From: a virus | DNA: 64,000 bases | Virus record (IMG/VR): IMGVR_UViG_3300012944_000006 | Strand: one strand, 5' to 3' | Part shown: positions 1 through 64,000 of the stretch, in pieces | Numbering within the stretch: the stretch's first letter is position 1 | Layout: each line of letters starts with the position of its first letter | The notes under the pieces: generated by a model | What the model saw: only the letters and a program-made list of their open reading frames with translations | Told to the model about the DNA's origin: nothing | The model's database searches: none | Translations under genes and position numbers: made by a program

Positions 1-6
1 GTCATA

Positions 7-318
7 TTAACCACCGAAATTCGTAGTGTAATGTCCTGCCTTGGAAGTTCCATTCCTAAGCATAATGTTCTCGCTCTCTACATCTTTTGCAGGCTGCATG
101 AGGCGAAGAGTCTGACGAAGCCAGACACGAACCCGTTCTTTAATAGTGGAGGCCAACGGCTCTTCCAATTCATACGTCTGACCTGGAAGGAACTCCATAT
201 GATTAATCCGAACCGTAGGGAACGGGAAATCCAAAGAATCCCTTTCAGGAATCTCAACGTACTGCTTTGTAACCCTAGCGGCTACTGCTTGTGCTTCTGG
301 TGAATCAATTTTCGGCAT
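7..318 (-). CDS. hypothetical protein, distal end of head block
   Basis: 103-aa ORF co-oriented with and downstream of the capsid gene; no diagnostic motif. Confidence 0.55.
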   Translation of the reverse strand: MPKIDSPEAQAVAARVTKQYVEIPERDSLDFPFPTVRINHMEFLPGQTYELEEPLASTIKERVRVWLRQTLRLMQPAKDVESENIMLRNGTSKAGHYTTNFGG

Positions 319-340
319 TGTATACCTTTAAATGAAAATA

Positions 341-380
341 GGGCCTAAGACCTCATAAGTCTCAGGCCCTTTTGTTTTTA
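341..380. terminator. stem-loop with U-rich flanks on both strands (possible bidirectional intrinsic terminator)
   Basis: gggcctaagac / gtctcaggccc stem (1 mismatch), then ttttgttttt on + ; tattttcattt follows it on -. Confidence 0.5.
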
Positions 381-612
381 CTGAAACGGTCCGCCTGTGT
401 TATCGACATTACCGTACTCGCCCTGAGGACTGCCCGGAGAACCCATACCATTGGGACCTGGAACAGTACCATCATCGACTTTCGGAATTGCCGAAACAAT
501 CGGACTGCGATTGCCTTTATGCAACTTCTGATCCATCAAACCATGTCCTTGAGGGTGCCCAATTTGATGAACCTCGTGATGCGGCCTACTTTCTTCGAAT
601 TTACTCAAGATA

Positions 613-993
613 TTACTCCTTGTTTCTATGTGGACAAATACCACCATTGCGATATCGACCTATATTGCAATTATAACAGAGTGTTTGAAAATCAACAGGA
701 AAATTGTTACGTTTAATCCAATACCAAAAAGCCGTGCCACTTGATACTTCTTTTCGATGTTCCTTACCATTACCTTCAATATGATCTATTGTTAGTAACA
801 TGAAATTATCTTCCCCACAACAAGCACACATTTTTCCATAATGAGAGAAAATAAGTTCTTTAAGTCTTATCCGGGCAACATTAACAATTTTCAAGATCTG
901 TTCTTTGTTGATTCTATAACGGCTATTGTTACATGGTTTGCATCTAGCTCCAACTTTCTTTTGTCGAAGTTTATAGCATTCTAAACATTTCAA
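613..993 (-). CDS. HNH homing-type endonuclease
   Basis: Cys pairs CLEC..CKPC and CACC..., TIDHIEGNG (DH..N) and CYNCN motifs typical of HNH nucleases; free-standing between non-coding gaps. Confidence 0.85.
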   Translation of the reverse strand: MKCLECYKLRQKKVGARCKPCNNSRYRINKEQILKIVNVARIRLKELIFSHYGKMCACCGEDNFMLLTIDHIEGNGKEHRKEVSSGTAFWYWIKRNNFPVDFQTLCYNCNIGRYRNGGICPHRNKE

Positions 994-1021
994 TAGCCGC
1001 TATCCTCTTAGTTATAAATAT

Positions 1022-2032
1022 TTAGACGTTTGTGCTGTTCGCGCCAGAAGAGCGTGTACGCCACAACCAGTTGTTGTTGGTGATGATTGCCTTAAAAGCA
1101 AACTTCCAACCAAGCTTACGCGACTGCTGAAGAGGATCAGTCTGTCCACCCGGAGCTACAACGTAAACCCGAAGGTTCTGAAGATCAGCAATCTGATAGG
1201 CAAACCGGGCAATTGCAAAGCCCGAGTACACCTTGTTCGTAAAGCCTGCACTAGCCTGCGTAGTTGCCGCAAAACCAGGAGCGTTCGAACGGACGATCTT
1301 GAAACCACCAAGGGTATCAACTTCACCACGCCAGATTTTCTCAGGCGAATTAAGCTGATGGGAAGCCTTGAAGTCGGGATCTTTAAGCAGTGAAGCGTAA
1401 ACCTGCGGAGGGCAAACAAATACATATTCGCCGGAATCCATAGGCCGTCCACCCTGATCCTGAAGCAGAGCATCCAGTTCCACAACGTCAGCATAAGCAA
1501 CAGTGTCACTTGCCACCAGCGTAGCATCCGATACCCTACCATTGGGGTAGTACGTATTGGTTGACGCATTTAGAACGTTAAACACGAGCTGATCATAAGT
1601 TTCTGCCGCCTGCAAACCAAGCAGGTATATGGTCTTCTGAACCACCGGATGCTTTGCAGTAAGCTCACTCAGATCGCTAAGGCGAACGAGGAAGCCATAC
1701 TGTTCTGCAACAGCCTGAAACGTGTCCACAACCAAACCGACAGCATCCGGAGGAATACCCTCAGTAAGCTGAACAGGTGTTGCGGAAGTTGCAAATTTCT
1801 CTTCACGGACGAACTGAATCGTTCTCGAAGAGTTACTAGGAATGGGCGTCTTATCACCAAACTGATCCAGAATGGTGTTAAGCTCCGCTACTTCCAGCAA
1901 TCGAGCGCTAAAATAAGTCTGAAGGTCTCCAGCCACGTTACCCGCGTTACCCACAGTACCAGTGGTAACAGTTACAACGTCGGCACCAAAACCGAGAAGA
2001 CTAAGCGCAAATCCAAAAATGTTTCTAAACAT
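1022..2032 (-). CDS. major capsid protein (HK97-fold type inferred)
   Basis: 336-aa ORF directly downstream of scaffold-like and portal ORFs in canonical head order; call rests on synteny and size. Confidence 0.7.
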   Translation of the reverse strand: MFRNIFGFALSLLGFGADVVTVTTGTVGNAGNVAGDLQTYFSARLLEVAELNTILDQFGDKTPIPSNSSRTIQFVREEKFATSATPVQLTEGIPPDAVGLVVDTFQAVAEQYGFLVRLSDLSELTAKHPVVQKTIYLLGLQAAETYDQLVFNVLNASTNTYYPNGRVSDATLVASDTVAYADVVELDALLQDQGGRPMDSGEYVFVCPPQVYASLLKDPDFKASHQLNSPEKIWRGEVDTLGGFKIVRSNAPGFAATTQASAGFTNKVYSGFAIARFAYQIADLQNLRVYVVAPGGQTDPLQQSRKLGWKFAFKAIITNNNWLWRTRSSGANSTNV

Positions 2033-2044
2033 TTGAGCCTCTTA

Positions 2045-2890
2045 TTAGAGCCGCCAGTTCTGGACTCCGAGCCTCTCCTGTTGTTCAATGATTGCTTTAC
2101 GGCCTTCCTTCGTTTCTAGCGAAGGTTGGGCTTGGGATTGCGTTCCTTGAGTTGGAGGAGGGGCCACTTGATTCGACTGAACCGTTGGCCTTGTCTGTTG
2201 TACACCTTGCCCATTACGAGCTTGCTGTACCAACTCAGGCAGTTTCACACCATGATGAACATGGTACGCCATTTTATAAAACTCTGGGAGCTGATTCCCC
2301 GCTTGAGGATTACTCTCAGCAACATTAATAGCTTCTTTCAAAAGAGGAAAGGAGTCTAGAGTTTGCTTATATTCATCGGAATTTGCAAACTTCCGAAAGT
2401 CCGCTATCTCGTGTTCGACTGTCTCAATAGCCTGAGAACGAACAAAGGAAGAGATTGTAGGTCCTAATGGAGCCAACGTATCCATGATAAGCTGACTCTG
2501 AACTTCCAAATACTTTTCCGGGTTCTTCTCTTCCACGGCCCTCGAAAGGTCCCTGAAATAAGCGTCTCTGTCGGCCTGATAACTCTTCCGACCTTCTACC
2601 TGTTGCTGATTCTTCTTAAGCGGATCATGTCCGGTTGCAGAATTTAGCTGCTGCCTAAGATCGGCAATGAGCGAATCTTTGTGCTCAGTGCCCTTGACCG
2701 CATCTTCCACAGTTTTATAAACCGTTCCTGTCGAGGTCTTTAGGAAAGGTTCAGATTCATTAGTAATAACCTGCTGCGTATTGGTGTTAGAAGCCGATAC
2801 AGAAGAAGCGCCTTCTCCGAAAATATCATCCAGGGAAAGATCCCCACCCGGAGCATCGGACAAATCTACTGAATTAACTATTTCTGGCAT
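2045..2890 (-). CDS. scaffolding protein (putative)
   Basis: 281 aa, acidic/Gln-rich, helix-prone, located between portal and capsid genes. Confidence 0.5.
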   Translation of the reverse strand: MPEIVNSVDLSDAPGGDLSLDDIFGEGASSVSASNTNTQQVITNESEPFLKTSTGTVYKTVEDAVKGTEHKDSLIADLRQQLNSATGHDPLKKNQQQVEGRKSYQADRDAYFRDLSRAVEEKNPEKYLEVQSQLIMDTLAPLGPTISSFVRSQAIETVEHEIADFRKFANSDEYKQTLDSFPLLKEAINVAESNPQAGNQLPEFYKMAYHVHHGVKLPELVQQARNGQGVQQTRPTVQSNQVAPPPTQGTQSQAQPSLETKEGRKAIIEQQERLGVQNWRL

Positions 2891-2934
2891 TTTCTATCCT
2901 TGTGGGATTACACATTTAAATTAAGTCTTGTGGA

Positions 2935-3300
2935 CTATTCTACGCGCTCTATATTCGCGTAAATTCTATTGAACAGATCCAACTCATCTTCAGTTGGAAC
3001 TGCGACAGGCCTACGAGTCTTCTCTAGACTCCGGTCACACTCAGCTTCTAGGTATCCAAGCCAAGCCAAACCATTTTGTAGGTTGTCAACTTCTCTAATT
3101 CTTGCATGGCGTTTGTTCTTAAGTTGACTCTCAAGAAAAGCCATTTGAATTCTTAGCCTCCGGCAAAGTGCCTGAAAGCCCGGATGACCCTTAAGATTTG
3201 CAATTGCAATCTCATCTTCTTTTGATATAGGGTCTAATCTACGATTTGGAATCTCTACTACAACAATCTCAGGCTTAAACAGTTTTCGTAGAAGTCTCAT
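2935..3300 (-). CDS. hypothetical protein
   Basis: 121-aa ORF, ggag RBS and dispersed motif copy immediately upstream. Confidence 0.6.
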   Translation of the reverse strand: MRLLRKLFKPEIVVVEIPNRRLDPISKEDEIAIANLKGHPGFQALCRRLRIQMAFLESQLKNKRHARIREVDNLQNGLAWLGYLEAECDRSLEKTRRPVAVPTEDELDLFNRIYANIERVE

Positions 3301-3526
3301 TATTCTCCGTAGGGGGTTGGGGCCTGGTGTAGTTGAAAATCAATTGGAAATGATCCATCCCCTGAGCAAGCTCCACAAGAAGATCATCCTCTTCACTCTC
3401 TGAACTAATCACAATCTGAACGGGTGCATCTGGCGCAATTGCAATATTAGCCTGCATTAACTTCTCCCATGCTTCCCAAACCCAATGCATTAGCTCCACC
3501 TTGCTGAGCTTCTGTTCTAACTCCAC
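3275..3526 (-). CDS. small acidic hypothetical protein (start uncertain: 3526, 3490 or 3457)
   Basis: ORF overlaps portal 3' end; the internal ATG at 3457 overlaps the last portal codons. Confidence 0.4.
   Translation of the reverse strand: MELEQKLSKVELMHWVWEAWEKLMQANIAIAPDAPVQIVISSESEEDDLLVELAQGMDHFQLIFNYTRPQPPTENNETSTKTV
3309..3329 (-). promoter_or_regulatory. dispersed motif copy (YACCAGGC-N5-8-CCCCT), gene-proximal
   Basis: - strand reads caccaggccccaaccccctac then ggagaata ATG of 2935-3300. Confidence 0.5.
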
Positions 3527-5498
3527 TGCTCATACCACCACCAGGAATCGCTCCCTCATGCTGGACTGTTGCAGGTCGGCCCCCAGGATGTTTACCATGA
3601 CTGGGAGCCTTAAGAGGGTGGCTGCTACCACTCCCTCCGGGCTTACCCGTACCTTTGTGCTTTGCTATTTCTACCGCAGCCTCAGTGTCCACAGTCTTTT
3701 CGAGAAGGGCCATCTGCATTTGTTGCTGCATCTGAGCCTGCTGTTCCATCTGAACCTCTTCATCTGACTTAATCAGATCGTTGATGTTCCGAATCTCCAT
3801 GACCTTGCCGATCTCTCTAAGACCTTCGCCAGCCCTCCAGTAGGGGGTGTTCATGGCGATGTTGGCAAATGCCATTAGATTACGTTGCCGGACTTGCTTG
3901 TTGGTTGCATAGTTTGCAGCCACAAGATTAAATTCAAAATTGCCTATGATCTCCGCAGGGCTGATCGACACCCATTTGGGGATCATAGGCGGCTGCTTGG
4001 TCATCTGAACCTCTTCAGCATCGCTCATAAACTGCTGAACCATTGAGGAACACATAGCCAAGAGTGGCTGAAGGATATCCATCTCCAAGTTCCGAATGAA
4101 CATCTTAAACCGATAGTTCGATTCGTTGATAATACTGGAGATGCCGGTTGCAGTACGGTTGCCTTGCGATCCACCGATTGCCTTACCGTAAAAGTCAGAT
4201 ATCCCCGAAGCCATCTCAATCATGCCCTTATAAAGGTCCATGATAGCATAATCACCCTGATTAGGGGTGAATAAAGGCAGAGGCGAAATAACATCATTTG
4301 GATTACCATTGACGCCTACTTTACCGCCGGGAACGTTGAACTGATTCAACGCCTCATGATCTATATCTGCGTTTAGATCATAGGCAAACCTACGGTTAAT
4401 TCCCAGGTTCCAGTTGTCTGTTACCATATTCGCAAACTTGTTCAGAGATTCTGTCAAGTCTGTGATGGTCTCAATAGCGCCTAAACCATAGACTTCATTA
4501 GGCAGCTTGATATAACTTGTATAAAGGATGGCGTTCCGCTTATGATCAAACTGATTTTCTCCGTGCCAGAGCAGCTTGGCAGGACCAGTATAGACCTTTC
4601 GCTTGTAGGGAGAATAGGCCGTTGCTCTATAGCTTGCTCGGAGATCTTTCCAAGCAATTGCTTCTGAGTCTTCACCGAATGTGATAGTAGTAACGGTTCC
4701 TTGATAGACATCCCATAGCTCCGCAATGCGGATCAAAACTGTATTTACATCATCCGGATACTTAGATGCGATCTCTGTCTCAAGCTCTGCAAGTACTTGA
4801 GGATCATACATATCCTGTCCGGTAGCAGCTTTATAAGCCTGCGATTCACGCTTCATAACAATGAAGGGAATTTCAGTAAGCTGTCCCACAATCCCTTTGT
4901 CCGGATCACAAAGTAGATCATAAATATCAATAGCCGTCAGCTTTGGACAAGCCATCGGCACTTGAAAGGTCTGAGGCTTCTGCCCAATCATAATAGGCTG
5001 GCCGTCAGGACCGGGAATCACATTACCCTTAGCATCCTGTTGATAAACAGCAACTGGTTTAGTTAGTGTTTTAAAATCCCAGTTCCAATCAACTTTAATA
5101 CCACCATGCCCATATATAGCAATGTTCCGTACCAATGTTTCAAAAGCGTCTTGGAGTCGTGCTTCTGTAAGCTTTTTGTCCAAGACCAGAGACATAGACT
5201 CAGCCGAATGGTCGTCCTGAGCTGTAACACCCGACACTTCAAAGAAAGGCGCGAAAGAAAAGAATGCATCAGATACCCTCGATGTGATTGTTTCCACATT
5301 GGATAGAGGATAAGGGACGAAAGTATTCGACCTTGCTGTTACATTGTCGGGGAACTTCTGAGCGTCTCTCTGCCCAATATACTGACGATAGAACGTAGCT
5401 CTACGTTGATCGTATTGCCGTCTATAGTCCAACATCCTCCGCAAACTACGGAGTGTTAGATCTTTGATGTCCCCTGTACCTGGAGAAGCTTGATTCAT
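3447..5498 (-). CDS. portal protein
   Basis: 683 aa, between the terminase side and scaffold/capsid; Gln/Gly-rich C-terminal tail; synteny-based. Confidence 0.75.
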   Translation of the reverse strand: MNQASPGTGDIKDLTLRSLRRMLDYRRQYDQRRATFYRQYIGQRDAQKFPDNVTARSNTFVPYPLSNVETITSRVSDAFFSFAPFFEVSGVTAQDDHSAESMSLVLDKKLTEARLQDAFETLVRNIAIYGHGGIKVDWNWDFKTLTKPVAVYQQDAKGNVIPGPDGQPIMIGQKPQTFQVPMACPKLTAIDIYDLLCDPDKGIVGQLTEIPFIVMKRESQAYKAATGQDMYDPQVLAELETEIASKYPDDVNTVLIRIAELWDVYQGTVTTITFGEDSEAIAWKDLRASYRATAYSPYKRKVYTGPAKLLWHGENQFDHKRNAILYTSYIKLPNEVYGLGAIETITDLTESLNKFANMVTDNWNLGINRRFAYDLNADIDHEALNQFNVPGGKVGVNGNPNDVISPLPLFTPNQGDYAIMDLYKGMIEMASGISDFYGKAIGGSQGNRTATGISSIINESNYRFKMFIRNLEMDILQPLLAMCSSMVQQFMSDAEEVQMTKQPPMIPKWVSISPAEIIGNFEFNLVAANYATNKQVRQRNLMAFANIAMNTPYWRAGEGLREIGKVMEIRNINDLIKSDEEVQMEQQAQMQQQMQMALLEKTVDTEAAVEIAKHKGTGKPGGSGSSHPLKAPSHGKHPGGRPATVQHEGAIPGGGMSSGVRTEAQQGGANALGLGSMGEVNAG

Positions 5499-5854
5499 TA
5501 AGCCTTAGAAACAACACTGTAGTACAGCGTGCCAGTAGCCGCCCCACCAAAGGGAACGATCACTTCGTTGTAACGCCCCATATCAAAGATCTCAGGAACG
5601 TTTGCGGGGAGATAAATGTCATTAGCTGTTGCAGTCGTAGCGCCAGCAGAGGCGAAACGAACAAACATCGGAGATGTAGCCACCAAACGGACTAGAACAT
5701 TGTGCCCAAGGGTGATAGGGGTTCCAATCGTAGTGATCGAAATTGCCTGAGAAGCACCATTAGCCTTAGTGTTAGTACCGTTAGTAACAACTTGGTAAAA
5801 AATAGGAGTGGCGATTAGAGTGTACCTCTTTCCCTGCGCTCTGCAGGTTTTCAA
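5498..5854 (-). CDS. Ala/Thr/Gly-rich small virion-block protein
   Basis: 118 aa, beta-prone composition like 6434-6898 and 6908-7282; stop/start overlap with portal. Confidence 0.5.
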   Translation of the reverse strand: MKTCRAQGKRYTLIATPIFYQVVTNGTNTKANGASQAISITTIGTPITLGHNVLVRLVATSPMFVRFASAGATTATANDIYLPANVPEIFDMGRYNEVIVPFGGAATGTLYYSVVSKA

Positions 5855-6169
5855 TTATTCGCTCGAAATCTCAATCTTAGGGTGACGGTATGGGACGAAA
5901 TCCCAAGTTCCAGCCTCTACCATTTCCACAACCTTGTGGATAACTTCTTCCAACTCAGACAGGCGCTGATCCCTCATTTCTGGGGGCGTGGTCGCCATAT
6001 CATGCCAGAAGTAAACTTCCCAACACTTCGGACAGTTCTTGGTAGGAGCCAAGCTCGGATTCTTTCGATTAGGCCCATAATAGTTATGTTGCCCACAGTA
6101 GATGTAGATCTTATTAGGATCTAGGGCATCTTTAATCGCTTGTGTCTTTTCCTGTTCTGTCAGTGCCAT
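5855..6169 (-). CDS. hypothetical Cys-containing protein
   Basis: 104 aa with CGQH...CPKC pairs (possible zinc ribbon). Confidence 0.5.
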   Translation of the reverse strand: MALTEQEKTQAIKDALDPNKIYIYCGQHNYYGPNRKNPSLAPTKNCPKCWEVYFWHDMATTPPEMRDQRLSELEEVIHKVVEMVEAGTWDFVPYRHPKIEISSE

Positions 6170-6434
6170 ATTTCCTATAAAGTTGGAAACTACAGAGCAT
6201 TGTCCGCATTCCCATTATGTAAGCCAAGAAGATCGGATGAAAAAAACCAATCAGCCCTAGAATGGCTGCTGGACCCATGATGCCGCTATATGCAGCCTTC
6301 CTAGGTCCAAGCCACTTAGTTAGATATTTAATAAATAGGTTAAGCTCTGAATCTGGCTTCTCTCGAAGTAATTCATCGGTAAAATAAGCGTCATACAGAG
6401 ACAACCCAAACCAGAGCAATAACCCAAATATCAT
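6132..6434 (-). CDS. small membrane protein
   Basis: Trimmed to the ATG at 6434 (TAATG overlap with upstream stop); hydrophobic segments MIFGLLLWFGLSL and AAILGLIGFFHPIFLAYIMG. Confidence 0.5.
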   Translation of the reverse strand: MIFGLLLWFGLSLYDAYFTDELLREKPDSELNLFIKYLTKWLGPRKAAYSGIMGPAAILGLIGFFHPIFLAYIMGMRTMLCSFQLYRKYGTDRTGKDTSD

Positions 6435-6898
6435 TAAGCAGGAACCACAGACACCTGTAAGATACAATTAGCGAGTCCTGTCAACGTACCCGACAGAATT
6501 ACACCAATACGATCCCCTGGGCTAATAGTCCCCTGAGCTGCCGTTACGGTAGTACTTAGTGTTCCATACAACACGGTATTAGCCGTACCCGTCAACGGGA
6601 TAGTAGCAGTTAAAAGTGCAGTTCCAGCACCAGCCGCCTGAGTACCTGTAAGATGCTCAATCGTCAAAGCCGCACCTGATCCACCAGCCGTACCATAAAC
6701 AACTGCTACACCAACCACTTTAAAACTAGGATTGACATTAGCAGTCCCAGAAACAGAAAAGTTAGGGGCAATAAAGATCCCCTGACTCACCGAGGTAGCA
6801 CTGAGTGCCACATTAACAGTCTCATAAGGCATAACCTTATTACTGCCAACGATGGTAGTACTGGCGAGAACCGGAGATTCAGTAGAAAATAAACTCAT
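6434..6898 (-). CDS. Ala/Thr/Gly-rich structural-block protein
   Basis: 154-aa ORF in head block, composition typical of beta-rich decoration/fibre proteins. Confidence 0.5.
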   Translation of the reverse strand: MSLFSTESPVLASTTIVGSNKVMPYETVNVALSATSVSQGIFIAPNFSVSGTANVNPSFKVVGVAVVYGTAGGSGAALTIEHLTGTQAAGAGTALLTATIPLTGTANTVLYGTLSTTVTAAQGTISPGDRIGVILSGTLTGLANCILQVSVVPA

Positions 6899-6907
6899 CT
6901 AATCTCC

Positions 6908-7282
6908 TTATCGAAGGATGAAGAAAGCAATCTTCACCGTGTTAGCTGCCGTACCCGCAATACTAAACCGGACAGTGCAACCAGTCGCAGTAATCGTATC
7001 TGTAGAGACGCTGATGAAAGCCGCAGCAGGCTGAGTTCCGCCAACTACCATTGCCGCCACGCCCGAAGCGTTAACCGCAGAAGCCAGACCAGCAGCGAAC
7101 TGGACCGTCTGAGTTCCATCAATAAAATTAAGAGTCGCGGATGTAGAAGCACCATCCAAGATAAAGGTTGCCGTACCCGCGTAAGATACTTCGGTTCCGG
7201 TAGCCTCGTTATTGGCGAGAATCTGGCCGGACTTCGCGGGTCCAGCAGTCAGATACACACCATTCTGTGCAGTAATTGCCAT
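6908..7282 (-). CDS. Ala/Thr/Gly-rich structural-block protein
   Basis: 124-aa ORF, aagga RBS, dispersed motif copy 28 nt upstream. Confidence 0.5.
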   Translation of the reverse strand: MAITAQNGVYLTAGPAKSGQILANNEATGTEVSYAGTATFILDGASTSATLNFIDGTQTVQFAAGLASAVNASGVAAMVVGGTQPAAAFISVSTDTITATGCTVRFSIAGTAANTVKIAFFILR

Positions 7283-7310
7283 TTATTCTTTTCCTTATTC
7301 GAATAGAGGT

Positions 7311-7334
7311 ATAGAGGGGAATTGTTGCCTGGTG
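7311..7334 (-). promoter_or_regulatory. dispersed motif copy
   Basis: - strand reads caccaggcaacaattcccctctat, 28 nt before the ATG at 7282; pairs with 7339-7359 as a hairpin. Confidence 0.5.
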
Positions 7335-7338
7335 GCTA

Positions 7339-7359
7339 TACCAGGCCTTAATCCCCTAG
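7339..7359 (+). promoter_or_regulatory. dispersed motif copy, inverted partner of 7311-7334
   Basis: taccaggccttaatcccctag. Confidence 0.45.
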
Positions 7360-7383
7360 TTGCTTGACCCCGGAAGTCAAATC

Positions 7384-7989
7384 TTAGTCATCTTCACTCT
7401 TATTACCATTGAAGACGGGTTTAATCTTATATTCACCATTCTCTTCGTAGACTGCCACGATCCCACCAGGTTTAACTAACTCCCCTGATTCGGGTCTTGC
7501 CTCTGTATTATGTCCTATGTAGTTCTCAAGAGATGTGATGTTTGAAGTGTGGGTAAAGAAAACTGTTAAAGCCTTCTTGGATTTTTCCAGTTGCTCATCA
7601 AAAAATCCATGTGTGCGCCATCTAAACTGCTGTAAACTCTCCCCGTTGGGTATTTCTACCTCAGGGTTCTGTACAAAGAGATTTAAGGCGTCTAAATTTG
7701 AATCTTTATCAAGTCCGCTGAAAAGTCCCAATCGCCACGGGAGTAGACCCCGATCCTGCTGAATTGGTATCCGTTTAGGTAAAGCCAGCACTTCTGCCGT
7801 ATTTACCGTCCGAATTAGAGGACTAGCGAAGATCCTGACTACTTGCTGGCTCCAGAGGAACCTAGCAGCGTCTAAGGCTTGTTTCTTCCCGGTAGCATCA
7901 AGCGGGACATCAATCCAAGATCTAAAACATCCTGACGCATTAAGAGTTGTCTCGCCATGCCTCACGAGGAAGGCCAATAATTTTTTCAC
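7384..7989 (-). CDS. histidine phosphatase superfamily protein (phosphoglycerate-mutase-like)
   Basis: N-terminal FLVRHGETTLN (RHG catalytic motif) and distal FFTHTSNI second His. Confidence 0.85.
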   Translation of the reverse strand: MKKLLAFLVRHGETTLNASGCFRSWIDVPLDATGKKQALDAARFLWSQQVVRIFASPLIRTVNTAEVLALPKRIPIQQDRGLLPWRLGLFSGLDKDSNLDALNLFVQNPEVEIPNGESLQQFRWRTHGFFDEQLEKSKKALTVFFTHTSNITSLENYIGHNTEARPESGELVKPGGIVAVYEENGEYKIKPVFNGNKSEDD

Positions 7990-7990
7990 G

Positions 7991-9532
7991 TCAAGTATAT
8001 GAATTGTTAATGTTGGTGTCTGTAGGACCTCGCCACGTCCTACCTCTTGGTCTTAAGGCCAATAAATATTGACAAGCATTCATAAGGTGATCGCCACGCT
8101 TAACAGGCTTGTCTTTCGACATCCCCTTCTGAGATCCCTTACCAAAGGAATCCCATACGTAGGATTCAATTTCGTTTACAAAAGATACCAATCCTTTAAA
8201 AACAAAGAGTTTTGGGTGTCTGGATGCAGTGTCCAAGGTAGCAGAGATATACTCACGCATGACATTGAGTGCAAAGTCAGCCTCTCTGGGCGCAAGCCGC
8301 ACTGGAATCCCTGCTGCTCGATATAACTGGAATCCCTGTCTATGAGTTTCGGCATTTCTAGCCGCCCCCCAATAAGCATCCAAAATCCAGGTATCAATCC
8401 TGTCCCCGGCGTTGCGGACGAGTATATCCTTGGCGTGCTCGGAAACGATCTGATCTTTTTGATAGTACTCGCGGTATAAGTAAACATCATTACGGGGACT
8501 AATAGCAGCCCAAATAGCCGCTGTAATTCCCGTCGCCGCTGGATCAATCGAAACAATCCGTCGCCAATCCTCAGGGATCTTAAACGGTTTGATAACATGA
8601 ACATTTTGATCCCAATCTGGGTAGATCAATCCTGAACGTTGAATGAAGTCTCCGTAGAGTCTAGCATTCTCTTCCGGGTGTCCTGCCCACTTCTCTTTGA
8701 GTTTTACCTTCTCCTCTTCAGGAATAAAGGGATTATCAAGAGCCGAGAGCTTTACAAAGATTACATCCTTGCGACCACCCAACCATTCTTTATAAAGGTT
8801 ATAAATCCAAGGGCGCTTCGCACCGGAACCTATATCGGTAAGCGGCGTGACGGTAACAACAATTTTTCCGCCACAATCAACGGTTCTCTGATAGACCTCA
8901 TCGAAGATTTCTTCGTCACATTCCTCGTCGATCCAAGCCAAATCAACAGATGCGCTCTGCATCTTTTCGCGTCCCGAGTCGGCGGACTTACAAGTGAGGT
9001 TTGAGCGTCTACCATTTACATCAGTCTGGACCTGAAATTCGCTGTCGGACAATCTTCCGACATAAGCATTTGGCGTTCGAGGAAGGAACCCAGGATGCCT
9101 GTGGCCTCGTCTAAGCTTTTCATTCCAGATAACATCTCGAATAACTGAGAAGTCAAGGCCAATTGCCCATATATTTGCTCCGTGGTCTGGAATGGGGAGA
9201 TTTTTGACATATCTCCAACTAGGCTCATTGAGATAATAGTCTTTCCCCATAAGCCAAGCAGTCGCAAGAAACGCTCCTCTTTCGGTCTTAGAACTTCGAT
9301 TCCCGCCAAGGAGGACATAGATTTTGATGTCTGAGGTAAATTTCGCAAAATCTTCCTCAATCCTGTTGTAAAACTCCTGACAATCAGCGGCCTGATCACT
9401 CGACCAGTACTTCGCAAAGTTGTCGGCCTTACGTTTCTCCTCAAAGGCTTCTAGCGCTAGGAGAGCATCCGCAGGTTCCATCGTCGCTAGTTTTTGAAAA
9501 GCCAGTTCTAGATCAGCCATTAATGATCCCAA
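7991..9532 (-). CDS. terL: terminase large subunit
   Basis: 513 aa; Walker A-like GGNRSSKT, Walker B-like DLAWIDEE, C-terminal nuclease-like VSIDPAATG; position in packaging block. Confidence 0.9.
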   Translation of the reverse strand: MGSLMADLELAFQKLATMEPADALLALEAFEEKRKADNFAKYWSSDQAADCQEFYNRIEEDFAKFTSDIKIYVLLGGNRSSKTERGAFLATAWLMGKDYYLNEPSWRYVKNLPIPDHGANIWAIGLDFSVIRDVIWNEKLRRGHRHPGFLPRTPNAYVGRLSDSEFQVQTDVNGRRSNLTCKSADSGREKMQSASVDLAWIDEECDEEIFDEVYQRTVDCGGKIVVTVTPLTDIGSGAKRPWIYNLYKEWLGGRKDVIFVKLSALDNPFIPEEEKVKLKEKWAGHPEENARLYGDFIQRSGLIYPDWDQNVHVIKPFKIPEDWRRIVSIDPAATGITAAIWAAISPRNDVYLYREYYQKDQIVSEHAKDILVRNAGDRIDTWILDAYWGAARNAETHRQGFQLYRAAGIPVRLAPREADFALNVMREYISATLDTASRHPKLFVFKGLVSFVNEIESYVWDSFGKGSQKGMSKDKPVKRGDHLMNACQYLLALRPRGRTWRGPTDTNINNSYT

Positions 9533-9954
9533 AGGGTTCGAGGAAGATTGCTACGAAGTGCAACTGATATCTTCTGGGTCGCATTTTCCCAAATATCTAG
9601 ATAAATATCTTTAATCGCCGGAGCAACATAAGGATCAATGAATTCAGCCATCGGCTCGGTAAAAATGTGTGCTATTTCATGTAGAAGATAATAAGCCGTT
9701 GATTCCTTATCTTCCTTCCAAATCTCAAAAGATGTAGGATAAATCTTAATATAGGCCTGATCATATCGAGGATCTACGTTTATCGAGTAAATCAGGTCTC
9801 GACCAATAGAATCCTTCTTATCCTCTACTTGCTCCAATCGAATATCCCATCCTTGTAGAGCAAAGTTGGCTTTATAATTAGCAAGAGTTTTTACGATCCA
9901 CTTCTTGTAAGCTAGTTGCTCTCGGGATTGTTTGGATATTGATCTATTTGACAA
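9520..9954 (-). CDS. hypothetical protein with HExxH motif (possible Zn-metallopeptidase)
   Basis: LLHEIAHIF in a 144-aa ORF; no further support. Confidence 0.4.
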   Translation of the reverse strand: MSNRSISKQSREQLAYKKWIVKTLANYKANFALQGWDIRLEQVEDKKDSIGRDLIYSINVDPRYDQAYIKIYPTSFEIWKEDKESTAYYLLHEIAHIFTEPMAEFIDPYVAPAIKDIYLDIWENATQKISVALRSNLPRTLWDH

Positions 9955-9981
9955 TTTTTAGAATCCCCAGTCTTTGGTTTA

Positions 9982-10209
9982 CTATACTTTTGATTCTGGA
10001 TTATTAGGATACAAACAGTTATCAGTAACTTCGATAACCTTTTTAACCTGATTATACGAGTCTCTGATAGATAAGAGGGGTTTTACTGCCTGGTCTGAAG
10101 GTGTAACCTCCTCCAAGCACTGAGCAAAGCAATTGGCATCGCAGTCGGGTCCGACTGTTAGACATTCATCCAAGCCTTCCTGATATGATGTAGCTGATTT
10201 ATGATCCAT
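9982..10209 (-). CDS. hypothetical protein
   Basis: 75-aa ORF, start/stop-coupled to neighbours. Confidence 0.5.
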   Translation of the reverse strand: MDHKSATSYQEGLDECLTVGPDCDANCFAQCLEEVTPSDQAVKPLLSIRDSYNQVKKVIEVTDNCLYPNNPESKV

Positions 10210-10637
10210 TAATTTGGTTTAACGTCCTTAATTCCGGCGAATTTGGCTTTAAGGACTGCTAGATCCTTTGCATTTAAGTCATTGAAGATATTAATAGTAC
10301 TATTATCTCCAACCCAATTTTCGAGCTTTGCGAGATCCATGATAGCTTTCGCAGCTTTATCATATTGCTCTGCCTCGACCATCTTATTGATAATAAACAC
10401 AAGTTGACCCACCGCCGCAGTACGATTGCGAGATGGGTCATTCGCAAACTCCTTATAGAGTTTGTTGCGTTCTGTCGCCAGCACCTGTTTGAAGGATCGG
10501 GTGCGGACAATGTTCTCACACTCCCGGTTCGTAATCCCCAATTCGAGGAGCTGCGAGGCCCTGAAGAGTGTGCAACCCTCCACGACCATTATTGCAGCAG
10601 CTTTTTCGTACCAATGTTCGGGAGTTCGGTTGTTCAA
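10209..10637 (-). CDS. terminase small subunit (putative)
   Basis: 142 aa, HTH-like segment ASQLLELGITNRECENIV, located upstream of terL with two small ORFs between. Confidence 0.4.
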   Translation of the reverse strand: MNNRTPEHWYEKAAAIMVVEGCTLFRASQLLELGITNRECENIVRTRSFKQVLATERNKLYKEFANDPSRNRTAAVGQLVFIINKMVEAEQYDKAAKAIMDLAKLENWVGDNSTINIFNDLNAKDLAVLKAKFAGIKDVKPN

Positions 10638-10823
10638 TTTAAATTTGTGGCGTTTCTCTGAACGGTTCTCAAGTCACACAACTTTCGCGGGGCATGTGTC
10701 GCCTATCACCCTACTTGCAGCCTAAGGAAGCTTTCGGGTGCGATGCTTAATACGGGATAGTGCCAGGGAGAATGTCCGTTGCGGACGGTAAGGAAGGAGA
10801 GATCACACTATCCCGTATAACTA
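10638..10823 (-). promoter_or_regulatory. structured 186-nt leader/intergenic RNA
   Basis: 13-bp perfect inverted repeat 10750-10762 / 10806-10818 enclosing hairpin gtccg-ttg-cggac (10774-10786). Confidence 0.4.
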
Positions 10824-12098
10824 TCAGTACCATAACACACCCTTTTGTACCATCCCATTGAAAGAATTTTCATATATTTTTTCACATTCTTCCTCAGAGA
10901 GGGGACTACAGCCTGGTGGGGGGGTATTCCGATAGAAATCTCTTAAGTCCTTGGATAGCAGAGCTTCGCAGTGAATCTGCGGACAGTACGCCGCTGCTCT
11001 TCCTAATCCCCAAGAATTCGTGTTCACAGACGGATATAGCTGCTGATAGAAAAAGATAGACTGGGTTTCGTGTACTGGGGTCATCGTCCTCGGCTGGCTC
11101 CGCCAGTAAACATGAGAGTCCGTACGCCTCACGAAGAAGGGACTGTAGGGTTTCCCATCGCGTATTTCGGATGTCACTAACCATTTAGGCTTTAATCTCC
11201 TAAGTTCTTCAGTATTTGAGGGATATAGGCTTCTCCAGCGCTCTGCTGCCTCTTCCAGGCCTGCACGGGGCTTCCAGTTGGTCCGGGCTTCAACTCTGTT
11301 GGCTGAGGCAAACCGGGGGCAATTAGGTGTCCAAAGCCATTGGGTCATCTCAATTCGCATGTCAAAGTGGCATTTGAAACAAATTATCTCATGTTCATAG
11401 ACATTCTTCCACATATCCTCCAAAGCCCAGACTTTATTGGGGATAATGTGCATCGGATCATTTTTCAGGACTGGTCTACAGGCGTAGTCGAATGGAAGTG
11501 GTTCATGACATATTGAGCAGTTTCGTCCCAGGGTAAGGAGGATTTTGTGCCAAAGCTCGCATTTGGCGAATTCTTGGGCTGTATTGGGTCCCGGTCGATA
11601 AGGGCCGAATTTTGCATGGTGGGCGTAGATAGAGAGCCACTTACATACGTTTCGGACATAGCGCTTCGCAGCACCCTCAACAGCTTTGTCAACGCTCCCT
11701 CTGTCTGGCGCATTGAATCTATTAGTGTTTTTAACGTATCTTCGCCAAGAAGTTCGTTTTTCGTTCTCAAAATTCCAGTTAAGGACTTTCTCTCGGCCTT
11801 TAATGCTGACTGCTTCTGGTTTAAATACTGGCGGGTGTGTTTTAACGTCGTTAACAATTCGTTCGTACCATCTAGTATATCCATAGAAGAACCTGTCAAT
11901 TGCTTCTTGTTCACTTAAATCCTTCCATGCTGCTTTATAGTTTGGTTTTCTTGTCTCATGATGGTAGTCTTTGAACTTTTGAAGCTGATCTCCCTTGTCT
12001 TCTCGGGACATATCCTTGTATTTCTGGCGTCTCAAGAGGTTATAAGCATCTTTCTCCTCCTGGGTCATTGCATTCCAATTTCTAGGCATTCTCCACAT
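10824..12098 (-). CDS. HNH-domain protein (terminase-associated type?)
   Basis: CSICHEP...MHIIPNKV...ICFKCHFD matches the CxxC..H..N..CxxCH HNH layout; adjacent to packaging genes. Confidence 0.6.
   Translation of the reverse strand: MWRMPRNWNAMTQEEKDAYNLLRRQKYKDMSREDKGDQLQKFKDYHHETRKPNYKAAWKDLSEQEAIDRFFYGYTRWYERIVNDVKTHPPVFKPEAVSIKGREKVLNWNFENEKRTSWRRYVKNTNRFNAPDRGSVDKAVEGAAKRYVRNVCKWLSIYAHHAKFGPYRPGPNTAQEFAKCELWHKILLTLGRNCSICHEPLPFDYACRPVLKNDPMHIIPNKVWALEDMWKNVYEHEIICFKCHFDMRIEMTQWLWTPNCPRFASANRVEARTNWKPRAGLEEAAERWRSLYPSNTEELRRLKPKWLVTSEIRDGKPYSPFFVRRTDSHVYWRSQPRTMTPVHETQSIFFYQQLYPSVNTNSWGLGRAAAYCPQIHCEALLSKDLRDFYRNTPPPGCSPLSEEECEKIYENSFNGMVQKGVLWY
10896..10918 (-). promoter_or_regulatory. 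dispersed motif copy inside the 3' end of 10824-12098
   Basis: - strand reads caccaggctgtagtcccctctct. Confidence 0.4.
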
Positions 12099-12423
12099 AC
12101 TCCACTTTAAGGTTCTTATCCTGCATCATTTCGTCAACTTTACGCTCAACCTCTGCAATAATGCCTTTTCTACGCATAACTTCCATCTTTATCCATGTTT
12201 GCATCAAAGAATTCTCACAACACTTGCGAAAAGCTTCCTTCTTGTTCGAAGGTTGATCTCTTCCGTCTCTATGTTCTGCTCGGGCTCCAGAAGGTGGATG
12301 GATGCAACGTACCCCATTTTGCTTGGCATTGCGGTGTTGACCCCCATTTCCGCCTGTGCAGAAGGTTTGAAAGATAAAATCAGAAGCTGTTAAGGAAAAC
12401 AGTGGTTTTCTATTCTCATCCAT
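12082..12423 (-). CDS. GGQ-domain protein, class-I release factor / ArfB-like peptidyl-tRNA hydrolase
   Basis: TGGNGGQHRNAKQNGVRCIHPPSGARAEHRDGRDQPSNKK aligns by eye with the RF1/RF2/ArfB motif SGxGGQxVNKxxSAVRxxHxPTGxxxxCQxxRSQxxNK. Confidence 0.85.
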   Translation of the reverse strand: MDENRKPLFSLTASDFIFQTFCTGGNGGQHRNAKQNGVRCIHPPSGARAEHRDGRDQPSNKKEAFRKCCENSLMQTWIKMEVMRRKGIIAEVERKVDEMMQDKNLKVEYVENA

Positions 12424-12470
12424 AATATCCTATATGTACCAAATCGACGGTTTTTGTACCAAAATAATCG

Positions 12471-12601
12471 GGGAACGAGTAAATGAGGAGGCAGGGCCTC
12501 TAAAATATATATATAATAAATAAAAAATTACACATAATGTCACTATATAGAGACTTGTTCCCCTATTTTTAGAGACCACCCTTGCTCATTTACTCGTTCC
12601 C
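12471..12601. repeat. nested inverted repeats around an AT-rich core
   Basis: 17-bp perfect arms gggaacgagtaaatgag (12471-12487) / ctcatttactcgttccc (12585-12601); inner tctaaaa/ttttaga arms; core aaaatatatatataataaataaaaaatt. Confidence 0.8.
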
Positions 12602-12614
12602 GCAATTTCAGCGC

Positions 12615-12634
12615 GAGGGGAGCTTTGCCTGGTG
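12615..12634 (-). promoter_or_regulatory. dispersed motif copy, minus-pointing member of a back-to-back pair
   Basis: - strand reads caccaggcaaagctcccctc, at the divergent junction. Confidence 0.5.
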
Positions 12635-12660
12635 CTGGCGTAAGTCCTTTGTTTTCATCC

Positions 12661-12681
12661 CACCAGGCCTTAATCCCCTAT
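12661..12681 (+). promoter_or_regulatory. dispersed motif copy, plus-pointing member of a back-to-back pair
   Basis: caccaggccttaatcccctat followed by tggaggt. Confidence 0.5.
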
Positions 12682-13246
12682 TGGAGGTAACATTCCCTGT
12701 GGAATCAATGACTTACGGTGATTTATTATTCGCCTAGCGGCTCATAATAAGTCTTTTGGAATCAATAGGTTGCAGACACGAGAAAGAGGTCATATTTTAA
12801 AAACTCCAAATTTTGGAGATGGGACCCATAATAACATCCGTCTGGCCAGCATGAAGCCTAAACTCAATGCTATCAATGACTTAGCTATACCTAGGTCAGG
12901 ATGGATAGTGAATAGGGTATTCACTCTAAGTTCTTTGTTATCAATAAGATACGAGATACGTAGTATACTACATAGTCCCCTAGCTATGTTGTTGATAACA
13001 AACGGGTTAGCGCTACATAGCACGGCCCTCGTGTTGATTCTAAAGGACTTAGGCTCTCAAGCTCAGAGCCATGTCACCGCGCCGAGTGGTCGCCGAGCAC
13101 CCTGAAAATTTTTTATCTCGTTTGTTTTCAGCGAGTTGCCACGTTTTCCACAGGCCGAAAAACCGCGAAAATTCAGGGAGGGTGTTGCAGCGCCCGCATG
13201 GTTGCAACGGTGAGCATCTCAGGATGCAGCCTTAAGGAGGGCTAAC

Positions 13247-13453
13247 ATGGACGCAAGAGTAGTTAGTGTCCAAGACGTTAAGCACAATGCCGTGAGATTT
13301 ACCGCCATTGTCGATTCAATGCATTTCGTTGACGCTATGTTTTGTGTCAATGAGTTCTATCGGCACCATTCAGTGAGTTACATCGGCGCTTTCGATGGTC
13401 AGCATTGGTTTGAAATGAATCGGCGTTACTCGCTACCTAGCGATATCGTCTAA
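13247..13453 (+). CDS. hypothetical protein (first + strand gene)
   Basis: 68 aa, strong RBS aaggaggg 5 nt upstream. Confidence 0.65.
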   Translation: MDARVVSVQDVKHNAVRFTAIVDSMHFVDAMFCVNEFYRHHSVSYIGAFDGQHWFEMNRRYSLPSDIV

Positions 13454-13505
13454 TCTCAACCTTCTAACCCTCTAGCCTTGCTAGAAGAAATGAGGAGAAT
13501 GAGAT

Positions 13506-13664
13506 ATGTTGTGGCAACTATTCTACTCTATTGATGGAATAGAGTATTTCTCCGCTTCCGATGATAATTTGACTAATGTTAATCTTCGGGCTGAATTTAA
13601 ACGCAAGTTTTACAATGCTACTAATATCTATATAGTAGCAACGTGCACTAGTTATTGCGGATAA
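13506..13664 (+). CDS. small hypothetical protein (52 aa, not in ORF track)
   Basis: ATG preceded by gaggag RBS; fills the gap between 13453 and 13689. Confidence 0.45.
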   Translation: MLWQLFYSIDGIEYFSASDDNLTNVNLRAEFKRKFYNATNIYIVATCTSYCG

Positions 13665-13733
13665 GCCCATTTTCCATGGGATTCTACGTTGCATCCCTTG
13701 CTTAAACCTTTAACCCCCGGTCTTACCGGGAGA

Positions 13734-14150
13734 ATGGAATATACCATGTCCGATTACGTTATCCCCGTTGACTTCCGCATTAACTCTGACAAAGAGTTAG
13801 CAGCATTCCTTCTTGCACACGTTGACTTCGCCAAGCTCGGCGGAGACAGTGAGTACATTCGGGAATCGGAGAATGTAAGTCCTGAACTCTTGGCAAAAAG
13901 CAAAAAAGAGAAGAATGTGTACTACACTCGTACAGTTCATGCTCAGAAACCAGTTTTCCTCATCGGCTCACAGTTGGAAGATGGTTCTGAGGTTGAAGAA
14001 CAATGGATCGGCTCTAGGATGCAGTGCACAATCAACATCCAACGCATTGCTCCATACGTCCCGACCGCAGAGAAGGTAGAAACACCAGAACCCGCTGCTC
14101 CCAGAGCCGCTATGACGTTTGGAGCACTCAAGGCAAAGTTCGCCAAGTAG
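13734..14150 (+). CDS. hypothetical protein
   Basis: ORF 13689-14150 trimmed to the first ATG (alternative ATG at 13746). Confidence 0.6.
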   Translation: MEYTMSDYVIPVDFRINSDKELAAFLLAHVDFAKLGGDSEYIRESENVSPELLAKSKKEKNVYYTRTVHAQKPVFLIGSQLEDGSEVEEQWIGSRMQCTINIQRIAPYVPTAEKVETPEPAAPRAAMTFGALKAKFAK

Positions 14151-14162
14151 GGGAGGTTCAAA

Positions 14163-14339
14163 ATGAAACACTTGCATGTTTCAATTCACCGCTATGATGG
14201 CTTTAATACTTGGGCCTCGTACGGTACACACTGTTTCACTTTCGGCTGGTTTTCTATCAGCCATACGAAAGAATCAAGTTGTTCTGGTCGAGACTGCCTG
14301 TACGGAAAGTGCAAACTGCATCCGATAATTTACCCCTAA
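14163..14339 (+). CDS. small Cys-containing hypothetical protein (58 aa)
   Basis: ggggagg RBS 7 nt upstream; followed by a terminator. Confidence 0.5.
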   Translation: MKHLHVSIHRYDGFNTWASYGTHCFTFGWFSISHTKESSCSGRDCLYGKCKLHPIIYP

Positions 14340-14360
14340 GCACATTCGATTGAAATACTT

Positions 14361-14396
14361 AGCACCCAGTTTAACCGCTGGGTGCTTTTCTCTTTT
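14361..14396 (+). terminator. rho-independent terminator
   Basis: agcacccag-tttaaccg-ctgggtgct 9-bp stem followed by tttctctttt. Confidence 0.8.
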
Positions 14397-14895
14397 ATGC
14401 GCTATTATGCAATTGCCTAATGGCGAACAAAAGGGAAAAAGTTACACGGTAGGTAAAATTTACCATGCACAGTGTAAAAAATTCGCGTTCGCCTGGAACT
14501 ACGAAACCTTTCGTAGGGCAATCGGCAAAGGGGTCAAAACGTCGATCGACTCCGACCGCACAGCGCGGTTTGCTGGCGTCCAGAGGCCCCGTCAGCGCGT
14601 TGAAAGCAGCGTGGTGCACCTGCCCCACTCAAATTTGCCTGAAACGGCTCAATTGGCGCGGTAAAACGATTTACCAAATTTTCCTCAATTTTCGCCCAAC
14701 TCCACTCACTAGCACACTAACGCTATGGGATGTATATGTAGGATGCTACATAGGGGACAATGTAGCCCAAGAGGGTAAATGGACATTTACCGTTGTATGC
14801 AATACGCCACTCCCGCTAGACCAGTATATGTACATGTCTCTAACGGCACTACAGCACTACTGTGAAACAACAACCCCGCAAATGAGGTTAGCATT

Positions 14896-15045
14896 ATGAA
14901 CCAATTCATTCCTATTAACGCTGCTGTTAATGCAAAACTAACAGTGGCCGAACTGATTAGTATCCTTAGCATTACACCCAAGGATACTATATTATACTTT
15001 AAACTGAAAGCGTTGTACCGTAAGGTGTTACGGGAGGCCAGATGA
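14896..15045 (+). CDS. small hypothetical protein, possible HTH (49 aa)
   Basis: gagg RBS; ATGA overlap with the next ORF; LTVAELISILSITPKDTILYF resembles a helix-turn-helix. Confidence 0.45.
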   Translation: MNQFIPINAAVNAKLTVAELISILSITPKDTILYFKLKALYRKVLREAR

Positions 15046-15404
15046 ACTTTGCTACATACAAAGCGAAGTTAAGCCAAGAGCAGGATGGACATAAGTCCTT
15101 TCGTCCATTCCCCTTAACGGCTGAGACTGAAGACACTCAGCTTATGCGTCTCGAAGATGAGACAGAAAGCGTGAGACTACACCACGCTCTAAAGATTGCC
15201 AAACAATGCTATGACCGCATAGTATTAGGGCAAATGACTTCCGTACCAAACGACATCGAACGGTATTGCCAAGTAGAGCAAGTGTGGCATACCATGATAC
15301 CTGCCATTGTATCAATGGTGGTTGACCTTAACCCGATGTATAACCCAGATGCTATCGCGCCTAGTTACAAGTGCGCCAAGCATTTCCTGAAAGGGAGAAT
15401 ATGA
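15042..15404 (+). CDS. hypothetical protein
   Basis: 120-aa ORF, translationally coupled on both sides. Confidence 0.6.
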   Translation: MNFATYKAKLSQEQDGHKSFRPFPLTAETEDTQLMRLEDETESVRLHHALKIAKQCYDRIVLGQMTSVPNDIERYCQVEQVWHTMIPAIVSMVVDLNPMYNPDAIAPSYKCAKHFLKGRI

Positions 15405-15760
15405 GAGAATTAAGCGCAACATCAACCCCTGAAGAAGTAAGAACAGCGTGGGCTTTTGCATTAGAGAGTGGAGAGTACCCCCAAGGCAAGCTCTACCTAA
15501 ACAACAATGATCAATTTTGTTGCTTAGGTGTCCTCTGTGAACTTGCCGTAAAAGCAGGCATGACTGAACGAGGTACTGAGATTCTTGTAAGATACGAGGA
15601 TAAAAATGGATATGGTGATGCCAGCACTCAATATGCCCCAACTGGTGTTAGGATGTGGGCAGGATTGTCCTCTTCTGAACAGCAGAGATTAACAGTTGCT
15701 AATGACTTCTATAACAAGTCCTTCTCCGAAATAGCAGAGATGGTTAGAGCAATCGATTAG
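15401..15760 (+). CDS. hypothetical protein
   Basis: Trimmed to the ATG at 15401 (gggaga RBS, ATGA overlap). Confidence 0.6.
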   Translation: MRELSATSTPEEVRTAWAFALESGEYPQGKLYLNNNDQFCCLGVLCELAVKAGMTERGTEILVRYEDKNGYGDASTQYAPTGVRMWAGLSSSEQQRLTVANDFYNKSFSEIAEMVRAID

Positions 15761-15804
15761 TTCTTGCTCAAGCCCACATAACAGTGGGCTTTATGGAGGA
15801 ACTA

Positions 15805-15930
15805 ATGACAACTTTAATACTTTTCTTCGGGATGGTTTTAGCCAACCATTCTGGTTTTAACGTACCACCACCGCACGGACATATGCCAGTACAGTATGGC
15901 GTACCTCCGGGCAGAACTTCTCTACGATAG
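15805..15930 (+). CDS. 41-aa hydrophobic peptide
   Basis: ggagga RBS; MTTLILFFGMVLA hydrophobic N-terminus. Confidence 0.4.
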   Translation: MTTLILFFGMVLANHSGFNVPPPHGHMPVQYGVPPGRTSLR

Positions 15931-15954
15931 CGATGACATTAGATTGCTATCTAA

Positions 15955-15978
15955 CACCAGGCCATCAACCCCCTCTAT
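15955..15978 (+). promoter_or_regulatory. dispersed motif copy
   Basis: caccaggccatcaaccccctctat, 49 nt before the ATG at 16028. Confidence 0.5.
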
Positions 15979-16027
15979 TAGGAACATCAACATTTTGTTT
16001 TAACAATCAGGTAAAAAGGAGTAAACA

Positions 16028-16294
16028 ATGAAGAAATTAGTATCTGTAACTGAAGTAGAAGGAGAAGGGCTCGAAGCTCTTCTTGGTGAACAGGTTCTCT
16101 TGTTCGGATTAAATTATATTTATGCTGGAAAACTTTCCGGTGTAAACGACACGTTTGTACAATTGGAGGAGGCTTCAATTGTTTATGAGACAGGACCTTT
16201 TAACACAAAAGGTTACAAAGACGCTCAGACACTTCCAGGAAACGCCTGGTACGTCCAACGCGGAGCTATTGAGTCTTTCGGTCTTGGAAAATAA
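16028..16294 (+). CDS. hypothetical protein
   Basis: 88 aa, aaggag RBS, dispersed motif copy 49 nt upstream. Confidence 0.65.
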   Translation: MKKLVSVTEVEGEGLEALLGEQVLLFGLNYIYAGKLSGVNDTFVQLEEASIVYETGPFNTKGYKDAQTLPGNAWYVQRGAIESFGLGK

Positions 16295-16527
16295 TGATCC
16301 GAGGACGAAAACAACGTTGGTCTGGGACTGGATCTGGATCTGGGTCTTGGTCTAGGACTGGGTTTTGGTCTGGATCTGGGTCTTGGTCTTGGACTGGGTC
16401 TGGATCTGGGTCTTGGTCTAGGACTGGGTTTTGGTCTGGATCTGGGTCTTGGTCTTGGACTGGATCTGGGTCTAGGACTGGATCTAGGACTGGATCTGGA
16501 TCTGGGTCTAGGTCTGGATCTTGGTAA
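16294..16527 (+). CDS. Ser/Gly/Trp/Thr/Arg dipeptide-repeat protein, copy 1
   Basis: MIRGRKQRW then (S/T/F)(G/W/R) repeats to the stop; TAATG overlap with the upstream ORF. Confidence 0.6.
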   Translation: MIRGRKQRWSGTGSGSGSWSRTGFWSGSGSWSWTGSGSGSWSRTGFWSGSGSWSWTGSGSRTGSRTGSGSGSRSGSW

Positions 16528-16536
16528 AGAGTAATA
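16294..16536 (+). repeat. hexanucleotide-periodic array, direct repeat copy 1
   Basis: units (tct/act/ttt)(ggg/gga/tgg/agg); 11 GATC sites in 16296-16520; same flanks as 18105-18347. Confidence 0.95.
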
Positions 16537-16578
16537 TACCCGATACGTAAATGTATCCATTGAGTTACGGAGGTAACC

Positions 16579-16770
16579 GTGCAATCTGAATGGGATTTGT
16601 GGTTGGACACATTTGTCCAACTACAACACGCAGCCATTGCAGTTAAGAAAGATCATGAGGCTGTATTAGCTATTAGCCATGCAGCGCACGAACTTAACCG
16701 TTGTAAAGCAGGCTATCATCAACCCGGTGGCAAAAAGTTCTATCCATTTGGATTTGAGATGTTGGCCTAA
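16579..16770 (+). CDS. hypothetical protein
   Basis: GTG start with ggagg RBS. Confidence 0.55.
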   Translation: MQSEWDLWLDTFVQLQHAAIAVKKDHEAVLAISHAAHELNRCKAGYHQPGGKKFYPFGFEMLA

Positions 16771-16812
16771 ACACAGTCCTCCCCCAATTAACCCGCTGTA
16801 AACAGGTGACTT

Positions 16813-17097
16813 ATGCACATTGAGATTATTCCTCAAGACCATAAAACAGTTGAGCAGACAACGAATAAGTTCGCTACTGCCCATCCTGAGTTTGTCAACC
16901 CACTAACGATAGCGTTGACACGTCGTTATCTTAAGGCTGAATACCACGCAGCAACACGCAATCGCACGTTAGTGCTATTCACCAAAGAGAAGGGTAAGAA
17001 GGCAAAAGTCGTAGCCTCCTACCTAATGACAAAACAACACTCTAACAGCTATGAAATTCCTATCTCGAAGGAGTTTCTTAACTCTAAGGCGGTGTAG
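16813..17097 (+). CDS. hypothetical protein
   Basis: 94-aa ORF in + operon. Confidence 0.55.
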   Translation: MHIEIIPQDHKTVEQTTNKFATAHPEFVNPLTIALTRRYLKAEYHAATRNRTLVLFTKEKGKKAKVVASYLMTKQHSNSYEIPISKEFLNSKAV

Positions 17098-17099
17098 TC

Positions 17100-17342
17100 A
17101 TGCCCCTTACAGTAGATCGTACACCTATTCAACGAGCTGTTGCTAAGTTCCCCTCCACGTTTCATTTAATAGATACGTGGGACGCAACATTTCGCATAAA
17201 CCCGGACAAATCCTACTGGGATAACAACGGGGTAATCAAACTGCAGGTTGAAGTTGTTGAGAACACCAACAACGATGAATGGCGTCCATTCTGCTTCTAC
17301 ACAGTTATGGGATTGGCATCACGTTTGGAGGTAGAACCATGA
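17100..17342 (+). CDS. hypothetical protein
   Basis: 80-aa ORF in + operon. Confidence 0.55.
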   Translation: MPLTVDRTPIQRAVAKFPSTFHLIDTWDATFRINPDKSYWDNNGVIKLQVEVVENTNNDEWRPFCFYTVMGLASRLEVEP

Positions 17343-17536
17343 AAGACATGGATGCTTCTCTAACAATTGTTAAACGTGTTCGTCTCCCCAGGTACTACGG
17401 CAATGGTACATTTGATACCTACATCGACATGTACCCGATAGACATCCCTAGACGATGGGAAGAGTTACTTTCCATCAGTGACAGAAACTACCTTGCTAAC
17501 CTACGAATAGGGTATAAAAATGACCCTCTCTATTAA
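17339..17536 (+). CDS. hypothetical protein
   Basis: Trimmed to the ATG at 17339 (ATGA overlap with the preceding stop). Confidence 0.55.
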   Translation: MKDMDASLTIVKRVRLPRYYGNGTFDTYIDMYPIDIPRRWEELLSISDRNYLANLRIGYKNDPLY

Positions 17537-17708
17537 CATTTCAGCCCAAACCCCCTATCTAGCCATCAGGGAGGGATACGTTCTACCGTATCCCATCTCT
17601 GATTGTGCTAGTGCAAAGGACATGGTTCCATACGCAATCTATCCTAGCGTCTCAGCGTTAATAAAGATGCTATCCACCAGGCCCCTAACCCCCTCTATGG
17701 AGAACTAG
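17520..17708 (+). CDS. hypothetical protein
   Basis: 62-aa ORF; its 3' end contains a motif copy. Confidence 0.45.
   Translation: MTLSINISAQTPYLAIREGYVLPYPISDCASAKDMVPYAIYPSVSALIKMLSTRPLTPSMEN
17675..17698 (+). promoter_or_regulatory. dispersed motif copy
   Basis: caccaggcccctaaccccctctat then ggagaactagaga ATG 17712. Confidence 0.5.
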
Positions 17709-17711
17709 AGA

Positions 17712-17939
17712 ATGAGTTCAATCGAGTATTGTGGATGTGTTGCTGCTCCCGCACGTGGCTCAGTCAAGTGTGGTGGTAGTAAGTCTAAATCTATGTTCAA
17801 CATGCCAGTCATCCGTTCGGCTGGCGCACAGTATCAGGATTCCATCTACGGCATTGGCATGCGTGTTCACAATGAACGTGTTGTAAAAAACAAGGTAACA
17901 GGACATCGTTGCACTGTTTGCGAATCCACCAAATCCTAA
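17712..17939 (+). CDS. small Cys-rich protein (possible zinc ribbon)
   Basis: CGC...KCGG ... HRCTVCES; motif copy and ggag upstream. Confidence 0.55.
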   Translation: MSSIEYCGCVAAPARGSVKCGGSKSKSMFNMPVIRSAGAQYQDSIYGIGMRVHNERVVKNKVTGHRCTVCESTKS

Positions 17940-18104
17940 GTAGAACAAAATCTGCGGGGGTACTGTCATGCTCAACTAATCGATTTGACAGGGAGCCTAA
18001 AAACTCCCTTCATCGGAGCCAATAACATCCAGCCTCTACGTGGCGGCTCTAACAATGTCAGGTTGTAACCCCGATAACTAATGGGTGGATTTTAGGGAGT
18101 AAAC

Positions 18105-18338
18105 ATGATCCGAGGACGAAAACAACGTTGGTCTGGGTCTGGGTCTGGATCTGGGTCTTGGTCTAGGACTGGGTTTTGGTCTGGATCTGGGTCTTGGTCT
18201 TGGACTGGATCTGGGTCTAGGACTGGATCTAGGACTGGATCTGGATCTGGGTCTTGGTCTTGGTCTAGGACTGGGTCTTGGTCTAGGACTGGATCTAGGA
18301 CTGGATCTAGGACTGGATCTAGGACTGGGTCTTGGTAA
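18105..18338 (+). CDS. Ser/Gly/Trp/Thr/Arg dipeptide-repeat protein, copy 2
   Basis: Same first 11 codons and same length (77 aa) as 16294-16527; gggag RBS 7 nt upstream. Confidence 0.6.
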   Translation: MIRGRKQRWSGSGSGSGSWSRTGFWSGSGSWSWTGSGSRTGSRTGSGSGSWSWSRTGSWSRTGSRTGSRTGSRTGSW

Positions 18339-18347
18339 AGAGTAAAA
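18105..18347 (+). repeat. hexanucleotide-periodic array, direct repeat copy 2
   Basis: Same unit set; 10 GATC sites in 18107-18320; ends tcttggtaaagagtaa as in copy 1. Confidence 0.95.
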
Positions 18348-18359
18348 AAGGAGACCATA

Positions 18360-18509
18360 ATGAACGAAAAACAAATCCGAGATGATCTTAAAGTGATCGA
18401 CGAAACCACCGATGATCAACTCGATACCTATATTAAGCAAGGGCTGTTACTCCTTGCAGCAATAGCCATAAACCTTTCAATTATTACCCATCGTTTGGGT
18501 GATAAGTAA
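18360..18509 (+). CDS. 49-aa protein with C-terminal hydrophobic helix
   Basis: aaggaga RBS; GLLLLAAIAINLSIIT segment. Confidence 0.45.
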   Translation: MNEKQIRDDLKVIDETTDDQLDTYIKQGLLLLAAIAINLSIITHRLGDK

Positions 18510-18511
18510 GT

Positions 18512-18718
18512 TTGCCAATAGCGATGACTGCATACGAGCGACAATTCGACCGAATCATAGGCGAGATGATAACAGCGGTGGGACATCTAGCCAACGGGCT
18601 ACAGCTCGATCAGTCACTGTCAGATCCGGATGTAGCATCGCTATGGCAAAACCTTTCAGCCAGTGACCTAGAATTCTTAGGAGAAATGAAATGCGAGAGT
18701 ATAAAGGCTGCTTTATAA
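18512..18718 (+). CDS. hypothetical protein
   Basis: 68-aa ORF (TTG; alternative ATG at 18524). Confidence 0.45.
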   Translation: MPIAMTAYERQFDRIIGEMITAVGHLANGLQLDQSLSDPDVASLWQNLSASDLEFLGEMKCESIKAAL

Positions 18719-18918
18719 GGGCCAGACAAGATGTTATCGAAAGACACAAGGCTATAGCTATCCATTATGGGATCAGCTTTAAAACACTAACGGAATCTTT
18801 ACTCGGCCCTGAACGATTTATGACAATGACTCCCCTAGCTCGTAAAGTCATTGTAAACGATCTTAAACGGCAAGCCAAAAAGGTGGCAGTTACTAAAAGC
18901 CAGATAATAGGGGGTTAA
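18691..18918 (+). CDS. hypothetical protein
   Basis: 75-aa ORF in + operon. Confidence 0.5.
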   Translation: MREYKGCFIRARQDVIERHKAIAIHYGISFKTLTESLLGPERFMTMTPLARKVIVNDLKRQAKKVAVTKSQIIGG

Positions 18919-18927
18919 TGCCTGGTG
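18907..18927 (-). promoter_or_regulatory. dispersed motif copy, reverse relative to the gene, contains GTG start 18925
   Basis: atagggggttaatgcctggtg. Confidence 0.45.
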
Positions 18928-19233
18928 CATGAAATTCTTCAAGACGTAAGTAATTATGTCGAAGATGAACGCTACTTCGGTAGAGAAGCCTTCAATGCAG
19001 CTATGACTATGCTGGCTGAGGCTAACAACGATGTCAACAAGGCTATAATCAAGGGGACATTGGATTGCTTTGATGTCCCGCGCATTAACAAGGAACGGGA
19101 CGAACTCGAACGTCGGATGAAGGCGCGTCTACACTTCACAAGAATGAAGATGCAGGAACGTCAATCGGGCAAGCCACGTAGAACTGCTCGGCAAAGCCTA
19201 ACGTTTGCTGACATTAAAGAAAGGAACAAATGA
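18925..19233 (+). CDS. hypothetical protein
   Basis: GTG start lies inside a reverse-oriented motif copy (gcctgGTGcat). Confidence 0.5.
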   Translation: MHEILQDVSNYVEDERYFGREAFNAAMTMLAEANNDVNKAIIKGTLDCFDVPRINKERDELERRMKARLHFTRMKMQERQSGKPRRTARQSLTFADIKERNK

Positions 19234-19463
19234 ACGAATCATATCGCAAGGGTTATATGGATGCTTTGCTAGTCGTTCAAGGAATGGCAGCAGGATCGTT
19301 ATCTCTTGCTCCGTTTGTTAAGCGTATTAAAGAACATAAAGCACAAACTACAAAAGGAGGTCGTTTTGAGATTAAGAAAGTTACTCGTACCCCTTATCCT
19401 GGTTGCAAGTGCAGCTACTGCCAGAGCTCAAGAGCCTCCAAAGACACTACAAATCCAAGGTGA
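19230..19463 (+). CDS. hypothetical protein (3' part overlaps the next gene)
   Basis: ATGA coupling to the upstream ORF; C-terminal CKCSYC. Confidence 0.45.
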   Translation: MNESYRKGYMDALLVVQGMAAGSLSLAPFVKRIKEHKAQTTKGGRFEIKKVTRTPYPGCKCSYCQSSRASKDTTNPR

Positions 19464-19830
19464 CCTGTGGGAAGTCTCAGTCTTTAGTTTCGATCATATT
19501 ACCAGTAGTAAGGGATATGAGACCTTCTTTTTACTTGAAGGTTATACCTTGTGCAATACACGTCAGATCTGGCTGGACAATCGAAATGATGAGGAACGCA
19601 AAGAGAGAGTAAACACTCTTTTACACGAAGCTACTCACGCTGAAGCTTGTAAACGTGGAGGCACGAATAAAGGCTATACGTATTACAATTCTTCTGACCC
19701 GGGTTCTCATGAGGGGATCTATCACATAGCAGATGCTATGGAAGATTTGTTAACACACAATCCTGAGCTTCTCAAATGGATAGGAGAATATCGTGTTCCA
19801 AAGCTTTCAAGTGACACAGAATCACATTAA
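19366..19830 (+). CDS. secreted HExxH protein (possible Zn-metallopeptidase)
   Basis: TTG start 5 nt after aaggagg; signal-like RLRKLLVPLILVASAATARA; LLHEATHAEA motif. Confidence 0.55.
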   Translation: MRLRKLLVPLILVASAATARAQEPPKTLQIQGDLWEVSVFSFDHITSSKGYETFFLLEGYTLCNTRQIWLDNRNDEERKERVNTLLHEATHAEACKRGGTNKGYTYYNSSDPGSHEGIYHIADAMEDLLTHNPELLKWIGEYRVPKLSSDTESH

Positions 19831-20074
19831 TGCAGGACATAAATCAGATATTAGATTATGTCCGATAGCTCTCGCTATTAATGGGGAACTAAAACCTGAA
19901 TATCGAGCGTGGATTGGAATGTGGGGTATGCATATTACTGAAGGAGACAAACGTGTTTTTTCAGAACAACTCCCTACTTTAGTAAGACGATTTCGGTATG
20001 ATTTCGACAACTATAACCACGTTACACCCATCTCCTTCACCCTCTCAATCCCTGCAAAATATGTCAAAGACTAA
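19793..20074 (+). CDS. hypothetical protein
   Basis: GTG start with ggagaa RBS. Confidence 0.5.
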   Translation: MFQSFQVTQNHINAGHKSDIRLCPIALAINGELKPEYRAWIGMWGMHITEGDKRVFSEQLPTLVRRFRYDFDNYNHVTPISFTLSIPAKYVKD

Positions 20075-20075
20075 G

Positions 20076-20228
20076 ATGTATGTCCTTGAGTATTCTATCG
20101 GAACACTTTATGGGTTGTTCCGATATGGATCTAAACGCAAGAAAATGAACAAGATAGTCCAAAAGCTTCATAAGAAGCACGGAAAGAGATTCAATTGGGC
20201 ACTGTTAAAAGTGCTGGACAGGGATTAA
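20076..20228 (+). CDS. small basic protein (start 20061 or 20076)
   Basis: Lys/Arg-rich 50 aa; no clear RBS. Confidence 0.4.
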   Translation: MYVLEYSIGTLYGLFRYGSKRKKMNKIVQKLHKKHGKRFNWALLKVLDRD

Positions 20229-20471
20229 ATGACTCCTAATGAAACCTTACTTAATGCCATCAGTCAGATGGCTCAGACTACTGAGGACGGCGAGGACTTT
20301 GAAGACTCCTACGCCATCCTCGATGCCGCCAGAACGATGGCTGGTGAGACAGAACTCAAACTTGCAATGGATTCACTCTATCTTGGAAACAGAGGTAGAG
20401 CCACCAAGGAACGAGATTTTATGAACAATGCCCTTTACAATCGAGAGATTGATAAAAGAATGAGATTCTAA
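20229..20471 (+). CDS. small acidic protein
   Basis: 80 aa, Asp/Glu-rich N-terminal half. Confidence 0.55.
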   Translation: MTPNETLLNAISQMAQTTEDGEDFEDSYAILDAARTMAGETELKLAMDSLYLGNRGRATKERDFMNNALYNREIDKRMRF

Positions 20472-20557
20472 TGGTAGGAGTTTCTATCTTGTTCGCAATG
20501 TTTCTTTGCGGTGTATTTTTCGGAGTGGCTCTTGTTCGAGCCTTCACCAGGCATTAA
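20471..20557 (+). CDS. 28-aa hydrophobic micro-ORF
   Basis: TAATG overlap with the upstream stop; MVGVSILFAMFLCGVFFGVALV; its stop is the TAA inside the motif copy at 20545. Confidence 0.3.
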   Translation: MVGVSILFAMFLCGVFFGVALVRAFTRH

Positions 20558-20567
20558 CCCCCTCTAT
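20545..20567 (+). promoter_or_regulatory. dispersed motif copy
   Basis: caccaggcattaaccccctctat then taggagagtt ATG 20578. Confidence 0.5.
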
Positions 20568-20577
20568 TAGGAGAGTT

Positions 20578-20766
20578 ATGATTCTGCATCACGGAACCAT
20601 CAAGGGTCTAGGTTATCGTCAAATAACCTGCACTGAATGTGGGGCATCGGAAACCTTGCCTCCCGATCAAGATCATCATTGCGTAGGATCTGGGAGTCCA
20701 AGTCAGATGACATTCGTGGATTCTTGGCTTTCTGACAAATTCGATGCTGGACATTGTGGAGGTTAA
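20578..20766 (+). CDS. small zinc-ribbon-like protein
   Basis: Trimmed to the ATG 10 nt after the motif plus aggag RBS; CTECG...HHCVG. Confidence 0.55.
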   Translation: MILHHGTIKGLGYRQITCTECGASETLPPDQDHHCVGSGSPSQMTFVDSWLSDKFDAGHCGG

Positions 20767-20767
20767 A

Positions 20768-21049
20768 ATGATCATTCGTTTTAAAACTAAATCAGGCTCT
20801 AAGTATCAAATTGATTATGAAGCTCGGGTATGGGAATGTTTCTATGCCGGTGTGAAGTCCAAAATTCGGATTGATACTGGGGTGTTCTTTAACAATCCTA
20901 TTGTTAAGTTGGGCGAACGTGTTGTGATCTTAGGCCCTGCTTTACAAGAGGGTATGTTCGGACGTTTCATTTCAACATCCCCAGTTCAGAGCTTTGAACA
21001 GTTTTATAACGAAAACGAGCTTAAGGAGGCATTGTCAGATGTCGGTTAG
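20768..21049 (+). CDS. hypothetical protein
   Basis: Trimmed to the ATG after the ggagg RBS. Confidence 0.55.
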   Translation: MIIRFKTKSGSKYQIDYEARVWECFYAGVKSKIRIDTGVFFNNPIVKLGERVVILGPALQEGMFGRFISTSPVQSFEQFYNENELKEALSDVG

Positions 21050-22331
21050 TTTAAAAGATGTTCCAGAAAACACTCTGTTTAAGTTCGTTAAGAGTGAGAA
21101 AACCAAAGACGCTTACGAATCATCTATTACTATTTTAGCAAATGTTGATTATTACTGGTATAATTCTACTCCTGGATGTATTGCCAATCCTTATCTTGTG
21201 CAATTAGGTTTTTGTACCTATAGGATGCCTAAAGAAACTTGGGCTGAATTTCAAGTGGAAATCGAGACTGATTCGATTAAACAACTTAATTTAAAGACAA
21301 AGAATTTTTTCCAACTTCGTGCTCTGACAGGTTGGGACCCGGAACTCTTTGTTGTAGATGAGAAGAACAAGATTATTCCAGCCTTTGAGTTCCTTCCTCC
21401 GAAGCCAATGGCATTAAATATTAAACGTTATATGTATCCACAAACCCTCTATTCTGATGGCTTTGCAAGCGAATGGACTTGCGGTGTGCATGATTGCCAC
21501 GGTTGGGGAATTGACACTATTCGAGAAGGTATTAAAAGAACGTTCTATGCTGCTCGTGCCCACAATCCGAAAGCGAACGTTACTCTTCAAAATACTTTCA
21601 TCATCTCTCCGATTCGGATGAAGCGCTACAATGATGAACAAATTCGGCTTGGCTGCAATCCATCGAAGAATGCTTATGGTGATGAACCTATCCAAATTCT
21701 TGATGCTCGGAAGGTTGGCTTCCGAAGCGCCGGCGGACACATACATTTTAGTATTTCTGAATATTGGAAGAAAACAGCAACTCGTGATAATTGGGGTGCT
21801 CTTGCACAAGGAATGGATCTGTTTTTAGGTCTTCCTTGTGTTGCGCTTTTCAGTGGAATTGATAATCCACTTCGTAGAACGCTTTATGGGAGAGCTGGAG
21901 AATATCGCACTCCTCCATATGGTATTGAATACCGTGTGCTTTCAAATGCATGGCTTGGGATGCCTGAGATCACCCATCTTGTGATGAATACAGCTCGATC
22001 CGCTACAAAACTCGGGCGTCTAACCAAGGAAGAGCTTAACGGGCTTATGGCTCCAGAGGAACTTAAAGAAATCATCAATGTCTGCGATGTTCCGAGAGCC
22101 AGGGCTTTTGTGGAAAAGCATTGGAATCTCTTCCTTAACCTATCGGATCTGGGTTCTTTTAATCTTTCAAAGAAACTGTGGATGGATGGTGTTAAACACC
22201 ATTTTCCAAACTATGACACTCAAATTCTTGAAAACTGGTTGATTCCAGAGAGTCCTATACAACTCGATCCTTGGATAGCCCATTCCAACGATTCTAAAAA
22301 AACTTGGGGTCAATTGGCTACAAAACTATGA
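21039..22331 (+). CDS. COOH-NH2 ligase (GS/GCS2-like amidoligase), paralog 1
   Basis: Ordered motifs GWDPELFVV ... SDGFASEW ... SAGGHIHF ... GIEYRVLSNAWL shared with 25216-26724 and 29727-30650; aaggagg RBS. Confidence 0.7.
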   Translation: MSVSLKDVPENTLFKFVKSEKTKDAYESSITILANVDYYWYNSTPGCIANPYLVQLGFCTYRMPKETWAEFQVEIETDSIKQLNLKTKNFFQLRALTGWDPELFVVDEKNKIIPAFEFLPPKPMALNIKRYMYPQTLYSDGFASEWTCGVHDCHGWGIDTIREGIKRTFYAARAHNPKANVTLQNTFIISPIRMKRYNDEQIRLGCNPSKNAYGDEPIQILDARKVGFRSAGGHIHFSISEYWKKTATRDNWGALAQGMDLFLGLPCVALFSGIDNPLRRTLYGRAGEYRTPPYGIEYRVLSNAWLGMPEITHLVMNTARSATKLGRLTKEELNGLMAPEELKEIINVCDVPRARAFVEKHWNLFLNLSDLGSFNLSKKLWMDGVKHHFPNYDTQILENWLIPESPIQLDPWIAHSNDSKKTWGQLATKL

Positions 22332-22594
22332 ACGATTGTTCAGTTTGTCATGAAGGAATATTGCTCAATCCATCTACAGGTAGGGTGTCTGCTTGTACTG
22401 CTTGTGGTGGGATGGGAGAAGTTGATCCCAATGCCATCTGTGCTTGTGGTAGAGCCGCTGTTGGTCGGAAAGATGGATTTGCCATTTGTGGTCGAGCTGA
22501 ATGTTTAGAGAATTTTAAACGAGAGGTAAAAATATCAAGTTTTGGGACTCATTCCCCTGCTTATAACACTTGGCAAGAGTACCAAGGGGATTAA
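22328..22594 (+). CDS. zinc-ribbon protein with DnaJ-type CxxCxGxG motif
   Basis: CSVCHEG ... CTACGGMGE ... CACG ... CGRAEC; ATGA coupling to ligase 1. Confidence 0.55.
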   Translation: MNDCSVCHEGILLNPSTGRVSACTACGGMGEVDPNAICACGRAAVGRKDGFAICGRAECLENFKREVKISSFGTHSPAYNTWQEYQGD

Positions 22595-22894
22595 CGAGGT
22601 CGGTAGGAGGAAGTAACAGAGTGAAACGCCTAGATTCTATTTCCGGTTAGCGCCTGCTCAGGCTAAACAACTTTAGGGTTTCCTAAATTGGACTGGAAAT
22701 AGGTGTCAGGTCGTTACTTGAATATGGTTTTCAGTAGAGCCTCTGGGGGCGGAGCAACTAAGGTAGGTGGATTCGTCCGTCTATAAGTGTGTTCCCCGAT
22801 TCAAACCAAGCTCCTACGGGGCCATATGAGAGTAGTGGAATGACAATCTAGAGGATACGCTTCTGCGATGCTTCCTCCTTAGACAATTTTTGAG
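22595..22894 (+). ncRNA. ~300-nt structured non-coding segment (candidate cis-regulatory or independent RNA)
   Basis: Nested helices 22605-22613/22871-22879, 22630-22636/22845-22851, 22637-22647/22692-22702 plus local hairpins; no ORF. Confidence 0.4.
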
Positions 22895-22900
22895 GTGACT

Positions 22901-23284
22901 ATGGAACAAACTAAAGTCTTCGTCTACGGAACCTTAAAGCAGGGAGAGGTTTCACACCACTTCCTAGAGCATATGAAGGCACGCTTCATTGCGAAAGACA
23001 CCGTTGTTGGTCGGATTGTAACGGTTCTAGGGAGGTATCCCGGTCTCGTTCCTAGTCCTACAGGTCTTGTATCTGGAGAAGCTTATGAGATTCCGGTCAC
23101 TGGATTATTGACCTTGGACATATACGAAGGCACCGATCATGGTCTTTACGAGCGTAAGCAGGTTATGACTACCGGTGGTGAATGTGTGTGGGCATACTTC
23201 GCTAAGAGGGGATTTGAGCCCGGTATTTATGTGGAATCTTCATCCCCGATGACATACTCTTGGGGCCACGGGAGTATGGAATAG
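22901..23284 (+). CDS. gamma-glutamylcyclotransferase / AIG2-GGACT family protein
   Basis: VFVYGTLKQGE ... YPGLVP ... VSGEAYEI ... LDIYEG ... YERKQV, the family signature order. Confidence 0.85.
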   Translation: MEQTKVFVYGTLKQGEVSHHFLEHMKARFIAKDTVVGRIVTVLGRYPGLVPSPTGLVSGEAYEIPVTGLLTLDIYEGTDHGLYERKQVMTTGGECVWAYFAKRGFEPGIYVESSSPMTYSWGHGSME

Positions 23285-23533
23285 GTTTAAGCTTCCTAGC
23301 CACGTAAACGGTCTAGGATGTAAATCCTTCTCTTCGGAGAGGGTCCAAAGACTTAACACAAGTCTTCGGCATAAGGTAACACCTGAAAGCGCCCTCAAAG
23401 GGGGACCAAGTAGGGAGAGCATAGTCAATGTGCCCGGCCAGCACATCCTTCCCAAAAGACTATGCTTAGAGGACACGCGACTCTGTTAGGAGAGTCCTAC
23501 GTAGCTCCTACCCAAGTTTAGAAAAGGAGAAGT
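23285..23533 (+). ncRNA. ~250-nt structured non-coding segment
   Basis: UUCG-capped 7-bp hairpin 23326-23343; hairpin 23349-23365; 9-bp helix 23418-23426/23458-23466 enclosing 23428-23433/23441-23446; hairpin 23479-23496. Confidence 0.4.
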
Positions 23534-23917
23534 ATGGCAGAAAAGAAGCCGTTGATGCAATTGACGTTGGCAGCTCTTAGGAAGAAGTATCCTGAGGGGG
23601 AGTATGGGAATAACTATAGTTGTTACCACAACGATTTTTATCTACAGTCTAGGGGATTTTATCACTGCTGTGGAGCTCTAGAGATTGGGGTGTTTGATGG
23701 CTTTCAAGATGGTGATCCTGAAAAGAATCAAGCCTTTCTTGCTCGTGCCATTAAAGAATTCATGTTTAGTAATAGGGTTAGAACTGTGTTCTGTTCAACC
23801 ATAACTGCCCAAAAAGAAGAAAGGGCAGCTTTAGAGGCCATCGGGTTTGCAGAAGTCACCACAAGTATCAATCCCAAGACCCGTAATCGAATCACATTCT
23901 GGGCTTATTCGGAGTAA
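23534..23917 (+). CDS. hypothetical protein (weak GNAT-like C-terminal resemblance)
   Basis: aaggaga RBS; ...ALEAIGFAEV...NPKTRNRITFW resembles the GNAT C-terminal strand-helix; weak. Confidence 0.5.
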   Translation: MAEKKPLMQLTLAALRKKYPEGEYGNNYSCYHNDFYLQSRGFYHCCGALEIGVFDGFQDGDPEKNQAFLARAIKEFMFSNRVRTVFCSTITAQKEERAALEAIGFAEVTTSINPKTRNRITFWAYSE

Positions 23918-23919
23918 GC

Positions 23920-24438
23920 ATGGCGGAACTTAGAGTTCCAATTCGACTCATCTGGCGGTTATGTTATCCGGCTGGACATCGGTTGAATCCAAATCCGGTT
24001 CTTACAGACGAACAGCGTAAGAATCCTGTAGATGCAATCGTTGTCCAAGCTAGGGTTGTGCCGAGTCGTAATACATCCTTTGAGAAAGGCAATCTCCCAG
24101 AGCATGACTACAAGTATTATCAAGGCAGCTCGATGATTAATAGTCAAGTGGCAACATGCCGTTGGTGTCAAACGGTTGTCTATGGGGAGAAAGCACGACT
24201 AGAACATAAAGCCGGAGGTTGTTTACATTGGATAGATGTGCTTGGAGAATGGATGCGGACGGATGGGTCTTGTGTTGTTTGTGAGACGAAGACTAGCTTC
24301 GCTAAATGGGGCATTCCCTTATGTAGCACGAACTGCATCAATGCGTTTCGATACTTCAGCCCAACGCCTTGGAGAGATGAACAACTAATAGTGAAAAACT
24401 TCGAGAAGGGGCGAAAAGTCGGTCATGTTAAGGTATAG
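23920..24438 (+). CDS. Cys-rich zinc-finger protein
   Basis: CRWC...HKAGGC ... CVVC...CSTNC. Confidence 0.55.
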   Translation: MAELRVPIRLIWRLCYPAGHRLNPNPVLTDEQRKNPVDAIVVQARVVPSRNTSFEKGNLPEHDYKYYQGSSMINSQVATCRWCQTVVYGEKARLEHKAGGCLHWIDVLGEWMRTDGSCVVCETKTSFAKWGIPLCSTNCINAFRYFSPTPWRDEQLIVKNFEKGRKVGHVKV

Positions 24439-25219
24439 CTATCGAACCGCTAGGGCTTTGAATTTTGGGGATAGATACGCTACTAGAACACCGTTTCCAG
24501 GCCGTTGGCCTCTACGTCTGATAATCAGTAAACGTGAAAATCAAGTAGAGACCGGCAAGGATATAACTGTCTATAACGGAAAGCCATCTCGAAATGCTTG
24601 GCGGATTTGGGAGAATTGTATACGAGATCCTGATCGGCATCGAACGGTTTGGTATCGGGGTTGGCTCTATGATCGACACGCAAGATGCGCTGTTTTTAGT
24701 GACCTAGATGGAGATGGTGGCTTTCGTAGAAGCGCATTGTTCTTCCGTTATTACTTCATGCCGGAGGGTTGCAACGACAAGGCGATATTTGAGTCACAAC
24801 CTCTTAGGATTCGAGAAGGGGCGATCTTTGTGAATCCTCGCTTTGAATATCCCAAGGCCCAGTTTCATGCTGGATTAAGGTCCAATATCCGAGGCGGCAA
24901 TAAGGCACGAATGCCGGAGAACATTCAGGAGCTGGGTGAGTATATGTATCCACAATTCCTCAATAACCCCCCCCTACCAGGCCCTAATACCCCTCGTCGT
25001 CCGGGGCAGAGAGTTATAGCAGTACACGCTCCAGAAGAAGAAGCAGAACATACAAGGCTGTTTGGGGTGTTTAATAAAATTCGAACGGGAATAGGTACTC
25101 CTGTTGTCTTTAGAGAACCGCCTATAAGGTTCCCTCGGTGGGTTGTTACGACGGTTGAGCCTCCATTGGGGCCAGAGCAGCCAAATGATCCGTATCAAGA
25201 TGAGGACGGGAACGCATGA
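24425..25219 (+). CDS. hypothetical protein, Pro-rich C-terminus
   Basis: 264-aa ORF; carries an in-frame motif copy (LPGPNTPRRP). Confidence 0.55.
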   Translation: MLRYSYRTARALNFGDRYATRTPFPGRWPLRLIISKRENQVETGKDITVYNGKPSRNAWRIWENCIRDPDRHRTVWYRGWLYDRHARCAVFSDLDGDGGFRRSALFFRYYFMPEGCNDKAIFESQPLRIREGAIFVNPRFEYPKAQFHAGLRSNIRGGNKARMPENIQELGEYMYPQFLNNPPLPGPNTPRRPGQRVIAVHAPEEEAEHTRLFGVFNKIRTGIGTPVVFREPPIRFPRWVVTTVEPPLGPEQPNDPYQDEDGNA

Positions 25220-26724
25220 GTAATCTGTTCTACAAACCGGAATTCCTCAAAGATTATGTCAGCGGTGGACCTAAGCAAGATCGTTGGGCGGAGATCCTTC
25301 CTAAGGATACAAGAGAACTCTGGACAAGTAAGTTCTTGAACTTTAAGAACGATGAATTCAAACCTAATGCTAATCATAGGTTGCTCAACAACTTTATGAT
25401 TGGTTCTGATCCTGAGTTTGTTTTTGTACACGGAGGAGACAGACATAAAACTTCTGCTATAGCAGTAGGTCTCAAAGTAGGGTTGGCTGCTGGAGCTGAT
25501 CAGAATGAACGACTTGGAGAACTGAGACCATATCCTTCTACCTATGTAGCCGAGCATTTGGCTTCCATCCTTGTGACTCTTCGTTGGATGTATCTGGTTA
25601 ATTCGGCATCATCCTCTTTTAATTGGAGAGCTGGAGCTTGGTATGATGCTGATGGTATCGGAGGTCATATTCATTTCGGGCGTAAGCGTCCCAATCGAAT
25701 CGAAGAGATACGTGGTTTGAATGGTTTGGCGTTGATGTTGGCTCGGCTTGGTTTGTTTCCAATGACTGAGTGGCATACTAGAATGGGTGGAGATTCTAGG
25801 GGTCAACTTTATGGGCGCTTTGGGGATATTCGGACTCAGCTTCATGGATATGAATATCGAACGCTACCATCGTGGTTGAATTCTCCAATAATTGCCTATA
25901 TATGTCTGGCAGCCAGCAAACTTGTGATCTTTGATCCAGATGTTACAATTCCCTGGGCGGACATTATTGAGAAAGACGAAAATCCGTTAGTTCGATTGCG
26001 AGGGTTGGCGAAGCTTTACAAGGGGCGGGATGATGACGCAGCAATTCTTTATCACATTTTAGGACAACCTAATCGGTGGACTGGTGATCCTGTGTCTCGT
26101 AGCTTTAAGGCAGCTTGGGGTATTCCAACAGCTGAGATGCTGGCGGTTACTGGATTTGAACATTACATTCTGCCTGATTCTATCGAACCTACAAAAACGG
26201 AAGTTGTTGAAATTGAAGACCATCTTCTTCAAGAGCGTCCTTTGACATTCTCACAACCAGTTCCTAATTTTGTATACACAATTCCGCCAACCTATACTTG
26301 GTTGCCGAGTGTGATTCAACCCGCTCGTAGGGCTGGTTTTGGGGACTTGATTCATAATGTTGTGACGGGTAAAGGTGTTCCAAATCTCAGGATTGAGTAT
26401 CTCGCAGATCAACAGAAAGTTGCTGTAAGTCCTAGAATGTGGGTTTATTGGAATATTAAGGAAAGAGAATACTTTCAAAACGAGATTGAAGGTAAGATTG
26501 AGAATGCTTGGGATGGATACGTCGTTGGTTTTCCTAGAACTTGGTGTATTCCTCCTGGGATTAAGAAGGCCAGACATTTCCTGTTTGATTCTGGTCTCCT
26601 ACCCGCATGGCGGGTAAAGGAAGTTCAGGAAGATTCTTTGTTAGCGTGGATCCATCTCCATTCCGATAAGAAAACAACTAAAAAGATTATTAAGACGTAC
26701 CATAAAAGCGGGAGAAATCTATAA
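25216..26724 (+). CDS. COOH-NH2 ligase (amidoligase), paralog 2
   Basis: IGSDPEFVFV ... IGGHIHFGRK ... GYEYRTLPSWL; ATGA coupling upstream. Confidence 0.7.
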   Translation: MSNLFYKPEFLKDYVSGGPKQDRWAEILPKDTRELWTSKFLNFKNDEFKPNANHRLLNNFMIGSDPEFVFVHGGDRHKTSAIAVGLKVGLAAGADQNERLGELRPYPSTYVAEHLASILVTLRWMYLVNSASSSFNWRAGAWYDADGIGGHIHFGRKRPNRIEEIRGLNGLALMLARLGLFPMTEWHTRMGGDSRGQLYGRFGDIRTQLHGYEYRTLPSWLNSPIIAYICLAASKLVIFDPDVTIPWADIIEKDENPLVRLRGLAKLYKGRDDDAAILYHILGQPNRWTGDPVSRSFKAAWGIPTAEMLAVTGFEHYILPDSIEPTKTEVVEIEDHLLQERPLTFSQPVPNFVYTIPPTYTWLPSVIQPARRAGFGDLIHNVVTGKGVPNLRIEYLADQQKVAVSPRMWVYWNIKEREYFQNEIEGKIENAWDGYVVGFPRTWCIPPGIKKARHFLFDSGLLPAWRVKEVQEDSLLAWIHLHSDKKTTKKIIKTYHKSGRNL

Positions 26725-27743
26725 TGTGTGGAATCGCAGGCATTAAAAGAATGGGCAATGAGCCAATAACTGTAGAAGAAATCTGTATTCTTTTATGCTC
26801 GTTGGAGCATCGTGGGAACCATGCGACAGGAATTGCTGTTGAAAACAATGGAGATATACACGTCTGCAAGAAAGATGTCCCCGCTTGGTCTTTCACGGCC
26901 AGTGATGAGTTCAAGGGATTTGTAGGGGAACATCTGAACGACGGCACGAATACGGTCCTATTGCATACCCGAGCTGCTACAAAGGGTGCGCCATACAAGA
27001 ATGAGAACAATCATCCGATGTATGCTGGAGAAACGGCTGTTGTTCACAATGGAGGTATCCGAAACGATGACTTTATATTCCGTAATCTATCCTTAAAGCG
27101 GAGTTGTGAGACGGACTCGGACATCATTCGAGCCATCCTTGATAAAGAAGGTCTTACTCGCAAGGGTGTTCGAGAATTGGAGAAGCTAGATGGTTCAATG
27201 GCAATAGCAGCCGTTCATCCAGATGCTCCTGAATATGTTCTCTTGGCTCGAAGCGGTAATCCTCTGATCATTGGAACCACAAACTTTAAGATCTATTGGG
27301 CTTCAGAACAACAAGCAATTCAAAAGGCAGTTCGTCCTTGGACTAAGAGATTTGGGCTTTGGTCTAGAGCTTCCAGCAGTGGTGATATCGTATACACTGC
27401 TATGCCAGATAATACAGCCTATCTGATGGGACCAGAGGGTCTGGATTGGAAGCAAGAAGTTAAGATCTGTGCTCAATTCCACGCTCCGATGTATCGAATG
27501 CACGAGAGTTATTTCACAAAGACTTCCAACTGGCGAGCAGAACGTCGGAGGCAGGCAGGTAAGACAGGAGAAGAACCTAAGAATCTCAGTCGGTATGCTG
27601 AGGTTGATAAGGCGGCATGGTGCGCTCTTTGCCCTTCTTGCAAAAAAGGCGTCACTAAAACCAATGTAATAAAGCCTTGGCGGAAATACAAATGTTCTAA
27701 TTGCAAAGCATCGCTTGCAGCACTTGATCAAAAACCAAACTAA
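26724..27743 (+). CDS. class-II (Ntn) glutamine amidotransferase with C-terminal zinc ribbon
   Basis: MCGIAGI (Cys2 nucleophile), LEHRGNHATGIA, HTRAATKG..NNHP, VHNGGIRN; CALCPSC...CSNC tail; TAATG coupling. Confidence 0.85.
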   Translation: MCGIAGIKRMGNEPITVEEICILLCSLEHRGNHATGIAVENNGDIHVCKKDVPAWSFTASDEFKGFVGEHLNDGTNTVLLHTRAATKGAPYKNENNHPMYAGETAVVHNGGIRNDDFIFRNLSLKRSCETDSDIIRAILDKEGLTRKGVRELEKLDGSMAIAAVHPDAPEYVLLARSGNPLIIGTTNFKIYWASEQQAIQKAVRPWTKRFGLWSRASSSGDIVYTAMPDNTAYLMGPEGLDWKQEVKICAQFHAPMYRMHESYFTKTSNWRAERRRQAGKTGEEPKNLSRYAEVDKAAWCALCPSCKKGVTKTNVIKPWRKYKCSNCKASLAALDQKPN

Positions 27744-27753
27744 AGGAGCAAAC

Positions 27754-28500
27754 ATGCGGTTCATTATTGCTAGGGGGGCTGGTCCTACCGGAACTCTTTT
27801 GCAAGAGCTTGTTCTTGCACAGATGAAAGAAGATAAAGTCCGAGACCGAGATTGTATCATTTGTTATGGTGCAGGTAGATTGGAGACACAAACTCCTACA
27901 TTGAACGCTCATTGTTCTGATATGACCAAGTTAGAACAAGCGGTTCGTTTGCAAGAACAGATGCCTGAAGAATCTTTGGCTGTATTTCGGCCAGATCAAC
28001 TAGAGGGGGTTAGATGGCCTGGTGGGGTTTTCTTGGGACGGAAGACACAGCATACTCAGGGCAAGGATATTCGAATTATCCTAGAGCCCTGGCAAGTGAC
28101 TGCGGCGGTACAAGCAGGGACGACTTTCTTCACAAGGTATGTGTCATCAGAACGAGAGTTCCGAGTTTGGGTTTATCGGAACAGGCATCTGGGAACCTAT
28201 GAGAAGGCTCTCACACGTCCAGCGGAGTTTAAAACTATCGGTCGAAATTATCACAATGGTTTCTCATTCCAGCGTATCGAGTCGAATAATGTGCCGGAAG
28301 CTCTCAAGGTAATCGCAAAGGACGCAATTCGATATTTGGATTTGGATTTTGGGGCTGTCGATGTTCTAGGAACTGCTGAGGGATACAAGGTTCTGGAGGT
28401 GAACTCAGCTCCGGGTGTACAAGATGATCGTAGAGCTGTGATTCAGGGGTTGGCCCATCGCATCGTTAGGTGGATGGCGAATGACTGTCCGGGGAGGTAG
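27754..28500 (+). CDS. ATP-grasp ligase (RimK-like)
   Basis: GRKTQHTQGKDI, SEREFRVWVY, DLDFGAVDVLG..GYKVLEVNSAPG; aaggag RBS. Confidence 0.75.
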   Translation: MRFIIARGAGPTGTLLQELVLAQMKEDKVRDRDCIICYGAGRLETQTPTLNAHCSDMTKLEQAVRLQEQMPEESLAVFRPDQLEGVRWPGGVFLGRKTQHTQGKDIRIILEPWQVTAAVQAGTTFFTRYVSSEREFRVWVYRNRHLGTYEKALTRPAEFKTIGRNYHNGFSFQRIESNNVPEALKVIAKDAIRYLDLDFGAVDVLGTAEGYKVLEVNSAPGVQDDRRAVIQGLAHRIVRWMANDCPGR

Positions 28501-28504
28501 ATAA

Positions 28505-28843
28505 GTGGCAGTAAGAAAATACTACGCCTATTGTGATAATCGTAATTGGTATTATGGGGCAGCAAGTTTCTACCGCTTGAAAGATAAGGTAGATGCTTAC
28601 ATAGCGGAAAGGCCAGGACCCGCATATGCGACAACTCGCGCACGATATAATACGTTGGTTGAAACGTGTACCAAGCTCTCATGGCGCAAAAAACTGCCGC
28701 GATATTGGGCACTCTACAAGAACTACGTTGGAACTGACACACGGGGATTTCTCAAAGAATATCCCATACGAAACAAAAAAGAGTTCAAAGCCTCTGAGTA
28801 TCGTGCCCTCATCTCCGTCGGAAAGTATGACTCACGTGCCTAA
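28505..28843 (+). CDS. hypothetical Tyr/Arg-rich protein
   Basis: GTG start after ggaggt RBS. Confidence 0.5.
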   Translation: MAVRKYYAYCDNRNWYYGAASFYRLKDKVDAYIAERPGPAYATTRARYNTLVETCTKLSWRKKLPRYWALYKNYVGTDTRGFLKEYPIRNKKEFKASEYRALISVGKYDSRA

Positions 28844-29201
28844 CACAGAGTATAATCACAATACGGGGCGACTGCTTATTACTACTATAGATTTTATAAA
28901 GGATAAAGTCCTTTGTTCTCGACATGGTTGGCAACAGGGATGGTGGTTTGAATACAGACCAGGCAACCGATCTTTAACATGTCCTAGTTGTCTGGAGAAT
29001 GAGATTAAGACTACATTCATTCCTGCTACGGAGATCCTAGAACCAGAAGAATCTAAGGATGCGGTTGAAGCATGTGCTTATTGTCCGGCTAAGCACGATA
29101 CTAAATGCATCGAGTGTGGTCAGTACATCTGTAAGGATCACTCCAGATGGAAGGGGATGCTGTGTCTAGATTGTGAAGTGTCAAGAGAAGCCCTCCTTTG
29201 A
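28827..29201 (+). CDS. Cys-rich (B-box-like) zinc-finger protein
   Basis: Trimmed to the ATG at 28827; CPSC...CAYC...CIECGQYIC..H...CLDC; stop overlaps the sigma-factor start (TTGA). Confidence 0.5.
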   Translation: MTHVPNTEYNHNTGRLLITTIDFIKDKVLCSRHGWQQGWWFEYRPGNRSLTCPSCLENEIKTTFIPATEILEPEESKDAVEACAYCPAKHDTKCIECGQYICKDHSRWKGMLCLDCEVSREALL

Positions 29202-29743
29202 ACACCAGGCTTAAGTCCCCCTCAAGGGAGAACTATGAGAACTGGCTTTATGATCAGTATAGGAAAGCCACGGAAGATGAACGTCCAGAGATCTTTCGTA
29301 GGCTCTTTAAGGTTCTAACTGTTCACGCATCTCGGGTTATCTATATGATTCTTCGGTCTTTACAAGAGGATATGGCTGAAGAGTTAGCTCAGGATGCGTT
29401 ATTAGAGATCGACAGCTTTCAAGGTGACAGTCTGTTCTCTACGTGGTTCCATGCTAGAGTGAAATATCATTGCTACAATGTTCGTCGTTCGTTGCGGTCT
29501 AGAAACACAACTTACTTATCTCAAACAAAGGACACCAGCGCGATTGATGCCGTTGAGACAAGGGTTATATTGCAAGAGTTAATGAGGGATTGGTCTGACA
29601 CAGAGCGTAAGGTTGTAGACTACGTTCTTGAGGGATACACAGTTCGAGAAATTGCGGACATCTTAGGCATTTCGGCAATGACAGTATCAAGAACTTGGCA
29701 ACGAATCTTGGATAGGATAAGAGAACATGGCACTAGTAAATGA
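29198..29743 (+). CDS. sigma-70 family (ECF-like) sigma factor
   Basis: Region-2-like FRRLFKVL...EELAQDALLEI and region-4 HTH EGYTVREIADILGISAMTVSRTWQRILDRI; only in-frame start is TTG 29198. Confidence 0.75.
   Translation: MNTRLKSPSRENYENWLYDQYRKATEDERPEIFRRLFKVLTVHASRVIYMILRSLQEDMAEELAQDALLEIDSFQGDSLFSTWFHARVKYHCYNVRRSLRSRNTTYLSQTKDTSAIDAVETRVILQELMRDWSDTERKVVDYVLEGYTVREIADILGISAMTVSRTWQRILDRIREHGTSK
29203..29223 (+). promoter_or_regulatory. dispersed motif copy inside the first codons of the sigma-factor ORF
   Basis: caccaggcttaagtccccctc then aagggagaact ATG (out of frame). Confidence 0.4.
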
Positions 29744-30650
29744 CTTTTTGATTGGGGCTGATCCAGAATTTGTATTGTTGAACCCGCCGCATGTAGTGAA
29801 TACCTATGCGAACAATAGGTATCGTGCTATATCTGTGGATTATGGTTATGATCACGGGGGCTATGTTATAGAACCACATCCTGAACCAGCTCTTTCAGTG
29901 CGTCAAGTTGTTAAGAACATTAAGAAGTGTCTGGTTACTGTTGGTAAAGAAAATACTATTGGACATAAGTGGAGGGCCGGGGCCTACATAACAACTCCAG
30001 AACGGGGAATCTCTCTTGGTGGTCATGTCCATGTAGATAGATTAAATCCCACCACAGATCAACTTCGAGCTTATGATACCTTCACAGGCAATTTAGAACG
30101 TCTCGACATCCTCCCCCGTAATGAATCTATTTATCGTAGAGGTCATTCTGCATATGGTAATTGGGGCGATGTCCGATGTGAACATGGGCGACATGAATAT
30201 CGGTCAATGTGCTCGTGGTTGTTTAGTTCTAAAGCTGCAACGTTGTCCATGACAGGAATTAAGTTGGCGGTTGTGGCTCCAGAAACAGTAGAACGGTTGG
30301 ATTCAATAGAGGGGCTTAAGGCCTGGTATGAGAAATTCTATGGGAAGGATGATGATGTAGATTGGATTTTGAACAAAGGATACTTTGATAAAAGTCTGGA
30401 AGCAGTGCCGGATACTGATGTAAAAGAGCCTTGGGGAATTGAAAAGGCTTTGGCCTTGGAGATTAAAAAAAAGCCAGAGCAAGAAAGGTCCCCTTTAAAT
30501 GACATGCAACAGGTGTATCTTGAAGGTCTTCGTCAAAGGAATTTGGCAGAAGAAGCAGTTGTAGCCCGAGCACAAGAATTGGCTAACGCTCGAAGATTGC
30601 GAGAAGAAAGAGTGTATTTAAATGCCGGGATTGATTGGGGGAATTTTTAA
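29727..30650 (+). CDS. COOH-NH2 ligase (amidoligase), paralog 3 (minimal)
   Basis: IGADPEFVLL ... LGGHVHVDR ... RHEYRSMCSWL. Confidence 0.7.
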   Translation: MALVNDFLIGADPEFVLLNPPHVVNTYANNRYRAISVDYGYDHGGYVIEPHPEPALSVRQVVKNIKKCLVTVGKENTIGHKWRAGAYITTPERGISLGGHVHVDRLNPTTDQLRAYDTFTGNLERLDILPRNESIYRRGHSAYGNWGDVRCEHGRHEYRSMCSWLFSSKAATLSMTGIKLAVVAPETVERLDSIEGLKAWYEKFYGKDDDVDWILNKGYFDKSLEAVPDTDVKEPWGIEKALALEIKKKPEQERSPLNDMQQVYLEGLRQRNLAEEAVVARAQELANARRLREERVYLNAGIDWGNF

Positions 30651-30728
30651 CGATTCTTACACAAATAACAACTATTAAAATCCTGCCTGTTACAAAACAA
30701 TAAGAAAATACACAAATAGGTGAAATAG

Positions 30729-31004
30729 ATGAAACAATTACCTCTGCCTAAGGGCAAGGCTGTACAACTTTATTGGGTTGATTCTGCTATAAAACACGGA
30801 TGGCAACATCTTAATCAGGATAATTATGGAGTTGAAACAGTCTCGTCGATGGGCTATGTGGTTGAATCCAAACCCGAGCATCTCACTCTGACCTGTAGCA
30901 TATCTGCTAGTGATGGCGTCATCGCGCCACTTTCTATTCCTTGGGAAGCAATCGTAGATATTCAATTATTGCCGGATGAATGGGACTCAGAAAAGACTCC
31001 CTAG
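30729..31004 (+). CDS. hypothetical protein
   Basis: 91-aa ORF after an AT-rich 78-nt gap; aggtga RBS. Confidence 0.55.
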   Translation: MKQLPLPKGKAVQLYWVDSAIKHGWQHLNQDNYGVETVSSMGYVVESKPEHLTLTCSISASDGVIAPLSIPWEAIVDIQLLPDEWDSEKTP

Positions 31005-31751
31005 TTGGAATTTGATAGATCACTTTTAACATTTAATCCTAAAAATCATGGACACTATTACAATGGACAACGACTCCTTGGAGTTACAACAGCGCTTGGC
31101 ATCATCTCTAAGGGAGATGCTCTGGTCCAATGGTCAGCAAATCAAGCAGTTGAGTATCTTCGACTTAACTTGGTTGGGGAAATCACTGCTGAGGAGCTTG
31201 ATAAACAATTTAGCAATGCTAAGCGACACTGGCGCGACGTTAAGCAAGAGGCGGCTGACATTGGTACGCTTGCTCACAATTGGATTGAAAGACATCTCAG
31301 AGGAGAAGCTCCCAATCTCTTGCCAGAAAATGAGTATGCCAAGAGATCCTGTGAAGCCGCCGTCAAATGGATTGAACTACATAGATGGCGAACAGTTTCA
31401 ATCGAACAACAAGTCTACCTCCCAAAGCTAGGCGTAGCAGGCATTTGCGATTGGTACGCTGAGATTGATGGGGAGCTTGCAGTTCCAGATTGGAAGACTT
31501 CTAAGGATGTTTATTCAATTTATCGTTATCAGACCGCAGCTTATCTGAAGGCGATTGAAGAGGAGACGGGAGAACGTGTAAAGAACCGATGGATCTTGCG
31601 GATTGATAAGTTGACTGGTGAGTTTCACGACGTACTGCTACCACGGAAGGATTTAGCAGCAGACTTCCGCGCTTTTAAGAACGCAGTCGCCCTTTACAAA
31701 AGAGAACGAGAGTTGCAAAAGGTGGATTGGAATGTCAAAGCAACCATATGA
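31005..31751 (+). CDS. PD-(D/E)xK nuclease (RecB/Cas4-like exonuclease)
   Basis: GICDWYAEIDGELAVPDWKTSK ... YRYQTAAYLKA (D..D/ExK..QxxxY layout). Confidence 0.65.
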   Translation: MEFDRSLLTFNPKNHGHYYNGQRLLGVTTALGIISKGDALVQWSANQAVEYLRLNLVGEITAEELDKQFSNAKRHWRDVKQEAADIGTLAHNWIERHLRGEAPNLLPENEYAKRSCEAAVKWIELHRWRTVSIEQQVYLPKLGVAGICDWYAEIDGELAVPDWKTSKDVYSIYRYQTAAYLKAIEEETGERVKNRWILRIDKLTGEFHDVLLPRKDLAADFRAFKNAVALYKRERELQKVDWNVKATI

Positions 31752-31953
31752 AGTAGAATTGATTGTTACTACTCGGCATCTTTATAGTACCTTTGCCTAT
31801 TCTCCAGAAGGTGCTACTGCCGAAGCCGAAGTCATGCTTAATGCTGGCGATAACGGAGAAGTTGTTAGTCGAGACGTAGAGACTGCCGACGCTTACCCGA
31901 TCCAAGATGTTGATTCTACAGAGGATAATATTGACGAGACGGAGGAAGTATAG
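31732..31953 (+). CDS. small highly acidic protein
   Basis: 73 aa, Asp/Glu-rich C-terminus DVDSTEDNIDETEEV. Confidence 0.5.
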   Translation: MSKQPYEVELIVTTRHLYSTFAYSPEGATAEAEVMLNAGDNGEVVSRDVETADAYPIQDVDSTEDNIDETEEV

Positions 31954-32730
31954 GTGGCGGAGATCGTCCTCTCTGTTAGGAGACCTGAAGTACAATTTGT
32001 AAGAGCAGAGATTCAGAAGAAAACAGGATTAGTGTATTGTCTGGATGGCTTGCCTAAGACAGGCAAAACTCGCTTTGCTTTAACGATGCCGGGTCCTATT
32101 GTTATTCACGACTTCAATGCTGGTTTAGATGGTGTGATTGATCCATTCATTGAAGCCGGGAAAGAGATCTATCCTTTTACATATGAGATACCTCTGTCTA
32201 GAGATCTTAGCAAAGACTTTGCAACTAATCTTATGGAGTCTTCGAAGAAGTCTTGGGAGACCTTCGCAGAGAACTTTCTGGCTAGTCTTAAGCACGGGAA
32301 CTCTATCGTTATCGACTTGGGTTCCGAGGCTTGGGAGTTGGTTCGCTTAGCAAGATTCGGTAAGCTGGACAAAGTTATGGCTATTCAGTATGGGGCTGTA
32401 AACGTTGAGTTCAGACAGCTTACACAACGTGCTCTTCGTTCGGGGAAGAACGTGGCCTTCCTTCATAAACTCAAACCAGAGTATAAGAACGATCAGAAAA
32501 CGGGTGAACTAGAGCGTCAGGGTTTCGGGGACATTGGATTCGATGTCGAAGCAACCCTACGTTCTGGCCGTGATCCGAAGATTAAGACAGTGGACCAGTT
32601 CTCAGTTACTATTGAGGAGAACCGTAAGAACTTTAAAGCAAATGGGTTAGCACTAACTGGAGAGAAAGCTACATTCCAAAACATCGCAATGGCAATCTAT
32701 CCAGATTCAAAGGTGGAGGACTGGCAGTGA
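31954..32730 (+). CDS. RecA-like P-loop ATPase (Sak4 / AAA_24-like recombination protein)
   Basis: Walker A GLPKTGKT, Walker B-like SIVIDLGSE; sits between the nuclease and an SSB-like ORF. Confidence 0.55.
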   Translation: MAEIVLSVRRPEVQFVRAEIQKKTGLVYCLDGLPKTGKTRFALTMPGPIVIHDFNAGLDGVIDPFIEAGKEIYPFTYEIPLSRDLSKDFATNLMESSKKSWETFAENFLASLKHGNSIVIDLGSEAWELVRLARFGKLDKVMAIQYGAVNVEFRQLTQRALRSGKNVAFLHKLKPEYKNDQKTGELERQGFGDIGFDVEATLRSGRDPKIKTVDQFSVTIEENRKNFKANGLALTGEKATFQNIAMAIYPDSKVEDWQ

Positions 32731-33113
32731 GTGAAACGGTTTATGTAACAAGGCAGTCGGTGGACTTTGAGTTTCCTACAACAATGGAAGCTCAGGAGGC
32801 TTTGAACATGATGGCGGATGATATTGTAGCAGAAGATGTTACAACGATCATGCATCTAAATGTTCAGTACAATAAGCCTATGATCTCTGTCCGAACGGAG
32901 ATCTTTGCCAATCCTTCAGAGTTCTTTAACTGGGTGAATGATACAGAGGAGGCGTTTGAACAGGTCCACGGTGCGTTTAAACGTTGCAATTTCTTTGTAG
33001 AGGCTAAGACTGTACTCGAAAGTTCCGTGGTGGCGCGTCCAAAAGAAGAGGAAGGATACCTAATGGCTCTCCCCGCAGCTATTGTTGATGAAAATAATTC
33101 GTTCACTAGCTGA
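32727..33113 (+). CDS. hypothetical protein
   Basis: 128-aa ORF, GTG start after ggagga. Confidence 0.5.
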   Translation: MSETVYVTRQSVDFEFPTTMEAQEALNMMADDIVAEDVTTIMHLNVQYNKPMISVRTEIFANPSEFFNWVNDTEEAFEQVHGAFKRCNFFVEAKTVLESSVVARPKEEEGYLMALPAAIVDENNSFTS

Positions 33114-33250
33114 TACAAATAGCCGAGAAATGGTACTTATAGCTGTAAGAAATAGTTAAGGTTGCCGGACTGAATGCGCTACCCGGAAATTAACTAAGCT
33201 TGCAGGGCTTACATGCGTTAAGTGTATCCTAGTAGGCCCTTTAAATTGAA

Positions 33251-33408
33251 AGACCAACAAGAGGGGATTTGAGCCTGGGTAGTTGGTCGTAGAAGCTGAT
33301 TGGGATTTTGTAAATCCGAGCAACGTCTGGAGGGGAGACGACTCGGTGCCTGGTGTCCCTAAGCCACTACGATCATAATAACTATCCAGGCTCAAATCCC
33401 TTTGGTCT
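33251..33408 (+). promoter_or_regulatory. Y-shaped structured RNA element abutting the RBS of 33425
   Basis: 15-bp perfect helix 33264-33278/33386-33400 extended by 33251-33257/33402-33408; inner hairpins ggattt-tgt-aaatcc and gtct-ggagggg-agac. Confidence 0.45.
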
Positions 33409-33424
33409 TGAGTAGGAGGAATGT

Positions 33425-33592
33425 ATGTTGTTGTTTCTAATACAGATAGGGTCGGTTGCTGCTGGAACTGTCATAGTGTATCTTGTACATAGATATGCTT
33501 ACAAGGCAGGATTTGAAGCTGGAGTAAACGCCACAACTTCCTTTTATGAAGGACGGCGTGATGGTATTGTAGCAGATGTGTGGGGAAAATAA
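33425..33592 (+). CDS. 55-aa single-pass membrane protein
   Basis: aggagga RBS; MLLFLIQIGSVAAGTVIVYLV. Confidence 0.5.
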   Translation: MLLFLIQIGSVAAGTVIVYLVHRYAYKAGFEAGVNATTSFYEGRRDGIVADVWGK

Positions 33593-33593
33593 C

Positions 33594-33770
33594 ATGACAT
33601 TTCTTTTAGGTATCGCTTTAACTTTCTTCGGGCCGGGTGGTGGGATTCCTAGTCCCATCGGACAGTCTGTACAAGCCCGTCCTTACGGGATCACAGGTAC
33701 AGATCCCCGGCCTTGCTGTGATTGGAATGGGGCTCATTGTCATTGCCCCGCTAAGGGCACGACCTTTTAA
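33594..33770 (+). CDS. 58-aa hydrophobic/Cys-rich peptide (frame uncertain)
   Basis: MTFLLGIALTFFGPGGG...CCDWNGAHCHC; an alternative frame from GTG 33637 encodes a second TM-like helix. Confidence 0.4.
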   Translation: MTFLLGIALTFFGPGGGIPSPIGQSVQARPYGITGTDPRPCCDWNGAHCHCPAKGTTF

Positions 33771-33908
33771 GCTTTGTTTTGATAGCCCTAGCGAAAGTCA
33801 GGCCTAACCATAACCTTTGGGGGTCGGGTAGTAGGGTGAAGACAGGTCGCCCAATGCTCGGATGGGCGTTATCATCCGGGCAACAATTATTAACTATTGG
33901 AGAATTGA

Positions 33909-34316
33909 ATGGCTTGGGAAGATGTTGATTTATCTGAAGTACGTCCGGACAATGAAGTACTGCCGGAAGAGCAGGAGTTTGTCTTCGAGTTGCTTAAGGG
34001 AGCGAAGCTTTCAAAGTTCTATCCGGATAAGATCGAAGTAGCAGCTCGGGTTGCAGAAGGTGAGTTCAAGGGTAAGATTAGCTACTTTAGCTATCCTTCA
34101 CCCGAAGAGCAACCTTGGGTGCTTGGTGTGTTTAAGCGTATGGAGATTGCTTTGGGAACGCCACAGGAAAAGGGTGAGCATCCCGTTGATTATCTCAATC
34201 GTGTAGCGGGTTCTTTCTTCATCTCAAAGATCAAGCATCGTGTTGTACAGGCTGGTGGTGACGATGTTACGAAGGCTGAAGTGAAGATCGGTAACGTGAA
34301 GAAGTATAAGGGGTAA
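33909..34316 (+). CDS. possible ssDNA-binding protein (DUF669-like)
   Basis: 135 aa, position after the RecA-like ATPase block; N-terminal pattern LPEEQEFVFELL...EGEFKGK resembles that family; weak. Confidence 0.4.
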   Translation: MAWEDVDLSEVRPDNEVLPEEQEFVFELLKGAKLSKFYPDKIEVAARVAEGEFKGKISYFSYPSPEEQPWVLGVFKRMEIALGTPQEKGEHPVDYLNRVAGSFFISKIKHRVVQAGGDDVTKAEVKIGNVKKYKG

Positions 34317-34390
34317 GCAATTGCCAAAAGCATTAGAGAACAAGTTGAAAAAAGAAGCCTCAGATAAGGGGCTCAAAGGTAAGAAGGCGG

Positions 34391-34609
34391 ATGCCTATGT
34401 CTATGGAACGCTCCGTAAGACGGGTTGGACGCCCAAGAAAGAAGAGAAGTAACCTCTGTGCGTGTGTCTGTCATACTCTTGATGGGCACACGCAAGAGAC
34501 CTTCTGTGGTGCATGTTGGGCTTTTCATGGTACGGCGTTCCGTGAAAGGATCGAGAACCTGCAACGCCTAGTTAAACAAGGAAAGAAAAATGGACGAACC
34601 TCGATATAG
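34391..34609 (+). CDS. small basic Cys/His protein
   Basis: GRPRKKR then CACVCH...CGAC; competes with a 43-codon TTG ORF at 34321-34452. Confidence 0.4.
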   Translation: MPMSMERSVRRVGRPRKKRSNLCACVCHTLDGHTQETFCGACWAFHGTAFRERIENLQRLVKQGKKNGRTSI

Positions 34610-34823
34610 TGGTCCTAATCGAAGTGGCATCTGTGTCTGTGGTCATTCTTGGAAGCAACATCATCTGGGAGTGGTTATGAATTCAGACTATATCAATGCT
34701 ACCAAAGAAGGTTACATTGCACAAGAATGTGAGCACTTTGGTTTCAATGAGATGAGCGGACTAGATGCCGATGGTGAATATCACTGTGGAAGCTATCGTG
34801 ACACGTTAGACCACCAGGCTTAA
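34590..34823 (+). CDS. small Cys/His protein
   Basis: CVCGHSWKQHH ... CEH...HCGS. Confidence 0.5.
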   Translation: MDEPRYSGPNRSGICVCGHSWKQHHLGVVMNSDYINATKEGYIAQECEHFGFNEMSGLDADGEYHCGSYRDTLDHQA

Positions 34824-34833
34824 TATCCCCTCC
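34812..34833 (+). promoter_or_regulatory. dispersed motif copy upstream of the DNA polymerase
   Basis: caccaggcttaatatcccctcc, 17 nt before TTG 34851. Confidence 0.5.
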
Positions 34834-34850
34834 AGAGGTCTCTGGAAATA

Positions 34851-37271
34851 TTGCCTAAGAAAGTCTGCGAGATTGACGCATGTAGCGGATGCCCTTTTCG
34901 TGCTAAGTTTCCTGATAATACCTTCGTTGCCCCTAGGGTTGGTTCGAACTTACGACTGGCTATTGGGGAAGCTCCGGGGAAACAGGAAGCAGAAGAAGGT
35001 AAGCCATTTGTCGGCGGGGCTGGTAAGTGGCTTCAAGTCATCTACGGTAAAGCAGGGCTTAAGGAAACAGACAATTCGGTAGTCAATGTTATCAATTGTA
35101 GACCCCCGAACAATGTATTCCCTACGGATTCACAAGCCCGTGATTACATCACCGATGCGGAAGCGCATCAAACTGTTGAGCATTGCCTTAAGGCTCACAC
35201 CCTCCCGTTCTTAAAATCCCGACCTTGGAAACGTATCGATGTATTCGGGGATAAGCCTTTAAAGTTTGTTCTCGAAAAGGGTGGTGGGATTACTAATTGG
35301 CGCGGAAGCGTCTTACCTGTTCCAGCTCTAGACAACGCTAGAATTGCAGTGCCCACGTTCCATCCCGCCTACTTAGCACGGGACCAAGTTATGCTGCCAG
35401 TCGCTATAAACGACTTGCGGAAAACTCTGGAGATAGAACCTGAGTACTACTCAATCTTCCCGTCCTTGGAGCAGGTAAAGCGATTTACCGCAACTAAATT
35501 TGCCTTTGATATTGAGACTGACCGCTGGACGCAAGAAATTAAAATGGTTGGTCTTTCGGATGAATCTTTTCATGCAATTGTAGTTCCGTTTCTGGGGCCG
35601 TATATAGATGAGTTGATACGAATCTTTGCCAATGCAACGGAAGTTATCGGCCAGAATTGTATACAATTCGATCTACCGATTCTAGCGGACAACGGTATCT
35701 TCATTAGAGGACCTAAGGAATGTCAAGTATGGGACATCATGTTGATGCACCATTTGAGGTTCCCGTCTTTCCCGCATGACCTTGAATTCATTGGTAAGCA
35801 GTTTACAAACAAAGGGGCATGGAAGGCAGACAAGGTAAGCTATGAAACCTACTGCGCTCGTGACGTTGATGTAACCTTCCGATGCTTTGAACCATTAGAG
35901 TATCTACTGAAACAAGCAGATGTTCTAAGGGTCTACAAATACATATCATGGCCGTTGGCTTTGATCTGTAAGTACATGAAGGATCGGGGAGTTTATCTTT
36001 CAGGTTCTGCTGTATTAAAGTTAAGAGAAGATTATGCGAAACAGATTGCAGATACTGAACTCGTTCTTCCAGAAGGCCTTAGGTCCTACTACGTCACTAA
36101 GCGAAAGAGGGTTAAAGCGCCTGATGGAACTGTCAATGACAAAGGAAAGCCACTCAAGTATGTCTTCGAAGATTATCAAGAAAAAGAAGTCCCTTGGAAG
36201 TCTCCGAAGATCAAGCAAGAGTTCCTTTATGAAACCTTAGGTCTTCCTGTTCAATATCACATTAAGAGCAAGAAGATCACAGTTGATAAGGGAGCTCTTG
36301 ACAAGCTCTATGTTAGACATAAGAATCCAGAATTAAAGGCTCTTAAGGATCTCAACAAATGGGCTACGTTACTTGCCAGCTTTGCTAAGGAGGATCTAAC
36401 TAAACAAGATGTCCTTCACCCATCGTTTAACGTGCATGGAACTGAGACTGGACGACTCTCCTCTAGTGGACCTAACATTCAGAATCAACCCGAATCGGTA
36501 CGATTCATGTTTGTATCTCGGCATAAGGATGGTAAAATTGTCTCAGTTGACTATTCCGGCATCGAGAACCGTATTACTGCGTATTTGGCGAATGATAAAA
36601 GACGAGCCCAATGGCTCAGCGATCCGTCCTTCAGTGAACATAAATATCTAGCTTCTAAGATGGAAGGTATTCCATACGAAGAAGTTCAGAAATCCAAAGA
36701 CAAAGACTCTGCATATGCTCAGGCCAAGATTGTAGTTCATGGTTCTGATCGTATGATGGGAGCAGAAAAGATTGCCAGACAGTTTGATTTAGATATTAAG
36801 GAAGTCAAAAAGTTTCAGTACACTTGGAAGTCTGAGATTGCTGATACTATCCGCTGGCAACAAAGAGTCTCTGGAGATATATCCAGAGTTGGGTGGGAAG
36901 CCAATCCCTTCGGACGTAAGTGGTGGGGTTGGGGTTCTGGTATTGCAACTAAAGCAGTTAGCTTCTTTGCACAGTCGGCTGCCTTTGATGTGATAGCTAG
37001 AGCGATGATTGGTTTGATGTATGAGACGATAGGCTGGCCACTGGAATGGGCCAAGCTTGTTACACCGATCTGTCAGCCGCTCCCTAAAGGAGCAACGTTG
37101 TTTATCCAAGTTCACGATGAACTGGTAGTAGATTGTATACCAGAAGTTGTGGATGAAACAATCGCAACACTTAGAAAAGTAATGACCCAACCTTGGTCGG
37201 AACTTGGTAATATGTCTTTGCCAATAGGAGTCGGGGTGGGTAACTCTTGGGGAGAATTGTTAGATGAGTGA
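34851..37271 (+). CDS. family-4 UDG-like domain fused to family-A DNA polymerase with 3'-5' exonuclease
   Basis: N-terminus: GEAPGKQEAEEGKPFVGGAGKWL and FHPAYL (UDG family 4 motifs). Exo FAFDIETD, QFDLPIL, YCARDVD. Pol VDYSGIENR (motif A) and QVHDELVV (motif C). Confidence 0.85.
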   Translation: MPKKVCEIDACSGCPFRAKFPDNTFVAPRVGSNLRLAIGEAPGKQEAEEGKPFVGGAGKWLQVIYGKAGLKETDNSVVNVINCRPPNNVFPTDSQARDYITDAEAHQTVEHCLKAHTLPFLKSRPWKRIDVFGDKPLKFVLEKGGGITNWRGSVLPVPALDNARIAVPTFHPAYLARDQVMLPVAINDLRKTLEIEPEYYSIFPSLEQVKRFTATKFAFDIETDRWTQEIKMVGLSDESFHAIVVPFLGPYIDELIRIFANATEVIGQNCIQFDLPILADNGIFIRGPKECQVWDIMLMHHLRFPSFPHDLEFIGKQFTNKGAWKADKVSYETYCARDVDVTFRCFEPLEYLLKQADVLRVYKYISWPLALICKYMKDRGVYLSGSAVLKLREDYAKQIADTELVLPEGLRSYYVTKRKRVKAPDGTVNDKGKPLKYVFEDYQEKEVPWKSPKIKQEFLYETLGLPVQYHIKSKKITVDKGALDKLYVRHKNPELKALKDLNKWATLLASFAKEDLTKQDVLHPSFNVHGTETGRLSSSGPNIQNQPESVRFMFVSRHKDGKIVSVDYSGIENRITAYLANDKRRAQWLSDPSFSEHKYLASKMEGIPYEEVQKSKDKDSAYAQAKIVVHGSDRMMGAEKIARQFDLDIKEVKKFQYTWKSEIADTIRWQQRVSGDISRVGWEANPFGRKWWGWGSGIATKAVSFFAQSAAFDVIARAMIGLMYETIGWPLEWAKLVTPICQPLPKGATLFIQVHDELVVDCIPEVVDETIATLRKVMTQPWSELGNMSLPIGVGVGNSWGELLDE

Positions 37272-37548
37272 TTGGAAACCTGAAGCTGGTGAAGTAGCGA
37301 TTATCAAGTCTACGAAGGAACCAGTATTTGTTCTTAATGTTGAGAATGAAAAAGCTGCTATTCGTCGTCCGGTTCAAGGGCAGAATGGTATCACACACAA
37401 GCAAGAAGTCTTTTGGGTAACTGAACTTCAGACAATCAAACAGCGTGTAATTGAAGAACTAGAAGAGCAGACGTTCATGCTTGATCAGCGTCGTAAGTAT
37501 GATCGTGCTTCGAATGAAAAAGCCAAAGTTGGGGAAGCAGTCAACTAA
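37264..37548 (+). CDS. hypothetical protein
   Basis: 94-aa ORF overlapping the polymerase stop. Confidence 0.55.
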   Translation: MSDWKPEAGEVAIIKSTKEPVFVLNVENEKAAIRRPVQGQNGITHKQEVFWVTELQTIKQRVIEELEEQTFMLDQRRKYDRASNEKAKVGEAVN

Positions 37549-37568
37549 GAGGGGACTTAAGCCTGGTG
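37547..37568 (-). promoter_or_regulatory. dispersed motif copy, reverse, contains GTG start 37566
   Basis: aagaggggacttaagcctggtg. Confidence 0.45.
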
Positions 37569-38711
37569 GAATTGAAAGTTCCTGATTGTCTACCTAAAGA
37601 CAGTTGGTTTCGTAAGTGGGTCGATCTATGGCCCACTGCGGAGCCATCTCAGAGTTATATTCTTTTCTCCGGTATGGTGATGTTGGGCGCCTGCTTGGGA
37701 CGTAAGGTATGGATTGATCACGATATCCATATGGTGCGTCCCATGCTTAACTTTCTAATGATCGGCCCATCAGGAACTGGTAAGAGCACTGCTGTTAAGA
37801 TTGCTAAGAAGCTACTGGGTACACTTCCAGAGAACGATAGGCCACAGTTCTTTGAGGGTGGTGCTACTAAAGAGAAGCTTCATAAAGATCTGGTGCATCA
37901 ACCTAAGGCAATTCTGTTCGCTTCTGAGCTAGCTGCCTTCTTTTCCCGCGAGAAATACAAAGAGAGTTTAATCCCATATGTTACACAACTCCTTGATTAT
38001 GAAGACGTTATCGAGATTCGCACGGTCAAAGATAACGTTGTACGTGTTGATGATCCTTCAGTTTCCATTATTGGTGGCTCTACTGTTGAATGGTTGCAAG
38101 AGCAGCTTCCCGATTCTGCTGTCACTGGCGGCTTTCTCGCTAGGTTTCTTATCATGCACGAACAGAAGAAAGGACAGAAGGTAGCAAACCCCCACAGGGT
38201 TCTAACATCCCGGCAGAAGGTTCGTCTGGATGCTTTACGTGCGGAGACGTTTGCTGAATTCCCAAAGATTGTAACGACATATGCCGGAGCTATGGACTAT
38301 GACGATTATGATGCCGCTGAGACTTATGCCAATTGGTACAATCGCCATGAGCCTGCTGTAGGTTACTTGGCTCCGTTCTCGGCTAGAGCCGGAGAGATGA
38401 TTCTACGACTGTCAATGATCTTAGCTATCAGTGGGCAGAGAAGTGCAATAACAAAAGAGGATATTGATTGTGCCATTTACCTATATGAGTACATTATTGA
38501 ACGTCTTGCTGATGTCATTGCTCCTAATACAGCTTCAGGAAAAGCTGCGCATCTTATCGTTAACACGGTTGGTACTAACAGTCTTAGTGGTACAGAGCTT
38601 GCTTCTGCTCTTAAATCTCAAACTCAACTAACAGAACTAGAGAAGGTCATGGAGAACTTGCTGTACTCCGGAGATCTTGAAGGTTCGGAAGGATTGATAT
38701 TAAAACATTGA
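37566..38711 (+). CDS. P-loop NTPase, putative replicative helicase/primase-associated protein (DUF3987-like)
   Basis: Walker A GPSGTGKST; GGFLARFLI segment; GTG start lies inside a reverse motif copy. Confidence 0.5.
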   Translation: MELKVPDCLPKDSWFRKWVDLWPTAEPSQSYILFSGMVMLGACLGRKVWIDHDIHMVRPMLNFLMIGPSGTGKSTAVKIAKKLLGTLPENDRPQFFEGGATKEKLHKDLVHQPKAILFASELAAFFSREKYKESLIPYVTQLLDYEDVIEIRTVKDNVVRVDDPSVSIIGGSTVEWLQEQLPDSAVTGGFLARFLIMHEQKKGQKVANPHRVLTSRQKVRLDALRAETFAEFPKIVTTYAGAMDYDDYDAAETYANWYNRHEPAVGYLAPFSARAGEMILRLSMILAISGQRSAITKEDIDCAIYLYEYIIERLADVIAPNTASGKAAHLIVNTVGTNSLSGTELASALKSQTQLTELEKVMENLLYSGDLEGSEGLILKH

Positions 38712-38941
38712 AAGTTAAAATACATTTCAATCGTATTAACAGGCAACGCAAAGATCCTAGAGTTTGGTCTGCTCATACTTCTAAGTCCTGCAACATGTCC
38801 GAAGGAATCGAGATTTATCACAAAGGCAAGTTGGTAGCTCGAACAGTGTTCAAACCAGATAAGAAAGACAATCCCCGAGCTTGGTTTGAAACTCAGGGAA
38901 CTATAACACAAGTCGAAGGTGTGACCCAGATTCACATCTAA
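38708..38941 (+). CDS. hypothetical protein
   Basis: 77-aa ORF (TTG), overlaps the upstream stop. Confidence 0.45.
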   Translation: MKVKIHFNRINRQRKDPRVWSAHTSKSCNMSEGIEIYHKGKLVARTVFKPDKKDNPRAWFETQGTITQVEGVTQIHI

Positions 38942-38964
38942 CACCAGGCATTAACCCCCTCTAT
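38942..38964 (+). promoter_or_regulatory. dispersed motif copy
   Basis: caccaggcattaaccccctctat, 32 nt before ATG 38997. Confidence 0.5.
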
Positions 38965-38996
38965 CCCGCTTTCCGAGAAGCATTCCAAGGAAAAAT

Positions 38997-39770
38997 ATGA
39001 GTGATCTTTATGTGGTGGCGCACGATCTCCACTATCCCAAGTGGCATCGACCTACCTTTAATGCAATGCTAGACTTCATCCGAAAGAATCGTTCGAAGAT
39101 TAAAGGATTCGTATTTGCTGGAGATGCTTTCGATAATGAAGTAATTAGTCACCACACGAAGGGCAAACCGTTGTACCGGGTTCGTGGTGGATATATGAAA
39201 GATCGTACCGGGTTTGAGACTGATGTACTCACACCCGTGGAAGAGGCCCTAGCTAAAGATGTTAAAAAAGTTTTTATCAAAGGTAATCATGAGCGTTTTG
39301 AAGATGACTTCATCGAAGAACATCCCGAACTCGAAGGCACCGTTAACCATATTGACGGGCTACATCTACGAGAGCGCGGATGGCAAATCGTGGAGCTTGG
39401 TCATTCCTTCAGAATTGGTAAACTCTGTGTCATACACGGCGAAGTACTGTCGGGTATCGGGAATCAAGCCGGAGTTTTCCCGGCTAAAAAAGCAATTGAA
39501 ATCTATGGAGATAACGTTTTAGCGGGACATACACATGCCCCTCAAAGCTTTACGAAAATCTCACCAGTCGATCATAGACGGAAATTTATGGCCTGGATTG
39601 CACCTATTCTTGGTAGTGTCAATCCTAATTATCTTAGGAATCGTCCTACTGCTTGGCTCAATGGTTTTACAGTTGTTGAACTTCGCAAGGGCGGCTTGTT
39701 TAATCTTTACCCGATCATAGTAATCGAAGGAGAGTTTTCATTTGGAGGAGTCGAATACAAAGGAAAGTAA
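38997..39770 (+). CDS. calcineurin-like metallophosphoesterase
   Basis: VAHDLHYP (DxH), AGDAFDNE (GDxxD), KGNHE (GNHE), AGHTHAP (GHxH). Confidence 0.85.
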   Translation: MSDLYVVAHDLHYPKWHRPTFNAMLDFIRKNRSKIKGFVFAGDAFDNEVISHHTKGKPLYRVRGGYMKDRTGFETDVLTPVEEALAKDVKKVFIKGNHERFEDDFIEEHPELEGTVNHIDGLHLRERGWQIVELGHSFRIGKLCVIHGEVLSGIGNQAGVFPAKKAIEIYGDNVLAGHTHAPQSFTKISPVDHRRKFMAWIAPILGSVNPNYLRNRPTAWLNGFTVVELRKGGLFNLYPIIVIEGEFSFGGVEYKGK

Positions 39771-39868
39771 GGTCTACTTTTCACCGGAGTTCCTTGAAAT
39801 ATTAAAACGAAATACGTATATGAGCCCAGAAACTTGGGCTCTTATACATTTCTGGGGAGGGAGTTGGG

Positions 39869-40027
39869 ATGAGGGAGAAGATGACAGGACCTCTTGATAA
39901 AGTATGCCCTTTTTGCAATGCGGCAATTGGGGCAAAGTGCCTAGAGAAAGTTAAGGATGGATCGAGATGGATTGAATACTTCCATCCGGAGAGGGTAGTA
40001 GCAGATGTCAGGTCCACTGAAAGATAA
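39869..40027 (+). CDS. 52-aa zinc-ribbon peptide (not in ORF track)
   Basis: ggggaggga RBS; CPFC...KC; preferred over the antisense ORF 39802-40017. Confidence 0.4.
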   Translation: MREKMTGPLDKVCPFCNAAIGAKCLEKVKDGSRWIEYFHPERVVADVRSTER

Positions 40028-40637
40028 CCGACTCAAGATCGGTGTTGATGTTGATGATGTACTTGCTGATTTTATCGGAACCTTCCGATTGATTTGTCAA
40101 GAGGTTACGGGAAGAGAACTTCCTGAACGTCCTAATACTTGGATGTGGGATAACTGGAATCTTAAGCCTGAGGAATTAGAGGCTGGATGGAAGAAGGTTC
40201 AACAGACTTATAACTTCCATACAACACTAAAGTCTTGTGCTGATCTAGAAGGCTTTGATTTCTATGAGTTCAGTCAGAAGCATAGGTTGTTTTATATCAC
40301 TACTAGATATCCAAACCACGGAGATCCTGTGGAAATTCAAACGGCTCAATGGCTTCATTGGTATTTCAACCAAGAGTTTCCCACAGTCATTGTGACGCCT
40401 AACAAGGGAGCAGTTGCCAAAGCCCTGAACCTAGATGTCTTCATTGATGATCGGGCTAAGAATCTATTGGATGTCTACAACGATACGATCCTTGCTGGTC
40501 AACCTATTCGTTTGTTTCTTAGAGACCGTGAACACAATCGTAATGTAGATAGCGAACTTCCACCAGCTTATGCCTATACCCGTGTAGAATCATTTAAGGA
40601 GTTTGCAGATAGTGTCGAAACAAGTGTCGCTGTTTGA
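40005..40637 (+). CDS. HAD-family 5'(3')-deoxyribonucleotidase-like protein
   Basis: KIGVDVDDVLADF (DxDxV HAD motif I in the NT5C-like context); distal FIDDRAKN. Confidence 0.65.
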   Translation: MSGPLKDNRLKIGVDVDDVLADFIGTFRLICQEVTGRELPERPNTWMWDNWNLKPEELEAGWKKVQQTYNFHTTLKSCADLEGFDFYEFSQKHRLFYITTRYPNHGDPVEIQTAQWLHWYFNQEFPTVIVTPNKGAVAKALNLDVFIDDRAKNLLDVYNDTILAGQPIRLFLRDREHNRNVDSELPPAYAYTRVESFKEFADSVETSVAV

Positions 40638-41106
40638 ACCGGAGGTACGTTACCACGAGGGAATTAAGCCCGGTGAAAAAATTCCTGTAACTGACGAAGA
40701 AATGATTAAAATTATAAACGGCACCTTGATCTTTGAGCCTGTTGAATCAAAACCCAAAGATGAAGGTCGTAAATTAGATGATGGTAAGATCCCTTTAGAG
40801 CTACTTCCTTTCCCGGCATTACGGGAGGTAGCAAAGGTTCTTTCCTTCGGAAGGAAGAAGTATGACTCTTGGAACTGGTCAAAAGGCATGGCTTGGAGCC
40901 GCCTTATTGGTGCTTGTAAACGGCATCTTGGGTATTTTGAGTGCGGAGTTGATATCGATAATGAAAGTAAGTTACTTCATATTGCTCATTTGGTTTGTTG
41001 CGGTATGTTTCTGCTCACGTATCAACTCTGCAATCTTGGGGTGGATGACAGGCACAAAGGGTTCAAAGAGTTCGTCGAACAAGCAGAAGGAACCTATAAG
41101 CCGTGA
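40603..41106 (+). CDS. dATP/dGTP pyrophosphohydrolase-like protein (start uncertain)
   Basis: DDGKIPLELLPFPALREVAKVLSFGRKKYDSWNWSKG...CKRH...DNESKLLHIAH resembles the phage dNTP diphosphohydrolase N-terminal domain as I recall it. Confidence 0.5.
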   Translation: MQIVSKQVSLFEPEVRYHEGIKPGEKIPVTDEEMIKIINGTLIFEPVESKPKDEGRKLDDGKIPLELLPFPALREVAKVLSFGRKKYDSWNWSKGMAWSRLIGACKRHLGYFECGVDIDNESKLLHIAHLVCCGMFLLTYQLCNLGVDDRHKGFKEFVEQAEGTYKP

Positions 41107-41483
41107 TTAAACCCGAGCCAAAAAGCATCGAGGACAGAGCGCGGGAGCTTGTCCCTAAATTGAGGGAGTTAATAAGACATAACGGTCAACTAGCAAGAAA
41201 TGAAGACCGAGCTGTATTAGAAGATATTCAAATCTATTTAGAGCAACGGGATACGCTACAGGCCAGAGTAAATCGCATTCATCTGTGCGTCGAACACTCG
41301 CTTGAAGACGCGAACAACATGGATTCCTTCTGCATGACCTGTAAGTGGATGGCGCTACAGGCCGAGAACGCAGAACTGCGTAGGATCGCTGGAGAGTATA
41401 AAAGGGATTGCTCCGAATGCGATCGAGAGACTAGCCATCGCTGCTCAACCTGCCGCACCTATGACAAATTGGTAAAGTTATGA
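41103..41483 (+). CDS. hypothetical coiled-coil/Cys protein
   Basis: 126-aa ORF, GTG start. Confidence 0.5.
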   Translation: MIKPEPKSIEDRARELVPKLRELIRHNGQLARNEDRAVLEDIQIYLEQRDTLQARVNRIHLCVEHSLEDANNMDSFCMTCKWMALQAENAELRRIAGEYKRDCSECDRETSHRCSTCRTYDKLVKL

Positions 41484-41818
41484 AACTATTAGTTATGTTT
41501 TTACTATTAGCTTCTTCAGTATGCTTCGCACAGTACGATCAATATCTTCCTGTAAAATGTGGTGAACACAAACATATTGATCTTGACGATGCGTGGAAAG
41601 ATTGCAAGTCTACCGGTCACAGTAATGATGTAGAGTGCACTATTACAGGAAGATGTATTGATGATCTTGTTCCAAGTTCGTATGACATCATCCCACTCTT
41701 TAAAATGCCGAACGAGGAAATCTATTTCGTTATACCTGATGTAGCGCATTGCAGTCCACCAGACTATGTAGAGTTGGGTATGAAGACTGTTCATTGCTGG
41801 ATACCAAAGAAGGAATAG
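41480..41818 (+). CDS. secreted small protein
   Basis: Signal-like MKLLVMFLLLASSVCFAQ; ATGA coupling. Confidence 0.55.
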   Translation: MKLLVMFLLLASSVCFAQYDQYLPVKCGEHKHIDLDDAWKDCKSTGHSNDVECTITGRCIDDLVPSSYDIIPLFKMPNEEIYFVIPDVAHCSPPDYVELGMKTVHCWIPKKE

Positions 41819-41837
41819 AGGGGATTAATGCCTGGTA
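41815..41837 (-). promoter_or_regulatory. dispersed motif copy, reverse, contains the integrase ATG 41828
   Basis: atagaggggattaatgcctggta. Confidence 0.45.
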
Positions 41838-42733
41838 CATTGTATGACCTACAAGCGCGGTATGAAAATTATATCAGGCTAACTGCGTCTAGGGGGACGG
41901 CTGTGAGATATGCCAAAGCCCTAGACCAGTTCTTTCGTAGGTTCAAAGACTATAAAGATCCTGATCAATTCACCCGGATTGACATTGAGGACTACAGACT
42001 TCAGCGATTAAAAGAAGGAACCAGTCCTACGACGGTGAACTATGAGGTTCAAGTAGTCCGGGCCTTCTGGAACTATCTGATGAACATGGATGAGGTTAAA
42101 TGGAATCCAGCATCAAAGGTTCGTAGGCTAAAACAAACAGAGCCAGAGAGGAAGTCTCTGACTCTAGAGGAGCAGGAAAGGCTATATAAATATGTTAACA
42201 ATCGTACTGTGTATGATCGCTTGCTTGTTGGTCTGTCTCTTAGCACCGGACTCAGGGCGGAAACCCTAGCCAATCTTCACACAGATCATATCGACTTTGA
42301 GAACTCTCAGCTTAACATACCGGCTGCAATAATGAAAGCAGGACGTAATCATGTTGTCCCTCTTCGACAGACTGAAGTTGTTCTTCTTCGTGGGTTGGAT
42401 AATGGTCGGGTGTTTGCTGGTTATGCACAAACTGCCAACACCCTTTCAGCAAAGCTTTCTGCTATGTTTCTTAGGTGCGGTCTTAGTTACCGTGGTTTGC
42501 GAACTGCTCGTCGTACTTTTGCGACTACTCTTCTTCGTGCTGGTAATGATCTTCGGTTGGTCCAAGATTTACTCGCACATAAGAACATCTCCACTACTTC
42601 AAAGTATCTTACTCCTGCTGATTCCCGAACTGTACGGGCAGCTATAGAAGGATTACCAAAAGCAAAAGGGGTAGCCGAAGCCACCCCCATGTCACCAGGC
42701 ATTAACCCCCTCGCTCCGAGTACGGAGGATTAA
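41828..42733 (+). CDS. int: tyrosine recombinase / integrase
   Basis: SLSTGLRAETL (Arg), HVVPL, LRTARRTFATTLL..., LLAHKNISTTSKYL (HxxR...Y catalytic layout). Confidence 0.9.
   Translation: MPGTLYDLQARYENYIRLTASRGTAVRYAKALDQFFRRFKDYKDPDQFTRIDIEDYRLQRLKEGTSPTTVNYEVQVVRAFWNYLMNMDEVKWNPASKVRRLKQTEPERKSLTLEEQERLYKYVNNRTVYDRLLVGLSLSTGLRAETLANLHTDHIDFENSQLNIPAAIMKAGRNHVVPLRQTEVVLLRGLDNGRVFAGYAQTANTLSAKLSAMFLRCGLSYRGLRTARRTFATTLLRAGNDLRLVQDLLAHKNISTTSKYLTPADSRTVRAAIEGLPKAKGVAEATPMSPGINPLAPSTED
42693..42712 (+). promoter_or_regulatory. dispersed motif copy in the last integrase codons
   Basis: caccaggcattaaccccctc; inverted repeat of 41815-41837 (18 of 19 core positions). Confidence 0.45.
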
Positions 42734-45700
42734 GGCCTAGAGTCTAAGTAACTCTGAATACTATCTATATATTTCTCCTGATCTTCTGGACCTTCTGAAG
42801 CTACTTTCTTCAACACTATAGGAAGTAGCTTTTCTTTTTCACCATCATTCGCCGCATTCCACACTTTCCAGACTTGAGAGAATTGGAGTTGCGGGGTATA
42901 GCGTTCGAGCAATGATTTGTTCCGAGTATCAAATAGATACTTAAGCTGATGAGGCTTGATGTACCCTTTGTTCAGAGCTTCTTCTAATTTATCTTCATTG
43001 ATGTTGCCCTTGGCAAACTCGTTACGAAGCTGTACGAACTGTTGCTTGCGTTCAAAGGCTACTTCATCCTCAGGTCCTTTAGATTGTGTGGTTTGGAAAT
43101 ACTTAGAAGCTAATTGTTCTGCCTCGGTCTGCCCTGCCCACTTAGGAGCGGGAAGGATTCCCGAAGCGGATTCTATCTTAGCTTGCCAATCGGTGTCTCC
43201 ACGTAGCGCACGCTCCTGAGCATTGCTGATCGAGAACGGGATGAACTGCTTGCCCATGTACATGCTAAGGTCAGCGATTCTTTTGGCGGCTGGATCACCA
43301 GGATCGGTTATTCCCCTACCATAGTAGTTCGAGTTCCGATACATGTCACCCATTGTGGACATGAGTGGGGCTTCTTTATGGAAAATCGTATCCGCTGGAT
43401 TGTGAAGGAGGTTCACAAAGTCATATGTATATAGCTTGGGATAAACTCGATTCCACTCTCCATTTAAATTTTTTGATCCGTTGCGTGGATATAGATAATC
43501 CATTCCTTCCACTGGAGGGGCTCCCGGATGCAAATGCTGGTACATGGCATTTAGATATGCAGTCATTCCGATCATTGTTAAAGCATACGCAGTCCTATTG
43601 GTTATCCGAAAGCGGTCCTTCCCTGTTACAGCTTTACCCACTGATGCAGCTAGGTCGATGGCTCCACCACCTACTTCGCGTACCGTTCCAATATTCCATC
43701 CAGGAGATCGAAGCGTTACTGCAAGAATATCTTTCATTGCGTCATTCATTCCTAAATTTTCACGAACTACCTGCCCGTAGCGGTTATCAACGGAATCCCA
43801 AGCTTTTTGAAGCTCCTGCCGAATAACCTCAGGGGATTGTCCAGCATATTCATCTCTAATCTGAGATGCCATATCATAAAAAGTTCCCATCTTAACTCTG
43901 GGGATAAGCATGTTCATCAAAGGATAGGCGAGAGCTTCAATCATACTACCAGCAAGATTGAAGGGGAGCTTGGCTCCTGCTGCTATACGAGCTTCCCTAC
44001 CTCGATAATTATCTGTAGCTAATTTCCAATTGAGCTTGAGATTCTCAATAGAATGGGCTACCAAAAGTGGATCAGCGGAGATCCTACCATTGGCTAACTC
44101 AAAATCTCTACTAGCTTGAGACATGTTAAGGAACGTCCCCGGATTATCTACCTCAGCGATCATATGATCTCCGTAATAAGTATGCCTAACAATAGGCGCA
44201 ACTACGGAAGCAGTTCTAGCTAGACGTACAACAGCCGAGCCAATCTTACCTTGATTAATTAATTGCTTCAATCCAATTGATCCATCGCTAATAGCAGAAT
44301 TTAGCAATGTCTCTGTAGCATGGAATAAAGACATTGAAAGTTCGAATTGATTAGCTAAATTGTTATAGTTACGAATCGAATCATATAAAGACAAACTGGT
44401 ATATGGAATCTTCCACTTACCCTGTAATCCCTGACTAACAAAATTATTGAACTTCCTGGCTACTGCTTCAGGTGCATAGTATTGTCCCCGGTTGATAAGT
44501 CCTTTCTCATCTTCACTATACTGCTTAGGTTGAAAGATCTTATCATCAAGTGCAACCCATCCCTGAGGTTGTTGGCCGGGATTATAGTGTACTGCCAAGC
44601 CTGTGGATTTAAATTGTTCCTGAATCTTGTGGGCCATTGTATATCTATCAAGCTGATCAATACGCATCATAGCTAGACGCACAGGATTGTATGTAGTAGG
44701 CTGTAAGCCTGCTGCCAACGCATCCTGCATGAACTGATACTCTCTATGACGTAGGAAACCAGTTGATCCTTCAAGAGGACTACGAGCCAACCAATCCTTT
44801 GCAAAGGTCTGCGCTCGTCCCACATTGTTAAAAATGTGGGGAAGATAGTTTGCAATATAGGTATCGAACTTACCTGTTACCGCTTGCGCATCATTACGTG
44901 CCCGATCCAAAGCCCCACGCAAAACGAAGGCAACATCGTCAAGATCAGGAATGCTACCACCATATTCTTTGTGCCATTGTTTCATTATCCTAGCATTAGA
45001 AGTATCCAAGACTCCCTGTACCTGAGACTTGCCCTGCTCCATATTATCCATGAACCGAAGACTTTCCGGAATTGAAAGCTGGTTCATCAACTTATCGAAG
45101 ATGTTCATGTTCTTTTCGATAATGCGATGGGTTCTATATCTTACACCCGAAGCCTCACGCATGATAGCCATTGCCTCAGAAGCCTCTGCTTTACTAGCAA
45201 ATAGATTAGCGAGACTAATAGAGGGGCTGTTAGAGCCTGGTACGGAATCAGATAGCTTCTTATAACGCTGCCTCAATCCAGCATCGTTAGCAAGATCCAT
45301 CAATTCACGATTGTCTTCAGACCAGAAGCTTTCCTTATAAGCTGCCAATTCAGTTGGAGTCATTCCTTCGTAGCGCTTGAGGAGTGTGTCCAGAGTAAAG
45401 GCGGCGATCTTCTGAGTCTCAGTGGGAGAATATGGGGCTACGTTCTGACCAATAGCACCACTCTCCCCCTTACGAGATAGAGCATCAATTGATTTCTTCA
45501 GAGCATCAGGAGCGTTGTCCTTAAGCCCTTGATGAAGAATTGTCAGTCCCTTGTGGATGAATTTAAGTTGAGAGTCTTCATCATCATAGCGTTCCACTGC
45601 ACCCTGAACAACTGTCTTAATCGAATCCTGATGCTCGGGCCACTTGGTTGTGATTTCCTCAACAATATCATTTACTTTCCCCAGGATCTTTTTACCAGCG

Positions 45701-47829
45701 GGGGTAATGCTGGCTGAGGAGGCCTGGGCCTTACGGGTGCTCTCAACGGATTTCGGAAGCTCGGTCCCACTGGGGGTTGTGGTCTCCGGGGCTCCAACAG
45801 GTTTCTCCGACTCATACAATTCCTTTGGTAGCTGACGCTTAATAGACGCAGGAAGTTTATCCAATTGGCCGCGTAGTTCGCTAGTGCCACCTTGGAGTTG
45901 TTCTTTCCACTGAGCAGTTAGATCTTGAAGCTGTGCTTTAGTTTCTCCCGAAAGCTTCTTAGCAGCGTTCTCGTAGATCGAGTTCTTTAAATCACGAAGG
46001 TCTTGATCGACTTTGTTGTAATCCGGAGTCTCAATGTGCATACCCGAACGCATAGTATCTTGAAGTTCTTCTTTGGAAATCCTGCTGGCTGACACGCTGG
46101 TAAGATTCTTAAGTTCCTCCAGTTCCTTCGGTGTTGCTCTACCTAGTGTAAGATCCCTAGGTTTCTTGCCTAGAACTGCCTCAAGGTTCTCCACAGTAAG
46201 CGGAGCAATCTGACCGCTGAAGCCCTTAGGAGCAAACGGATACTCAAGATGGGTAGGATCAAGGTCGATAGGAGAAGGCATGGAATACCTGGGCTGATAA
46301 AGATACGGCTGTGGTTTTCCATTAGCGTCTAGTTCTAGTTTCTCTGCCAACTTGGCTTTAAGACCTGGATCAGTTGTGCTACTGAAGTCTGCTTTCATCC
46401 GTTCTCTAGACTCAGCAAGCTGTGTTTTCATGTATGCTGACTGAGCAGCAAAGCCCTTAACACGCTGAAGCTCGTTAGTAGAACCAAGCTGGCGTCCCAT
46501 TAGATCGTTAAGCTTATTAAGCTGCGGTTCTGTCAAGCCAAAAGATTGCACAGGCTCTTTCAATATTTTAGACAGCTTAACAACATCTTCAGGCGCGATA
46601 CTTCCGCCCTGTGCAAACGTAGCATCCTTGGCTCTCTGTATAAGGGCAACTGCTTTATTCCCAGTCACAAGTTGATTCAAACGGAACACACGTCCCACAA
46701 GCGGACGCATCCTATCCTCAATATCCTTAAGAGCAGTTGGGGGAGCTGAGGGGGTTGTAGCCTGGGGGGTTTCTTTCGGTACAGGTACTTCTTCTTGCTT
46801 TACAACTTCAGGTTCTTTAAGAGGCTCCGGGCTAACCTCCGGGGCCTTTTGTATTTCTGGTGTAACCTCAGTAGGAAACTCATTATGCTGAACGAAACCT
46901 TTATTGTCCGGAAGCTGTTCTACAAACCCACCCGTATCTAAAGGTTCAACTATATTTCCGGATACCGGATGTCGAAGTACAGGCTCCACTGGTACAGGCG
47001 ATGTTACTTCTACCGGTACAGGCGGTGCTATTTCCACTGGAGGAGCTTGGACTGGAGCTGCCTTTTCACCAGGCCTAATAACCCCTCGTAAAGCTTCTGC
47101 CTTACGAGCATCAGCTTGTTGACGTAGCATATCCAGAGATGGCTTTACTTCAGCCTGTACATGGGCAGCGGCTGGAGTTGTAGGATGCTGTTCTTCGATA
47201 GTCTTTGCTACAGGTAATTCACCTTCGCCAGCTCCAAAGCCTAGATGTCCTAGTAAAGCAGGAAGTGCAAGTTGTCCGAATCCATAAGCCGGATGTGCTG
47301 CAAGCTGTTTGATTTGTTCCATTTGCTGAGCCTGAGCATCTTGCTGTGCTTTGAGATTAGCAACACCGGCAGCGGCACCAGTCTTACTGAATGGAATCAT
47401 AGTAAGAGTGCCGGAGTATGGATTACCAACACTCTCTCCTGAAGCCATGAAAGGTTCACCTTGGCTCTTAATAGTTTGAATAGGGTGGACAACTGGGGCG
47501 GTTATAGCAGATGCTGCGCCAGTCGCTATGTCTGTAGCAGAGCGGGTCAGGTAATCAGCCCCACCCTTCTCATCCATCGGAGACAGGACTTTGTCTACCA
47601 TACCTTGTGCAGACGAAACAAGCCCCTTAAAGCTATCCCATAGAGACGACTTTTGAGGGGCTTGGGGTGTGGACGCAGGAGTACCCCATTGTATCTGATT
47701 GTGATACACGGGGTACTTGCTTACTACTTTATTTGCAAGTTCTTCATCCGGAACATTATCATATGCACCCGGATACTTAGCTTTGATTTTTTGTCCGAAC
47801 TGCGCAGGACTTAGAAGATTATCAGCCAC
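42730..47829 (-). CDS. 1699-aa virion-associated giant protein (internal/ejection or tape-measure-like)
   Basis: Largest ORF, terminal gene of the tail block; Pro/Glu/Val-rich linker around aa 250-370; no catalytic motif seen. Confidence 0.55.
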   Translation of the reverse strand: MADNLLSPAQFGQKIKAKYPGAYDNVPDEELANKVVSKYPVYHNQIQWGTPASTPQAPQKSSLWDSFKGLVSSAQGMVDKVLSPMDEKGGADYLTRSATDIATGAASAITAPVVHPIQTIKSQGEPFMASGESVGNPYSGTLTMIPFSKTGAAAGVANLKAQQDAQAQQMEQIKQLAAHPAYGFGQLALPALLGHLGFGAGEGELPVAKTIEEQHPTTPAAAHVQAEVKPSLDMLRQQADARKAEALRGVIRPGEKAAPVQAPPVEIAPPVPVEVTSPVPVEPVLRHPVSGNIVEPLDTGGFVEQLPDNKGFVQHNEFPTEVTPEIQKAPEVSPEPLKEPEVVKQEEVPVPKETPQATTPSAPPTALKDIEDRMRPLVGRVFRLNQLVTGNKAVALIQRAKDATFAQGGSIAPEDVVKLSKILKEPVQSFGLTEPQLNKLNDLMGRQLGSTNELQRVKGFAAQSAYMKTQLAESRERMKADFSSTTDPGLKAKLAEKLELDANGKPQPYLYQPRYSMPSPIDLDPTHLEYPFAPKGFSGQIAPLTVENLEAVLGKKPRDLTLGRATPKELEELKNLTSVSASRISKEELQDTMRSGMHIETPDYNKVDQDLRDLKNSIYENAAKKLSGETKAQLQDLTAQWKEQLQGGTSELRGQLDKLPASIKRQLPKELYESEKPVGAPETTTPSGTELPKSVESTRKAQASSASITPAGKKILGKVNDIVEEITTKWPEHQDSIKTVVQGAVERYDDEDSQLKFIHKGLTILHQGLKDNAPDALKKSIDALSRKGESGAIGQNVAPYSPTETQKIAAFTLDTLLKRYEGMTPTELAAYKESFWSEDNRELMDLANDAGLRQRYKKLSDSVPGSNSPSISLANLFASKAEASEAMAIMREASGVRYRTHRIIEKNMNIFDKLMNQLSIPESLRFMDNMEQGKSQVQGVLDTSNARIMKQWHKEYGGSIPDLDDVAFVLRGALDRARNDAQAVTGKFDTYIANYLPHIFNNVGRAQTFAKDWLARSPLEGSTGFLRHREYQFMQDALAAGLQPTTYNPVRLAMMRIDQLDRYTMAHKIQEQFKSTGLAVHYNPGQQPQGWVALDDKIFQPKQYSEDEKGLINRGQYYAPEAVARKFNNFVSQGLQGKWKIPYTSLSLYDSIRNYNNLANQFELSMSLFHATETLLNSAISDGSIGLKQLINQGKIGSAVVRLARTASVVAPIVRHTYYGDHMIAEVDNPGTFLNMSQASRDFELANGRISADPLLVAHSIENLKLNWKLATDNYRGREARIAAGAKLPFNLAGSMIEALAYPLMNMLIPRVKMGTFYDMASQIRDEYAGQSPEVIRQELQKAWDSVDNRYGQVVRENLGMNDAMKDILAVTLRSPGWNIGTVREVGGGAIDLAASVGKAVTGKDRFRITNRTAYALTMIGMTAYLNAMYQHLHPGAPPVEGMDYLYPRNGSKNLNGEWNRVYPKLYTYDFVNLLHNPADTIFHKEAPLMSTMGDMYRNSNYYGRGITDPGDPAAKRIADLSMYMGKQFIPFSISNAQERALRGDTDWQAKIESASGILPAPKWAGQTEAEQLASKYFQTTQSKGPEDEVAFERKQQFVQLRNEFAKGNINEDKLEEALNKGYIKPHQLKYLFDTRNKSLLERYTPQLQFSQVWKVWNAANDGEKEKLLPIVLKKVASEGPEDQEKYIDSIQSYLDSRP

Positions 47830-47856
47830 TTACTTTTTTCTCGGATTGGTTAGTGG

Positions 47857-49104
47857 TTATTGATTGAGATTCAAGGGATCATTAGGATTTGGTTGACTAG
47901 TGGGAGGAACCATTGGATTGGGTGTATAACCATTTTGCTCTTGCAACCCACTAAGGTGCATGACTTTATCGGACAAGTCCTGTTGCTTCTTACGTAATCC
48001 CTCTAAATATTGACTATAGGCTTTTGTCCCATAGAACATCTGCTTACCGCTAACAGGGTCTTTTAAGATCTTACCTGGAGTATTAGCATCTCGATACTCC
48101 TGTTCAGCAACCGACTGTTGTTTCGTAAGTACATCAATCTGGTTCTTAAGAACTGGATCAAACTTAGCAGTACCTCGACCAGCCGTTGCGTGCCAAGCAT
48201 TCTTCTCGCTAAAGTATTCAGAGTTCATACCATCGAGAATCTTATGCCACGCAGCAGCCGGAACTTGCTCTGCACTACCATACTGTTTAATCAGTTCTCT
48301 ACCAGCAGCATCCAAATATCTATGTCCAGCTAGTTTAATAGGATCTTGTGACTCTCTCTTTAGATCTTCGAGTTGTTTGTCGTAACCAGCTTTCTGATCT
48401 GCAAGCTGTTGCTTTACATCATCGTTGTCTTTATAATGCTCCAACATTCCAGAGTAGTAATCACTCATAGCTTTGTTATGAGCGATACCAGCCTTGGCAG
48501 TATCCTGCTCCTGAGCTTCCTTCTGAAGAATAGCTACAGACTGAGCCTGTTGGAACGGAGCCATAAGCTGCGCGTTGATATGATCGTTGTGCGCTCCTTG
48601 ACTAGCCAACACTCCTTGAAACACATTGCTGATGCCTTCACCAGCCGTCTGAGCAGGCTTAGTAAAGGCAGCACCAGACATAGCACCTTCTAGGGCACCA
48701 GCAATATGAGGATGATTCTGCCACAAGCTATCGCTATGAATAAAGAGATGTGGATCTACATTGACATCATTGGTCACACCGAACCGACCAAGAAGCTCCT
48801 GAACCTGCGGAGAGTGTAGAGTATCCTGACTCATCGCAGCACCTTCGGTAGGGGAAACCCCCCCTCCAGGCCTAGATCCCCTCGTGCCCCCCGGAGTTTC
48901 ATTCCGAGGGATGTAGGGTCTGTTTTTATAAGGCGGGATGTTGGGTTTGCTACGTCCGGGATTTACCGGGGTAGCTGCCATAGGTGAAGTTCCCGGATTG
49001 ATCCCAGGGTCGCCCATCATAGGCGGTTCATTACCGGGAATAAGATGCCCTAAACCCACCGCATTAAACATATTAGAGATTAGAGGATTGTCTGTGAAAG
49101 CCAT
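47857..49104 (-). CDS. virion-block protein
   Basis: 415-aa ORF upstream of the giant gene. Confidence 0.55.
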   Translation of the reverse strand: MAFTDNPLISNMFNAVGLGHLIPGNEPPMMGDPGINPGTSPMAATPVNPGRSKPNIPPYKNRPYIPRNETPGGTRGSRPGGGVSPTEGAAMSQDTLHSPQVQELLGRFGVTNDVNVDPHLFIHSDSLWQNHPHIAGALEGAMSGAAFTKPAQTAGEGISNVFQGVLASQGAHNDHINAQLMAPFQQAQSVAILQKEAQEQDTAKAGIAHNKAMSDYYSGMLEHYKDNDDVKQQLADQKAGYDKQLEDLKRESQDPIKLAGHRYLDAAGRELIKQYGSAEQVPAAAWHKILDGMNSEYFSEKNAWHATAGRGTAKFDPVLKNQIDVLTKQQSVAEQEYRDANTPGKILKDPVSGKQMFYGTKAYSQYLEGLRKKQQDLSDKVMHLSGLQEQNGYTPNPMVPPTSQPNPNDPLNLNQ

Positions 49105-49733
49105 TAGCTAGCGTACCCACCCGCCCATCCTGTTGGAAGATTTGGAACTGGACCGCTGGTTGGCATCTGCGACCAAGTACCTTGACCTAGAGATCCTAGA
49201 ACAGAACTCCCACCCCCTCCTCCACCACCCATCATCCCACCTATTGCAGTACCAAGTCCACCAGTCAATCCGCCAAGAGCAGCGCCAGCTAACTGGGGTA
49301 GCCAAGTACCAACGCCCCCTGTAGTTTGTGTGGACTTCTGTCCGGTTTGCAAAGGTTGATAAGCCTGCATTGAAGACAACGCCCAATTACGATTCTGAAG
49401 AGCATTATTCAATGTACTGTTGAACGCACCGGACTGAAGTCCCGAGTTTGCAAGCATCGTTCGATTCAATAGAGATTGAGTAAAATTACCAGACTTGCCG
49501 ATCAATCCACCACCTGTACGAACATTAGCCAACGTATTAGAAATGTTACGCTGTCCAAGTTGTGAAGCCTGAGCCTGAGCCATCCCTAGTTGATTCTGAA
49601 AGAAAGAACTAGCTAAAGGATTCTGGGACATCTGAAGCAGAGAGTTCTGAAGCTGCGGCTGGAACGCACCGTAGGCACTCATACCTGCGGCATTATATTG
49701 ATTAGAGGTATCGGTAGTCGTCTTTGAGGACAT
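49104..49733 (-). CDS. Gln/Asn/Gly-rich virion-block protein
   Basis: 209 aa, C-terminal GGMMGGGGGGGSS run. Confidence 0.55.
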   Translation of the reverse strand: MSSKTTTDTSNQYNAAGMSAYGAFQPQLQNSLLQMSQNPLASSFFQNQLGMAQAQASQLGQRNISNTLANVRTGGGLIGKSGNFTQSLLNRTMLANSGLQSGAFNSTLNNALQNRNWALSSMQAYQPLQTGQKSTQTTGGVGTWLPQLAGAALGGLTGGLGTAIGGMMGGGGGGGSSVLGSLGQGTWSQMPTSGPVPNLPTGWAGGYAS

Positions 49734-50071
49734 TAAAGAACTTTCTTATATCGAAACTCAGGAGCGGTGCTAATCTTCTGCGCCCCCCAAGTATTCAATA
49801 CAGCTTGGTATTGTTCATCATTATCATGGACATTAAAGTAAATCTCTTTAACTCCTTGAAGTCGTAAGGCAGTTTCTAAATTCATTGCGAAGAGAAGTTT
49901 ACGTCTGGTTGGACTATCGGGATGAAAGTACATCGGATCAATCTCGAAGCAATTTCTAAGAACTGCAAAATCTTGTCCATCCATCGTTAAGACACTTGTT
50001 GCATAGCTAAGATCGGATGTTTCCGCGACCTTTGCAATCTCTTCATCGTTAGCAAGTCGTACAATATTCAT
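49733..50071 (-). CDS. hypothetical protein
   Basis: 112-aa ORF; motif copy 20 nt upstream. Confidence 0.55.
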   Translation of the reverse strand: MNIVRLANDEEIAKVAETSDLSYATSVLTMDGQDFAVLRNCFEIDPMYFHPDSPTRRKLLFAMNLETALRLQGVKEIYFNVHDNDEQYQAVLNTWGAQKISTAPEFRYKKVL

Positions 50072-50091
50072 AAGGCTCGGATTCCTTTAAT

Positions 50092-50111
50092 GAGGGGATT
50101 GTAGCCTGGTG
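50092..50111 (-). promoter_or_regulatory. dispersed motif copy
   Basis: - strand reads caccaggctacaatcccctc, about 20 nt before ATG 50071. Confidence 0.5.
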
Positions 50112-50351
50112 TTAGGCGTCGTCGTCTTGGAATTTAATATCTGGGGGTCTCTCTGTATCAATCCCTAGATGTTTAGATATAGCATATAGTGAGTTGTAGA
50201 TGTATGGCAAGTGATGCTTAGCCATCTCTTTAGTGAATCGGGTTGCGTTATCGTACTGTCGAAACCACCCGTAACCAATCTTGATTCCGGCTATTAAGAC
50301 AGCCAAACACCCAAGGACATAATAGATAGTGTTGAGTATGCCATCATGCAC
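50112..50351 (-). CDS. small membrane protein (holin-like topology)
   Basis: ILNTIYYVLGCLAVLIAGIKIGYGWF hydrophobic helix, charged C-terminus. Confidence 0.5.
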   Translation of the reverse strand: MHDGILNTIYYVLGCLAVLIAGIKIGYGWFRQYDNATRFTKEMAKHHLPYIYNSLYAISKHLGIDTERPPDIKFQDDDA

Positions 50352-50514
50352 GAGGATCTTTCAGATCAGGGTTATGTTTGAAGATTTCTTTGATATAGTT
50401 TTGAAGAGAACCAATAAGTTTCTTGTGACTTTGTAGGTCTGTCTCTCGTTGATTCGCCCACTTGTTCAGGACACTAACTCCAGAGGGTCCTGTGGATGTA
50501 ATATTCAATGGCAT
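50344..50514 (-). CDS. 56-aa hypothetical protein (not in ORF track)
   Basis: TAATG overlap with the upstream stop at 50514; fills a 160-nt gap. Confidence 0.4.
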   Translation of the reverse strand: MPLNITSTGPSGVSVLNKWANQRETDLQSHKKLIGSLQNYIKEIFKHNPDLKDPRA

Positions 50515-52970
50515 TAGATTCTCGAAATAGGGGAGTAATCGGTGATGAAAGAAGTCAGCACATCTGCAGATGTGGCCGAAGGACTGGGAGCACCAATCTG
50601 GAAAGAGTAGAATCGAGCGCGGCTGTTCGCCCCGGCAAGATAAAACTTCCTTGCTCCACCGAACGGAGCAGTTGTAAAAGATCCAGTCTTAATGGTGTAT
50701 GGAGAATCAAAGTCTGCTTGTGTAACAGCTCCGTAGACAGTGGCTACCATAGCATTTTCGTCTCCGATAGCTTCCATCTCATTAAGAACTTTCCAAACAG
50801 TGGCATCTCCCATATCCTGCCAGGTGGTTCGAACATTCCACGGAATAGACAAGTTGTTGTTCTGGAAGATAGGAGTACCACCGGGAGCAGGAACGTTAGT
50901 AAAGTCTTTGGTTTGAGTTGGATTGAAGTACCACGTCAGCAGAGAAGTATCGCAGAATTCAGTATAGAATAAGAATCTATTTCCACTACTGGGATACTGA
51001 TAAAAGAATATCGAGGTTGGCCCGTGATAATCTACCACCCCGCCTTGAGGAACGCCAATAGGGAAAGTCCAATGATACCACTTTCTAAGAGTAGTCTCAA
51101 AGATCAATAGCTCTGGATATGTCTGACCAACTCGTCTAAAGAAAACAACCGCGAAGTTATAGGGGCCATAGGTAAAGGATTTAACAGCAGCACCAGTGAA
51201 GGTTAGATCCCACTGTTGAAGATAGGAATAAACCGGAACGCCTACATCTTCATACGTATTGAAGTCAGAGAACATTACTTTATAGTCGGGAGTGATCCAC
51301 ATATAAGCTGAGGGTTGACTCTCTTTATATATGACATTCCAAACATCTTGATTCAATACGCCAGTCTGAGCAAACTGTTGATCGGGGATACTAAAGGATG
51401 CCATATCCGTTCCATACAAAGTATAGACCGCTCTGGTCGTAGCTATATGAAGAACCTGTCCATTAGATTGAAGAGCTGTAACCCGTTCATTATCAGTAGC
51501 AATAGGAATCTGGTTGGCACCAGGAAATGCTTCCTCCCATTTGGCGGTGATCAATCCTGTTGAAGTTGTAACCTCGTCAATGCTTTTTGAGAAGTAAACG
51601 TTCACACCATCAGTAACAAAGATCCTGCCCACATGAACCGTAGGATAAGTAAAAGGTTCTTGCGGGGGTAAATTATCTGCGATTCCTAAAACGTTACCGA
51701 ACTCATCCGTATCTACATATAGATTCTGCGTTAGAAGCGTTGCTCCTGAAGTATATGTCTGACTATAGGTATCAGGCATAGTATCAGTGTAGGTAAACGT
51801 TAGGTTTGTATTAGGACCTACAACCGCAGGAGCAAAAGAAGATAAAGGAATCTTCGCTACCAAATAAAGATGTTGTTCATCTCCACCATCTGAAGTAGCC
51901 AGCAGTAGAACCGTATCTACCTGCCCATCAATGACAGCGTTGGCTGTATATCGTTTGATCGGTCTATTATTCCCGGTGTTAACGACAGGTGCAGCACTTC
52001 CTACTATATCGGAGATGCTAATGTTTACCGTTAAGCTGGTGAACCCAGAATTCTGATTCGTCCAAGTTACTGTACCATCGGTGGTTGTACCACCCACAGT
52101 TTCATTCCAAGTAGGAACACTTGTCCCACTGGTTCCAGCAGTCGTTACCTTCTGATTGTAAATCCCATCATTAACAATCTGACCGAGAATATAAGTAGCT
52201 GCTGGTTGCCAAGCTGCCTTAGAAAGACTTGGAACCGGGGGATTAAAGCTATACCAAATGTCAGAGACATGACCTGTGAAGCTATTCATGAAGGCTACGG
52301 TATACTGTCTACCAGTCGCAAAGGTCAATGGACCTGTGCCATTCGGAGTAACCGTAATCAAATTGGTCTGATTGCCTGCCGCATCTAATGCGGGAAGTGG
52401 TGCGACAATGCCCCAAAGATTCGGGCCTTGAGGGGTATTAAAGCCTGGTGAGGAGTTCAGCCCCCAATTAATTTTAACCGCAGTACCCAAACCTACCGTC
52501 AAATAATTCCAGAAGCGACTGGTTACAGCGTAGATATTTCCGTTGGCTCCGAATGAAGTTTGGAAATCCGAAGGTGCAATTGTAAGTCCGCTTCTGCTAT
52601 ACGCAGACCCGTCATCATTCAGAACCTCAAGTAGATTGATATTCCGATACAAGAAAATGTTGGTAGCGCTGGTCCCTGAAGGATTAGAAGCATCCTGCGG
52701 TACGTTGTAAAAGAAGACTTGGCTCGGTGTACCAGCAGCCGGATAAGCTGCGCCACTTAAAGCACTGAGATTGTAGACTCCCCATCTCGTTCTAAAGCCG
52801 CCACTTACTCCAGGCAAAAGATTGTTTAAATCTAAGAATGCCTGAGGATTCTGGTTAGGTCCAGACGAGAAGGTGTCAATGCCAGCATCAATGAAATGGC
52901 TATAGACAGTCCGGTTAGTATACCTATGATACCAGCCTACGTATTCAGTTGGAACCTGATTGTAAGGCAT
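50514..52970 (-). CDS. large tail protein (nozzle / tubular-B-like by size and order)
   Basis: 818 aa directly after a 211-aa ORF, like the tubular A/B pair of podoviruses; analogy only. Confidence 0.5.
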   Translation of the reverse strand: MPYNQVPTEYVGWYHRYTNRTVYSHFIDAGIDTFSSGPNQNPQAFLDLNNLLPGVSGGFRTRWGVYNLSALSGAAYPAAGTPSQVFFYNVPQDASNPSGTSATNIFLYRNINLLEVLNDDGSAYSRSGLTIAPSDFQTSFGANGNIYAVTSRFWNYLTVGLGTAVKINWGLNSSPGFNTPQGPNLWGIVAPLPALDAAGNQTNLITVTPNGTGPLTFATGRQYTVAFMNSFTGHVSDIWYSFNPPVPSLSKAAWQPAATYILGQIVNDGIYNQKVTTAGTSGTSVPTWNETVGGTTTDGTVTWTNQNSGFTSLTVNISISDIVGSAAPVVNTGNNRPIKRYTANAVIDGQVDTVLLLATSDGGDEQHLYLVAKIPLSSFAPAVVGPNTNLTFTYTDTMPDTYSQTYTSGATLLTQNLYVDTDEFGNVLGIADNLPPQEPFTYPTVHVGRIFVTDGVNVYFSKSIDEVTTSTGLITAKWEEAFPGANQIPIATDNERVTALQSNGQVLHIATTRAVYTLYGTDMASFSIPDQQFAQTGVLNQDVWNVIYKESQPSAYMWITPDYKVMFSDFNTYEDVGVPVYSYLQQWDLTFTGAAVKSFTYGPYNFAVVFFRRVGQTYPELLIFETTLRKWYHWTFPIGVPQGGVVDYHGPTSIFFYQYPSSGNRFLFYTEFCDTSLLTWYFNPTQTKDFTNVPAPGGTPIFQNNNLSIPWNVRTTWQDMGDATVWKVLNEMEAIGDENAMVATVYGAVTQADFDSPYTIKTGSFTTAPFGGARKFYLAGANSRARFYSFQIGAPSPSATSADVLTSFITDYSPISRI

Positions 52971-53605
52971 TACTGAACGAATGCGCCTTTCTTAAGCAGC
53001 TCATACTGCTGTGCCCAGAAGCCAACCTCCTGGTCAAGCTTCAGATATTGACAAGCCAACATGTTAACACCGGCTACTATCAGATCCTTACCATCATTCG
53101 GGATCAAAAGAACATCCGTTAGATTCACCAGATCAGGACTGTAAGCTTCGTAGTGAACCTCATAGGTTCCATTGAAGGCTGCCTTTTGAGGAGCTGGAAA
53201 TATCACCAGGCCAGTAGTCCCCTCTCTACGATAATATTCCGGCCACTGTTGCATCGTTTTCGGAGTCAACATAGGTTCGGGAATCTGGAGGGGAGCTTTT
53301 GCCTGGACTGCATCGGCTTCTGAGGCAGGAAATATAAGATTGTCTATTGGAAGGATAACACGATCAAAGGTTCGGTCATATAGAAGAACGATACGCCGGG
53401 TGGTAGATGGGATGGTATACAAAGATGTTCCACTAACGACATTGACCGTTGTGATGTTCTGTAGAAGGGTATTGAATAACGATGTGTGAAGTGCATCCTT
53501 CTGAATGCGGTTGACCCAGGGGATTAAAATAGCTGCATCCGTAGAACCGTTAAGAACCTGACGAATGTCGTTGGTGGTATCATTGATGATATCTTGAACT
53601 GTCAT
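52970..53605 (-). CDS. tail protein (tubular-A-like by size and order)
   Basis: 211-aa ORF, start/stop coupled. Confidence 0.45.
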   Translation of the reverse strand: MTVQDIINDTTNDIRQVLNGSTDAAILIPWVNRIQKDALHTSLFNTLLQNITTVNVVSGTSLYTIPSTTRRIVLLYDRTFDRVILPIDNLIFPASEADAVQAKAPLQIPEPMLTPKTMQQWPEYYRREGTTGLVIFPAPQKAAFNGTYEVHYEAYSPDLVNLTDVLLIPNDGKDLIVAGVNMLACQYLKLDQEVGFWAQQYELLKKGAFVQ

Positions 53606-55044
53606 ATAGCGGTGGGCACCAGTGTTGCACTCTTTGCGATAAAGGCAACGGTAGTATTAGCTGGAACGGAAACAGCCTGTGCTGTAAATCCACCAGCGAT
53701 AGGCGTTAAGGAAACTCGTACCGGAGTTGCGGTAGCATTGCTGGCGTTGAGTGTGTACATTAGACCAGCAGTATTTGAGACCGTAGCGTTGTTAAAGGTA
53801 ATTGTTCCTGTGCTTATTGGAGAGGCCGTAGGGTTGGCAATGATAATTACATTTGCCGTAGTCGTATAGAATGCACTGGATTGAAGACCTGCGGTGCTTG
53901 TTCCGGGGGAGATAGATGTAGCTAGACTGGCCCCAGTACTTGCTCCCAGATAGCTTGTTGAATTAACCAGCTGATAGAAGTAAAAATTTGAATTGGGTAT
54001 AAGCGGTGGTTGTGAACATGTCATTGTCACCGGGTCCCAGAAGAGACAAAAGAATGTACCGGAACCAGAACTAGCTGCCGCATATTGATCAGCTTGTGTG
54101 ATCTTGGAGTTCGCCCAGTCCATGAAAGATATTGAATCCCAAAGGGGACCAAATGTTGCATCGTTCCTGCAACAGTCAGAACTAAAAGCTGAACTTGTGG
54201 CGGACTCAGTTACAAAAATTGGAGTTGTAGAAGCACTAGGTTGAGTTCCTGCTCGTACGAGGGTTGTGATTGAAGAGGCAAGAGCTTGCTGTCCTGCACC
54301 AGCATCTTGTAACGTGTTGAAACAAGTAGTCCAAGTTCCTGTGCATCCGGCTAGATAAGAATGATAGTCTACAAACTGTACTGATGGTGCGGTTCCTGTA
54401 TTGCCCAGAAGACCTGTGGAAGCATTCGAAAGCCAAGCTGCCGCATTGGTTGCAGGTGCTCCAAGAACAGGGCCACCCACCAAAGCGGTAGAACTGTCGG
54501 CTACAACCTGTGCAATCATGGCAGGTCCAGCAGCCGTATAGAGGGGAATATAGGCCTGGAGATTTGTTCCACTTCCAGGACAGAATTGACCTGTTAGATC
54601 GTATTCATTGCCTACTTCCCAATATAGAACTAAACCGGGATGCAATCCATCCACGTGTGCGATAGCTGCAGCGGCTCTTGTTGCCCATGTGGTATTGTTA
54701 CTGGGAGGAGTACAACCCGATGCTCCTAAGTCCGGAGGAGTCAATTCAATAGATACTATAAGTTTATATCCACGAGCAGCAGCAAGAGTTGTTATTCCGT
54801 CAATTGATGTATAACTTGGGGTGCAAGGGCTTGGGCAATTGGCCCAGACTTGTTGTAGAGAGATGAACTCTCGGGATAGAGTTACTCCCGCATTTGTCAA
54901 TAAGCCTGTGCTATTTACATCTAAGTGGGACATAGTGTTTGTCCCTTGTACTACTAGCGGTGTTCCTCCTGTGAAGCTTGCACTTACCGCCCCAAAGGAA
55001 TTAGATACCATTAATAGAATTAATGACAGATATCGTAGCTTCAT
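53602..55044 (-). CDS. signal-peptide-bearing clan GH-A-like glycoside hydrolase
   Basis: MKLRYLSLILLMVSNSFGAVSA; LYWEVGNEYD (acid/base NE motif) and PIFVTESA (candidate nucleophile Glu). Confidence 0.6.
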   Translation of the reverse strand: MKLRYLSLILLMVSNSFGAVSASFTGGTPLVVQGTNTMSHLDVNSTGLLTNAGVTLSREFISLQQVWANCPSPCTPSYTSIDGITTLAAARGYKLIVSIELTPPDLGASGCTPPSNNTTWATRAAAAIAHVDGLHPGLVLYWEVGNEYDLTGQFCPGSGTNLQAYIPLYTAAGPAMIAQVVADSSTALVGGPVLGAPATNAAAWLSNASTGLLGNTGTAPSVQFVDYHSYLAGCTGTWTTCFNTLQDAGAGQQALASSITTLVRAGTQPSASTTPIFVTESATSSAFSSDCCRNDATFGPLWDSISFMDWANSKITQADQYAAASSGSGTFFCLFWDPVTMTCSQPPLIPNSNFYFYQLVNSTSYLGASTGASLATSISPGTSTAGLQSSAFYTTTANVIIIANPTASPISTGTITFNNATVSNTAGLMYTLNASNATATPVRVSLTPIAGGFTAQAVSVPANTTVAFIAKSATLVPTAI

Positions 55045-55655
55045 TTTATAGCTGAGATGTTAAGTGTATATGTAGGAACGTTTGCAGTAGCATTGTTAAC
55101 ATTGGTCAGTTTGACAACAACAGTGTTGACTGCAGTAACTCGATAGCTATACCGGATACCAGAACCGAAGTCGATGGATGGATTGACGTAAACCACTGCT
55201 GGCATACCCGGTGCGGGGATGCCAGAGAGCGTATAAGATCTTGATTGCTCAGAGAAAGCTGTGATGCTTGTAGCAGGAACGGCAATAGAAGTTCCAAAAA
55301 CTCCTGATCCACTTGAAGGTACATAGGGTGTTAACTTAATCTGAGAAACTCCTCCCACAGTCGTAAGAGTTTCTAAATAGGTTCCATCAGGATAGTTCGT
55401 TCCACCGGTAAGATTAATTGAATTACTTTGAAGATTTGGTGCCTTGAAGATGGTACCATCGAAACTAAGTCCTTGTGGAAGACCTGCCTTAACAGTACAG
55501 GACCACAATCCGGTGACAGGATCAGCTACAATTGTTGTTCCATCCGGCTGTGGGAGATTGAAAGTTACTCCTGGATAACTAAACGAAGGGACTACAACCT
55601 GTTGCGCTGCCACCGGAAGTCCCAGTGCAAGAAGAAATAAAGCTAGTGTTTTCAC
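55041..55655 (-). CDS. signal-peptide-bearing beta-rich protein
   Basis: MKTLALFLLALGLPVAAQQ. Confidence 0.55.
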   Translation of the reverse strand: MKTLALFLLALGLPVAAQQVVVPSFSYPGVTFNLPQPDGTTIVADPVTGLWSCTVKAGLPQGLSFDGTIFKAPNLQSNSINLTGGTNYPDGTYLETLTTVGGVSQIKLTPYVPSSGSGVFGTSIAVPATSITAFSEQSRSYTLSGIPAPGMPAVVYVNPSIDFGSGIRYSYRVTAVNTVVVKLTNVNNATANVPTYTLNISAIK

Positions 55656-57454
55656 TGCGCTCCTTGTGATTGATTACCAAACAATTCAAAATTACCTGCC
55701 AAAATTCCTCGGGGTGCTGTAGGAATTATAATTGGATTGATTGTATATGCACAGGATGTGATAGTACTATCCAAGAACCCTGTACCTCCAGCTACAGAGA
55801 ATAATGTAGAAGTAGAAGGAACTGAAACTAATCCGGTGTACAGAGTACTTCCTCCACCACAACCCGTTGTTCCATTAGTTGCAGGTGATCCTGTAGTATT
55901 GTAGCATATGATAGCTCCACCGGACGTTGAAGACAAAGCAATATTCTGAGTTCCTGTGTAGGTTCCTGCTACTGGAGAACAGGTCGGAGCATTAGCCGTT
56001 GGAGTTCCTGATTGGAACTGAGCAGCTCCACGATCATCTACATAAGCATTACCGTAAAGATCTGTGGTATCCCAAGGTGCGCCAAGTGCCAAACGACTTT
56101 GATAGTTGGCGTTCTGTGAAGCAAGCTGCGCTCCGAGATTGATATTAGTAAAAGGATTAGGCGCTCCGCTAGTAACAACTACGCTATGAGCACCCCCATC
56201 ACCCGTTCCAGAATTAAGGAAGGTGTTATAATCTCCCGTAATGCCAGCACCACCACCATTACTAGAACCATTACAGTTATAATAGAGATTGTTTTTAAAT
56301 ACATTGCCGCTACCTGCTTGAAGAACTGAGCCGCAACCTGTACCAGAACTATTCGGATAAGACAAGGTGTTGTTATATACCAACCAATTGACCGCTTGGC
56401 AGTTGTTACCAGACTGGAAACATCCAAGCCAACCGTCATTATGACGACAGGTTGTACCAGTACCACCGGCAGAACAGAAGTCGGTGTTGTTATAGATCTC
56501 GATATCTGTGTCGGTTCCTGTAGCTACACCGACTACATCTCCATTTGTCTGCTGATCACGGAAGACATTGTGATGTATGAGACTTGAGGTATTGTTACCT
56601 TGAAGTTGTACAGCTTCACCGTGATTAATGCTGCCGTCAAACAAGCCCCATACATAGTTATGATCAAAGCTTCCACTATTCCATCCACCACTGACAATTG
56701 TAAGAAATGTAGTACCTGCATTATGTAAGTAACTATTGGTAACAGTAACACCAGTTAAAGCACCGCCATTAGCAAACCAGAAGTAGGTTTCTGAGTTGTT
56801 GTTGCCGTTGCTGTTCAGTCCTTGGCCGAACCACTCAACCGATGTCCAGATGATACCATTTGCCCCTGTATGCATTACACCGTTGCCACCGTCGCAACCA
56901 TTTGTTGCGGTGGATGTACAGGTTGAATCATCAATTATGATTCCACATTGAGTTGGACTTGGGGAAGGACCCGTCATTGCTCCAGGTGGATTGTGATTAA
57001 CTCCGCCGCAACCAACATCATCTAAAGCTGAAGGGTTGCCATTGAAAGTTGTATTAGCACCAATAGCAGACACGATTGTACCAGAACCAGCCGAGCGCCA
57101 TGCAGCTTGACCTGATCCCATTGTGGATGTATTCCAACCAGCTCCAATCCCACAACCATTACCGAAGTCATAGTTTTGGGCTTTGCGTATCTCAGCTTGT
57201 CCACTTGCACCGCTGGTAGTATGACTAAAGGCATGACCATATGTATTAATGGGACTGGCACTTGGAGCACTACCGTGCGTCCCATCACCATCGGCTAGAT
57301 AATAAATATCCCCTCGCACTAAATTGGAGGGAAGAAGTTCCATGTTATTCCAATCAGCGCCTGTACCGCCACCTGTTGCAGCAGGACCAACAGCATGACA
57401 AGCAGCAAATACCGGAGTCGATAAAGCGAATAGTGCAAGAATTAAACGTTTCAT
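55652..57454 (-). CDS. signal/lipobox-bearing right-handed beta-helix-like protein (polysaccharide lyase/hydrolase type)
   Basis: Trimmed to MKRLILALFALSTPVFAAC; Gly/Asn/Thr-rich periodic segments (NNTDF, NNTLSY, NNLYYNC). Confidence 0.55.
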   Translation of the reverse strand: MKRLILALFALSTPVFAACHAVGPAATGGGTGADWNNMELLPSNLVRGDIYYLADGDGTHGSAPSASPINTYGHAFSHTTSGASGQAEIRKAQNYDFGNGCGIGAGWNTSTMGSGQAAWRSAGSGTIVSAIGANTTFNGNPSALDDVGCGGVNHNPPGAMTGPSPSPTQCGIIIDDSTCTSTATNGCDGGNGVMHTGANGIIWTSVEWFGQGLNSNGNNNSETYFWFANGGALTGVTVTNSYLHNAGTTFLTIVSGGWNSGSFDHNYVWGLFDGSINHGEAVQLQGNNTSSLIHHNVFRDQQTNGDVVGVATGTDTDIEIYNNTDFCSAGGTGTTCRHNDGWLGCFQSGNNCQAVNWLVYNNTLSYPNSSGTGCGSVLQAGSGNVFKNNLYYNCNGSSNGGGAGITGDYNTFLNSGTGDGGAHSVVVTSGAPNPFTNINLGAQLASQNANYQSRLALGAPWDTTDLYGNAYVDDRGAAQFQSGTPTANAPTCSPVAGTYTGTQNIALSSTSGGAIICYNTTGSPATNGTTGCGGGSTLYTGLVSVPSTSTLFSVAGGTGFLDSTITSCAYTINPIIIPTAPRGILAGNFELFGNQSQGAQ

Positions 57455-57461
57455 AGATCCT

Positions 57462-58286
57462 TTATTTAAAGAATGCTGCAATAGCAATAACGCTGGAATC
57501 GCCAGTATATGTTACCTGACAATTCGTAGCCGATCCGGTTGTTTGAATGTTGGTTCCAATCATAGAATCCCACTGGGCAGTTACTGAACCACCTGTGGGA
57601 ATAGCACAAGGGGCTGCAACTACAATAGCGGATGCTCCGATACCATTACCAGCACTACTTACCGCATAAAGCTCTCCATTGCCTGCGGGAGTAATTGAAC
57701 CCGGAGAGACCGCCGAACCCGCTGCAAATGCACCCGCAGAGGCAACATCAAGTGCGGGAGTGGCTCCTGTATAAGTGTAAGGAAACCCACCAATAGCAGC
57801 TCGGGTAGTAGTAGCACTAGTCAGAGTAAAAGAAAATGTATGTAATGTTCCTACTGTGCCATTGATAATGTAGCAAAGGTTCGTCCCGCTCGTACCTGTG
57901 TGAACAAAGATAACCGTGTTACAAGTAATTATATTGCTCTTACTATCCGTAACTGTAAAGGTATCAAGCGCTAATCCATGACCTACATCAATAAGTACAA
58001 GCTTGGCACTTGTGGTTGTACAAGTTCCTGTGGTAAGAGGCGTACTTGTCACCGCTACCGCACTGACCATTGTACAGTTAGTTCCAGTTGCAGCATATAA
58101 TGAACTAGCAGCAGTCCCTGTCCATGTTGATCCAATTGCAGGCATAGACTGTTGAATATAATCCCAACTAAGATACTTACTTTCTAACGAAGGAATAAAA
58201 TACGTCTTGTTCCCGCTATGCAATACCGTAGTACCGTGTGCAAAGGATGAAGCTAGAATGCAGAAAGCAATAAGCTTTTTAAACAT
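57462..58286 (-). CDS. signal-peptide-bearing Thr/Ala/Gly-rich protein
   Basis: Trimmed to MFKKLIAFCILASSFAHG (TAATG overlap with the upstream stop). Confidence 0.5.
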   Translation of the reverse strand: MFKKLIAFCILASSFAHGTTVLHSGNKTYFIPSLESKYLSWDYIQQSMPAIGSTWTGTAASSLYAATGTNCTMVSAVAVTSTPLTTGTCTTTSAKLVLIDVGHGLALDTFTVTDSKSNIITCNTVIFVHTGTSGTNLCYIINGTVGTLHTFSFTLTSATTTRAAIGGFPYTYTGATPALDVASAGAFAAGSAVSPGSITPAGNGELYAVSSAGNGIGASAIVVAAPCAIPTGGSVTAQWDSMIGTNIQTTGSATNCQVTYTGDSSVIAIAAFFK

Positions 58287-60067
58287 TACCGTGTTACGCC
58301 CCAATTAATTGTCAATGCTGCCGGAGTAAGAGAACCGCTGGTGTTATTGCAAACCTTAAAGTTAACGTTCCCAGATGTGGGATAAGACTGGATATAAAGG
58401 CTACCCGTAGCCGAAACTGCATATCCGGTTACAGCCGTAGGATCAGCATTTGGAGTAATCACAATTCGATCTGTAGTAGTAACACCAGTTGCCGCTACCG
58501 TGATTACGGTAGCACAAACTCCCGTAGTAATTGCACCCGTACCCATCGCAGTTGAACCACTAGCAATGGTCTGAGTAACCGTACCCTGTCCAAAGAGTGC
58601 TCCAGAAGGCAACCAGTTTACGTTGTCTGCACTTGAGAACACATCACACTGGTTGGTTCCAATTGTAAATGTCGTTCCAGCACCAGGCAAAAAAGCCCCT
58701 GCAGAGATCGTGAGGGTTACAAGTCCTGTGTTTTCATTACAAGCTTTGAACGAGAAGTTGTTACCTAGAGTTGCAGCCGTAGTAAGAGTAACAGCAACTG
58801 CAGAAGCGGAGTTATAAAGAACCGAGCTACCACGATCTGTTGCTACTACAGTATCAGTTGTGCCTGCAACAGTACGACCTGGAACACCAGAAAGACCCCA
58901 TGCAGCCGGTTGACCTACACCACCCGAAGGAGTTGAAGTAAGAATCTGAGGAACTCCGTTGGGAGTAGTTGGTAGGGTAGGAAGTCCAGTAATTGCTTCG
59001 CACTGTCCATCTGCCGGAACATATGCTTGAGCAGCCGTACCACAACCTGTCAAACCAGCCAAGAAGGAAGCCAAATCAGAAGCCACAGCAGCAACTGCAG
59101 TACCCGAGCCGTTAGTTCCTAGAAATTTAGAACTAATTAAAGCCGTATCTTTCAAAGAACTAAACGAACCCGCAGCCGGAGTCGTACCTCCAATCGCCGC
59201 CGGAGTTGCAAGATAAGTAGCTAAGTCTAAAGCAACAGGAGCAATAATAGAACCAGAAGGGGACCAACTGTAAACAAATACATGTCCACTGGTTGTAGGC
59301 CCTGCAATATAAGTTGTAGTGCCGGCTGCAGATTGATAAGGAGCCGAACCTAAAGCACCCCCACCAAGATTGGTAGAGGTAGTTGCAGTCGTAGCAGTTG
59401 TTGCGTTAGTGGCGTTTGTTGCATTGGTCGCTGTTGCCGCGTTTCCGGTGTAATTGCTACCAGCAATCTCAAACTTAACTATACCACCAGATGTATTCGT
59501 AGCCGTGATAGACAAACCTACGCTGTTAGTAACAGAATTTATAAGATTCAAAAGCGTCTGATTTAAGTTCGGAGTACCGTTGGTTTGAGTAGCTGGACCA
59601 CTTCCACCACCACCTGTCGCTGCAGTACAACTTGTCCCATTACAAACATATACAGTATTAGTACCAGTATCGGCACTGATTGTACCAGCATTTATTAAAA
59701 AACTTAAAGTTCCTGCAGATCGCGCAGAAGCAGTTGTAACCTGTCCATTGTTTGGATTGGTATTACTAGCAACCGATTGAACATAATAGTTATACTGGAT
59801 ACCCGCAGTCAACCCAGTAAGACTGACACTATGAGTAAGGACCAATGTAGGATCTAAGGTTGAACTACTACCAGTCGCACCAAGTTGACCATAAAAGACT
59901 TGAGACGAAGAAGCAATGTCCGTAGTCCATATGATTGTAGCTGATGTCGAGGCTACAGTTCCCACCCCAACACCAGAAATAACTGGGGGTACTGCAGTAG
60001 GAAGTTGAGCTTGAAGCGGGGCAACTATGCCCAAAATCAAACCAAGTATATATGTAAAACGTTTCAT
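58286..60067 (-). CDS. signal-peptide-bearing fibre-like protein with FN3-like N-domain
   Basis: Trimmed to MKRFTYILGLILGIVAPLQAQ; SATIIWTTDIASSSQVFYG; NATNATNATNATTATTATT run; motif copy upstream. Confidence 0.55.
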   Translation of the reverse strand: MKRFTYILGLILGIVAPLQAQLPTAVPPVISGVGVGTVASTSATIIWTTDIASSSQVFYGQLGATGSSSTLDPTLVLTHSVSLTGLTAGIQYNYYVQSVASNTNPNNGQVTTASARSAGTLSFLINAGTISADTGTNTVYVCNGTSCTAATGGGGSGPATQTNGTPNLNQTLLNLINSVTNSVGLSITATNTSGGIVKFEIAGSNYTGNAATATNATNATNATTATTATTSTNLGGGALGSAPYQSAAGTTTYIAGPTTSGHVFVYSWSPSGSIIAPVALDLATYLATPAAIGGTTPAAGSFSSLKDTALISSKFLGTNGSGTAVAAVASDLASFLAGLTGCGTAAQAYVPADGQCEAITGLPTLPTTPNGVPQILTSTPSGGVGQPAAWGLSGVPGRTVAGTTDTVVATDRGSSVLYNSASAVAVTLTTAATLGNNFSFKACNENTGLVTLTISAGAFLPGAGTTFTIGTNQCDVFSSADNVNWLPSGALFGQGTVTQTIASGSTAMGTGAITTGVCATVITVAATGVTTTDRIVITPNADPTAVTGYAVSATGSLYIQSYPTSGNVNFKVCNNTSGSLTPAALTINWGVTR

Positions 60068-60081
60068 TCTCTGTCTTTCAG

Positions 60082-60102
60082 ATAGGGGATTATGGCCTGG
60101 TG
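60082..60102 (-). promoter_or_regulatory. dispersed motif copy
   Basis: - strand reads caccaggccataatcccctat then ctgaaagacagaga ATG 60067; also encodes the endonuclease VII C-terminus. Confidence 0.5.
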
Positions 60103-60395
60103 TTAGCATCGGTTGATAAATAATTAATCGCTTTTTGTAGTAATTCTGGCGAGTCTTTAAATTTATCTAATGCTGTATTACATAGATGGCAAAGTAGTCC
60201 TCTTACTTTTCTGGTATTGGGATCTCGGTCTATACACAATCTAGTATGTTTCTTATCAAAGTTTGTCTTTTTACAGATGGCACAAACTCCATTTTCTTGT
60301 TCTAAGAAATCTTCATATCGTTGGATAGATAAACCATGATAACGAGCATAAGATCTTTCTATCTCATATGGGGATAATTCATATTGATTTAACAA
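60090..60395 (-). CDS. recombination endonuclease VII-family nuclease
   Basis: CAICKK...LCIDRDPNTRKVRGLLCHLCNTAL matches the Endonuclease_7 layout. Confidence 0.8.
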   Translation of the reverse strand: MLNQYELSPYEIERSYARYHGLSIQRYEDFLEQENGVCAICKKTNFDKKHTRLCIDRDPNTRKVRGLLCHLCNTALDKFKDSPELLQKAINYLSTDANTRP

Positions 60396-60409
60396 TTGAT
60401 ATAAATCCT

Positions 60410-61687
60410 CTAGATTCCCAGACTTGGGTAGTCTAAACGATTTCCATATTGGTATTGACTGGTGGAATCCGGGGTGATGTAATCCGTCTTTCTAAAATTG
60501 ACGTTAAGATCTTTTCTAATCTGACGGATGCCATCTAGAAACTCTTGCTTCCAGATAGAAGCCTTACTATAGTCACCCGAGCGTGGGGGATTATTGCTAA
60601 TGGGGTTTTGATATAGTTCGGTGAAGAAGTTAACTCCAGCAATCACAACATCCTTGTAGATGTCTGGAATGGAAAGCACATCAGTGATATTTCGAATTAT
60701 GGGACGTTGCCTAAAGTATCTAAATTCAATTACATAGCCGAACAGCGGTTCCAAGTTACTTGACTGCGGAGCCGTTCTTGTGTTTAGTACAATACCACTG
60801 GTAGGCTCTACGAAGTTTCCAGTCAACGGACTTATGTTCTGTAAGGTCATATCGTTTGGTCCACTCGGACCCATGCCTACATATAGATTCCAACGATTGT
60901 ATTGAACATTGGCTGCTGATGCAATCTCAGGCAGAGGTTGTGCAGCATTGAGTAAGAAACCAGATGGAATGAAAATGGTAGCAAACTGGGCTGATGGAGT
61001 TCCCTCATTGTTCTGAGTATCCACGAACGTAGCCGATACGTAATAGGTTCTAGCTGGTAAAGCTCCTCCAGCACTGAGGGTACAGTATGGGGGAAGCGGA
61101 ACGGGAACATATGCGTTCTGATTGTCTGGGATTGGAAAGATATCTAACTCACCCGGATTAGTGATCTCATAATGAAACGAGCGAGGCCTATCATATCGAG
61201 GAGAAGTATCTTGATAGGAGTAGGCAGGCGAGTTTAGTACTTTGAAGGAATCCGGCATAAGCTGACGCCAGTTAGATCCATCAAAAACTTGATCATTGGG
61301 GATTGACCAGACATCAGGCAGAGCCAATCCTGTTTGAACTGTACCTGCGGGAGCCGTTCCATTAGCAATCCAGTATCGTCCTTGTCCAGGTTGGGTAATG
61401 AATTTCTGCTTTTCAGATAACAAGAACTGCCATTGAGATTCTCTAAGAATCCTCTGCTGGACACGATTTACATAGTCAAGAATCTGAGTCCGATTTGTCG
61501 TTCGAACCTGGGCATCTCCGATCACAGCATTAATAATATCGTTAGCTGTGGTTGTATAAAATCCACCTGAAGGAATAGTCCCACTACTACCTATAAGAGT
61601 AGTGGTGAGACTCCCATCTGGATCAACGTTTAGACTCCAGAACTGTCCGAGATCATCGGTGAAATAAGCAAAAGAAGGAACTGACAT
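60410..61687 (-). CDS. tail/baseplate-block protein
   Basis: 425-aa ORF between the spike and the nuclease. Confidence 0.5.
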   Translation of the reverse strand: MSVPSFAYFTDDLGQFWSLNVDPDGSLTTTLIGSSGTIPSGGFYTTTANDIINAVIGDAQVRTTNRTQILDYVNRVQQRILRESQWQFLLSEKQKFITQPGQGRYWIANGTAPAGTVQTGLALPDVWSIPNDQVFDGSNWRQLMPDSFKVLNSPAYSYQDTSPRYDRPRSFHYEITNPGELDIFPIPDNQNAYVPVPLPPYCTLSAGGALPARTYYVSATFVDTQNNEGTPSAQFATIFIPSGFLLNAAQPLPEIASAANVQYNRWNLYVGMGPSGPNDMTLQNISPLTGNFVEPTSGIVLNTRTAPQSSNLEPLFGYVIEFRYFRQRPIIRNITDVLSIPDIYKDVVIAGVNFFTELYQNPISNNPPRSGDYSKASIWKQEFLDGIRQIRKDLNVNFRKTDYITPDSTSQYQYGNRLDYPSLGI

Positions 61688-64000
61688 TATTGACTAACCG
61701 TGCAACCCCATGAAACTGCTGAAGGTGTGATTGATCCTGTAGTAGGATTCGTAAGCCGAACCGATACTGTATTGCTTGCGCTTATCCAAGAAGACCAAGA
61801 CAAATTTACATTACCTAAGGTAGCTAGTGGTGAGCACACAGCTCCGTGCATCGAAGTGGTAGCACTGGTTACTGTAACCGTTTGTTCTTGCGCTGTTTGA
61901 GCTGCTATAGCAGTATAGGTTAGAGTACCACTTCCTGTAAGAAGTGTACTCGCAGCCAAAGGTGTAGTACCCTTAAAGATATTAGCTGCCGACAAATAGG
62001 AACTCGCATTGAACTGCGACGTGGTTGTAATGATTGGAGAGAAGGGACATCCAGTTCCAGACCAAGTAGCTGGAGCATAAATATCTACCGTCATAGCCGG
62101 GTCAGTACTTAAACCCCCAAAACGAAAATAATGAATCGGCGATGCTGATGGACCAATCGATTGGAATGTTTGCCAAGTAGTTGTAAGATTGGCAAGCGTT
62201 ATAGGTGCGACGTTTCCAGATACGTTTCCGTCGAAACGAAGAGTACCTGTTCCCGATGGAACCTTCAGCTGTACGCAGGTTGTAATAGAACCAGAAGGTC
62301 CAGACGAAGAAGAAGTATTGGTGTAATTCCAATTTGCACTAGCTGCATTGAGAACAACCTCGCAGGCATTGTTTCCACCATCAGGATCGGGTTGACCGCA
62401 AGTGATTGAAGAAATTGGAGTTATGCTGTAGTTTGCAGGCCAACCCGCAGTCGCAGCAACCATGTTAGCAGAGTTCTGTATGTAGTTAGCACCCCTGGCA
62501 ATTTTAACTGCCCCAGATACTTGACTATTTATACCATTAACTGAATCAGAAGAATAATAGATCTTCCAAATACTTCCACCAGAATCCCATGTTTCTTGAG
62601 TAAACACGGGAGTAGTATTAGCTGGCTGACCTTTAAAACAAAAGCGATTGATAGTAAACGGTGAAGTTGAGGTAAGATCATACCAGCAACGACTGTCTTT
62701 AAAATGCAGGCCTGCGTCTGGCATTGAGGAAGAACCCCCCAATGTGTTTTCTGAAAATGAATTCTTTCCGGCCGGTCCAGTCGGTGACATCTCGACTCCG
62801 GCATTTCTGTCTACAAACAAGCCCCCTGCTACATTCGCGCCCGAATTGTAAGTAAGAAACTGGATCGCATAGGAACCGCCCCCATAAATGTTGGGAATAT
62901 TCGCTGCTGAAGACACGATGTTAGCAGTAGCAGTTGTGTTTTGGATCGCATAGACAATGCCAAAATTTGGGACAATGACATTTCCAGAGTTTGTTGCTGG
63001 CGTCGATCCATAGCCTCGAAACACATTATTGATGAGCTGGACGCTGTAACCTTGGGACTGCGCATTGCCGGAAAAGCCAGAACCAGTACCGGGGATGACT
63101 GTCTCTATACCTTCAACGCGATTACCCACCGTGACTTCGCCGCAGGGAAATGCAACCAATGTGCAATTCGATGAATATCCCCCGCTGCCCGAACCATGGT
63201 TCGCTTCAAGGTGATTGTCCTGAAGCGTGACTGACCCGAAGTTGTTTCCATTGGTAGTCCTGATAACAACCCCGGTAACCCATGCCGCCCCAATTCCTGA
63301 TCCACTTGTGCAGAGCCCAGGGCGTGAGCAAGAAACCCCTCGAATCACACCATGTGGTGAAAGATCGCTAGCGAATCCAGAATAGATTATACGTTCGAAA
63401 TCGTTCTGTTGTTTACTTGCATCTGCAGCACAAGGGGCTGAAGACAGCGGATTTGCATCCGCGCAAGTAAGATCCAAAAAGTTTTGGGGAGTAAGAGTTG
63501 CAGCGTTTGTAGGTGAATCTAAATATACAGGAAACCAATCAACAGTATTTAATGGAATTGTAGTAGCTGTTGCAGTAATACCTGAAGTTAATGTAGCTGT
63601 TTCGGAATGCCCACCGACTCGAACACTATGATTAATACGAGGTTGCCCTGAAAATGGAAATCCTTCAAAATAACAATTCTTAATCGTACCATTTTCGACT
63701 AGGAACTCAAAACCATTTTCAAAGTTCAACGGTTTTGCGGAGCATCCATCAACCGAAATGTTCTGTCCAGTTGCGTAAAGAGCATAGTGAGAATCTGGAA
63801 TAATAACCCCACTGGCTGGATAAACACCCGCAATGCAGTTGTCTCCCCAACAAAAACCACTGTCATCCTGCCCGGCACCAATTATTTTAAGATTATTAAA
63901 ATAACTTTCATTATCGGCAACAAATTGAGCAGGCCAACGGCAGTTGGTGATGGTTATGTCATCACCACCAACACGTTCACCATCACCTTGAATATTTAAA
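61687..64000 (-). CDS. beta-helix tailspike-like protein, 5' end outside the window
   Basis: The reading frame stays open upstream of the listed TTG at 63729 to the window edge; Gly/Asn/Ser/Thr-rich periodic sequence. Confidence 0.6.
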   Translation of the reverse strand, partial: LNIQGDGERVGGDDITITNCRWPAQFVADNESYFNNLKIIGAGQDDSGFCWGDNCIAGVYPASGVIIPDSHYALYATGQNISVDGCSAKPLNFENGFEFLVENGTIKNCYFEGFPFSGQPRINHSVRVGGHSETATLTSGITATATTIPLNTVDWFPVYLDSPTNAATLTPQNFLDLTCADANPLSSAPCAADASKQQNDFERIIYSGFASDLSPHGVIRGVSCSRPGLCTSGSGIGAAWVTGVVIRTTNGNNFGSVTLQDNHLEANHGSGSGGYSSNCTLVAFPCGEVTVGNRVEGIETVIPGTGSGFSGNAQSQGYSVQLINNVFRGYGSTPATNSGNVIVPNFGIVYAIQNTTATANIVSSAANIPNIYGGGSYAIQFLTYNSGANVAGGLFVDRNAGVEMSPTGPAGKNSFSENTLGGSSSMPDAGLHFKDSRCWYDLTSTSPFTINRFCFKGQPANTTPVFTQETWDSGGSIWKIYYSSDSVNGINSQVSGAVKIARGANYIQNSANMVAATAGWPANYSITPISSITCGQPDPDGGNNACEVVLNAASANWNYTNTSSSSGPSGSITTCVQLKVPSGTGTLRFDGNVSGNVAPITLANLTTTWQTFQSIGPSASPIHYFRFGGLSTDPAMTVDIYAPATWSGTGCPFSPIITTTSQFNASSYLSAANIFKGTTPLAASTLLTGSGTLTYTAIAAQTAQEQTVTVTSATTSMHGAVCSPLATLGNVNLSWSSWISASNTVSVRLTNPTTGSITPSAVSWGCTVSQ

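Follow-up and report, generated by a model that had tools for sequence, protein, structure and literature searches.

The genome of an uncultured soil phage carries a family of short DNA sites that is real, specific to a clade of related phages, under selection as DNA, and changing from lineage to lineage. The stretch that we analysed (the window, 64,000 nucleotides) covers 98.5% of a 64,963-bp circular assembly, and the SU10/phiEco32-like phage from which it comes bears the marks of that supergroup in its portal and adaptor type, its amidoligase cluster and a sigma factor of its own. The site is an asymmetric motif of about 20-25 bases made of two boxes. Its orientation is largely independent of gene direction and weakly tied to transcription. 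Among the explanations considered, we lean, at rather less than an even chance, towards a two-headed protein, encoded by the phage, that would punctuate gene modules by binding an array of sites on duplex DNA.

Motif definition and specificity

A preliminary description had listed 24 copies of ACCAGGC-N5-8-CCCCT as a minimum. A pattern scan of both strands of the window recovers every one of them, at the right sites although with coordinates 1-4 nt off, flanking bases having been counted in. It adds three that had been overlooked, 10076(-), 28004(-) and 58682(+), to give a total of 27. In 100 dinucleotide-preserving shuffles the mean was 0.02 and the maximum 1, which rejects chance density. 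Easing box 1 only at its first base and at its A gives the core pattern CC[AG]GGC-N4-9-CCCCT, which matches 33 times where shuffles average 0.16; the additions to the strict set are 23207(-), 33262(-), 46749(-), 48865(+), 53289(-) and 54542(-). The three degenerate relatives noted earlier are likewise borne out: that at 48864 is a genuine copy with one mismatch, that at 33329 has a 12-nt spacer (33331-33354(-), ACCAGGC-N12-CCCCT), and that at 40657 has two mismatches (40658-40674(-), ACCGGGC-TTAAT-TCCCT). With two such degenerate copies beyond the core set, the window holds about 35. The 33 core copies, 14 on the plus and 19 on the minus strand, share the consensus c-A-CCAGGC-N6(18)/N7(13)/N8(2)-CCCCT-C-t-a/t.

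A scan of 185,579 species genomes returned 86 matches only, scattered and single. The motif is thus phage-specific, and a host repeat is rejected. An Rfam search with the motif gave no match.

Lineage-specific versions of the motif

Relatives whose portal identity is about 62% or higher possess the motif family, and more distant ones lack it. A second near-complete genome, c4803, which has 27-76% amino-acid identity to the window, holds 32 copies against 0.54 in shuffles. The copies of each genome all follow the version of their own lineage. Box 1 reads CCAGGC, CCAAGC (L097, L110) or CTAGGC (L135); the 3' tail is CTAT, CGTCA, CTGTAG or CCCA; and the spacer ranges over 6-8 nt or 3-5 nt, with 6, 7 and 8 nt in 18, 13 and 2 window copies as against 4, 5 and 3 nt in 18, 12 and 2 c4803 copies. 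In gene 47857-49104, box 2 has shifted 2 nt against box 1 without any indel, in keeping with each lineage's own spacer. Such parallel retuning of all copies is what co-evolution with a single reader predicts, and it points to a trans-acting factor that has co-evolved with its sites.

Relatives at or above 62% portal identity carry copies at matching gene junctions and at three orthologous intragenic sites, where the motif has been kept while the flanking protein sequence has diverged. An anti-oriented copy within an ATP-grasp gene (28004-28023(-), gene 27715-28500) is orthologous to c4803 11028(-), and the protein sequence around it is not conserved. The one-mismatch copy 46749-46766(-), co-oriented at about residue 360 of a 1699-aa gene, has its orthologue at c4803 30203(-) in a poorly conserved linker, and the anti-oriented one-mismatch copy 48865-48882(+), at about residue 78 of gene 47857-49104, corresponds to c4803 32684(+). 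The anti-oriented copy within COOH-NH2 ligase 3 (30310-30327(-), gene 29727-30650) is instead a gain in the window lineage: the orthologous c4803 segment is equally long and motif-free. The preliminary description had drawn on intragenic copies and on ligase 3 to suggest selection on the site itself, and both lines of evidence confirm a selected cis-acting site, not a by-product of coding sequence. Since the ligase-3 copy arose by substitution at constant length, copies are not inserted elements; new ones arise in place by substitution, not insertion.

This bears on the idea of a selfish miniature mobile element, or a passive recombination linker without function for the phage, which we consider very improbable. 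Copies do lie at module boundaries, gene content varies between relatives at some boundaries beside them (gene 7384-7989, homologues of gene 613-993 and the endonuclease VII gene), and back-to-back pairs resemble terminal inverted repeats. Against this, copies appear with segment length unchanged, their positions are kept over deep divergence, all follow the lineage-specific version, and no transposase is associated with them.

Placement and orientation relative to genes

Strict copies gather at gene boundaries, 13 of the 27 lying within 40 nt of one as against 17.7% of the genome (P=3e-4). Judged by the coding strand, 20 of the 33 core copies are co-oriented and 13 anti-oriented; c4803 shows about the same ratio. 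A promoter-like arrangement had been described for thirteen copies; it holds, for eleven. Each of these is co-oriented and followed, after 10-90 nt and in no case fewer than 10, by a start codon, with a Shine-Dalgarno sequence in between; seven co-oriented copies end 10-21 nt before the start. Co-oriented copies stand 10 nt upstream of gene 2935-3300 at the portal/next-gene junction (3311-3328(-); one or two copies there in about ten loci of relatives), 32 nt upstream of gene 6908-7282 (7315-7333(-); also in nine related loci and c4803), 53 nt upstream of gene 16028-16294 (15956-15974(+)), 17 nt upstream of gene 17712-17939 (17676-17694(+)), 14 nt upstream of ATG 20578 (20546-20563(+)), 12 nt upstream of the likely sigma-factor start ATG 29235 (29204-29222(+); syntenic with c4803 12500(+)), 19 nt upstream of the PolA start at 34851 (34813-34831(+); syntenic with c4803 18571(+) and L165 1001(+)), 36 nt upstream of gene 38997-39770 (38943-38960(+); syntenic with c4803 22464(+) and L165 5066(+)) and 21 nt upstream of gene 49733-50071 (50093-50110(-); syntenic with c4803 33852(-)). 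Another, 60084-60101(-), lies 16 nt before an ATG at the junction of endonuclease VII (60090-60395) and gene 58286-60109. A back-to-back pair, 12616-12633(-) towards the minus gene block and 12662-12679(+) towards the plus block, sits as described inside a divergent intergenic region, of 347 nt.

Three anti-oriented copies were correctly said to contain start codons. The copy 18909-18926(-), at a gene junction, encloses GTG 18925 and provides AGGGGG as Shine-Dalgarno sequence; 37550-37567(-), also at a junction, gives the Shine-Dalgarno sequence and GTG 37566 of a DUF3987 gene; and 41819-41836(-), syntenic with c4803 24419(-) and L165 6987(-), holds those of the integrase (ATG 41828, a start that homologues confirm, their M-P-G N-terminus falling at the same position), its tail containing the stop of gene 41480-41818. 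At the other end of the integrase, 42694-42711(+) encodes SPGINPL at a convergent junction, adjoins a terminator hairpin (42667-42688) and is syntenic with c4803 25665(+) and L155 794(+).

Elsewhere, co-oriented copies lie within small ORF 9982-10209 (10076-10094(-)), at the 3' end of gene 10824-12098 (10900-10917(-); c4803 57517(-) is roughly syntenic), within gene 24425-25219, 222 nt upstream of the ligase-2 start (24976-24994(+)), within the 1699-aa gene (45222-45241(-)), within an 818-aa gene (52431-52449(-)) and, with one mismatch, within gene 53602-55044 (54542-54560(-)). Anti-oriented copies are found at the 3' end of the GGACT-family gene 22895-23284 (23207-23224(-), one mismatch, ACCGGGC), in the gap after gene 32727-33113 (33262-33279(-), one mismatch, CCCAGGC; a similar place to c4803 16301(-)), within the 1699-aa gene (47068-47086(+)) and within gene 58286-60109 (58682-58700(+)). 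Gene 52970-53605 contains a convergent pair, 53205-53223(+) anti-oriented and the one-mismatch 53289-53307(-) co-oriented.

Could the motif be a promoter, for the phage sigma or another phage-directed polymerase, as the preliminary description proposed? Transcription would then begin at the 3' edge of every copy, by host RNA polymerase with the phage ECF-type sigma or by an unrecognised phage polymerase; co-oriented copies would drive gene modules and anti-oriented ones yield antisense or primer RNAs. The proposal is partly supported, but we think it unlikely and do not uphold it as the main reading. The eleven copies just before ribosome-binding sites and the divergent-junction pair do look promoter-like, and this counts against a punctuation array, as does the motif being the sole over-represented upstream signal: no other was found that might act as the sigma promoter, nor is there enrichment of sigma-70-like sites. 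Both the window and c4803 have a copy immediately before the sigma gene, autoregulation being expected of ECF sigmas, and the capsid operon has a co-oriented copy before it and a terminator after. Promoters of T7-group single-subunit RNA polymerases, about 20-23 bp long and directly upstream of ribosome-binding sites, similarly come in a version for each phage lineage at syntenic positions (the T7/T3/SP6 sets). However, they have fixed spacing, are all co-oriented with genes and require a phage RNA polymerase gene; none was detected among the ORFs of the window phage, whose 1699-aa protein is without polymerase motifs.

The phage sigma (29198-29743) is a normal ECF-type factor, which would need promoter elements about 16-18 bp apart. 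With boxes 3-8 bp apart, the motif has a spacing unfit for a sigma -35/-10 promoter, the spacer shifts by 2 nt between lineages, and the 10-21 nt left before seven starts give no space for a -10 element, start site and Shine-Dalgarno sequence. The 13 anti-oriented copies have no ORFs behind them, anti-oriented and intragenic copies, including anti-oriented ones inside genes, are kept at orthologous positions between the window and c4803, and the copy before PolA points with the gene in three lineages but is an anti-oriented variant in a fourth (L135). In the same phage supergroup, phiEco32-like sigma promoters (gp36, tAATGTAtA; 7-11 gp47, GTAAtg-N16-aCTA) also have a lineage-specific consensus at similar genome positions, but they number only 6-8, all co-oriented upstream of genes, with a single -10-like element or a 16-bp spacer, whereas the far more numerous copies here occupy both strands and are partly intragenic (PMC8948821).

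Short repeated regulatory sequences at gene boundaries are also known as PeSL cassettes (T4-type) and Start-Associated Sequences (SAS, Cluster K), some of them linked to module shuffling or translation starts (PMC2839356; SAS per PMC4351075). PeSLs, however, combine a promoter with a hairpin and are restricted to hyperplastic early regions, and SAS are bound strictly to starts and take in the ribosome-binding site. The present motif stands clear of the ribosome-binding site, its distance varying (24-96 nt at a single syntenic junction), and it occurs inside genes as well.

Spacing, pairing and possible roles

Neighbouring copies alternate in orientation more than expected, with 23 runs against 17.1 in the window (P=0.026) and 16 against 10.3 in c4803 segment 1 (P=0.004). 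In a set of 17 sequences, neighbours of like orientation are never closer than 300 nt (34 gaps, minimum 824), whereas 21 of 88 opposite-orientation gaps fall below that length, and 17 of the 21 close opposite-strand pairs are back-to-back. On single strands the minimum gaps are 1720 and 824 nt (P=0.003 and 0.007) and the spacing CV is 0.55-0.59 (P=0.03 and 0.004). The copy order + - - + from 29 to 35 kb has been kept through turnover in both the window and c4803. An arc of 8.2 kb in the window genome is free of copies, so the sites are not needed everywhere; this, too, counts against punctuation.

The pair formed by 7315-7333(-) and its anti-oriented partner 7340-7357(+), which adjoins gene 7384-7989 (most relatives are without that gene here), has ACCAGGC boxes 6 bp apart and folds, as predicted earlier, into a hairpin (-30.6 kcal/mol). 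Opposite-sense copies in one polycistronic transcript might accordingly form duplexes of 15-20 bp, close pairs folding into local hairpins and distant ones into long-range stems, that would serve as RNase III processing sites, stabilisers or terminators. Alternating orientation, the back-to-back geometry and folding of window pairs at about -30 kcal/mol fit such an RNA-level element, as do 18909(-) and 20546(+), which are perfect complements along some 20 nt. In relatives, the junction that follows the capsid operon holds an anti-oriented copy, and its GAGGGG pairs with a CCCCTC further downstream, with a T-run behind it in L094; the window has an ordinary terminator instead. We nevertheless consider an RNA element improbable: structure shows no excess around single copies (MFE -21.8 versus -22.3 per 100 nt in controls, P=0.83), neighbouring opposite copies mostly differ in spacer, so that most long-range duplexes would be interrupted, cleavage at the several anti-oriented copies in mid-gene would destroy the message, and co-transcription of both copies of a putative pair is an assumption.

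Alternatively, the motif may be a DNA-metabolism signal read strand by strand, an explanation that we rate as unlikely as the promoter. The sites could be loading or priming sites for a primase-less-looking replisome (DUF3987 helicase and PolA), or sites at which the Xer-like tyrosine recombinase would act as a site-specific topoisomerase or resolvase. Both strands carry copies whatever the coding strand, copies on one strand are spaced out, and the 29 to 35 kb order survives turnover. No primase was found among the window phage ORFs, and the putative replicative helicase (DUF3987 family, 37566-38711(+)) follows PolA in motif-bearing lineages, an AAA_25 helicase being there in two motif-less ones. 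The Xer-like integrase (41828-42733(+)) has intact catalytic residues and is bracketed by inverted copies, and the 7315/7340 pair resembles dif-type sites in the 6 bp between its inverted ACCAGGC arms. However, any single origin would have copies of both orientations on either side, for which simple bidirectional or rolling-circle replication has no need; primase sites known so far are just 3-5 nt; the remaining back-to-back pairs are separated by 13-150 bp instead of 6-8 bp; only two motif-less lineages underlie the helicase correlation; the 8.2-kb arc has no copies; and junction enrichment would have to reflect mere tolerance.

Far less probable still is site-specific nicking, as in the localised single-strand interruptions known from T5, the phiKMV-like phages and phage tf. 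These number 4-14 or more, have a short specific consensus (bipartite with a short spacer in phiKMV, CGAC-N5-CCTACTCCGG) and similar positions in relatives, and the apparent co-evolution of site and enzyme recalls that proposed for tf (PMC3517423). Yet the known systems are always one-stranded (PMC3517423), whereas here both strands carry copies (14 plus, 19 minus), often within tens of bp of each other, and nicking opposite-strand copies 6-50 bp apart would leave a broken genome.

The earlier judgement that no single model explains all orientations is upheld for simple models, and its stoperator analogy is a fair one for the punctuation array that we favour. Like the motif, stoperators of Cluster A mycobacteriophages (L5 gp71-type) are dispersed asymmetric sites, more than 20 per genome, mainly in short intergenic gaps with some in genes, have lineage-specific variants that co-evolve with their reader, and contain two recognition elements about one helical turn apart; their repressor is a two-domain monomer that binds in successive major grooves (PMC9283540). 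Unlike it, they are 13 bp long, shorter than the motif with its variable spacer, and their orientation is strictly tied to transcription, reversal abolishing function; that fixed orientation is not seen in the 20:13 split with alternation found here, which counts against punctuation. No repressor gene was found in the window phage, and there is no sign of lysogeny (the best 120 capsid homologues are all on contigs of at most 70.4 kb), a further point against it. Cluster O (Corndog) phages, not obviously temperate, offer a second parallel in about 34 dispersed 17-bp sites of a function not known, about one third intragenic, at similar positions in relatives and with no promoter link (PMC4351075); these are perfect dyads (TGTTCGG-N3-CCGAACA), presumably for a dimer, whereas the asymmetric motif here has an orientation that can be scored, and it alternates.

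Pfam, PHROG and NCBIfam scans over about 90 ORFs gave as readers of DNA sequence the sigma factor (29198-29743(+), regions 2 and 4) and the integrase only; these and the DUF3987 protein are candidate trans-acting factors only, and no candidate binding protein emerged, which counts against punctuation. We infer each of the binding protein, its recognition of duplex DNA and the gating function, the last, as gate or roadblock, wholly so, and this weighs against the array as well.

In the punctuation array, one phage-encoded sequence-specific factor would recognise the motif on duplex DNA through its CCAGGC and CCCCTC boxes, both short and set roughly one helical turn apart. The sites would be kept mostly at gene-module boundaries and, in long genes, placed in tolerant coding stretches; they would not be places where transcription starts. 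Orientation relative to genes would be largely free, with neighbours held in opposite orientation, probably because phage annealing and recombination enzymes would delete nearby direct repeats; a Cas4-like exonuclease and an AAA_24 (Sak4-like) protein in the gene set fit such selection. The bound protein may thus serve as genome-wide punctuation, either as an operator or roadblock array that would gate read-through between modules or by organising the DNA.

A dispersed two-box site in a circularly assembled phage genome

In the scan against shuffled sequence that the preliminary description had proposed, the strict form of the motif (ACCAGGC-N5-8-CCCCT) gave 27 matches on the two strands of the window, compared with a mean of 0.02 in dinucleotide-preserving shuffles. 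All 24 copies listed in that description are present; the list was incomplete, lacking 10076(-), 28004(-) and 58682(+). When the first base and the A of box 1 are the only positions allowed to vary, the core occurs 33 times (14 plus, 19 minus), against 0.16 expected. The total in the window is 33-35 copies, the upper figure including two degenerate ones, at 33331-33354 (12-nt spacer) and 40658-40674 (two mismatches). The copies share the consensus c-A-CCAGGC, then a 6-, 7- or 8-nt spacer (18, 13 and 2 copies), then CCCCT-C-t-a/t; the 5-6 bases 5' of box 1 are poor in G. Written out, the version of the window is CACCAGGCATTAACCCCCTCTAT. A second related phage genome, c4803 (60.6 kb of a 65.1-kb relative, rebuilt from overlapping pieces), carries 32 copies, against 0.54 in shuffles, in the version CCAGGCCAAACCCCTCT. 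Each genome carries one asymmetric site, in its own lineage variant, dispersed in more than 20 copies.

An identical genome was found on JGI and ENA soil contigs, where 963 nt lead from the right end of the window to its left end. Because these nucleotides close the two ends, the window represents 98.5% of a 64,963-bp circular assembly, of which it is a circular permutation; they also complete a 955-aa pectate-lyase-type tailspike gene. INPHARED contains no near-identical isolate or close relative among deposited phages, the nearest isolates showing only about 21-25% protein identity. IMG/VR holds many relatives.

Genes lie in three blocks, on the minus strand from 1 to 12.4 kb, on the plus strand from 12.8 to 42.7 kb and again on the minus strand from 42.7 to 64 kb. 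Among their products are a portal and an adaptor of SU10 type, a capsid protein of N4-gp56 type and a large terminase. The DNA polymerase is of family A (PolA, 34851-37271) and carries a fused UDG-like domain; also encoded are endonuclease VII, an AAA_24 protein, a DUF3987 protein, a Cas4-like nuclease, a Xer-like tyrosine recombinase (the integrase, 41828-42733) and a sigma factor of ECF type. The sigma gene is embedded in a phiEco32-type cluster (20994-30650) of three COOH-NH2 ligases (20994-22331, 25216-26724 and 29727-30650), a GGACT cyclotransferase (22895-23284), a glutamine amidotransferase (26724-27743) and an ATP-grasp enzyme (27715-28500).

Several other features of this genome deserve mention. 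The first gene of the minus block, adjoining the divergent region, encodes a 113-aa protein with an RF-1 (peptidyl-tRNA hydrolase / ArfB-like) domain (12082-12423, minus; PF00472, E=2e-9). Two tandem arrays of about 205 bp, with period 6/18 and GGTCTG-type units (16321-16525 and 18130-18336), sit within two 77-aa plus-strand ORFs (16294-16527 and 18105-18338), which are therefore paralogous small proteins of Gly/Leu/Asp-type hexanucleotide repeats. The gene at 40603-41106 has a dATP/dGTP diphosphohydrolase N-terminal domain (PF18909, E=3e-30), a type known from phages with 2-aminoadenine DNA, and a metallophosphoesterase and a deoxyribonucleotidase-like gene lie near it and PolA (region including 38997-40637). 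Together with the UDG-like domain of PolA, these genes hint at non-canonical bases in the phage DNA. A 1699-aa protein (42730-47829, minus) matched nothing in Pfam, PHROG or PDB sequence searches. It contains long stretches of low complexity, rich in Pro/Glu/Val, and others resembling coiled coils; identity to its counterparts in relatives is 34-42%, and it is probably located inside the virion or ejected. Two strong canonical terminators lie on the minus strand: one (42667-42688; 9-bp GC stem and T-run) immediately beyond the 1699-aa gene, within the integrase 3' end and 6 nt from copy 42694(+), and one after the capsid operon (340-370; 14-bp stem and T-run).

Lineage versions and conserved positions

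The two-box family is present in relatives with portal identity of at least about 62% and absent at 54% or less; no analogue was found in the distant relatives L111, L120, L124 and L136-L139. The form of the motif is lineage-specific, and within a lineage every copy shares it. Most lineages have CCAGGC as box 1; L097 and L110 instead read CCAAGC, and L135 reads CTAGGC. The 3' tails differ as well (CTAT, CGTCA, CTGTAG, CCCA or CTCAT), and the spacer is 6, 7 or 8 nt in the window versus 4, 5 or 3 nt in c4803, in near-equal proportions. These patterns suggest that one trans-acting reader, changing between lineages, sets the form of the motif, an inference of the kind also drawn for stoperators and T7-group promoters. 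Of the matches listed by a loose motif scan of viral contigs, most were chance occurrences, and searches for related loci with the protein of the 818-aa gene or with ligase 2 alone returned no loci.

Positions persist while proteins diverge (those of c4803 are 27-76% identical to those of the window). Copies stand 5' of the homologue of gene 6908-7282 in ten genomes, and the junction between the portal and the next gene has a single copy or a pair in about ten. Also conserved are the positions at the two ends of the integrase gene, at the junction of genes 50112-50351 and 49733-50071, and upstream of three further genes (sigma, PolA and 38997-39770). About 16 copies in the window are intragenic. 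Three of these are orthologous between the window and c4803 despite divergence of the surrounding protein sequence, and in gene 47857-49104 box 2 has shifted by 2 nt relative to box 1 without an indel, so that each genome fits its own spacer rule. The copy in ligase 3 had been taken as a sign of selection on the site; the segment at 30310 and its orthologue in a relative are equal in length, with the motif only in the window. From the comparisons as a whole we conclude that selection acts directly on the site, as DNA (or RNA).

Intragenic copies substitute for existing sequence and leave gene length unchanged. A selfish mobile element would have to spread by insertion, and the in-place origin and deep positional conservation of the copies contradict this, making it a very improbable source; a MITE-like element in particular was rejected, there being no indel at intragenic copies and many positions conserved across lineages. 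A genome-wide host repeat of the uptake-sequence or REP/HIP-like kind was also rejected: a scan of one genome per species (185,579 species, 596 Gb) gave 86 scattered single matches in unrelated taxa, which we judged to be chance.

Three small genes are placed differently among relatives, namely those for a 126-aa protein (613-993), a histidine phosphatase (7384-7989) and endonuclease VII (60090-60395). Compared in L094, L096, L097, L101, L105 and L111, their homologues often adjoin motif copies, which suggests gene movement at boundaries next to such copies.

Position and orientation of the copies

Gene boundaries are favoured: 13 of the 27 strict copies fall no more than 40 nt from one, and such zones make up 17.7% of the genome (P=3e-4). 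With respect to local genes, 20 of 33 copies are co-oriented and 13 anti-oriented, a split much like that of c4803. A start codon follows 10-90 nt after the end of 11 co-oriented copies, with a Shine-Dalgarno sequence in the gap. At one syntenic junction the distance from motif to start ranges from 24 to 96 nt among relatives, and the motif is therefore not a fixed-distance translation element. Start codons had been noticed inside anti-oriented copies, and this holds for three junction copies, which provide both the Shine-Dalgarno sequence (GAGGGG) and the start codon; at the integrase, the ATG lies in the motif spacer and the N-terminus reads M-P-G, and the same start is seen in L165 and c4803. 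The copy upstream of PolA is anti-oriented in L135 and co-oriented in the window, c4803 and L165; one junction thus tolerates either orientation.

The motif had been proposed as a promoter for the phage sigma factor or a phage-directed polymerase. Several points favour this: it is the sole enriched upstream signal, a copy directly precedes the sigma gene, the divergent junction has a pair, and there is no enrichment of sigma-70-like sites, which are fewer than expected in three 20-kb segments covering 1-60 kb (24, 27 and 25, against 31-34 in shuffles). The sigma factor (29198-29743) is of the standard two-domain ECF type, whose promoters need either two elements separated by 16-18 bp or one -10-like element alone, with transcription starting 6-9 bp further downstream and space left for a leader. 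The two boxes, however, are 3-8 bp apart (6-8 in the window, 3-5 in c4803), at a distance that varies by lineage, and seven co-oriented copies end only 10-21 nt before the start codon, a gap too short to accommodate a -10 element together with a start site and a Shine-Dalgarno sequence. Upstream, co-oriented placement is satisfied by 11 copies only, and one third of the copies (13) are anti-oriented, with no ORF behind them, and are conserved. A search upstream of genes for a separate -35/-10-type dyad suited to the ECF sigma gave nothing above shuffles. In favour of the proposal, the sigma promoters of phiEco32 and 7-11 are also lineage-specific and positionally conserved, although they number only 6-8 (PMC8948821). 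A promoter for a T7-like or N4-like single-subunit enzyme is countered by the failure to find an encoded polymerase: the large ORFs gave no RNA polymerase hit in Pfam, PHROG or PDB sequence searches, and a motif scan of the 1699-aa protein revealed no polymerase motifs. With box distance, orientation split, undetected polymerase and start proximity all against it, we regard the promoter proposal as unlikely.

Orientation alternates along the genome. There are 23 orientation runs in the window, compared with 17.1 expected (P=0.026), and 16 compared with 10.3 in segment 1 of c4803 (P=0.004). Pooled over 17 sequences that are not fully independent, 88 neighbouring pairs have opposite and 34 the same orientation; in this pool, none of the 34 same-orientation gaps is below 300 nt (minimum 824 nt), compared with 21 of the 88 opposite-orientation gaps, 17 of these 21 being back-to-back with CCAGGC ends facing. 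In the closed genome the smallest same-strand gap is 1720 nt on the plus strand (P=0.003) and 824 nt on the minus strand (P=0.007), so the avoidance of same-strand neighbours is robust to closure of the circle. The same is not true of even coverage. The window alone appeared strongly even (collapsed CV 0.49, P<5e-5; plus strand CV 0.31), but the closed circle shows a copy-free arc of 8.2 kb, from 60101 to 3311, across the adaptor, tailspike and capsid genes, and we withdraw that claim; only modest regularity is left (CV 0.68, P=0.016). Within the arc that is copy-free here, relatives have copies 3' of the homologues of genes 378-647 and 7-318. Alternation may reflect selection against nearby direct repeats, between which phage exonuclease and annealing proteins could delete DNA.

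Sites of duplex formation or processing in RNA would fit the alternation and the pairs. The predicted hairpin of the adjacent inverted pair, 7315(-)/7340(+), does fold, at about -30 kcal/mol, and after the capsid operon the anti-oriented copy of relatives pairs with a downstream CCCCTC, a T-run coming next in L094; the window has an ordinary terminator at this junction. Hairpins are nevertheless formed only by close inverted pairs and a few copies of relatives, and mid-gene copies and mismatched spacers fit poorly, which leaves an RNA role decidedly improbable. An intrinsic terminator or structured RNA family was rejected as well: Rfam and tRNA scans of the window matched no known RNA family or tRNA-linked element, the window has no tRNA genes, and single copies are no more structured than random or control windows.

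Strand-specific signals of DNA metabolism, as opposed to gene expression, are a further candidate. They could be loading or priming sites for a primase-less replisome of DUF3987 helicase and PolA, or action sites of the Xer-like recombinase as a site-specific topoisomerase or resolvase; each strand would have its own spaced set of sites, co-evolving with the enzyme. Same-strand spacing on both strands, whatever the coding strand, agrees with this, as do the want of a recognisable primase in the window and the bracketing of the intact recombinase gene by inverted copies. Motif-bearing lineages also have the DUF3987 protein, and two motif-less ones an AAA_25 helicase instead. Both lie 3' of PolA (DUF3987 at 37566-38711 in the window; AAA_25, DnaB/RepA-like, at 12941-13822 in L136 and 10088-10837 in L138), a non-orthologous replacement that tracks motif presence among the few lineages sampled. 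The core site of a tyrosine recombinase (dif/lox-like) has two inverted arms around a 6-8 bp centre. In the 7315/7340 pair, 6 bp separate the two inverted ACCAGGC arms; other pairs are separated by 13-150 bp, and most copies are single. On balance we doubt that the motif serves DNA metabolism in either form. A role as nick sites (single-strand interruptions) is hardly credible: known localised nick systems have all sites on one strand (PMC3517423), compared with 14 plus and 19 minus copies here, and nicking at opposite-strand pairs 6-50 bp apart would break the genome.

A candidate protein-binding array and its significance

The reading that we favour, tentatively, is that the motif forms an array of duplex-DNA sites for a phage-encoded protein. 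Such a reader would contact two boxes about one helical turn apart and, bound mainly at module boundaries, would act as punctuation that gates read-through or organises the DNA. There is precedent in the monomeric stoperator repressor, which reads two elements at about this separation (PMC9283540). The closest known analogues are the Cluster A stoperators and the 17-bp repeats of Cluster O phages, the latter unexplained (PMC4351075). The orientation of Cluster A stoperators strictly follows transcription, in contrast to the 20 co-oriented and 13 anti-oriented copies found here, and for lack of this fixed orientation we do not file the motif as a stoperator. It is a member of the general kind of dispersed phage-specific site arrays.

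As to the reader itself, no repressor-like or other HTH protein was recognised among about 90 ORFs. Candidates are the sigma factor, the integrase, the DUF3987 protein and the small early ORFs at 12770-20500. On the question of a temperate phage with a cognate repressor, a Xer-like integrase is present, and no prophage context was seen, the best 120 capsid homologues all lying on contigs of at most 70.4 kb.

Dispersed, genome-specific site arrays are among the few cis-acting elements of phage 'grammar' that can be read from sequence, and to our knowledge only the promoter and stoperator types are understood. The present array is unusually informative: the asymmetry of its site allows orientation to be scored, a whole clade of uncultured soil phages has conserved it, and it is retuned in each lineage. 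Three of its properties, namely alternation, avoidance of same-strand neighbours and intragenic upkeep through protein divergence, are not known from previously described arrays. In practical terms, it offers a clean metagenome marker for members of this clade. Were the reader protein found, it would represent a new DNA-binding module whose sequence specificity and spacing can be tuned by lineage, and would open a way to study how transcription or replication is organised in these phages.

Follow-up and report, generated by a model that had tools for sequence, protein, structure and literature searches.

Two hexanucleotide arrays stand as direct repeats on either side of 1.6 kb in the viral record IMGVR_UViG_3300012944_000006 (IMG/VR), which was analysed over a window of 64,000 nucleotides (the whole stretch of DNA under study), and the question that they raise is whether such a sequence acts as DNA, as RNA or as the protein that its plus strand can encode. 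We give a probability of roughly 45% to an explanation, drawn from sequence comparisons, in which the arrays encode paralogous peptides that would form, with an Sm-like protein, a two-part RNA-acting phage cassette.

Two repeat ORFs in the window

The following features were located.

16028..16294, + strand: gene for an 88-aa partner protein with a predicted Sm/LSm fold; first cassette gene, just 5' of copy A
16294..16527, + strand: peptide gene copy A, 77 aa, stop included in the span (head MIRGRKQRW, 16294-16320; 34-unit Ser-x array, 16321-16524; stop, 16525-16527)
16528..16534, + strand: 7 nt (AGAGTAA) past the copy A stop, common to copy B; the duplicated unit ends here
16579..17939, + strand: six small ORFs (63, 94, 80, 65, 62 and 75 aa) between copies A and B
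18095..18099, + strand: GGGAG, a Shine-Dalgarno-like motif, 5 nt 5' of the copy B ATG
18105..18338, + strand: peptide gene copy B, 77 aa, head as in copy A, 34 units in another order
18339..18345, + strand: 7 nt (AGAGTAA) past the copy B stop, common to copy A

As an earlier note on this DNA had described, each repeat holds a 77-codon ORF in which the head MIRGRKQRW is followed by 34 hexamer units (TCTGGG, TCTGGA, TCTTGG, TCTAGG, ACTGGG, ACTGGA and TTTTGG). Beyond position 9, acidic and aliphatic residues are absent from both copies. Trp makes up 12 to 13% of residues (10 in copy A and 9 in copy B) and has Ser on both sides, or Phe and Ser (FWS units); the pI is 12, and the net charge is +8.5 for copy A and +11.5 for copy B. 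Counted from the ATG, the copies agree over their first 33 nt, the head length given in that note, and identity 5' of the ATG is 0 nt. At the other end they share the tail TCTTGGTAAAGAGTAA, which ends at 16534 and 18345; the shared tail reported before thus stands, and its limits (16536 and 18347) had been set 2 nt beyond the identity. The ATG of copy A overlaps the TAA of the upstream Sm-like ORF (TAATG), as had been claimed; the GGGAG motif of copy B is likewise present, at a spacing of 5 nt and not 7 nt, and there is no Sm-like gene directly 5' of this copy. The six small genes said to lie between the arrays were found there. Tandem Repeats Finder detects the arrays of both copies, of which that of copy A has an internal duplication of 11 units and that of copy B has been extended differently, by about 11 units at its tail. 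Copy A was recovered in independent assemblies, exactly in contig L007 and partially in contig L006.

Minus-strand PR/SR and DP frames were also considered as genes. Their starts fall in the non-homologous flanks, and they were rejected because the shared unit starts exactly at the plus-strand ATG.

A two-gene cassette in environmental phages

Among about 80 related viral loci, essentially every one has between 1 and about 15 peptides of this type after an Sm-like gene, and in all loci with downstream sequence an ORF made of a head and a Ser-x repeat comes directly after the Sm-like gene; the arrays are therefore present in relatives, and their absence would have counted against the earlier note. 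The two genes meet in a stop/start overlap or stand a few nucleotides apart, TAATG or ATGA overlaps being common in the family. Arrays without an adjacent Sm-like gene include copy B and those of L140/L178 and L002. The cassette sits in many unrelated phage backbones, in an early-type region of small genes. No third co-conserved gene was found in 65 lineages within 8 kb on either side (the next most frequent real family is present in 8 of 65), and the six intervening ORFs of the window lie outside the conserved cassette. Both the Sm-like gene directly 5' and the widespread two-gene cassette had been missed in the earlier note.

The partner family comprises at least 2,274 clusters at 90% identity and 474 representatives at 50%, which makes the cassette abundant in environmental phages, and long perfect arrays occur in at least 120 viral contigs. 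All family members come from uncultured phages known as metagenomic contigs, and tblastn against GenBank phages gave matches only in uncultured spring-water phages. No match was obtained by megablast of 15000-19500 against GenBank phages, and a phmmer-type search with the 77-aa peptide yielded 3,560 word candidates, of which 0 were significant after composition correction. None of PHROGs, Pfam, NCBIfam and PADLOC contains a family to which the peptide, the Sm-like protein, a remote 111-aa subfamily of the latter or the six intervening ORFs could be assigned, and literature searches on dipeptide-repeat, Trp and Ser phage terms, on peptide strings and on Ser-Trp repeats returned nothing relevant. 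Within cultured phages, these databases and the literature searched, the cassette was thus not found, and the view that this low-complexity Trp/Arg/Gly/Ser peptide belongs to no described family holds. We are confident that the arrays represent a coding gene family within a conserved cassette that is widespread and undescribed.

Selection on the peptide rather than on the array DNA

Three observations bear out the plus frame as the genuine coding frame. Within each array one Ser codon is used, and the choice differs between lineages (TCT in 66 arrays, TCG in 25, AGC in 7 and TCA in 4, plus TCC and AGT); it switches inside related head classes, such as MRGLKQKY, which occurs with TCT, TCG or AGC. 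The head, of 9 to 13 codons, varies synonymously: the same head is encoded by CGC GGG CTG AAG CAA AAA TAT CGG and by AGG GGC CTT AAG CAA AAA TAT AGG, and among head codon differences the synonymous share is double that in the two other frames. An in-frame stop closes the array in 55 of 94 cases, the median for the other frames being 10 codons. Judging from these patterns, both 77-codon ORFs are almost certainly translated, and the patterns indicate that selection is on the peptide and not on the DNA. Across the family, the x positions are made up of Gly (0.37), Trp (0.26) and Arg (0.24) in random order (dimer ratios, 0.88 to 1.14); the family offers a clean natural case in which selection acts on peptide composition and periodicity but on neither DNA nor residue order. 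The x codon is NGG in 83% of cases, in all lineages, and Gly is encoded by GGG in more than 90%, for which reason some constraint on a GG every 6 nt may persist at the level of DNA or RNA; the NGG set is kept because Trp has TGG as its only codon, with Gly and Arg one first-base change away.

The arrays might instead work as DNA, either as GATC clusters for Dam/SeqA-type proteins in replication, packaging or timing, as the earlier note had suggested, or as plain recombinogenic microsatellites. The GATC excess recorded in that note is real (11 sites in copy A and 10 in copy B per 243 nt, with about 1.1 expected; background in the rest of the window, 4.6 per kb) and, as would be expected of an oriC- or P1 pac-like cluster, far exceeds the background; the copies are direct repeats, the near-identical contig L005 carries an A/B chimeric array and is missing the six intervening ORFs, and many assemblies stop at the arrays. 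This density is not conserved in relatives, however. Among 107 family arrays (15.8 kb), 79 are free of GATC and 64 sites were counted, 30 of them from the window phage lineage; the other 34, in about 15 kb, fall below the window background, and GATC as a family feature was thereby ruled out. In the two window arrays the sites arise at GGA|TCT junctions, with one in each ATGATC head as the sole exception, and the enrichment is limited to this lineage because GGA encodes about half its Gly, other members using GGG for more than 90%. The duplicated unit begins exactly at the ATG, and head synonymy, Ser codon switches and stop position speak against a purely DNA-level role, which we consider exceedingly improbable; the suggested Dam/SeqA-type element is not sustained.

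A role for the (UCUNGG)n transcript itself, for example as a structured or G-rich RNA or as a sponge or autoregulatory site for an Sm-like ring, with translation incidental, would fit the folding of the window arrays beyond that of shuffled sequences (z = -7.6 and -10.3), the recurrence of NGG in every lineage and the RNA binding usual for Sm-fold proteins. The folding excess varies with the Ser codon of the array (median z of -6.4 for TCT, -2.5 for TCG, -2.1 for TCA and +0.75 for AGC), which rules out RNA secondary structure as a family feature; moreover, Ser is kept though all three codon bases change, the head is synonymous, the stop stands at the array end and Rfam gave no match over the whole window. 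We therefore regard a functional transcript as quite improbable. Both the GATC density and the RNA hairpins are side effects of the GGA/TCT codon choice of the window lineage.

Units are indeed duplicated and recombined as the arrays evolve. Identical arrays were found across independent samples (L020-L024) and within L017/L018, L009/L011 and L026/L027/L029, whereas arrays differ among L031, L032 and L034 and the L005 array is a chimera of A and B. Family peptides range from 13 to 91 aa, their gene length being set by microsatellite-like dynamics, and gain or loss of units keeps the frame because the unit is 6 nt. The length-constrained contingency repeats suggested in the earlier note are thus weakly borne out: unit duplication and recombination stand, but frame switching by unit number does not occur with a 6-nt unit, and peptide length varies across relatives. 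The arrays break or collapse short-read assemblies, many of which end there, and gene callers often miss the peptides, so that these are systematically under-annotated. Promoter and terminator scans gave only shuffled-level signal, save for terminator-like matches inside the repeats, and no tRNAs were detected.

A predicted Sm/LSm fold in the partner protein

The AlphaFold2 model of the 88-aa partner (pLDDT, 89) consists of a helix at residues 14-18 and five strands, in keeping with the N-terminal helix and strongly bent five-stranded beta-sheet of the Sm fold. In a Foldseek search of the PDB, all of the top 50 matches listed were Sm/LSm-domain chains (probability, 1.00; TM, 0.5-0.8), and an Sm/LSm fold is predicted on these grounds. 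The partner is conserved at 60-86% identity across phages of 33-64% GC. Sequence searches gave no match to the LSM/Hfq profiles of Pfam at an E value of ≤0.1, none in PHROG, NCBIfam or PADLOC and none in the PDB when the Sm-like profile was used, and no sequence similarity to Sm proteins reaches significance. hhalign with an archaeal Sm protein as reference gave an E value of 0.1 and a probability of 0.6%. In this nonsignificant alignment, the archaeal His37 and Asn39 stand opposite a gap and a Phe, the Sm2 position reads WYVQxxAIESFG and shows no conserved Arg-Gly, and the residues of the canonical uridine pocket (His/aromatic plus Asn in loop 3 and Arg-Gly-Asp in loop 5) have no counterpart.

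The remote subfamily of 111 aa (hhalign probability, 95%; E = 4e-8) is accompanied by tails of the same type with another head, M..A[IV][ML]R[AE]G[FY], and this combination of the same tails with a different head suggests that the head docks on the partner. Two-domain tandem Sm-like members (P0125, P0126 and P0137) are the only hint toward an Sm ring in the partner family. Natural fusions of the Sm-like protein to a repeat tail or an enzyme were sought among longer members and none was found, these being explained by upstream start calls, tandem Sm-like domains or unannotated extensions.

A possible RNA-acting assembly and its alternatives

In the explanation that we favor, copies A and B would be expressed paralogs from a family of small polycationic peptides that is widespread among phages; these peptides are built of a conserved N-terminal head of 9 to 13 residues and then Ser at every second position, with Gly, Trp or Arg between the serines in roughly fixed proportions and random order. 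The cassette would be autonomous, the Sm/LSm-fold protein forming its highly conserved first part and the peptides its variable second part, and copy A would be translationally coupled to the Sm-like gene. The head would dock on an Sm-like oligomer, and the tail, a disordered multivalent polymer with Trp/Arg as stickers and Ser/Gly as spacers, would supply in trans a low-complexity nucleic-acid-binding tail comparable to the RG repeats of eukaryotic Sm proteins; a grammar of aromatic/Arg stickers and Gly/Ser spacers is known from phase-separating proteins. Together, the two proteins might bind or sequester RNA early in infection, possibly as an assembly or condensate, and the hexanucleotide arrays would expand and contract through unit duplication and recombination. 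A physical partnership of the peptide with the Sm-like protein seems fairly likely. AlphaFold2 prediction of the two concatenated from single sequence was uninformative (pLDDT, 34). An RNA-binding or condensate role is offered tentatively, and it is more speculative still that an Sm-like ring recruits free Trp/Arg/Gly/Ser tails via the head into a viral RNA-binding assembly or condensate, which would capture RNA of host or phage or neutralize RNA-based defense, with array dynamics tuning tail number and length. If the Sm-like partner and the tails do act together on RNA, they would represent a new phage means of RNA manipulation.

The position of the cassette among early-type small genes in unrelated backbones, and a peptide copy number of 1 to about 15, a pattern often seen in arms-race genes, would also suit counterdefense, the disordered tail mimicking a substrate or docking motif (a GW/WG-type hook for an Argonaute-like protein, which the earlier note had raised as speculation, or a protease or kinase bait) and titrating a host immunity or housekeeping factor, with the Sm-like protein only as carrier or stabilizer. 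Trp between small residues resembles the Argonaute hooks of GW182 and viral suppressors, in which Trp stands beside small residues in a disordered repeat, and each peptide has 9 to 10 Trp flanked in this way; the phage peptides are, in contrast, strictly Ser-periodic, high in Arg, set in a bacterial virus and accompanied by an obligatory Sm-like partner. PADLOC and other databases give no link to defense, our literature search found none between prokaryotic Argonautes and Trp-binding pockets, and the conservation of the partner across such a range of GC argues for more than a carrier role, so that we consider a decoy unlikely.

High charge, a pI of 12 and abundant Trp are also what a toxic cationic peptide would show, membrane active or inhibiting translation, in the manner of Trp/Arg antimicrobial peptides or poly-GR/PR repeats, for host shut-off or superinfection exclusion and restrained or delivered by the Sm-like protein as chaperone or antidote, and the overlapping stop/start of two small genes recalls type II toxin-antitoxin pairs. 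Neither protein matches a toxin or antitoxin family in Pfam, NCBIfam or PADLOC, however, and with Ser at every other residue, no hydrophobic stretches and Gly at 37% of x positions, the peptides are unlike membrane-active ones. Up to about 15 peptide genes per partner gene, and a copy B without one, fit stoichiometric neutralization poorly, and some members are Glu-rich (L001 and L026). A toxin with its antidote is accordingly improbable in our view.

The order of a head, a repetitive core and several precursor copies, with a partner subfamily that covaries with the head, has the layout of a RiPP-like precursor, in which the upstream small protein would read the head as a leader and the Ser-x tail would be a core modified by host enzymes or by a phage amidoligase/ATP-grasp cluster; the window does encode three COOH-NH2 ligases, a GATase and a RimK-like ATP-grasp protein at 20994-30650. 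Beyond this layout, the 65 lineages have no modifying enzyme conserved along with the cassette within 8 kb on either side, the fold of the partner is Sm-like and not a PqqD-like winged helix, Cys and other typical RiPP handles are absent and the core residues follow one another at random, which leaves a RiPP very improbable.

Comparison with known systems

RG/GR tails are known in SmD1, SmD3 and LSm4. The proposed pair of Sm-like protein and peptide resembles eukaryotic Sm/LSm proteins (SmD1, SmD3, SmB and LSm4) in combining an Sm-fold core with a basic Gly/Arg dipeptide-repeat low-complexity segment, the fold being judged from Foldseek. It differs in that the phage repeat is a separate polypeptide, encoded on its own by one gene or several, in which Ser fills every second position and Trp about 26% of the x positions, and in that the partner has no significant sequence similarity to these proteins and no evident canonical RNA pocket (as judged from the nonsignificant archaeal alignment). 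If the explanation is true, the cassette would be a prokaryotic-virus parallel to RG-tailed Sm proteins and sticker-spacer condensate scaffolds and, should a ring with tails form, a bacterial-virus counterpart of eukaryotic Sm/LSm granules assembled from split parts.

Among phage proteins, GoF, MotB.1 and Frd.2 of T4 and the Tevenvirinae are small early proteins that are predicted to adopt an LSm-like fold and suspected to act on RNA (PMC12152347); they are like the partner in size and predicted fold, and the abstract and outline of that paper name no repeat-peptide partner for them. tblastn against GenBank phages revealed no sequence link to this group.

C9orf72 poly-GR and poly-PR likewise arise from a hexanucleotide array as Arg-containing polypeptides of dipeptide periodicity, but they are pathological and come from a pure repeat translated without an AUG, whereas a conserved AUG, a head, a stop, mixed x residues and signs of purifying selection mark the phage peptides. 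The Gram-positive surface proteins of the Clf/Sdr (Ser-Asp) type and the serine-rich repeat adhesins share Ser at every second position and short DNA repeats; they are long acidic or neutral glycosylated stalks, secreted and wall anchored, whereas the phage peptides are tiny and very basic, with no signal peptide and no associated glycosyltransferase. SR proteins carry RS domains. These domains of splicing factors, with alternating Ser-Arg, are disordered and bind nucleic acid and protein; they lie inside large RRM proteins under SR kinases, whereas the phage tails are free-standing, Trp/Gly-rich and 13-91 aa long. Runs of SRSRS are frequent in the phage peptides.

The twin peptide genes and the two-gene cassette

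We read the two repeat ORFs of the window, copies A and B, as translated genes of a conserved phage cassette (probability about 0.9), in which a gene for an Sm-like protein is followed by one or more genes for peptides with a short head and a tail of Ser-x dipeptides (x being the residue that alternates with Ser) encoded by a hexamer array. Upon re-reading of the sequence, the coordinates, the length of 77 residues and the hexamer build that the earlier note had given for both ORFs were all confirmed.

Genes of the cassette in the window
16028-16294, + strand: 88-aa Sm-like protein, directly upstream of copy A
16294-16527, + strand: copy A, 77 residues: head MIRGRKQRW and an array of 34 hexamers
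18105-18338, + strand: copy B, 77 residues: head MIRGRKQRW and an array of 34 hexamers

The units in copies A and B are TCTGGG, TCTGGA, TCTTGG, TCTAGG, ACTGGG, ACTGGA and TTTTGG, and Trp occurs 10 times in copy A and 9 times in copy B. The copies are identical over 33 nt from the ATG onward, with no identity upstream of it. At the 3' end the last unit, the stop codon and the next 7 nt are common to both (TCTTGGTAAAGAGTAA, ending at 16534 and 18345); the shared tail reported earlier is real, but the repeat interval given with it ran 2 nt past the end of this tail. The unit strings contain an internal 11-unit duplication in copy A and a different tail extension, of ~11 units, in copy B, and the equal length of the copies is therefore the product of two different events. 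Copy A was also recovered from independent contigs (exactly in L007, partially in L006). Copy B, which no Sm-like gene adjoins, is preceded by a Shine-Dalgarno-like motif of its own; this motif, GGGAG, lies 5 nt from the ATG and not 7 nt as reported before. Multiple and dispersed peptide genes were also present in L033, L050, L083 and L001, among other related loci.

When a 21-nt piece of the array was searched, three unrelated IMG/VR contigs were found to encode peptides of the same kind (e.g., MIRGKRKKFNGSKSGSKSWSRS... and MITKRTKWRRGSGSWSGS...), which in two of the three (L001 and L003) come after a homolog of the window 88-aa ORF. This 88-aa family comprises at least 2,274 clusters at 90% identity, many of them 70 to 86% identical to the window protein, and 474 representatives at 50% identity (exhaustive search); it has no name, and no match was obtained in Pfam, PHROG, NCBIfam or PADLOC. 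The AlphaFold2 model of the 88-aa protein (34-sequence alignment) reached a pLDDT of 89, and all 50 of the top Foldseek matches listed against the PDB were Sm/LSm-domain chains (probability 1.00, TM 0.5 to 0.8). Predicted viral structures gave weaker matches, mostly to uncharacterised proteins; where functional labels were present, they were few and generic (e.g., 'RNA binding protein' and 'Sm-like domain'). The sequences alone do not identify the family as Sm, and in a weak alignment to an archaeal Sm reference sequence nothing corresponds to the canonical uridine-pocket residues. Three family proteins (P0125, P0126 and P0137) carry two Sm-like domains in tandem, an arrangement that fits a ring-forming oligomer and suggests that some phages assemble pseudo-symmetric rings.

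In 80 viral loci encoding the 88-aa protein that were retrieved for comparison, the Sm-like gene was directly followed by one or more ORFs (1 to ~15 per locus) in which a short head precedes a strict Ser-x tail. The two genes often overlap at stop and start (ATGA or TAATG) or are separated by a few nucleotides. Since a few loci without an array in the first scan proved to carry short versions (e.g., MTRGLKQKYRSGS in L010 and MRGLKQKYRSGSGSGLWSWSGSWSGCQ in L084), the association of the two genes is essentially universal. No third co-conserved gene was detected, the next real family occurring in only 8 of 65 distinct lineages, and the GC content of the loci ranged from 0.33 to 0.64; the cassette is therefore autonomous and resides in very different phage backbones. 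One phage of GC 0.58 (L001/L062; IMGVR_UViG_3300042987_003260) has a single Sm-like gene followed by ~15 tandem peptide genes (~5870-9240 in L001), each with its own MITKR(T/S)(K/R)WRR head and together containing >3 kb of hexamer arrays.

Head and partner subfamilies

In reverse sampling, perfect (TCTNGG)8 arrays were taken first; at least 120 viral contigs carry such arrays, and 99 array contigs with at least 600 nt of upstream sequence were surveyed. A member of the 88-aa family was encoded upstream on the same strand in 44 of these 99, mostly ending ~26 to 105 nt from the first perfect array, and a protein of ~111 aa in a further 14. Between the 88-aa and 111-aa families, hhalign detects remote homology (probability 95%, E = 3.9e-8, 21% identity over 71 columns). 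Heads accompanying the 111-aa partner follow the pattern M..A[IV][ML]R[AE]G[FY][DE], those accompanying the 88-aa partner are basic (M.R..KQK[YW]R), and the tails are alike; hence, the head co-varies with the partner subfamily, whereas the tail does not. Such co-variation would be expected if the head docks on the Sm-like partner, as we infer it does. Plain microsatellites, (SR)n or (SW)n, made up the remaining array-first loci together with downstream copies of multi-copy loci and a few orphans. In two of the orphans, L140 and L178, a basic-head peptide (MVTKRTKYRSMSRSGS...) comes after a 528-aa ORF whose N-terminus has a Cys-rich motif, in place of the Sm-like gene. Ser-x peptides with hydrophobic heads (MKIPLFLLW... 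and MKVPIAIYL...) and more acidic tails are encoded on the minus strand of L002 (495-853), with no recognisable Sm-like gene upstream; these may represent a third head class or a different use of the tail.

The cassette was almost absent from cultured or annotated genomes. GenBank queries with the 88-aa and 111-aa proteins returned one record each, both from uncultured spring-water phages, and a search of ~186,000 species genomes matched nine short MAG contigs.

Cassettes in GenBank records of uncultured phages
MW202825.1, 5359-5831: Sm-like gene and first peptide unannotated
MW202573.1, 33288-33419: peptide annotated as 'hypothetical protein' UOF78858.1

Evidence for conservation at the protein level

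Four lines of comparative evidence (Ser codons, heads, ORF boundaries and the repeat boundary) point to conservation at the protein level. The Ser codon is uniform within each array, showing that arrays grow by DNA amplification, and varies by lineage (TCT in 66 arrays, TCG in 25, AGC in 7 and TCA in 4, plus TCC and AGT). The codon family changes even among closely related head classes. MRGLKQKY heads are joined to TCT arrays in L069, TCG arrays in L070 and L082 and an AGC array in L054; MVSP.S.R heads to AGC (L073), TCT (L078) and TCA (L063); and.NINT..SRY heads to TCG (L058) and AGC (L075 and L047). Ser and the S-[G/W/R] pattern were kept although TCN and AGY codons differ at all three positions. 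Head amino acids were likewise preserved while their codons changed: the proportion of codon differences that are synonymous was ~2-fold that in the other two frames. Of 94 in-frame stops, 55 coincided exactly with the array end and 76 lay at most 3 codons from it, whereas other frames ran a median of 10 codons further. Head lengths cluster at 9 to 13 codons, and the duplicated unit in the window starts exactly at the ATG.

A DNA-level element acting through GATC or recombination would draw on the GATC density of the arrays, which was upheld: copies A and B contain 11 and 10 sites per 243 nt, against ~1.1 expected from 4.6 per kb in the rest of the window. All of these sites are GGA/TCT junctions, except one per ATGATC head. 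Family arrays (15.8 kb) contain 64 GATC sites, of which 30 come from the window lineage, and in this lineage alone GGA makes up about half of the Gly codons (GGG, >90% elsewhere). The clusters are thus lineage specific and tied to GGA use. An RNA-level element would agree with the folding prediction for the window arrays, which is strong (z = -7.6 and -10.3) because UCUGGR units are self-complementary. Across the family this structure fades, with a median z of -6.4 for TCT, -2.5 for TCG, -2.1 for TCA and +0.75 for AGC arrays, and no Rfam family was matched. These two explanations, and a third in which the peptide is a RiPP-like precursor, are jointly disfavoured by the lineage-bound GATC, the fading RNA folding and the lack of a co-conserved gene, as well as by the synonymous head changes, the Ser codon switches and the stop at the array end. 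One DNA-level regularity persists, in that the x codon is NGG in 83% across family arrays. This bias is probably a consequence of needing Trp, because TGG is the sole Trp codon and, in a repeat evolving by duplication of units and point mutation, GGG (Gly) and AGG/CGG (Arg) are its stop-free single-step first-base neighbours; a residual constraint on GG spacing may also operate.

Tail properties and possible function

Family-wide, the x position is occupied by G (0.37 ± 0.11), W (0.26 ± 0.08), R (0.24 ± 0.10) and acidic residues (0.04), in an order that is statistically random (dimer observed/expected ratios of 0.88 to 1.14), and peptide lengths range from 13 to 91 residues. Composition and periodicity are conserved here and order and length are not, the pattern expected of a disordered low-complexity polymer and not of a folded repeat. 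Multivalent nucleic-acid-binding regions follow a sticker-and-spacer grammar, in which aromatic and Arg residues are spaced by Ser and Gly; by analogy, the tail composition would match this grammar.

Our inferences on the function of the cassette draw solely on composition, predicted fold and gene linkage. The peptides probably act physically with the Sm-like protein. More tentatively, the disordered Trp/Arg tails might let the complex bind or sequester RNA in the early phase of infection. The window peptides have a pI of 12 and net charges of +8.5 (copy A) and +11.5 (copy B), and a toxic cationic peptide with a chaperone or antidote is a rival explanation. Another is a decoy or counter-defence peptide, including the Argonaute hook suggested earlier, for which no support was found in the literature.

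The closest analogies to the cassette are eukaryotic Sm/LSm proteins with RG-repeat tails, the RS domains of SR proteins, GW/WG Argonaute hooks, hexanucleotide-encoded dipeptide-repeat proteins and T4 GoF, MotB.1 and Frd.2, LSm-like early proteins of unknown function (PMC12152347). Feature-by-feature membership tests placed the cassette in none of these families. No family or paper describing the peptide or its pairing with an Sm-like protein was found in the databases and literature searched, in agreement with the earlier view of the repeat peptide as undescribed. On this basis, we rate the cassette as outside the known kinds.

A chimeric array and breaks in assemblies

A contig from another sample (L005; ENA ERZ27253147 k141_3714012), with flanks ~99.9% identical to the window, contains a single 45-codon array (4267-4404) of which the first 60 nt are those of copy A and the last 116 nt those of copy B, with 29 nt shared at the junction. 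The six genes between the copies (window 16579-17939) are missing from it. This array is either a natural recombinational deletion between the copies or an assembler chimera of early small-k rounds. Approximately 15 of the 80 viral contigs and several metagenome contigs stop within 50 to 450 nt past the Sm-like gene (L008, L037, L040, L042, L045, L049, L053, L056, L064, L076 and others; also L004 and L006), indicating that the arrays systematically break short-read assemblies.

Genomic context in the window

The window is a tailed-phage genome with a large terminase, a portal, a family-A-type DNA polymerase and COOH-NH2 ligases; no tRNAs were detected in it, and no close relative was found among GenBank phages. 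Copies A and B sit in a series of small + strand genes with which the replication and metabolism arm begins. A phiEco32-type amidoligase cluster occupies 20994-30650; its substrate may be a peptide, a protein or a base, and it was not co-conserved with the cassette in other phages.

Genes of the amidoligase cluster
20994-22331, 25216-26724 and 29727-30650: three COOH-NH2 ligases (PF14395)
26724-27743: class-II glutamine amidotransferase
27715-28500: RimK-like ATP-grasp

Between the two arrays, a 75-aa ORF (17712-17939) with Cys pairs (CGC...C...CTVC), for which no family match was found, is suggestive of a small zinc-binding protein. A 174-aa ORF (19306-19830) carries the motif HEATH, and its matches to metallopeptidase families (DUF6782 and Aspzincin_M35) were weak and below threshold. 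A 113-aa gene on the minus strand (~12040-12400; 55-396 in L005/L006) encodes an RF-1 domain (peptide chain release factor/ArfB-like; PF00472) and adjoins the divergent junction upstream of the small-gene block.

Follow-up and report, generated by a model that had tools for sequence, protein, structure and literature searches.

A divergent phage amidoligase cassette with three COOH-NH2 ligases and a previously undescribed structured RNA

The window analyzed here, a stretch of 64,000 nucleotides, is the near-complete ~64-kb genome of an uncultured phage. Its early/replication arm contains an island of amide-ligase genes and associated features (Table 1), flanked by small early ORFs on one side and by PD-(D/E)XK, AAA_24, PolA, and primase genes on the other. 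All listed ORFs lie on the + strand, and every island ORF named in the original prediction, which was made from the sequence alone, is present. Its assignment of three ligases, a GATase, a RimK-like ATP-grasp enzyme, a GGACT protein, and an ECF-like sigma factor agrees with the Pfam profile search, and the PHROGs families agree as well. As it had also noted, most neighbors are start/stop coupled: ATGA overlaps join the LIG1 stop to the ZnA start and U264 to LIG2, a TAATG overlap joins LIG2 to GAT, and overlaps of 4–17 nt connect ZnB/U264, U112/ZnC, ZnC/sigma, and sigma/LIG3 (17 nt in the last case). The exceptions lie on the two sides of the GGACT gene, where stretches of 306 and 249 nt are noncoding. 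Transmembrane or signal segments were not found in the island proteins.

Table 1. Position and best supporting match or hallmark of each feature of the island
Feature	Coordinates	Strand	Match or hallmark
LIG1, COOH-NH2 ligase, 430 aa	21039..22331 (alternative TTG start at 20994, 445 aa)	+	PF14395 E 2.7e-9; phrog_3815 E 1.4e-35
ZnA, small zinc protein, 88 aa	22328..22594	+	two DnaJ-like CxxCxGxG motifs plus CxCGRP...CGxxxC
Conserved structured RNA, ~280 nt	22602..22883	+	no Rfam family
GGACT/AIG2 gamma-glutamyl(amine) cyclotransferase, 127 aa	22901..23284 (longer ORF from 22895)	+	PF06094 E 1.7e-19; phrog_2520
Second noncoding gap	23285..23533	+	MFE z-score -2.6
U127, GNAT-like family member, 127 aa	23534..23917	+	jackhmmer family
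ZnB, two-site zinc protein (C2HC plus C4)	23920..24438	+	GNLxxxEYRFWxG motif
U264, ORF in slot directly upstream of LIG2	24425..25219	+	position conserved, sequence variable
LIG2, COOH-NH2 ligase, 502 aa	25216..26724	+	PF14395 E 4.4e-20
GAT, class-II (Ntn) glutamine amidotransferase	26724..27743	+	GATase_6/7, GATase_6 E 1.6e-15
RimK-like ATP-grasp ligase, 248 aa	27754..28500 (longer ORF from 27715)	+	PF08443 E 4.4e-7; phrog_2599 E 2.2e-23
U112, lineage-specific ORF	28505-28843	+	no family match
ZnC, Cys-rich lineage-specific ORF	28827-29201	+	no family match
Phage ECF-like sigma factor	29198..29743	+	Sigma70_r4 E 3.1e-7, Sigma70_ECF 4.6e-7, r2 8.6e-4
LIG3, COOH-NH2 ligase, 307 aa	29727..30650	+	PF14395 E 2.9e-20

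The synteny of the island extends to 31 related loci from phages, which together with the window make up the 32 loci counted below. Because LIG2 is only ~30–50% identical among them, this arrangement is not due to chance. The core order LIG1-ZnA-RNA ... ZnB-x-LIG2-GAT-ATP-grasp is kept.

The motifs GxDPE, GGHxH, and EYR, on which the ligase assignment had been based, occur in all three ligases and are at least 90% conserved in each orthologous group. They correspond to G113-D115-P116-E117, G247-G248-H249-H251, and E312-Y313-R314 in LIG1 (29 orthologs), to the invariant residues D65-P66-E67, G149-G150-H151-x-H153, and E213-Y214-R215 in the aligned LIG2 orthologs, and to G10-D12-P13-E14, G98-G99-H100-H102, and E157-Y158-R159, kept in 23 orthologs, in LIG3. 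LIG2, which has no sequence match in the PDB, was modeled with AF2 (pLDDT 89); in a Foldseek search, the best PDB matches of the model were YbdK, GshF, Dop, gamma-GCS, and GS, confirming the proposed GS/GCS ligase fold. Its C-terminal domain of ~250 residues is conserved, with a fold that matches nothing known. More than 250 metagenomic homologs of LIG2 were found, with a length of ~500 aa. Among cultured phages, tblastn returned no match for LIG2 or LIG3, and distant homologs of LIG1 in 300 records; LIG1 is also the island ligase closest to phiEco32 gp86 (phmmer 9e-20).

GAT begins with MCGIAG and carries the N-terminal MCGI, HTR (position 81), HNGG (position 108), and TDS (position 130) motifs, HNG being present in 30 of 30 orthologs; a C-terminal extension of ~130 aa ends in a zinc ribbon. 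Among NCBIfam models it comes closest to the GlmS N-domain (E 1.7e-26), and the ATP-grasp protein scores 6.8e-8 with the RimK family, 2.2e-6 with MptN, and 7.6e-6 with CofF; all four scores lie far under the equivalog cut-offs. GAT matches GlmS/PurF-type glutaminases far better than EgtC. GAT-II domains can also be gamma-glutamyl amidases, as in EgtC, and the sequence would be compatible with such an activity. In nearly all loci, GAT follows LIG2 directly or within ~150 nt, with extra ORFs between the two in L004, L008, and L020. An apparent LIG2-GAT fusion, P0065, comes from a phage contig within a moss assembly whose genes had been called in eukaryote style; it is an artefact and therefore gives no fusion support for the pair. 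The ATP-grasp gene is present in 31/32 loci, and GGACT was detected in 17/32, at variable positions.

The zinc-ribbon proteins are Cys-rich as originally described, and ZnA and ZnB each occur in 29/32 loci, ZnA directly 3' of LIG1 and ZnB invariably upstream of LIG2; none of the candidates ZnA, ZnB, and ZnC reached the Pfam threshold. ZnB, with the invariant residues C80, R81, C83, H96, C118, C121, C135, and C139, had no Pfam, PHROG, or PADLOC match and no tblastn match in cultured phages. The island also holds a GNAT-like family that the original prediction had overlooked: the jackhmmer family of U127 comprises 41 members across 24 loci, and 9 of 34 members match Acetyltransf_1 (best E 4.9e-7). 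The window copy has no Pfam match and lacks the canonical motif A. U264 has no homolog among the other loci, most of which have an unrelated ORF of 140–350 aa in its slot; U112 and ZnC likewise have no homologs in the other loci, where unrelated ORFs fill the slot. LIG3, where present, is directly preceded by the sigma gene, the exceptions being L023 and L020.

Immediately 3' of ZnA lies a structured RNA, also overlooked originally, that is conserved at the DNA level at the same position in other loci, always next to ZnA, with a length of ~280–420 nt in the lineage. P1, the long helix that closes the structure (about 22605-22879), has both a GUAAC/CGAUGC loop, which is conserved, and an ACACGC/ACACGC internal loop with pseudo-symmetry. 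Within it lie P2 hairpins that covary and a P3 helix, likewise conserved, in which GAGUAAAGYCUCUG pairs with ACAUGCUGCUAC. The MFE z-score is -3.4. In an alignment of eight sequences, 94% of cells were paired and compensatory changes occurred in 23/40 pairs, with none of 500 shuffles as good; with twelve sequences, 39/52 pairs were compensatory, and P1 showed covariation in 17 of 18 pairs over 16 loci. All four full-length metagenomic members occur in the LIG1-ZnA-RNA context. The RNA ends about 20–25 nt ahead of the next start codon. Given the strong covariation and the absence of an Rfam match, this is a previously undescribed RNA that is conserved in this phage lineage. The second noncoding gap may also be structured, although this is uncertain; its sole match in another locus was weak (nhmmer, L009:8789-8884, E 4e-4).

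The island had been put forward as an undescribed system. It is instead a divergent variant of the known phiEco32/LUZ24/RIO-1 amidoligase cassette: of the five enzyme families encoded by phiEco32 gp77-gp88, it shares GGCT, ATP-grasp, GAT-II, and COOH-NH2 ligase, and phiEco32 has Amidoligase_2 in addition. The phiEco32 cassette encloses gp79, which displaces sigma70 (PMC12276001), and the island embeds a sigma gene. Podoviruses of the phiEco32-like, LUZ24-like, PA11-like, and RIO-1-like groups share this early/middle-expressed cassette, and discussion of it goes back to 2009 (PMC5498523, PMC3890496, PMC10580990). The survey of amidoligases by Iyer, Aravind, and colleagues had been described correctly; the cassette was predicted by Iyer et al. 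in 2009 and is sometimes named a peptidoglycan-modification cassette. In phage PSA-HP1, a homologous cassette is transcribed immediately on infection (PMC7082346). No experimentally defined product, substrate, or phenotype for cassette members was found in the literature searchable here, in line with the original statement that no product had been defined. The families, fold, survey, and product status thus stood, and the novelty did not; three successive ligation steps, one of the two options raised for the triplicated ligases, were not supported. A six-locus subclade (L025, L027-L030, and L032) has no LIG3 next to the core, and LIG3 may therefore stand outside the core pathway, although its membership is uncertain.

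We infer every chemical step that follows from family membership at the superfamily level. The island most likely encodes an early-expressed cytoplasmic pathway that would build, amidate, and trim a gamma-glutamyl/peptide-like adduct. A GS/GCS-type ligase would use ATP to turn a carboxylate, typically the Glu gamma-carboxylate, into an acyl-phosphate and then join it to an amine. The GlmS-like GAT beside LIG2 would most likely hydrolyze glutamine and pass the ammonia to the LIG2-activated carboxylate, a glutamine-dependent amidation with a logic like that of MurT/GatD or AsnB; the TAATG overlap in the window and the adjacency in most loci support this partnership. The RimK-like ATP-grasp ligase would add an amino acid, probably Glu, onto a terminal carboxylate, and GGACT would turn gamma-glutamyl-amine units into 5-oxoproline, thereby removing or recycling them. 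The outcome would be an acceptor that bears a short, amidated adduct of gamma-glutamyl/peptide-like character; candidate acceptors are small molecules, cell-wall precursors, proteins, and nucleic acids. For the whole explanation, in which the island is the amidoligase cassette of this lineage and its soluble cytoplasmic enzymes make and remodel amide bonds involving glutamate or glutamine to give an adduct, we estimate a probability of roughly 0.55.

It is rather doubtful that the genes do not form one pathway at all, the three ligases having separate functions in units such as LIG1+ZnA+RNA, LIG2+GAT+ATP-grasp, and sigma+LIG3, held together by inherited early-region gene order. Gene order in phage early regions can indeed be conserved through common descent instead of a common pathway. 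Three compact sub-clusters recur, separated by variable and unrelated ORFs, LIG3 lies away from the core in six loci, GGACT is mobile or undetected, and LIG1 alone among the ligases has relatives in cultured phages by BLAST/tblastn. However, the same families occur together in phiEco32, LUZ24, RIO-1, and CW02 (PMC5498523), very distant phages whose genomes are otherwise different, and this co-occurrence argues for functional coupling of, at least, ligase, GAT, ATP-grasp, and GGCT. The other alternatives concern the acceptor. Modification of peptidoglycan precursors would act on murein precursors in the cytoplasm, where the stem peptide (gamma-D-Glu, mDAP) would be rebuilt or amidated; the cell surface would change, and superinfection by other phages would be blocked. 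It has chemical precedents in the amidation of iso-Glu by MurT/GatD and of mDAP by the AsnB-like LtsA, and in the addition of D-Asp or D-Ala by ATP-grasp ligases. This is the reading found in the literature, credited in PMC5498523, PMC10580990, and PMC11318856 to Iyer et al. 2009 and Hardies et al. 2013, and exclusion would fit with cytoplasmic enzymes that are expressed early (PMC7082346). We nevertheless consider it unlikely: no Mur-ligase, transpeptidase, D-amino-acid, or UDP/lipid-binding domains were found in the island, a wall change inside one lytic cycle leaves little time for exclusion, and similar amidoligase and GATase pairs are reported from viruses whose predicted hosts are archaea, which have no murein (PMC11706807).

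Protein modification, improbable to a similar degree, would place Glu/peptide tails (RimK) or gamma-glutamyl-lysine isopeptides (PafA/Dop) on host or phage proteins, e.g. RNA polymerase/sigma or translation factors, with GGACT clearing released gamma-glutamyl-amines. GGACT substrates are, however, free gamma-glutamyl-amines and not proteins, and no small protein of Pup-like or LysW-like type was found whose C-terminus conserves Glu/Gln or an acidic tail; the C-terminal tail of ZnA is variable in the alignment, and the C-termini of U73, U91, and GAT are not conserved. The depupylase Dop among the best structural matches of LIG2, the proximity of the ATP-grasp protein to enzymes of the RimK family that lengthen the tails of proteins or cofactors, the sigma gene overlapping LIG3, and the location of phiEco32 gp79 (PMC12276001) speak for such targets, which Burroughs et al. 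suggested for phage ATP-grasp enzymes (PMC4431377). In nucleic-acid modification, phage DNA bases or an RNA, possibly that of the island, would receive an amino-acid or amide group that serves to evade host nucleases. The island adjoins replication genes, the RNA is strictly tied to LIG1-ZnA, and the proteins of the window include an NT5C-like 5'-deoxynucleotidase as well as a dATP/dGTP-diphosphohydrolase-like protein, enzymes that go with base replacement in some phages. This is very unlikely, as no hydroxymethylase/ThyA-like, DpdA/TGT-like, base-kinase, or glycosylase-like protein was found in the window and the ligases have no detected nucleic-acid-binding domain.

Together, these data define what is new in this lineage of a known cassette: three ligase paralogs of ancient divergence, LIG2, GATase, and ATP-grasp as a fixed triad, a pair of conserved zinc proteins, GNAT-like genes, and the structured RNA. 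The RNA, which probably serves the amide-ligase module as a cis-regulatory or protein-binding element, is the freshest lead of the island.

Every ORF that the original prediction had placed in the amide-ligase island (20994-30650) was found where predicted, on the plus strand, and the predicted families were correct. Pfam profiles matched the three ligases (LIG1, LIG2, and LIG3), the GGACT protein, the class-II glutamine amidotransferase (GAT), the RimK-type ATP-grasp, and the sigma factor, and PHROGs gave the same names. The ligase family, PF14395, carries the Pfam title "Phage phiEco32-like COOH.NH2 ligase-type 2." The motifs described as common to the ligases are real: in every one of the three ortholog groups, GxDPE, GGHxH, and YG...R...EYR...SxWL are either invariant or conserved to at least 90%, and we infer active-site roles for GxDPE, GGHxH, and EYR from the sequences rather than from superposition. 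LIG1, LIG2, and LIG3 are anciently diverged paralogs rather than recent duplicates, and a separate set of orthologs belongs to each. As predicted, most neighboring genes are joined by ATGA, TAATG, or 4–17-nt overlaps, except at the GGACT gene, which has a noncoding gap on each side (306 and 249 nt). None of the island proteins has hydrophobic segments suggesting export, the unidentified ORFs gave zero matches in NCBIfam and PADLOC, and a scan for sigma-70 promoters and terminators returned counts no higher than chance.

Features of the window and of related loci (L-numbered loci were compared with the window; L006 is phiEco32)
Feature	Position	Strand	Evidence or remark
Tandem array	18130-18336		~17 copies of a 12-nt unit
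LIG1, COOH-NH2 ligase	20994/21039-22331	+	PF14395, E 2.7e-9
ZnA, zinc protein	22328-22594	+	
Structured RNA	22602-22883	+	within the 306-nt gap after ZnA
GGACT	22895/22901-23284	+	PF06094, E 1.7e-19
Second noncoding gap	23285-23533	+	249 nt
ZnB, zinc protein	23920-24438	+	
LIG2, COOH-NH2 ligase	25216-26724	+	PF14395, E 4.4e-20
GAT, class-II GATase	26724-27743	+	GATase_6, E 1.6e-15; N terminus MCGIAG
RimK-type ATP-grasp	27754-28500	+	PF08443, E 4.4e-7; phrog_2599, E 2.2e-23
Sigma factor	29198-29743	+	sigma-70 regions 2 and 4, ECF profile
LIG3, COOH-NH2 ligase	29727-30650	+	PF14395, E 2.9e-20
Major capsid, portal, large terminase	1-9.5 kb	-	
Family-A DNA polymerase, primase, metallophosphoesterase, tyrosine recombinase	34-43 kb	+	
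NT5C-like 5'-deoxynucleotidase	40005-40637	+	PF06941, E 1.4e-12
dATP/dGTP-diphosphohydrolase-like	40603-41106	+	PF18909, E 3.4e-30
Tyrosine-recombinase/integrase-like	41828-42733	+	phrog_1, E 2.4e-44
Structural block	42730-63729	-	~21 kb, includes a 1699-aa ORF
gp79 (phiEco32)	L006:52601-52849		takeover gene
Structured RNA, other loci (others too)	L002:7208-7477; L009:6273-6575; L011:7014-7290; L026:7579-7859; L035:1223-1493; L012:5793-6110; L003:7837-8186; L049:1826-2104; L055:1046-1324		

LIG2, the one ligase modeled, lies within the GS/GCS ligase fold, as had been proposed. Its AlphaFold2 model (502 amino acids, 34 homologs as input) reached a pLDDT of 89 and a pTM of 0.90, and its best Foldseek matches in the PDB were 1r8g YbdK, 3ln7 GshF, 4b0r Dop, γ-glutamylcysteine synthetases, glutamine synthetases, and GmaS, although with TM-scores of only 0.3–0.4 and ~10–13% identity. 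LIG2 has a fold in common with GCS2/YbdK, γ-GCS, GS, GmaS, and PafA/Dop, and the ordered Glu / His-x-His / Glu-x-Arg layout of these enzymes is common to LIG1–3. The best viral matches were annotated COOH.NH2 ligases or amidoligases of phages CW02, RIO-1, and tf. The structural alignment is confined to the N-terminal half of LIG2; the conserved C-terminal ~250 residues had no match, and the LIG2 profile had no significant similarity to any chain among PDB sequences.

The GAT protein of the window begins with MCGI and has HTR at position 81, HNGG at 108, and TDS at 130, keeping the Cys nucleophile and the HTR/HNG/TDS glutamine-site motifs; of 30 orthologs, all have HNG and 23 have H[TS]R. Among NCBIfam models, GAT comes nearest to the GlmS N-domain (E 1.7e-26), and EgtC is far weaker (E 1.7e-5). 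For the ATP-grasp, the nearest NCBIfam models were RimK, MptN, and CofF, all far under their equivalog cut-offs (TIGR00768, 32.2 bits with a cut-off of 143.4; PRK10446, 24.9 with a cut-off of 331), so that the assignment supported is to the RimK superfamily level only, not to the RimK equivalog. From the adjacency of their genes alone, we infer that LIG2 and GAT are coupled. A 740-amino acid LIG2–GAT fusion (P0065) was rejected as coupling evidence: it is a spliced, eukaryote-style gene model that does not translate to the query. It comes from locus L009 (GCA_965612425.1, contig CBFDSD010000095.1), a contig of this phage lineage inside a Sphagnum jensenii assembly.

The original prediction had put the island forward as its best candidate for an undescribed system. 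That view is wrong; the island is a new variant of a long-known, biochemically unsolved phage cassette of the phiEco32 type. In phiEco32, a single block encodes gp77 (GGACT), gp80 (ATP-grasp), gp83 (GAT-II), gp84 (Amidoligase_2), and gp86 (PF14395), and phmmer matched LIG1 to gp86 (9e-20), GAT to gp83 (4.3e-12), and the window's ATP-grasp to gp80 (1.1e-10). A tblastn search with LIG1 found 300 cultured-phage records, mainly Pseudomonas and Escherichia phages. As in the window, cassettes of this type (LUZ24/PaP3/tf, PA11/TC6, RIO-1/PSA-HP1, and CW02) hold a PF14395 ligase, a GAT-II, a RimK-like ATP-grasp, and a GGACT together, and in both they and the island, the genome is of podovirus type and the cassette lies in its early/replication arm. 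In the LUZ24-like phage UFV-P2, the cassette order is that of phiEco32 (PMC3890496). Duhaime et al. listed it in RIO-1, phiEco32, 7-11, PA11, tf, MR299-2, LUZ24, PaP3, and CW02 and gave it the name "peptidoglycan modification cassette," with a block to superinfection as its presumed effect (PMC5498523). Citing passages in PMC5498523, PMC10580990, PMC11318856, and PMC11706807 trace the cassette reading to Iyer et al. 2009. In PSA-HP1, the cassette genes are transcribed at once upon infection (PMC7082346). We found no report of a cassette substrate, product, or phenotype in the literature searched; the views of Iyer 2009 and Hardies 2013 are given here as later papers cite them.

The window differs from phiEco32 in several respects. 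Whereas phiEco32 has a PF12224 Amidoligase_2 upstream of the GATase, the island gave no PF12224 match, and LIG2 occupies that slot as a PF14395 paralog with a new C-terminal domain. In hhalign comparisons, the LIG2 profile had no similarity to gp84 and only a 65-column core match to gp86, and ZnB did not match phiEco32 gp85. The window lineage further adds a third ligase, ZnA, ZnB, GNAT-like genes, and a structured RNA. Searches by tblastn with LIG2, LIG3, and ZnB found no match among 50,697 phage records, and a near-DNA search with the island found none in cultured phages. Transcription-takeover genes are embedded in both cassettes: gp79 in phiEco32, which displaces sigma70 (PMC12276001), and in the window the sigma factor gene, which overlaps LIG3. 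Their shared embedding may reflect a functional link, or the gene order may coincide by chance.

Metagenomes yielded more than 250 LIG2 homologs, each ~500 amino acids long. A single-sequence scan of IMG/VR with LIG2 retrieved nothing; the IMG/VR relatives were retrieved by a LIG2 profile scan. We gathered 31 related loci, sorted their ORFs by jackhmmer, and counted over 32 loci including the window. The recurrent order is LIG1-ZnA-[GGACT]-[GNAT-like, 0–3 copies]-ZnB-(variable ORF)-LIG2-GAT-ATP-grasp, followed by (variable ORFs)-sigma-LIG3-U91-PD-(D/E)XK-U73-AAA_24, where U91 and U73 are short ORFs. ATP-grasp is present in 31 of the 32 loci, GAT in 30, ZnA and ZnB in 29 each, sigma in 26, and GGACT in 17. 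One subclade (L025, L027–L030, and L032) has LIG1-ZnA-(GGACT)-ZnB-LIG2-GAT-ATP-grasp without LIG3 there, which defines a minimal core to which LIG3 may not belong. ZnA has two DnaJ-type CxxCxGxG motifs and an additional CxCGRP...CGxxxC site, and ZnB has an invariant C2HC + C4 pattern. The window's 127-amino acid ORF falls in a family with GNAT-model matches for 9 of 34 members; the window copy is without motif A. The tRNAs near the island in relatives are inconsistent in identity.

The window is, in essence, the genome of a single uncultured phage, and the same sequence is known as a 63–65-kb metagenomic contig. The island starts ~3 kb past the strand switch, after a run of small ORFs, and ends directly before PD-(D/E)XK, AAA_24, and PolA, with the primase further downstream; its flanking by small ORFs and replication genes therefore places it, by gene position, in the early/middle arm. 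Where this arm begins, close to the strand switch, the unit GGTCTGGGTCTG is tandemly repeated, perhaps as iterons, as an origin, or for regulation; comparable arrays lie upstream in L009, L012, and L019, and ORFs drawn across the window's array were dismissed as low-complexity artefacts. The integrase-like gene, where the replication and structural arms converge, hints that the phage may be temperate, yet a search of 185,579 reference genomes for a prophage copy matched short MAG contigs only. Lineage fragments in MAGs named Victivallales, Nitrososphaeria (from the SPRUCE peat site), and Nanohaloarchaea (L035, L036, and L037) are probably mis-binned phage fragments, and the environments of the lineage point to peat, soil, or freshwater. 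In the structural block, none of the eight large ORFs tested matched a PHROG at E <= 1e-5; the tail/injection module is therefore very divergent. The products of the NT5C-like and diphosphohydrolase-like genes, which lie next to each other, could deplete a canonical dNTP pool.

A structured RNA of ~280–420 nt lies between ZnA and the following gene. The gap that holds it in the window has no ORF of more than 31 amino acids on either strand and folds better than shuffled sequence (z = -3.4), and phages with protein identities of only ~45% retain the RNA in that position with DNA-level conservation. Covariation in it is very strong. The consensus from eight sequences comprised 40 pairs, 23 of which showed compensatory changes, and 94% of cells were paired; 0 of 500 shuffles were as good, and sliding the partners left only 2–7 compensatory pairs. 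With 12 full-length sequences, 39 of 52 pairs were compensatory. The closing helix is recognizable in 16 loci, with 17 of its 18 pairs covarying, and reaches the distant loci L004, L008, L010, L014, L016, L017, and L025; these distant members were located solely by a motif-plus-duplex script, and iterated sequence-only nhmmer with the RNA did not reach them. Because G-U pairs are frequent, the structure is assigned to the plus strand (mRNA sense). Its conserved unpaired features are a GUAAC/CGAUGC loop, which we read as resembling a UAA/GAN motif, and a pseudo-symmetric internal loop with ACACGC on each strand.

Except in L004, the RNA always starts within a few nt of the ZnA stop codon; it ends ~20–25 nt before the next start codon, irrespective of which gene that is. 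Scanning metagenomes for a 19-nt pattern of the RNA gave 36 matches, 5 of them true members, and all four of these that were long enough to judge have the LIG1-ZnA-RNA context. Rfam 15 at gathering threshold gave no RNA match in the window or in seven loci; at E <= 5, the lone match in the targeted regions was spurious, a minus-strand sRNA at 23493-23519 (E 0.54) outside the RNA. The motif script found no trace of the structured RNA in phiEco32 or the remaining distant loci. The second noncoding gap, between GGACT and a GNAT-like ORF, has a fold slightly more stable than that of shuffled sequence (z -2.6); outside the window, nhmmer matched it only at L009:8789-8884, and weakly. We tentatively suggest that the island may be coupled to a new structured-RNA class, either as a metabolite-sensing, riboswitch-like leader or as a partner, scaffold, or acceptor of the zinc proteins and ligases. 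As a leader, the RNA would sense a pathway metabolite and control the downstream cistrons.

The analysis establishes the enzyme families, the LIG2 fold, the intactness of the active-site motifs, the gene order, and the place of the island in the genome; the chemistry that follows is drawn from what is known of these enzyme families. GS/GCS-type ligases activate a carboxylate as an acyl-phosphate, which then reacts with an amine; to our knowledge, the activated carboxylate is the glutamate γ-carboxyl in every characterized member. GlmS-type GAT-II domains split glutamine to release ammonia, ATP-grasps of the RimK family extend a terminal carboxylate with Glu, and GGACT converts γ-glutamyl-amines to 5-oxoproline and the amine. 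Our main reading, to which we give a probability of about 0.55, is that the island encodes a cytoplasmic pathway that would assemble, amidate, and trim a γ-glutamyl/peptide-like adduct early in infection. LIG1–3 are predicted to carry out ATP-dependent carboxylate-amine ligation, LIG2 and GAT would form a glutamine-dependent amidating pair, the ATP-grasp would add Glu onto a terminal carboxylate, and GGACT would trim γ-glutamyl-amines. As the acceptor, we roughly rank a small molecule first, although below even odds, then a murein precursor and a protein, each rather unlikely, and last a nucleic acid, which we consider improbable. A less likely but plausible alternative to the main reading is that the island's three sub-clusters are functionally separate.

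In the biosynthesis of ergothioneine (EgtA/EgtC) and butirosin (BtrJ/BtrG), a γ-glutamyl group is a transient handle, added by a GCS-type or ATP-grasp ligase and removed by EgtC, a GAT-II-fold amidase, or BtrG, a γ-glutamyl cyclotransferase. These ligase and remover families resemble the island's ligases, GAT, and GGACT; GAT, however, is closer to GlmS than to EgtC, and the island has neither a carrier protein nor further pathway enzymes. MurT/GatD and the AsnB-like LtsA each amidate a peptidoglycan carboxylate with a ligase and a glutaminase (for background, see PMC3267633). Their logic is the one proposed for LIG2 and GAT, namely ATP-dependent carboxylate activation with ammonia from a partner glutaminase. 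However, MurT has the fold of a Mur ligase and its partner GatD belongs to the class-I GATases, whereas the window pairs a GS/GCS-fold ligase with a class-II GATase.

For protein tagging of the Pup/PafA type, no small disordered Pup-like tag with a conserved C-terminal Gln/Glu was found among the conserved small ORF families or among ORFs of <45 amino acids in the window gaps. No base-modifying enzyme was seen alongside the NT5C-like and diphosphohydrolase-like genes. As in LysW/LysX, the island sets a small zinc-finger protein beside a RimK-family ATP-grasp/ligase, but ZnA is coupled to LIG1, not to the ATP-grasp. ZnA was also considered as a LysW-like carrier, its ...WQEYQGD end resembling EDWGE, and rejected: the conserved acidic tail is missing, and the C termini of 29 orthologs vary in length and last residue.

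Cultured phages with the amidoligase/GAT-II/ATP-grasp/GGCT cassette number in the hundreds, therapeutic Pseudomonas and E. coli phages among them; many marine and soil phages carry it too, and its product is a question that has stood for ~17 years. The interest of the island lies in that question, in the minimal core, and in the newly noticed RNA. This lineage separates a conserved minimal core (LIG1-ZnA, ZnB, and LIG2-GAT-ATP-grasp) from dispensable parts and reveals that a different ligase paralog can take the position just ahead of the GATase. The conserved RNA could serve as a handle for finding the pathway ligand or partners, and either of the roles suggested for it would, if true, mean that amide ligation here is assisted by a ribonucleoprotein, in a system for which no counterpart is described. 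If the product is a cell-wall, protein, or nucleic acid modification, it would represent a new mechanism of phage takeover or exclusion.
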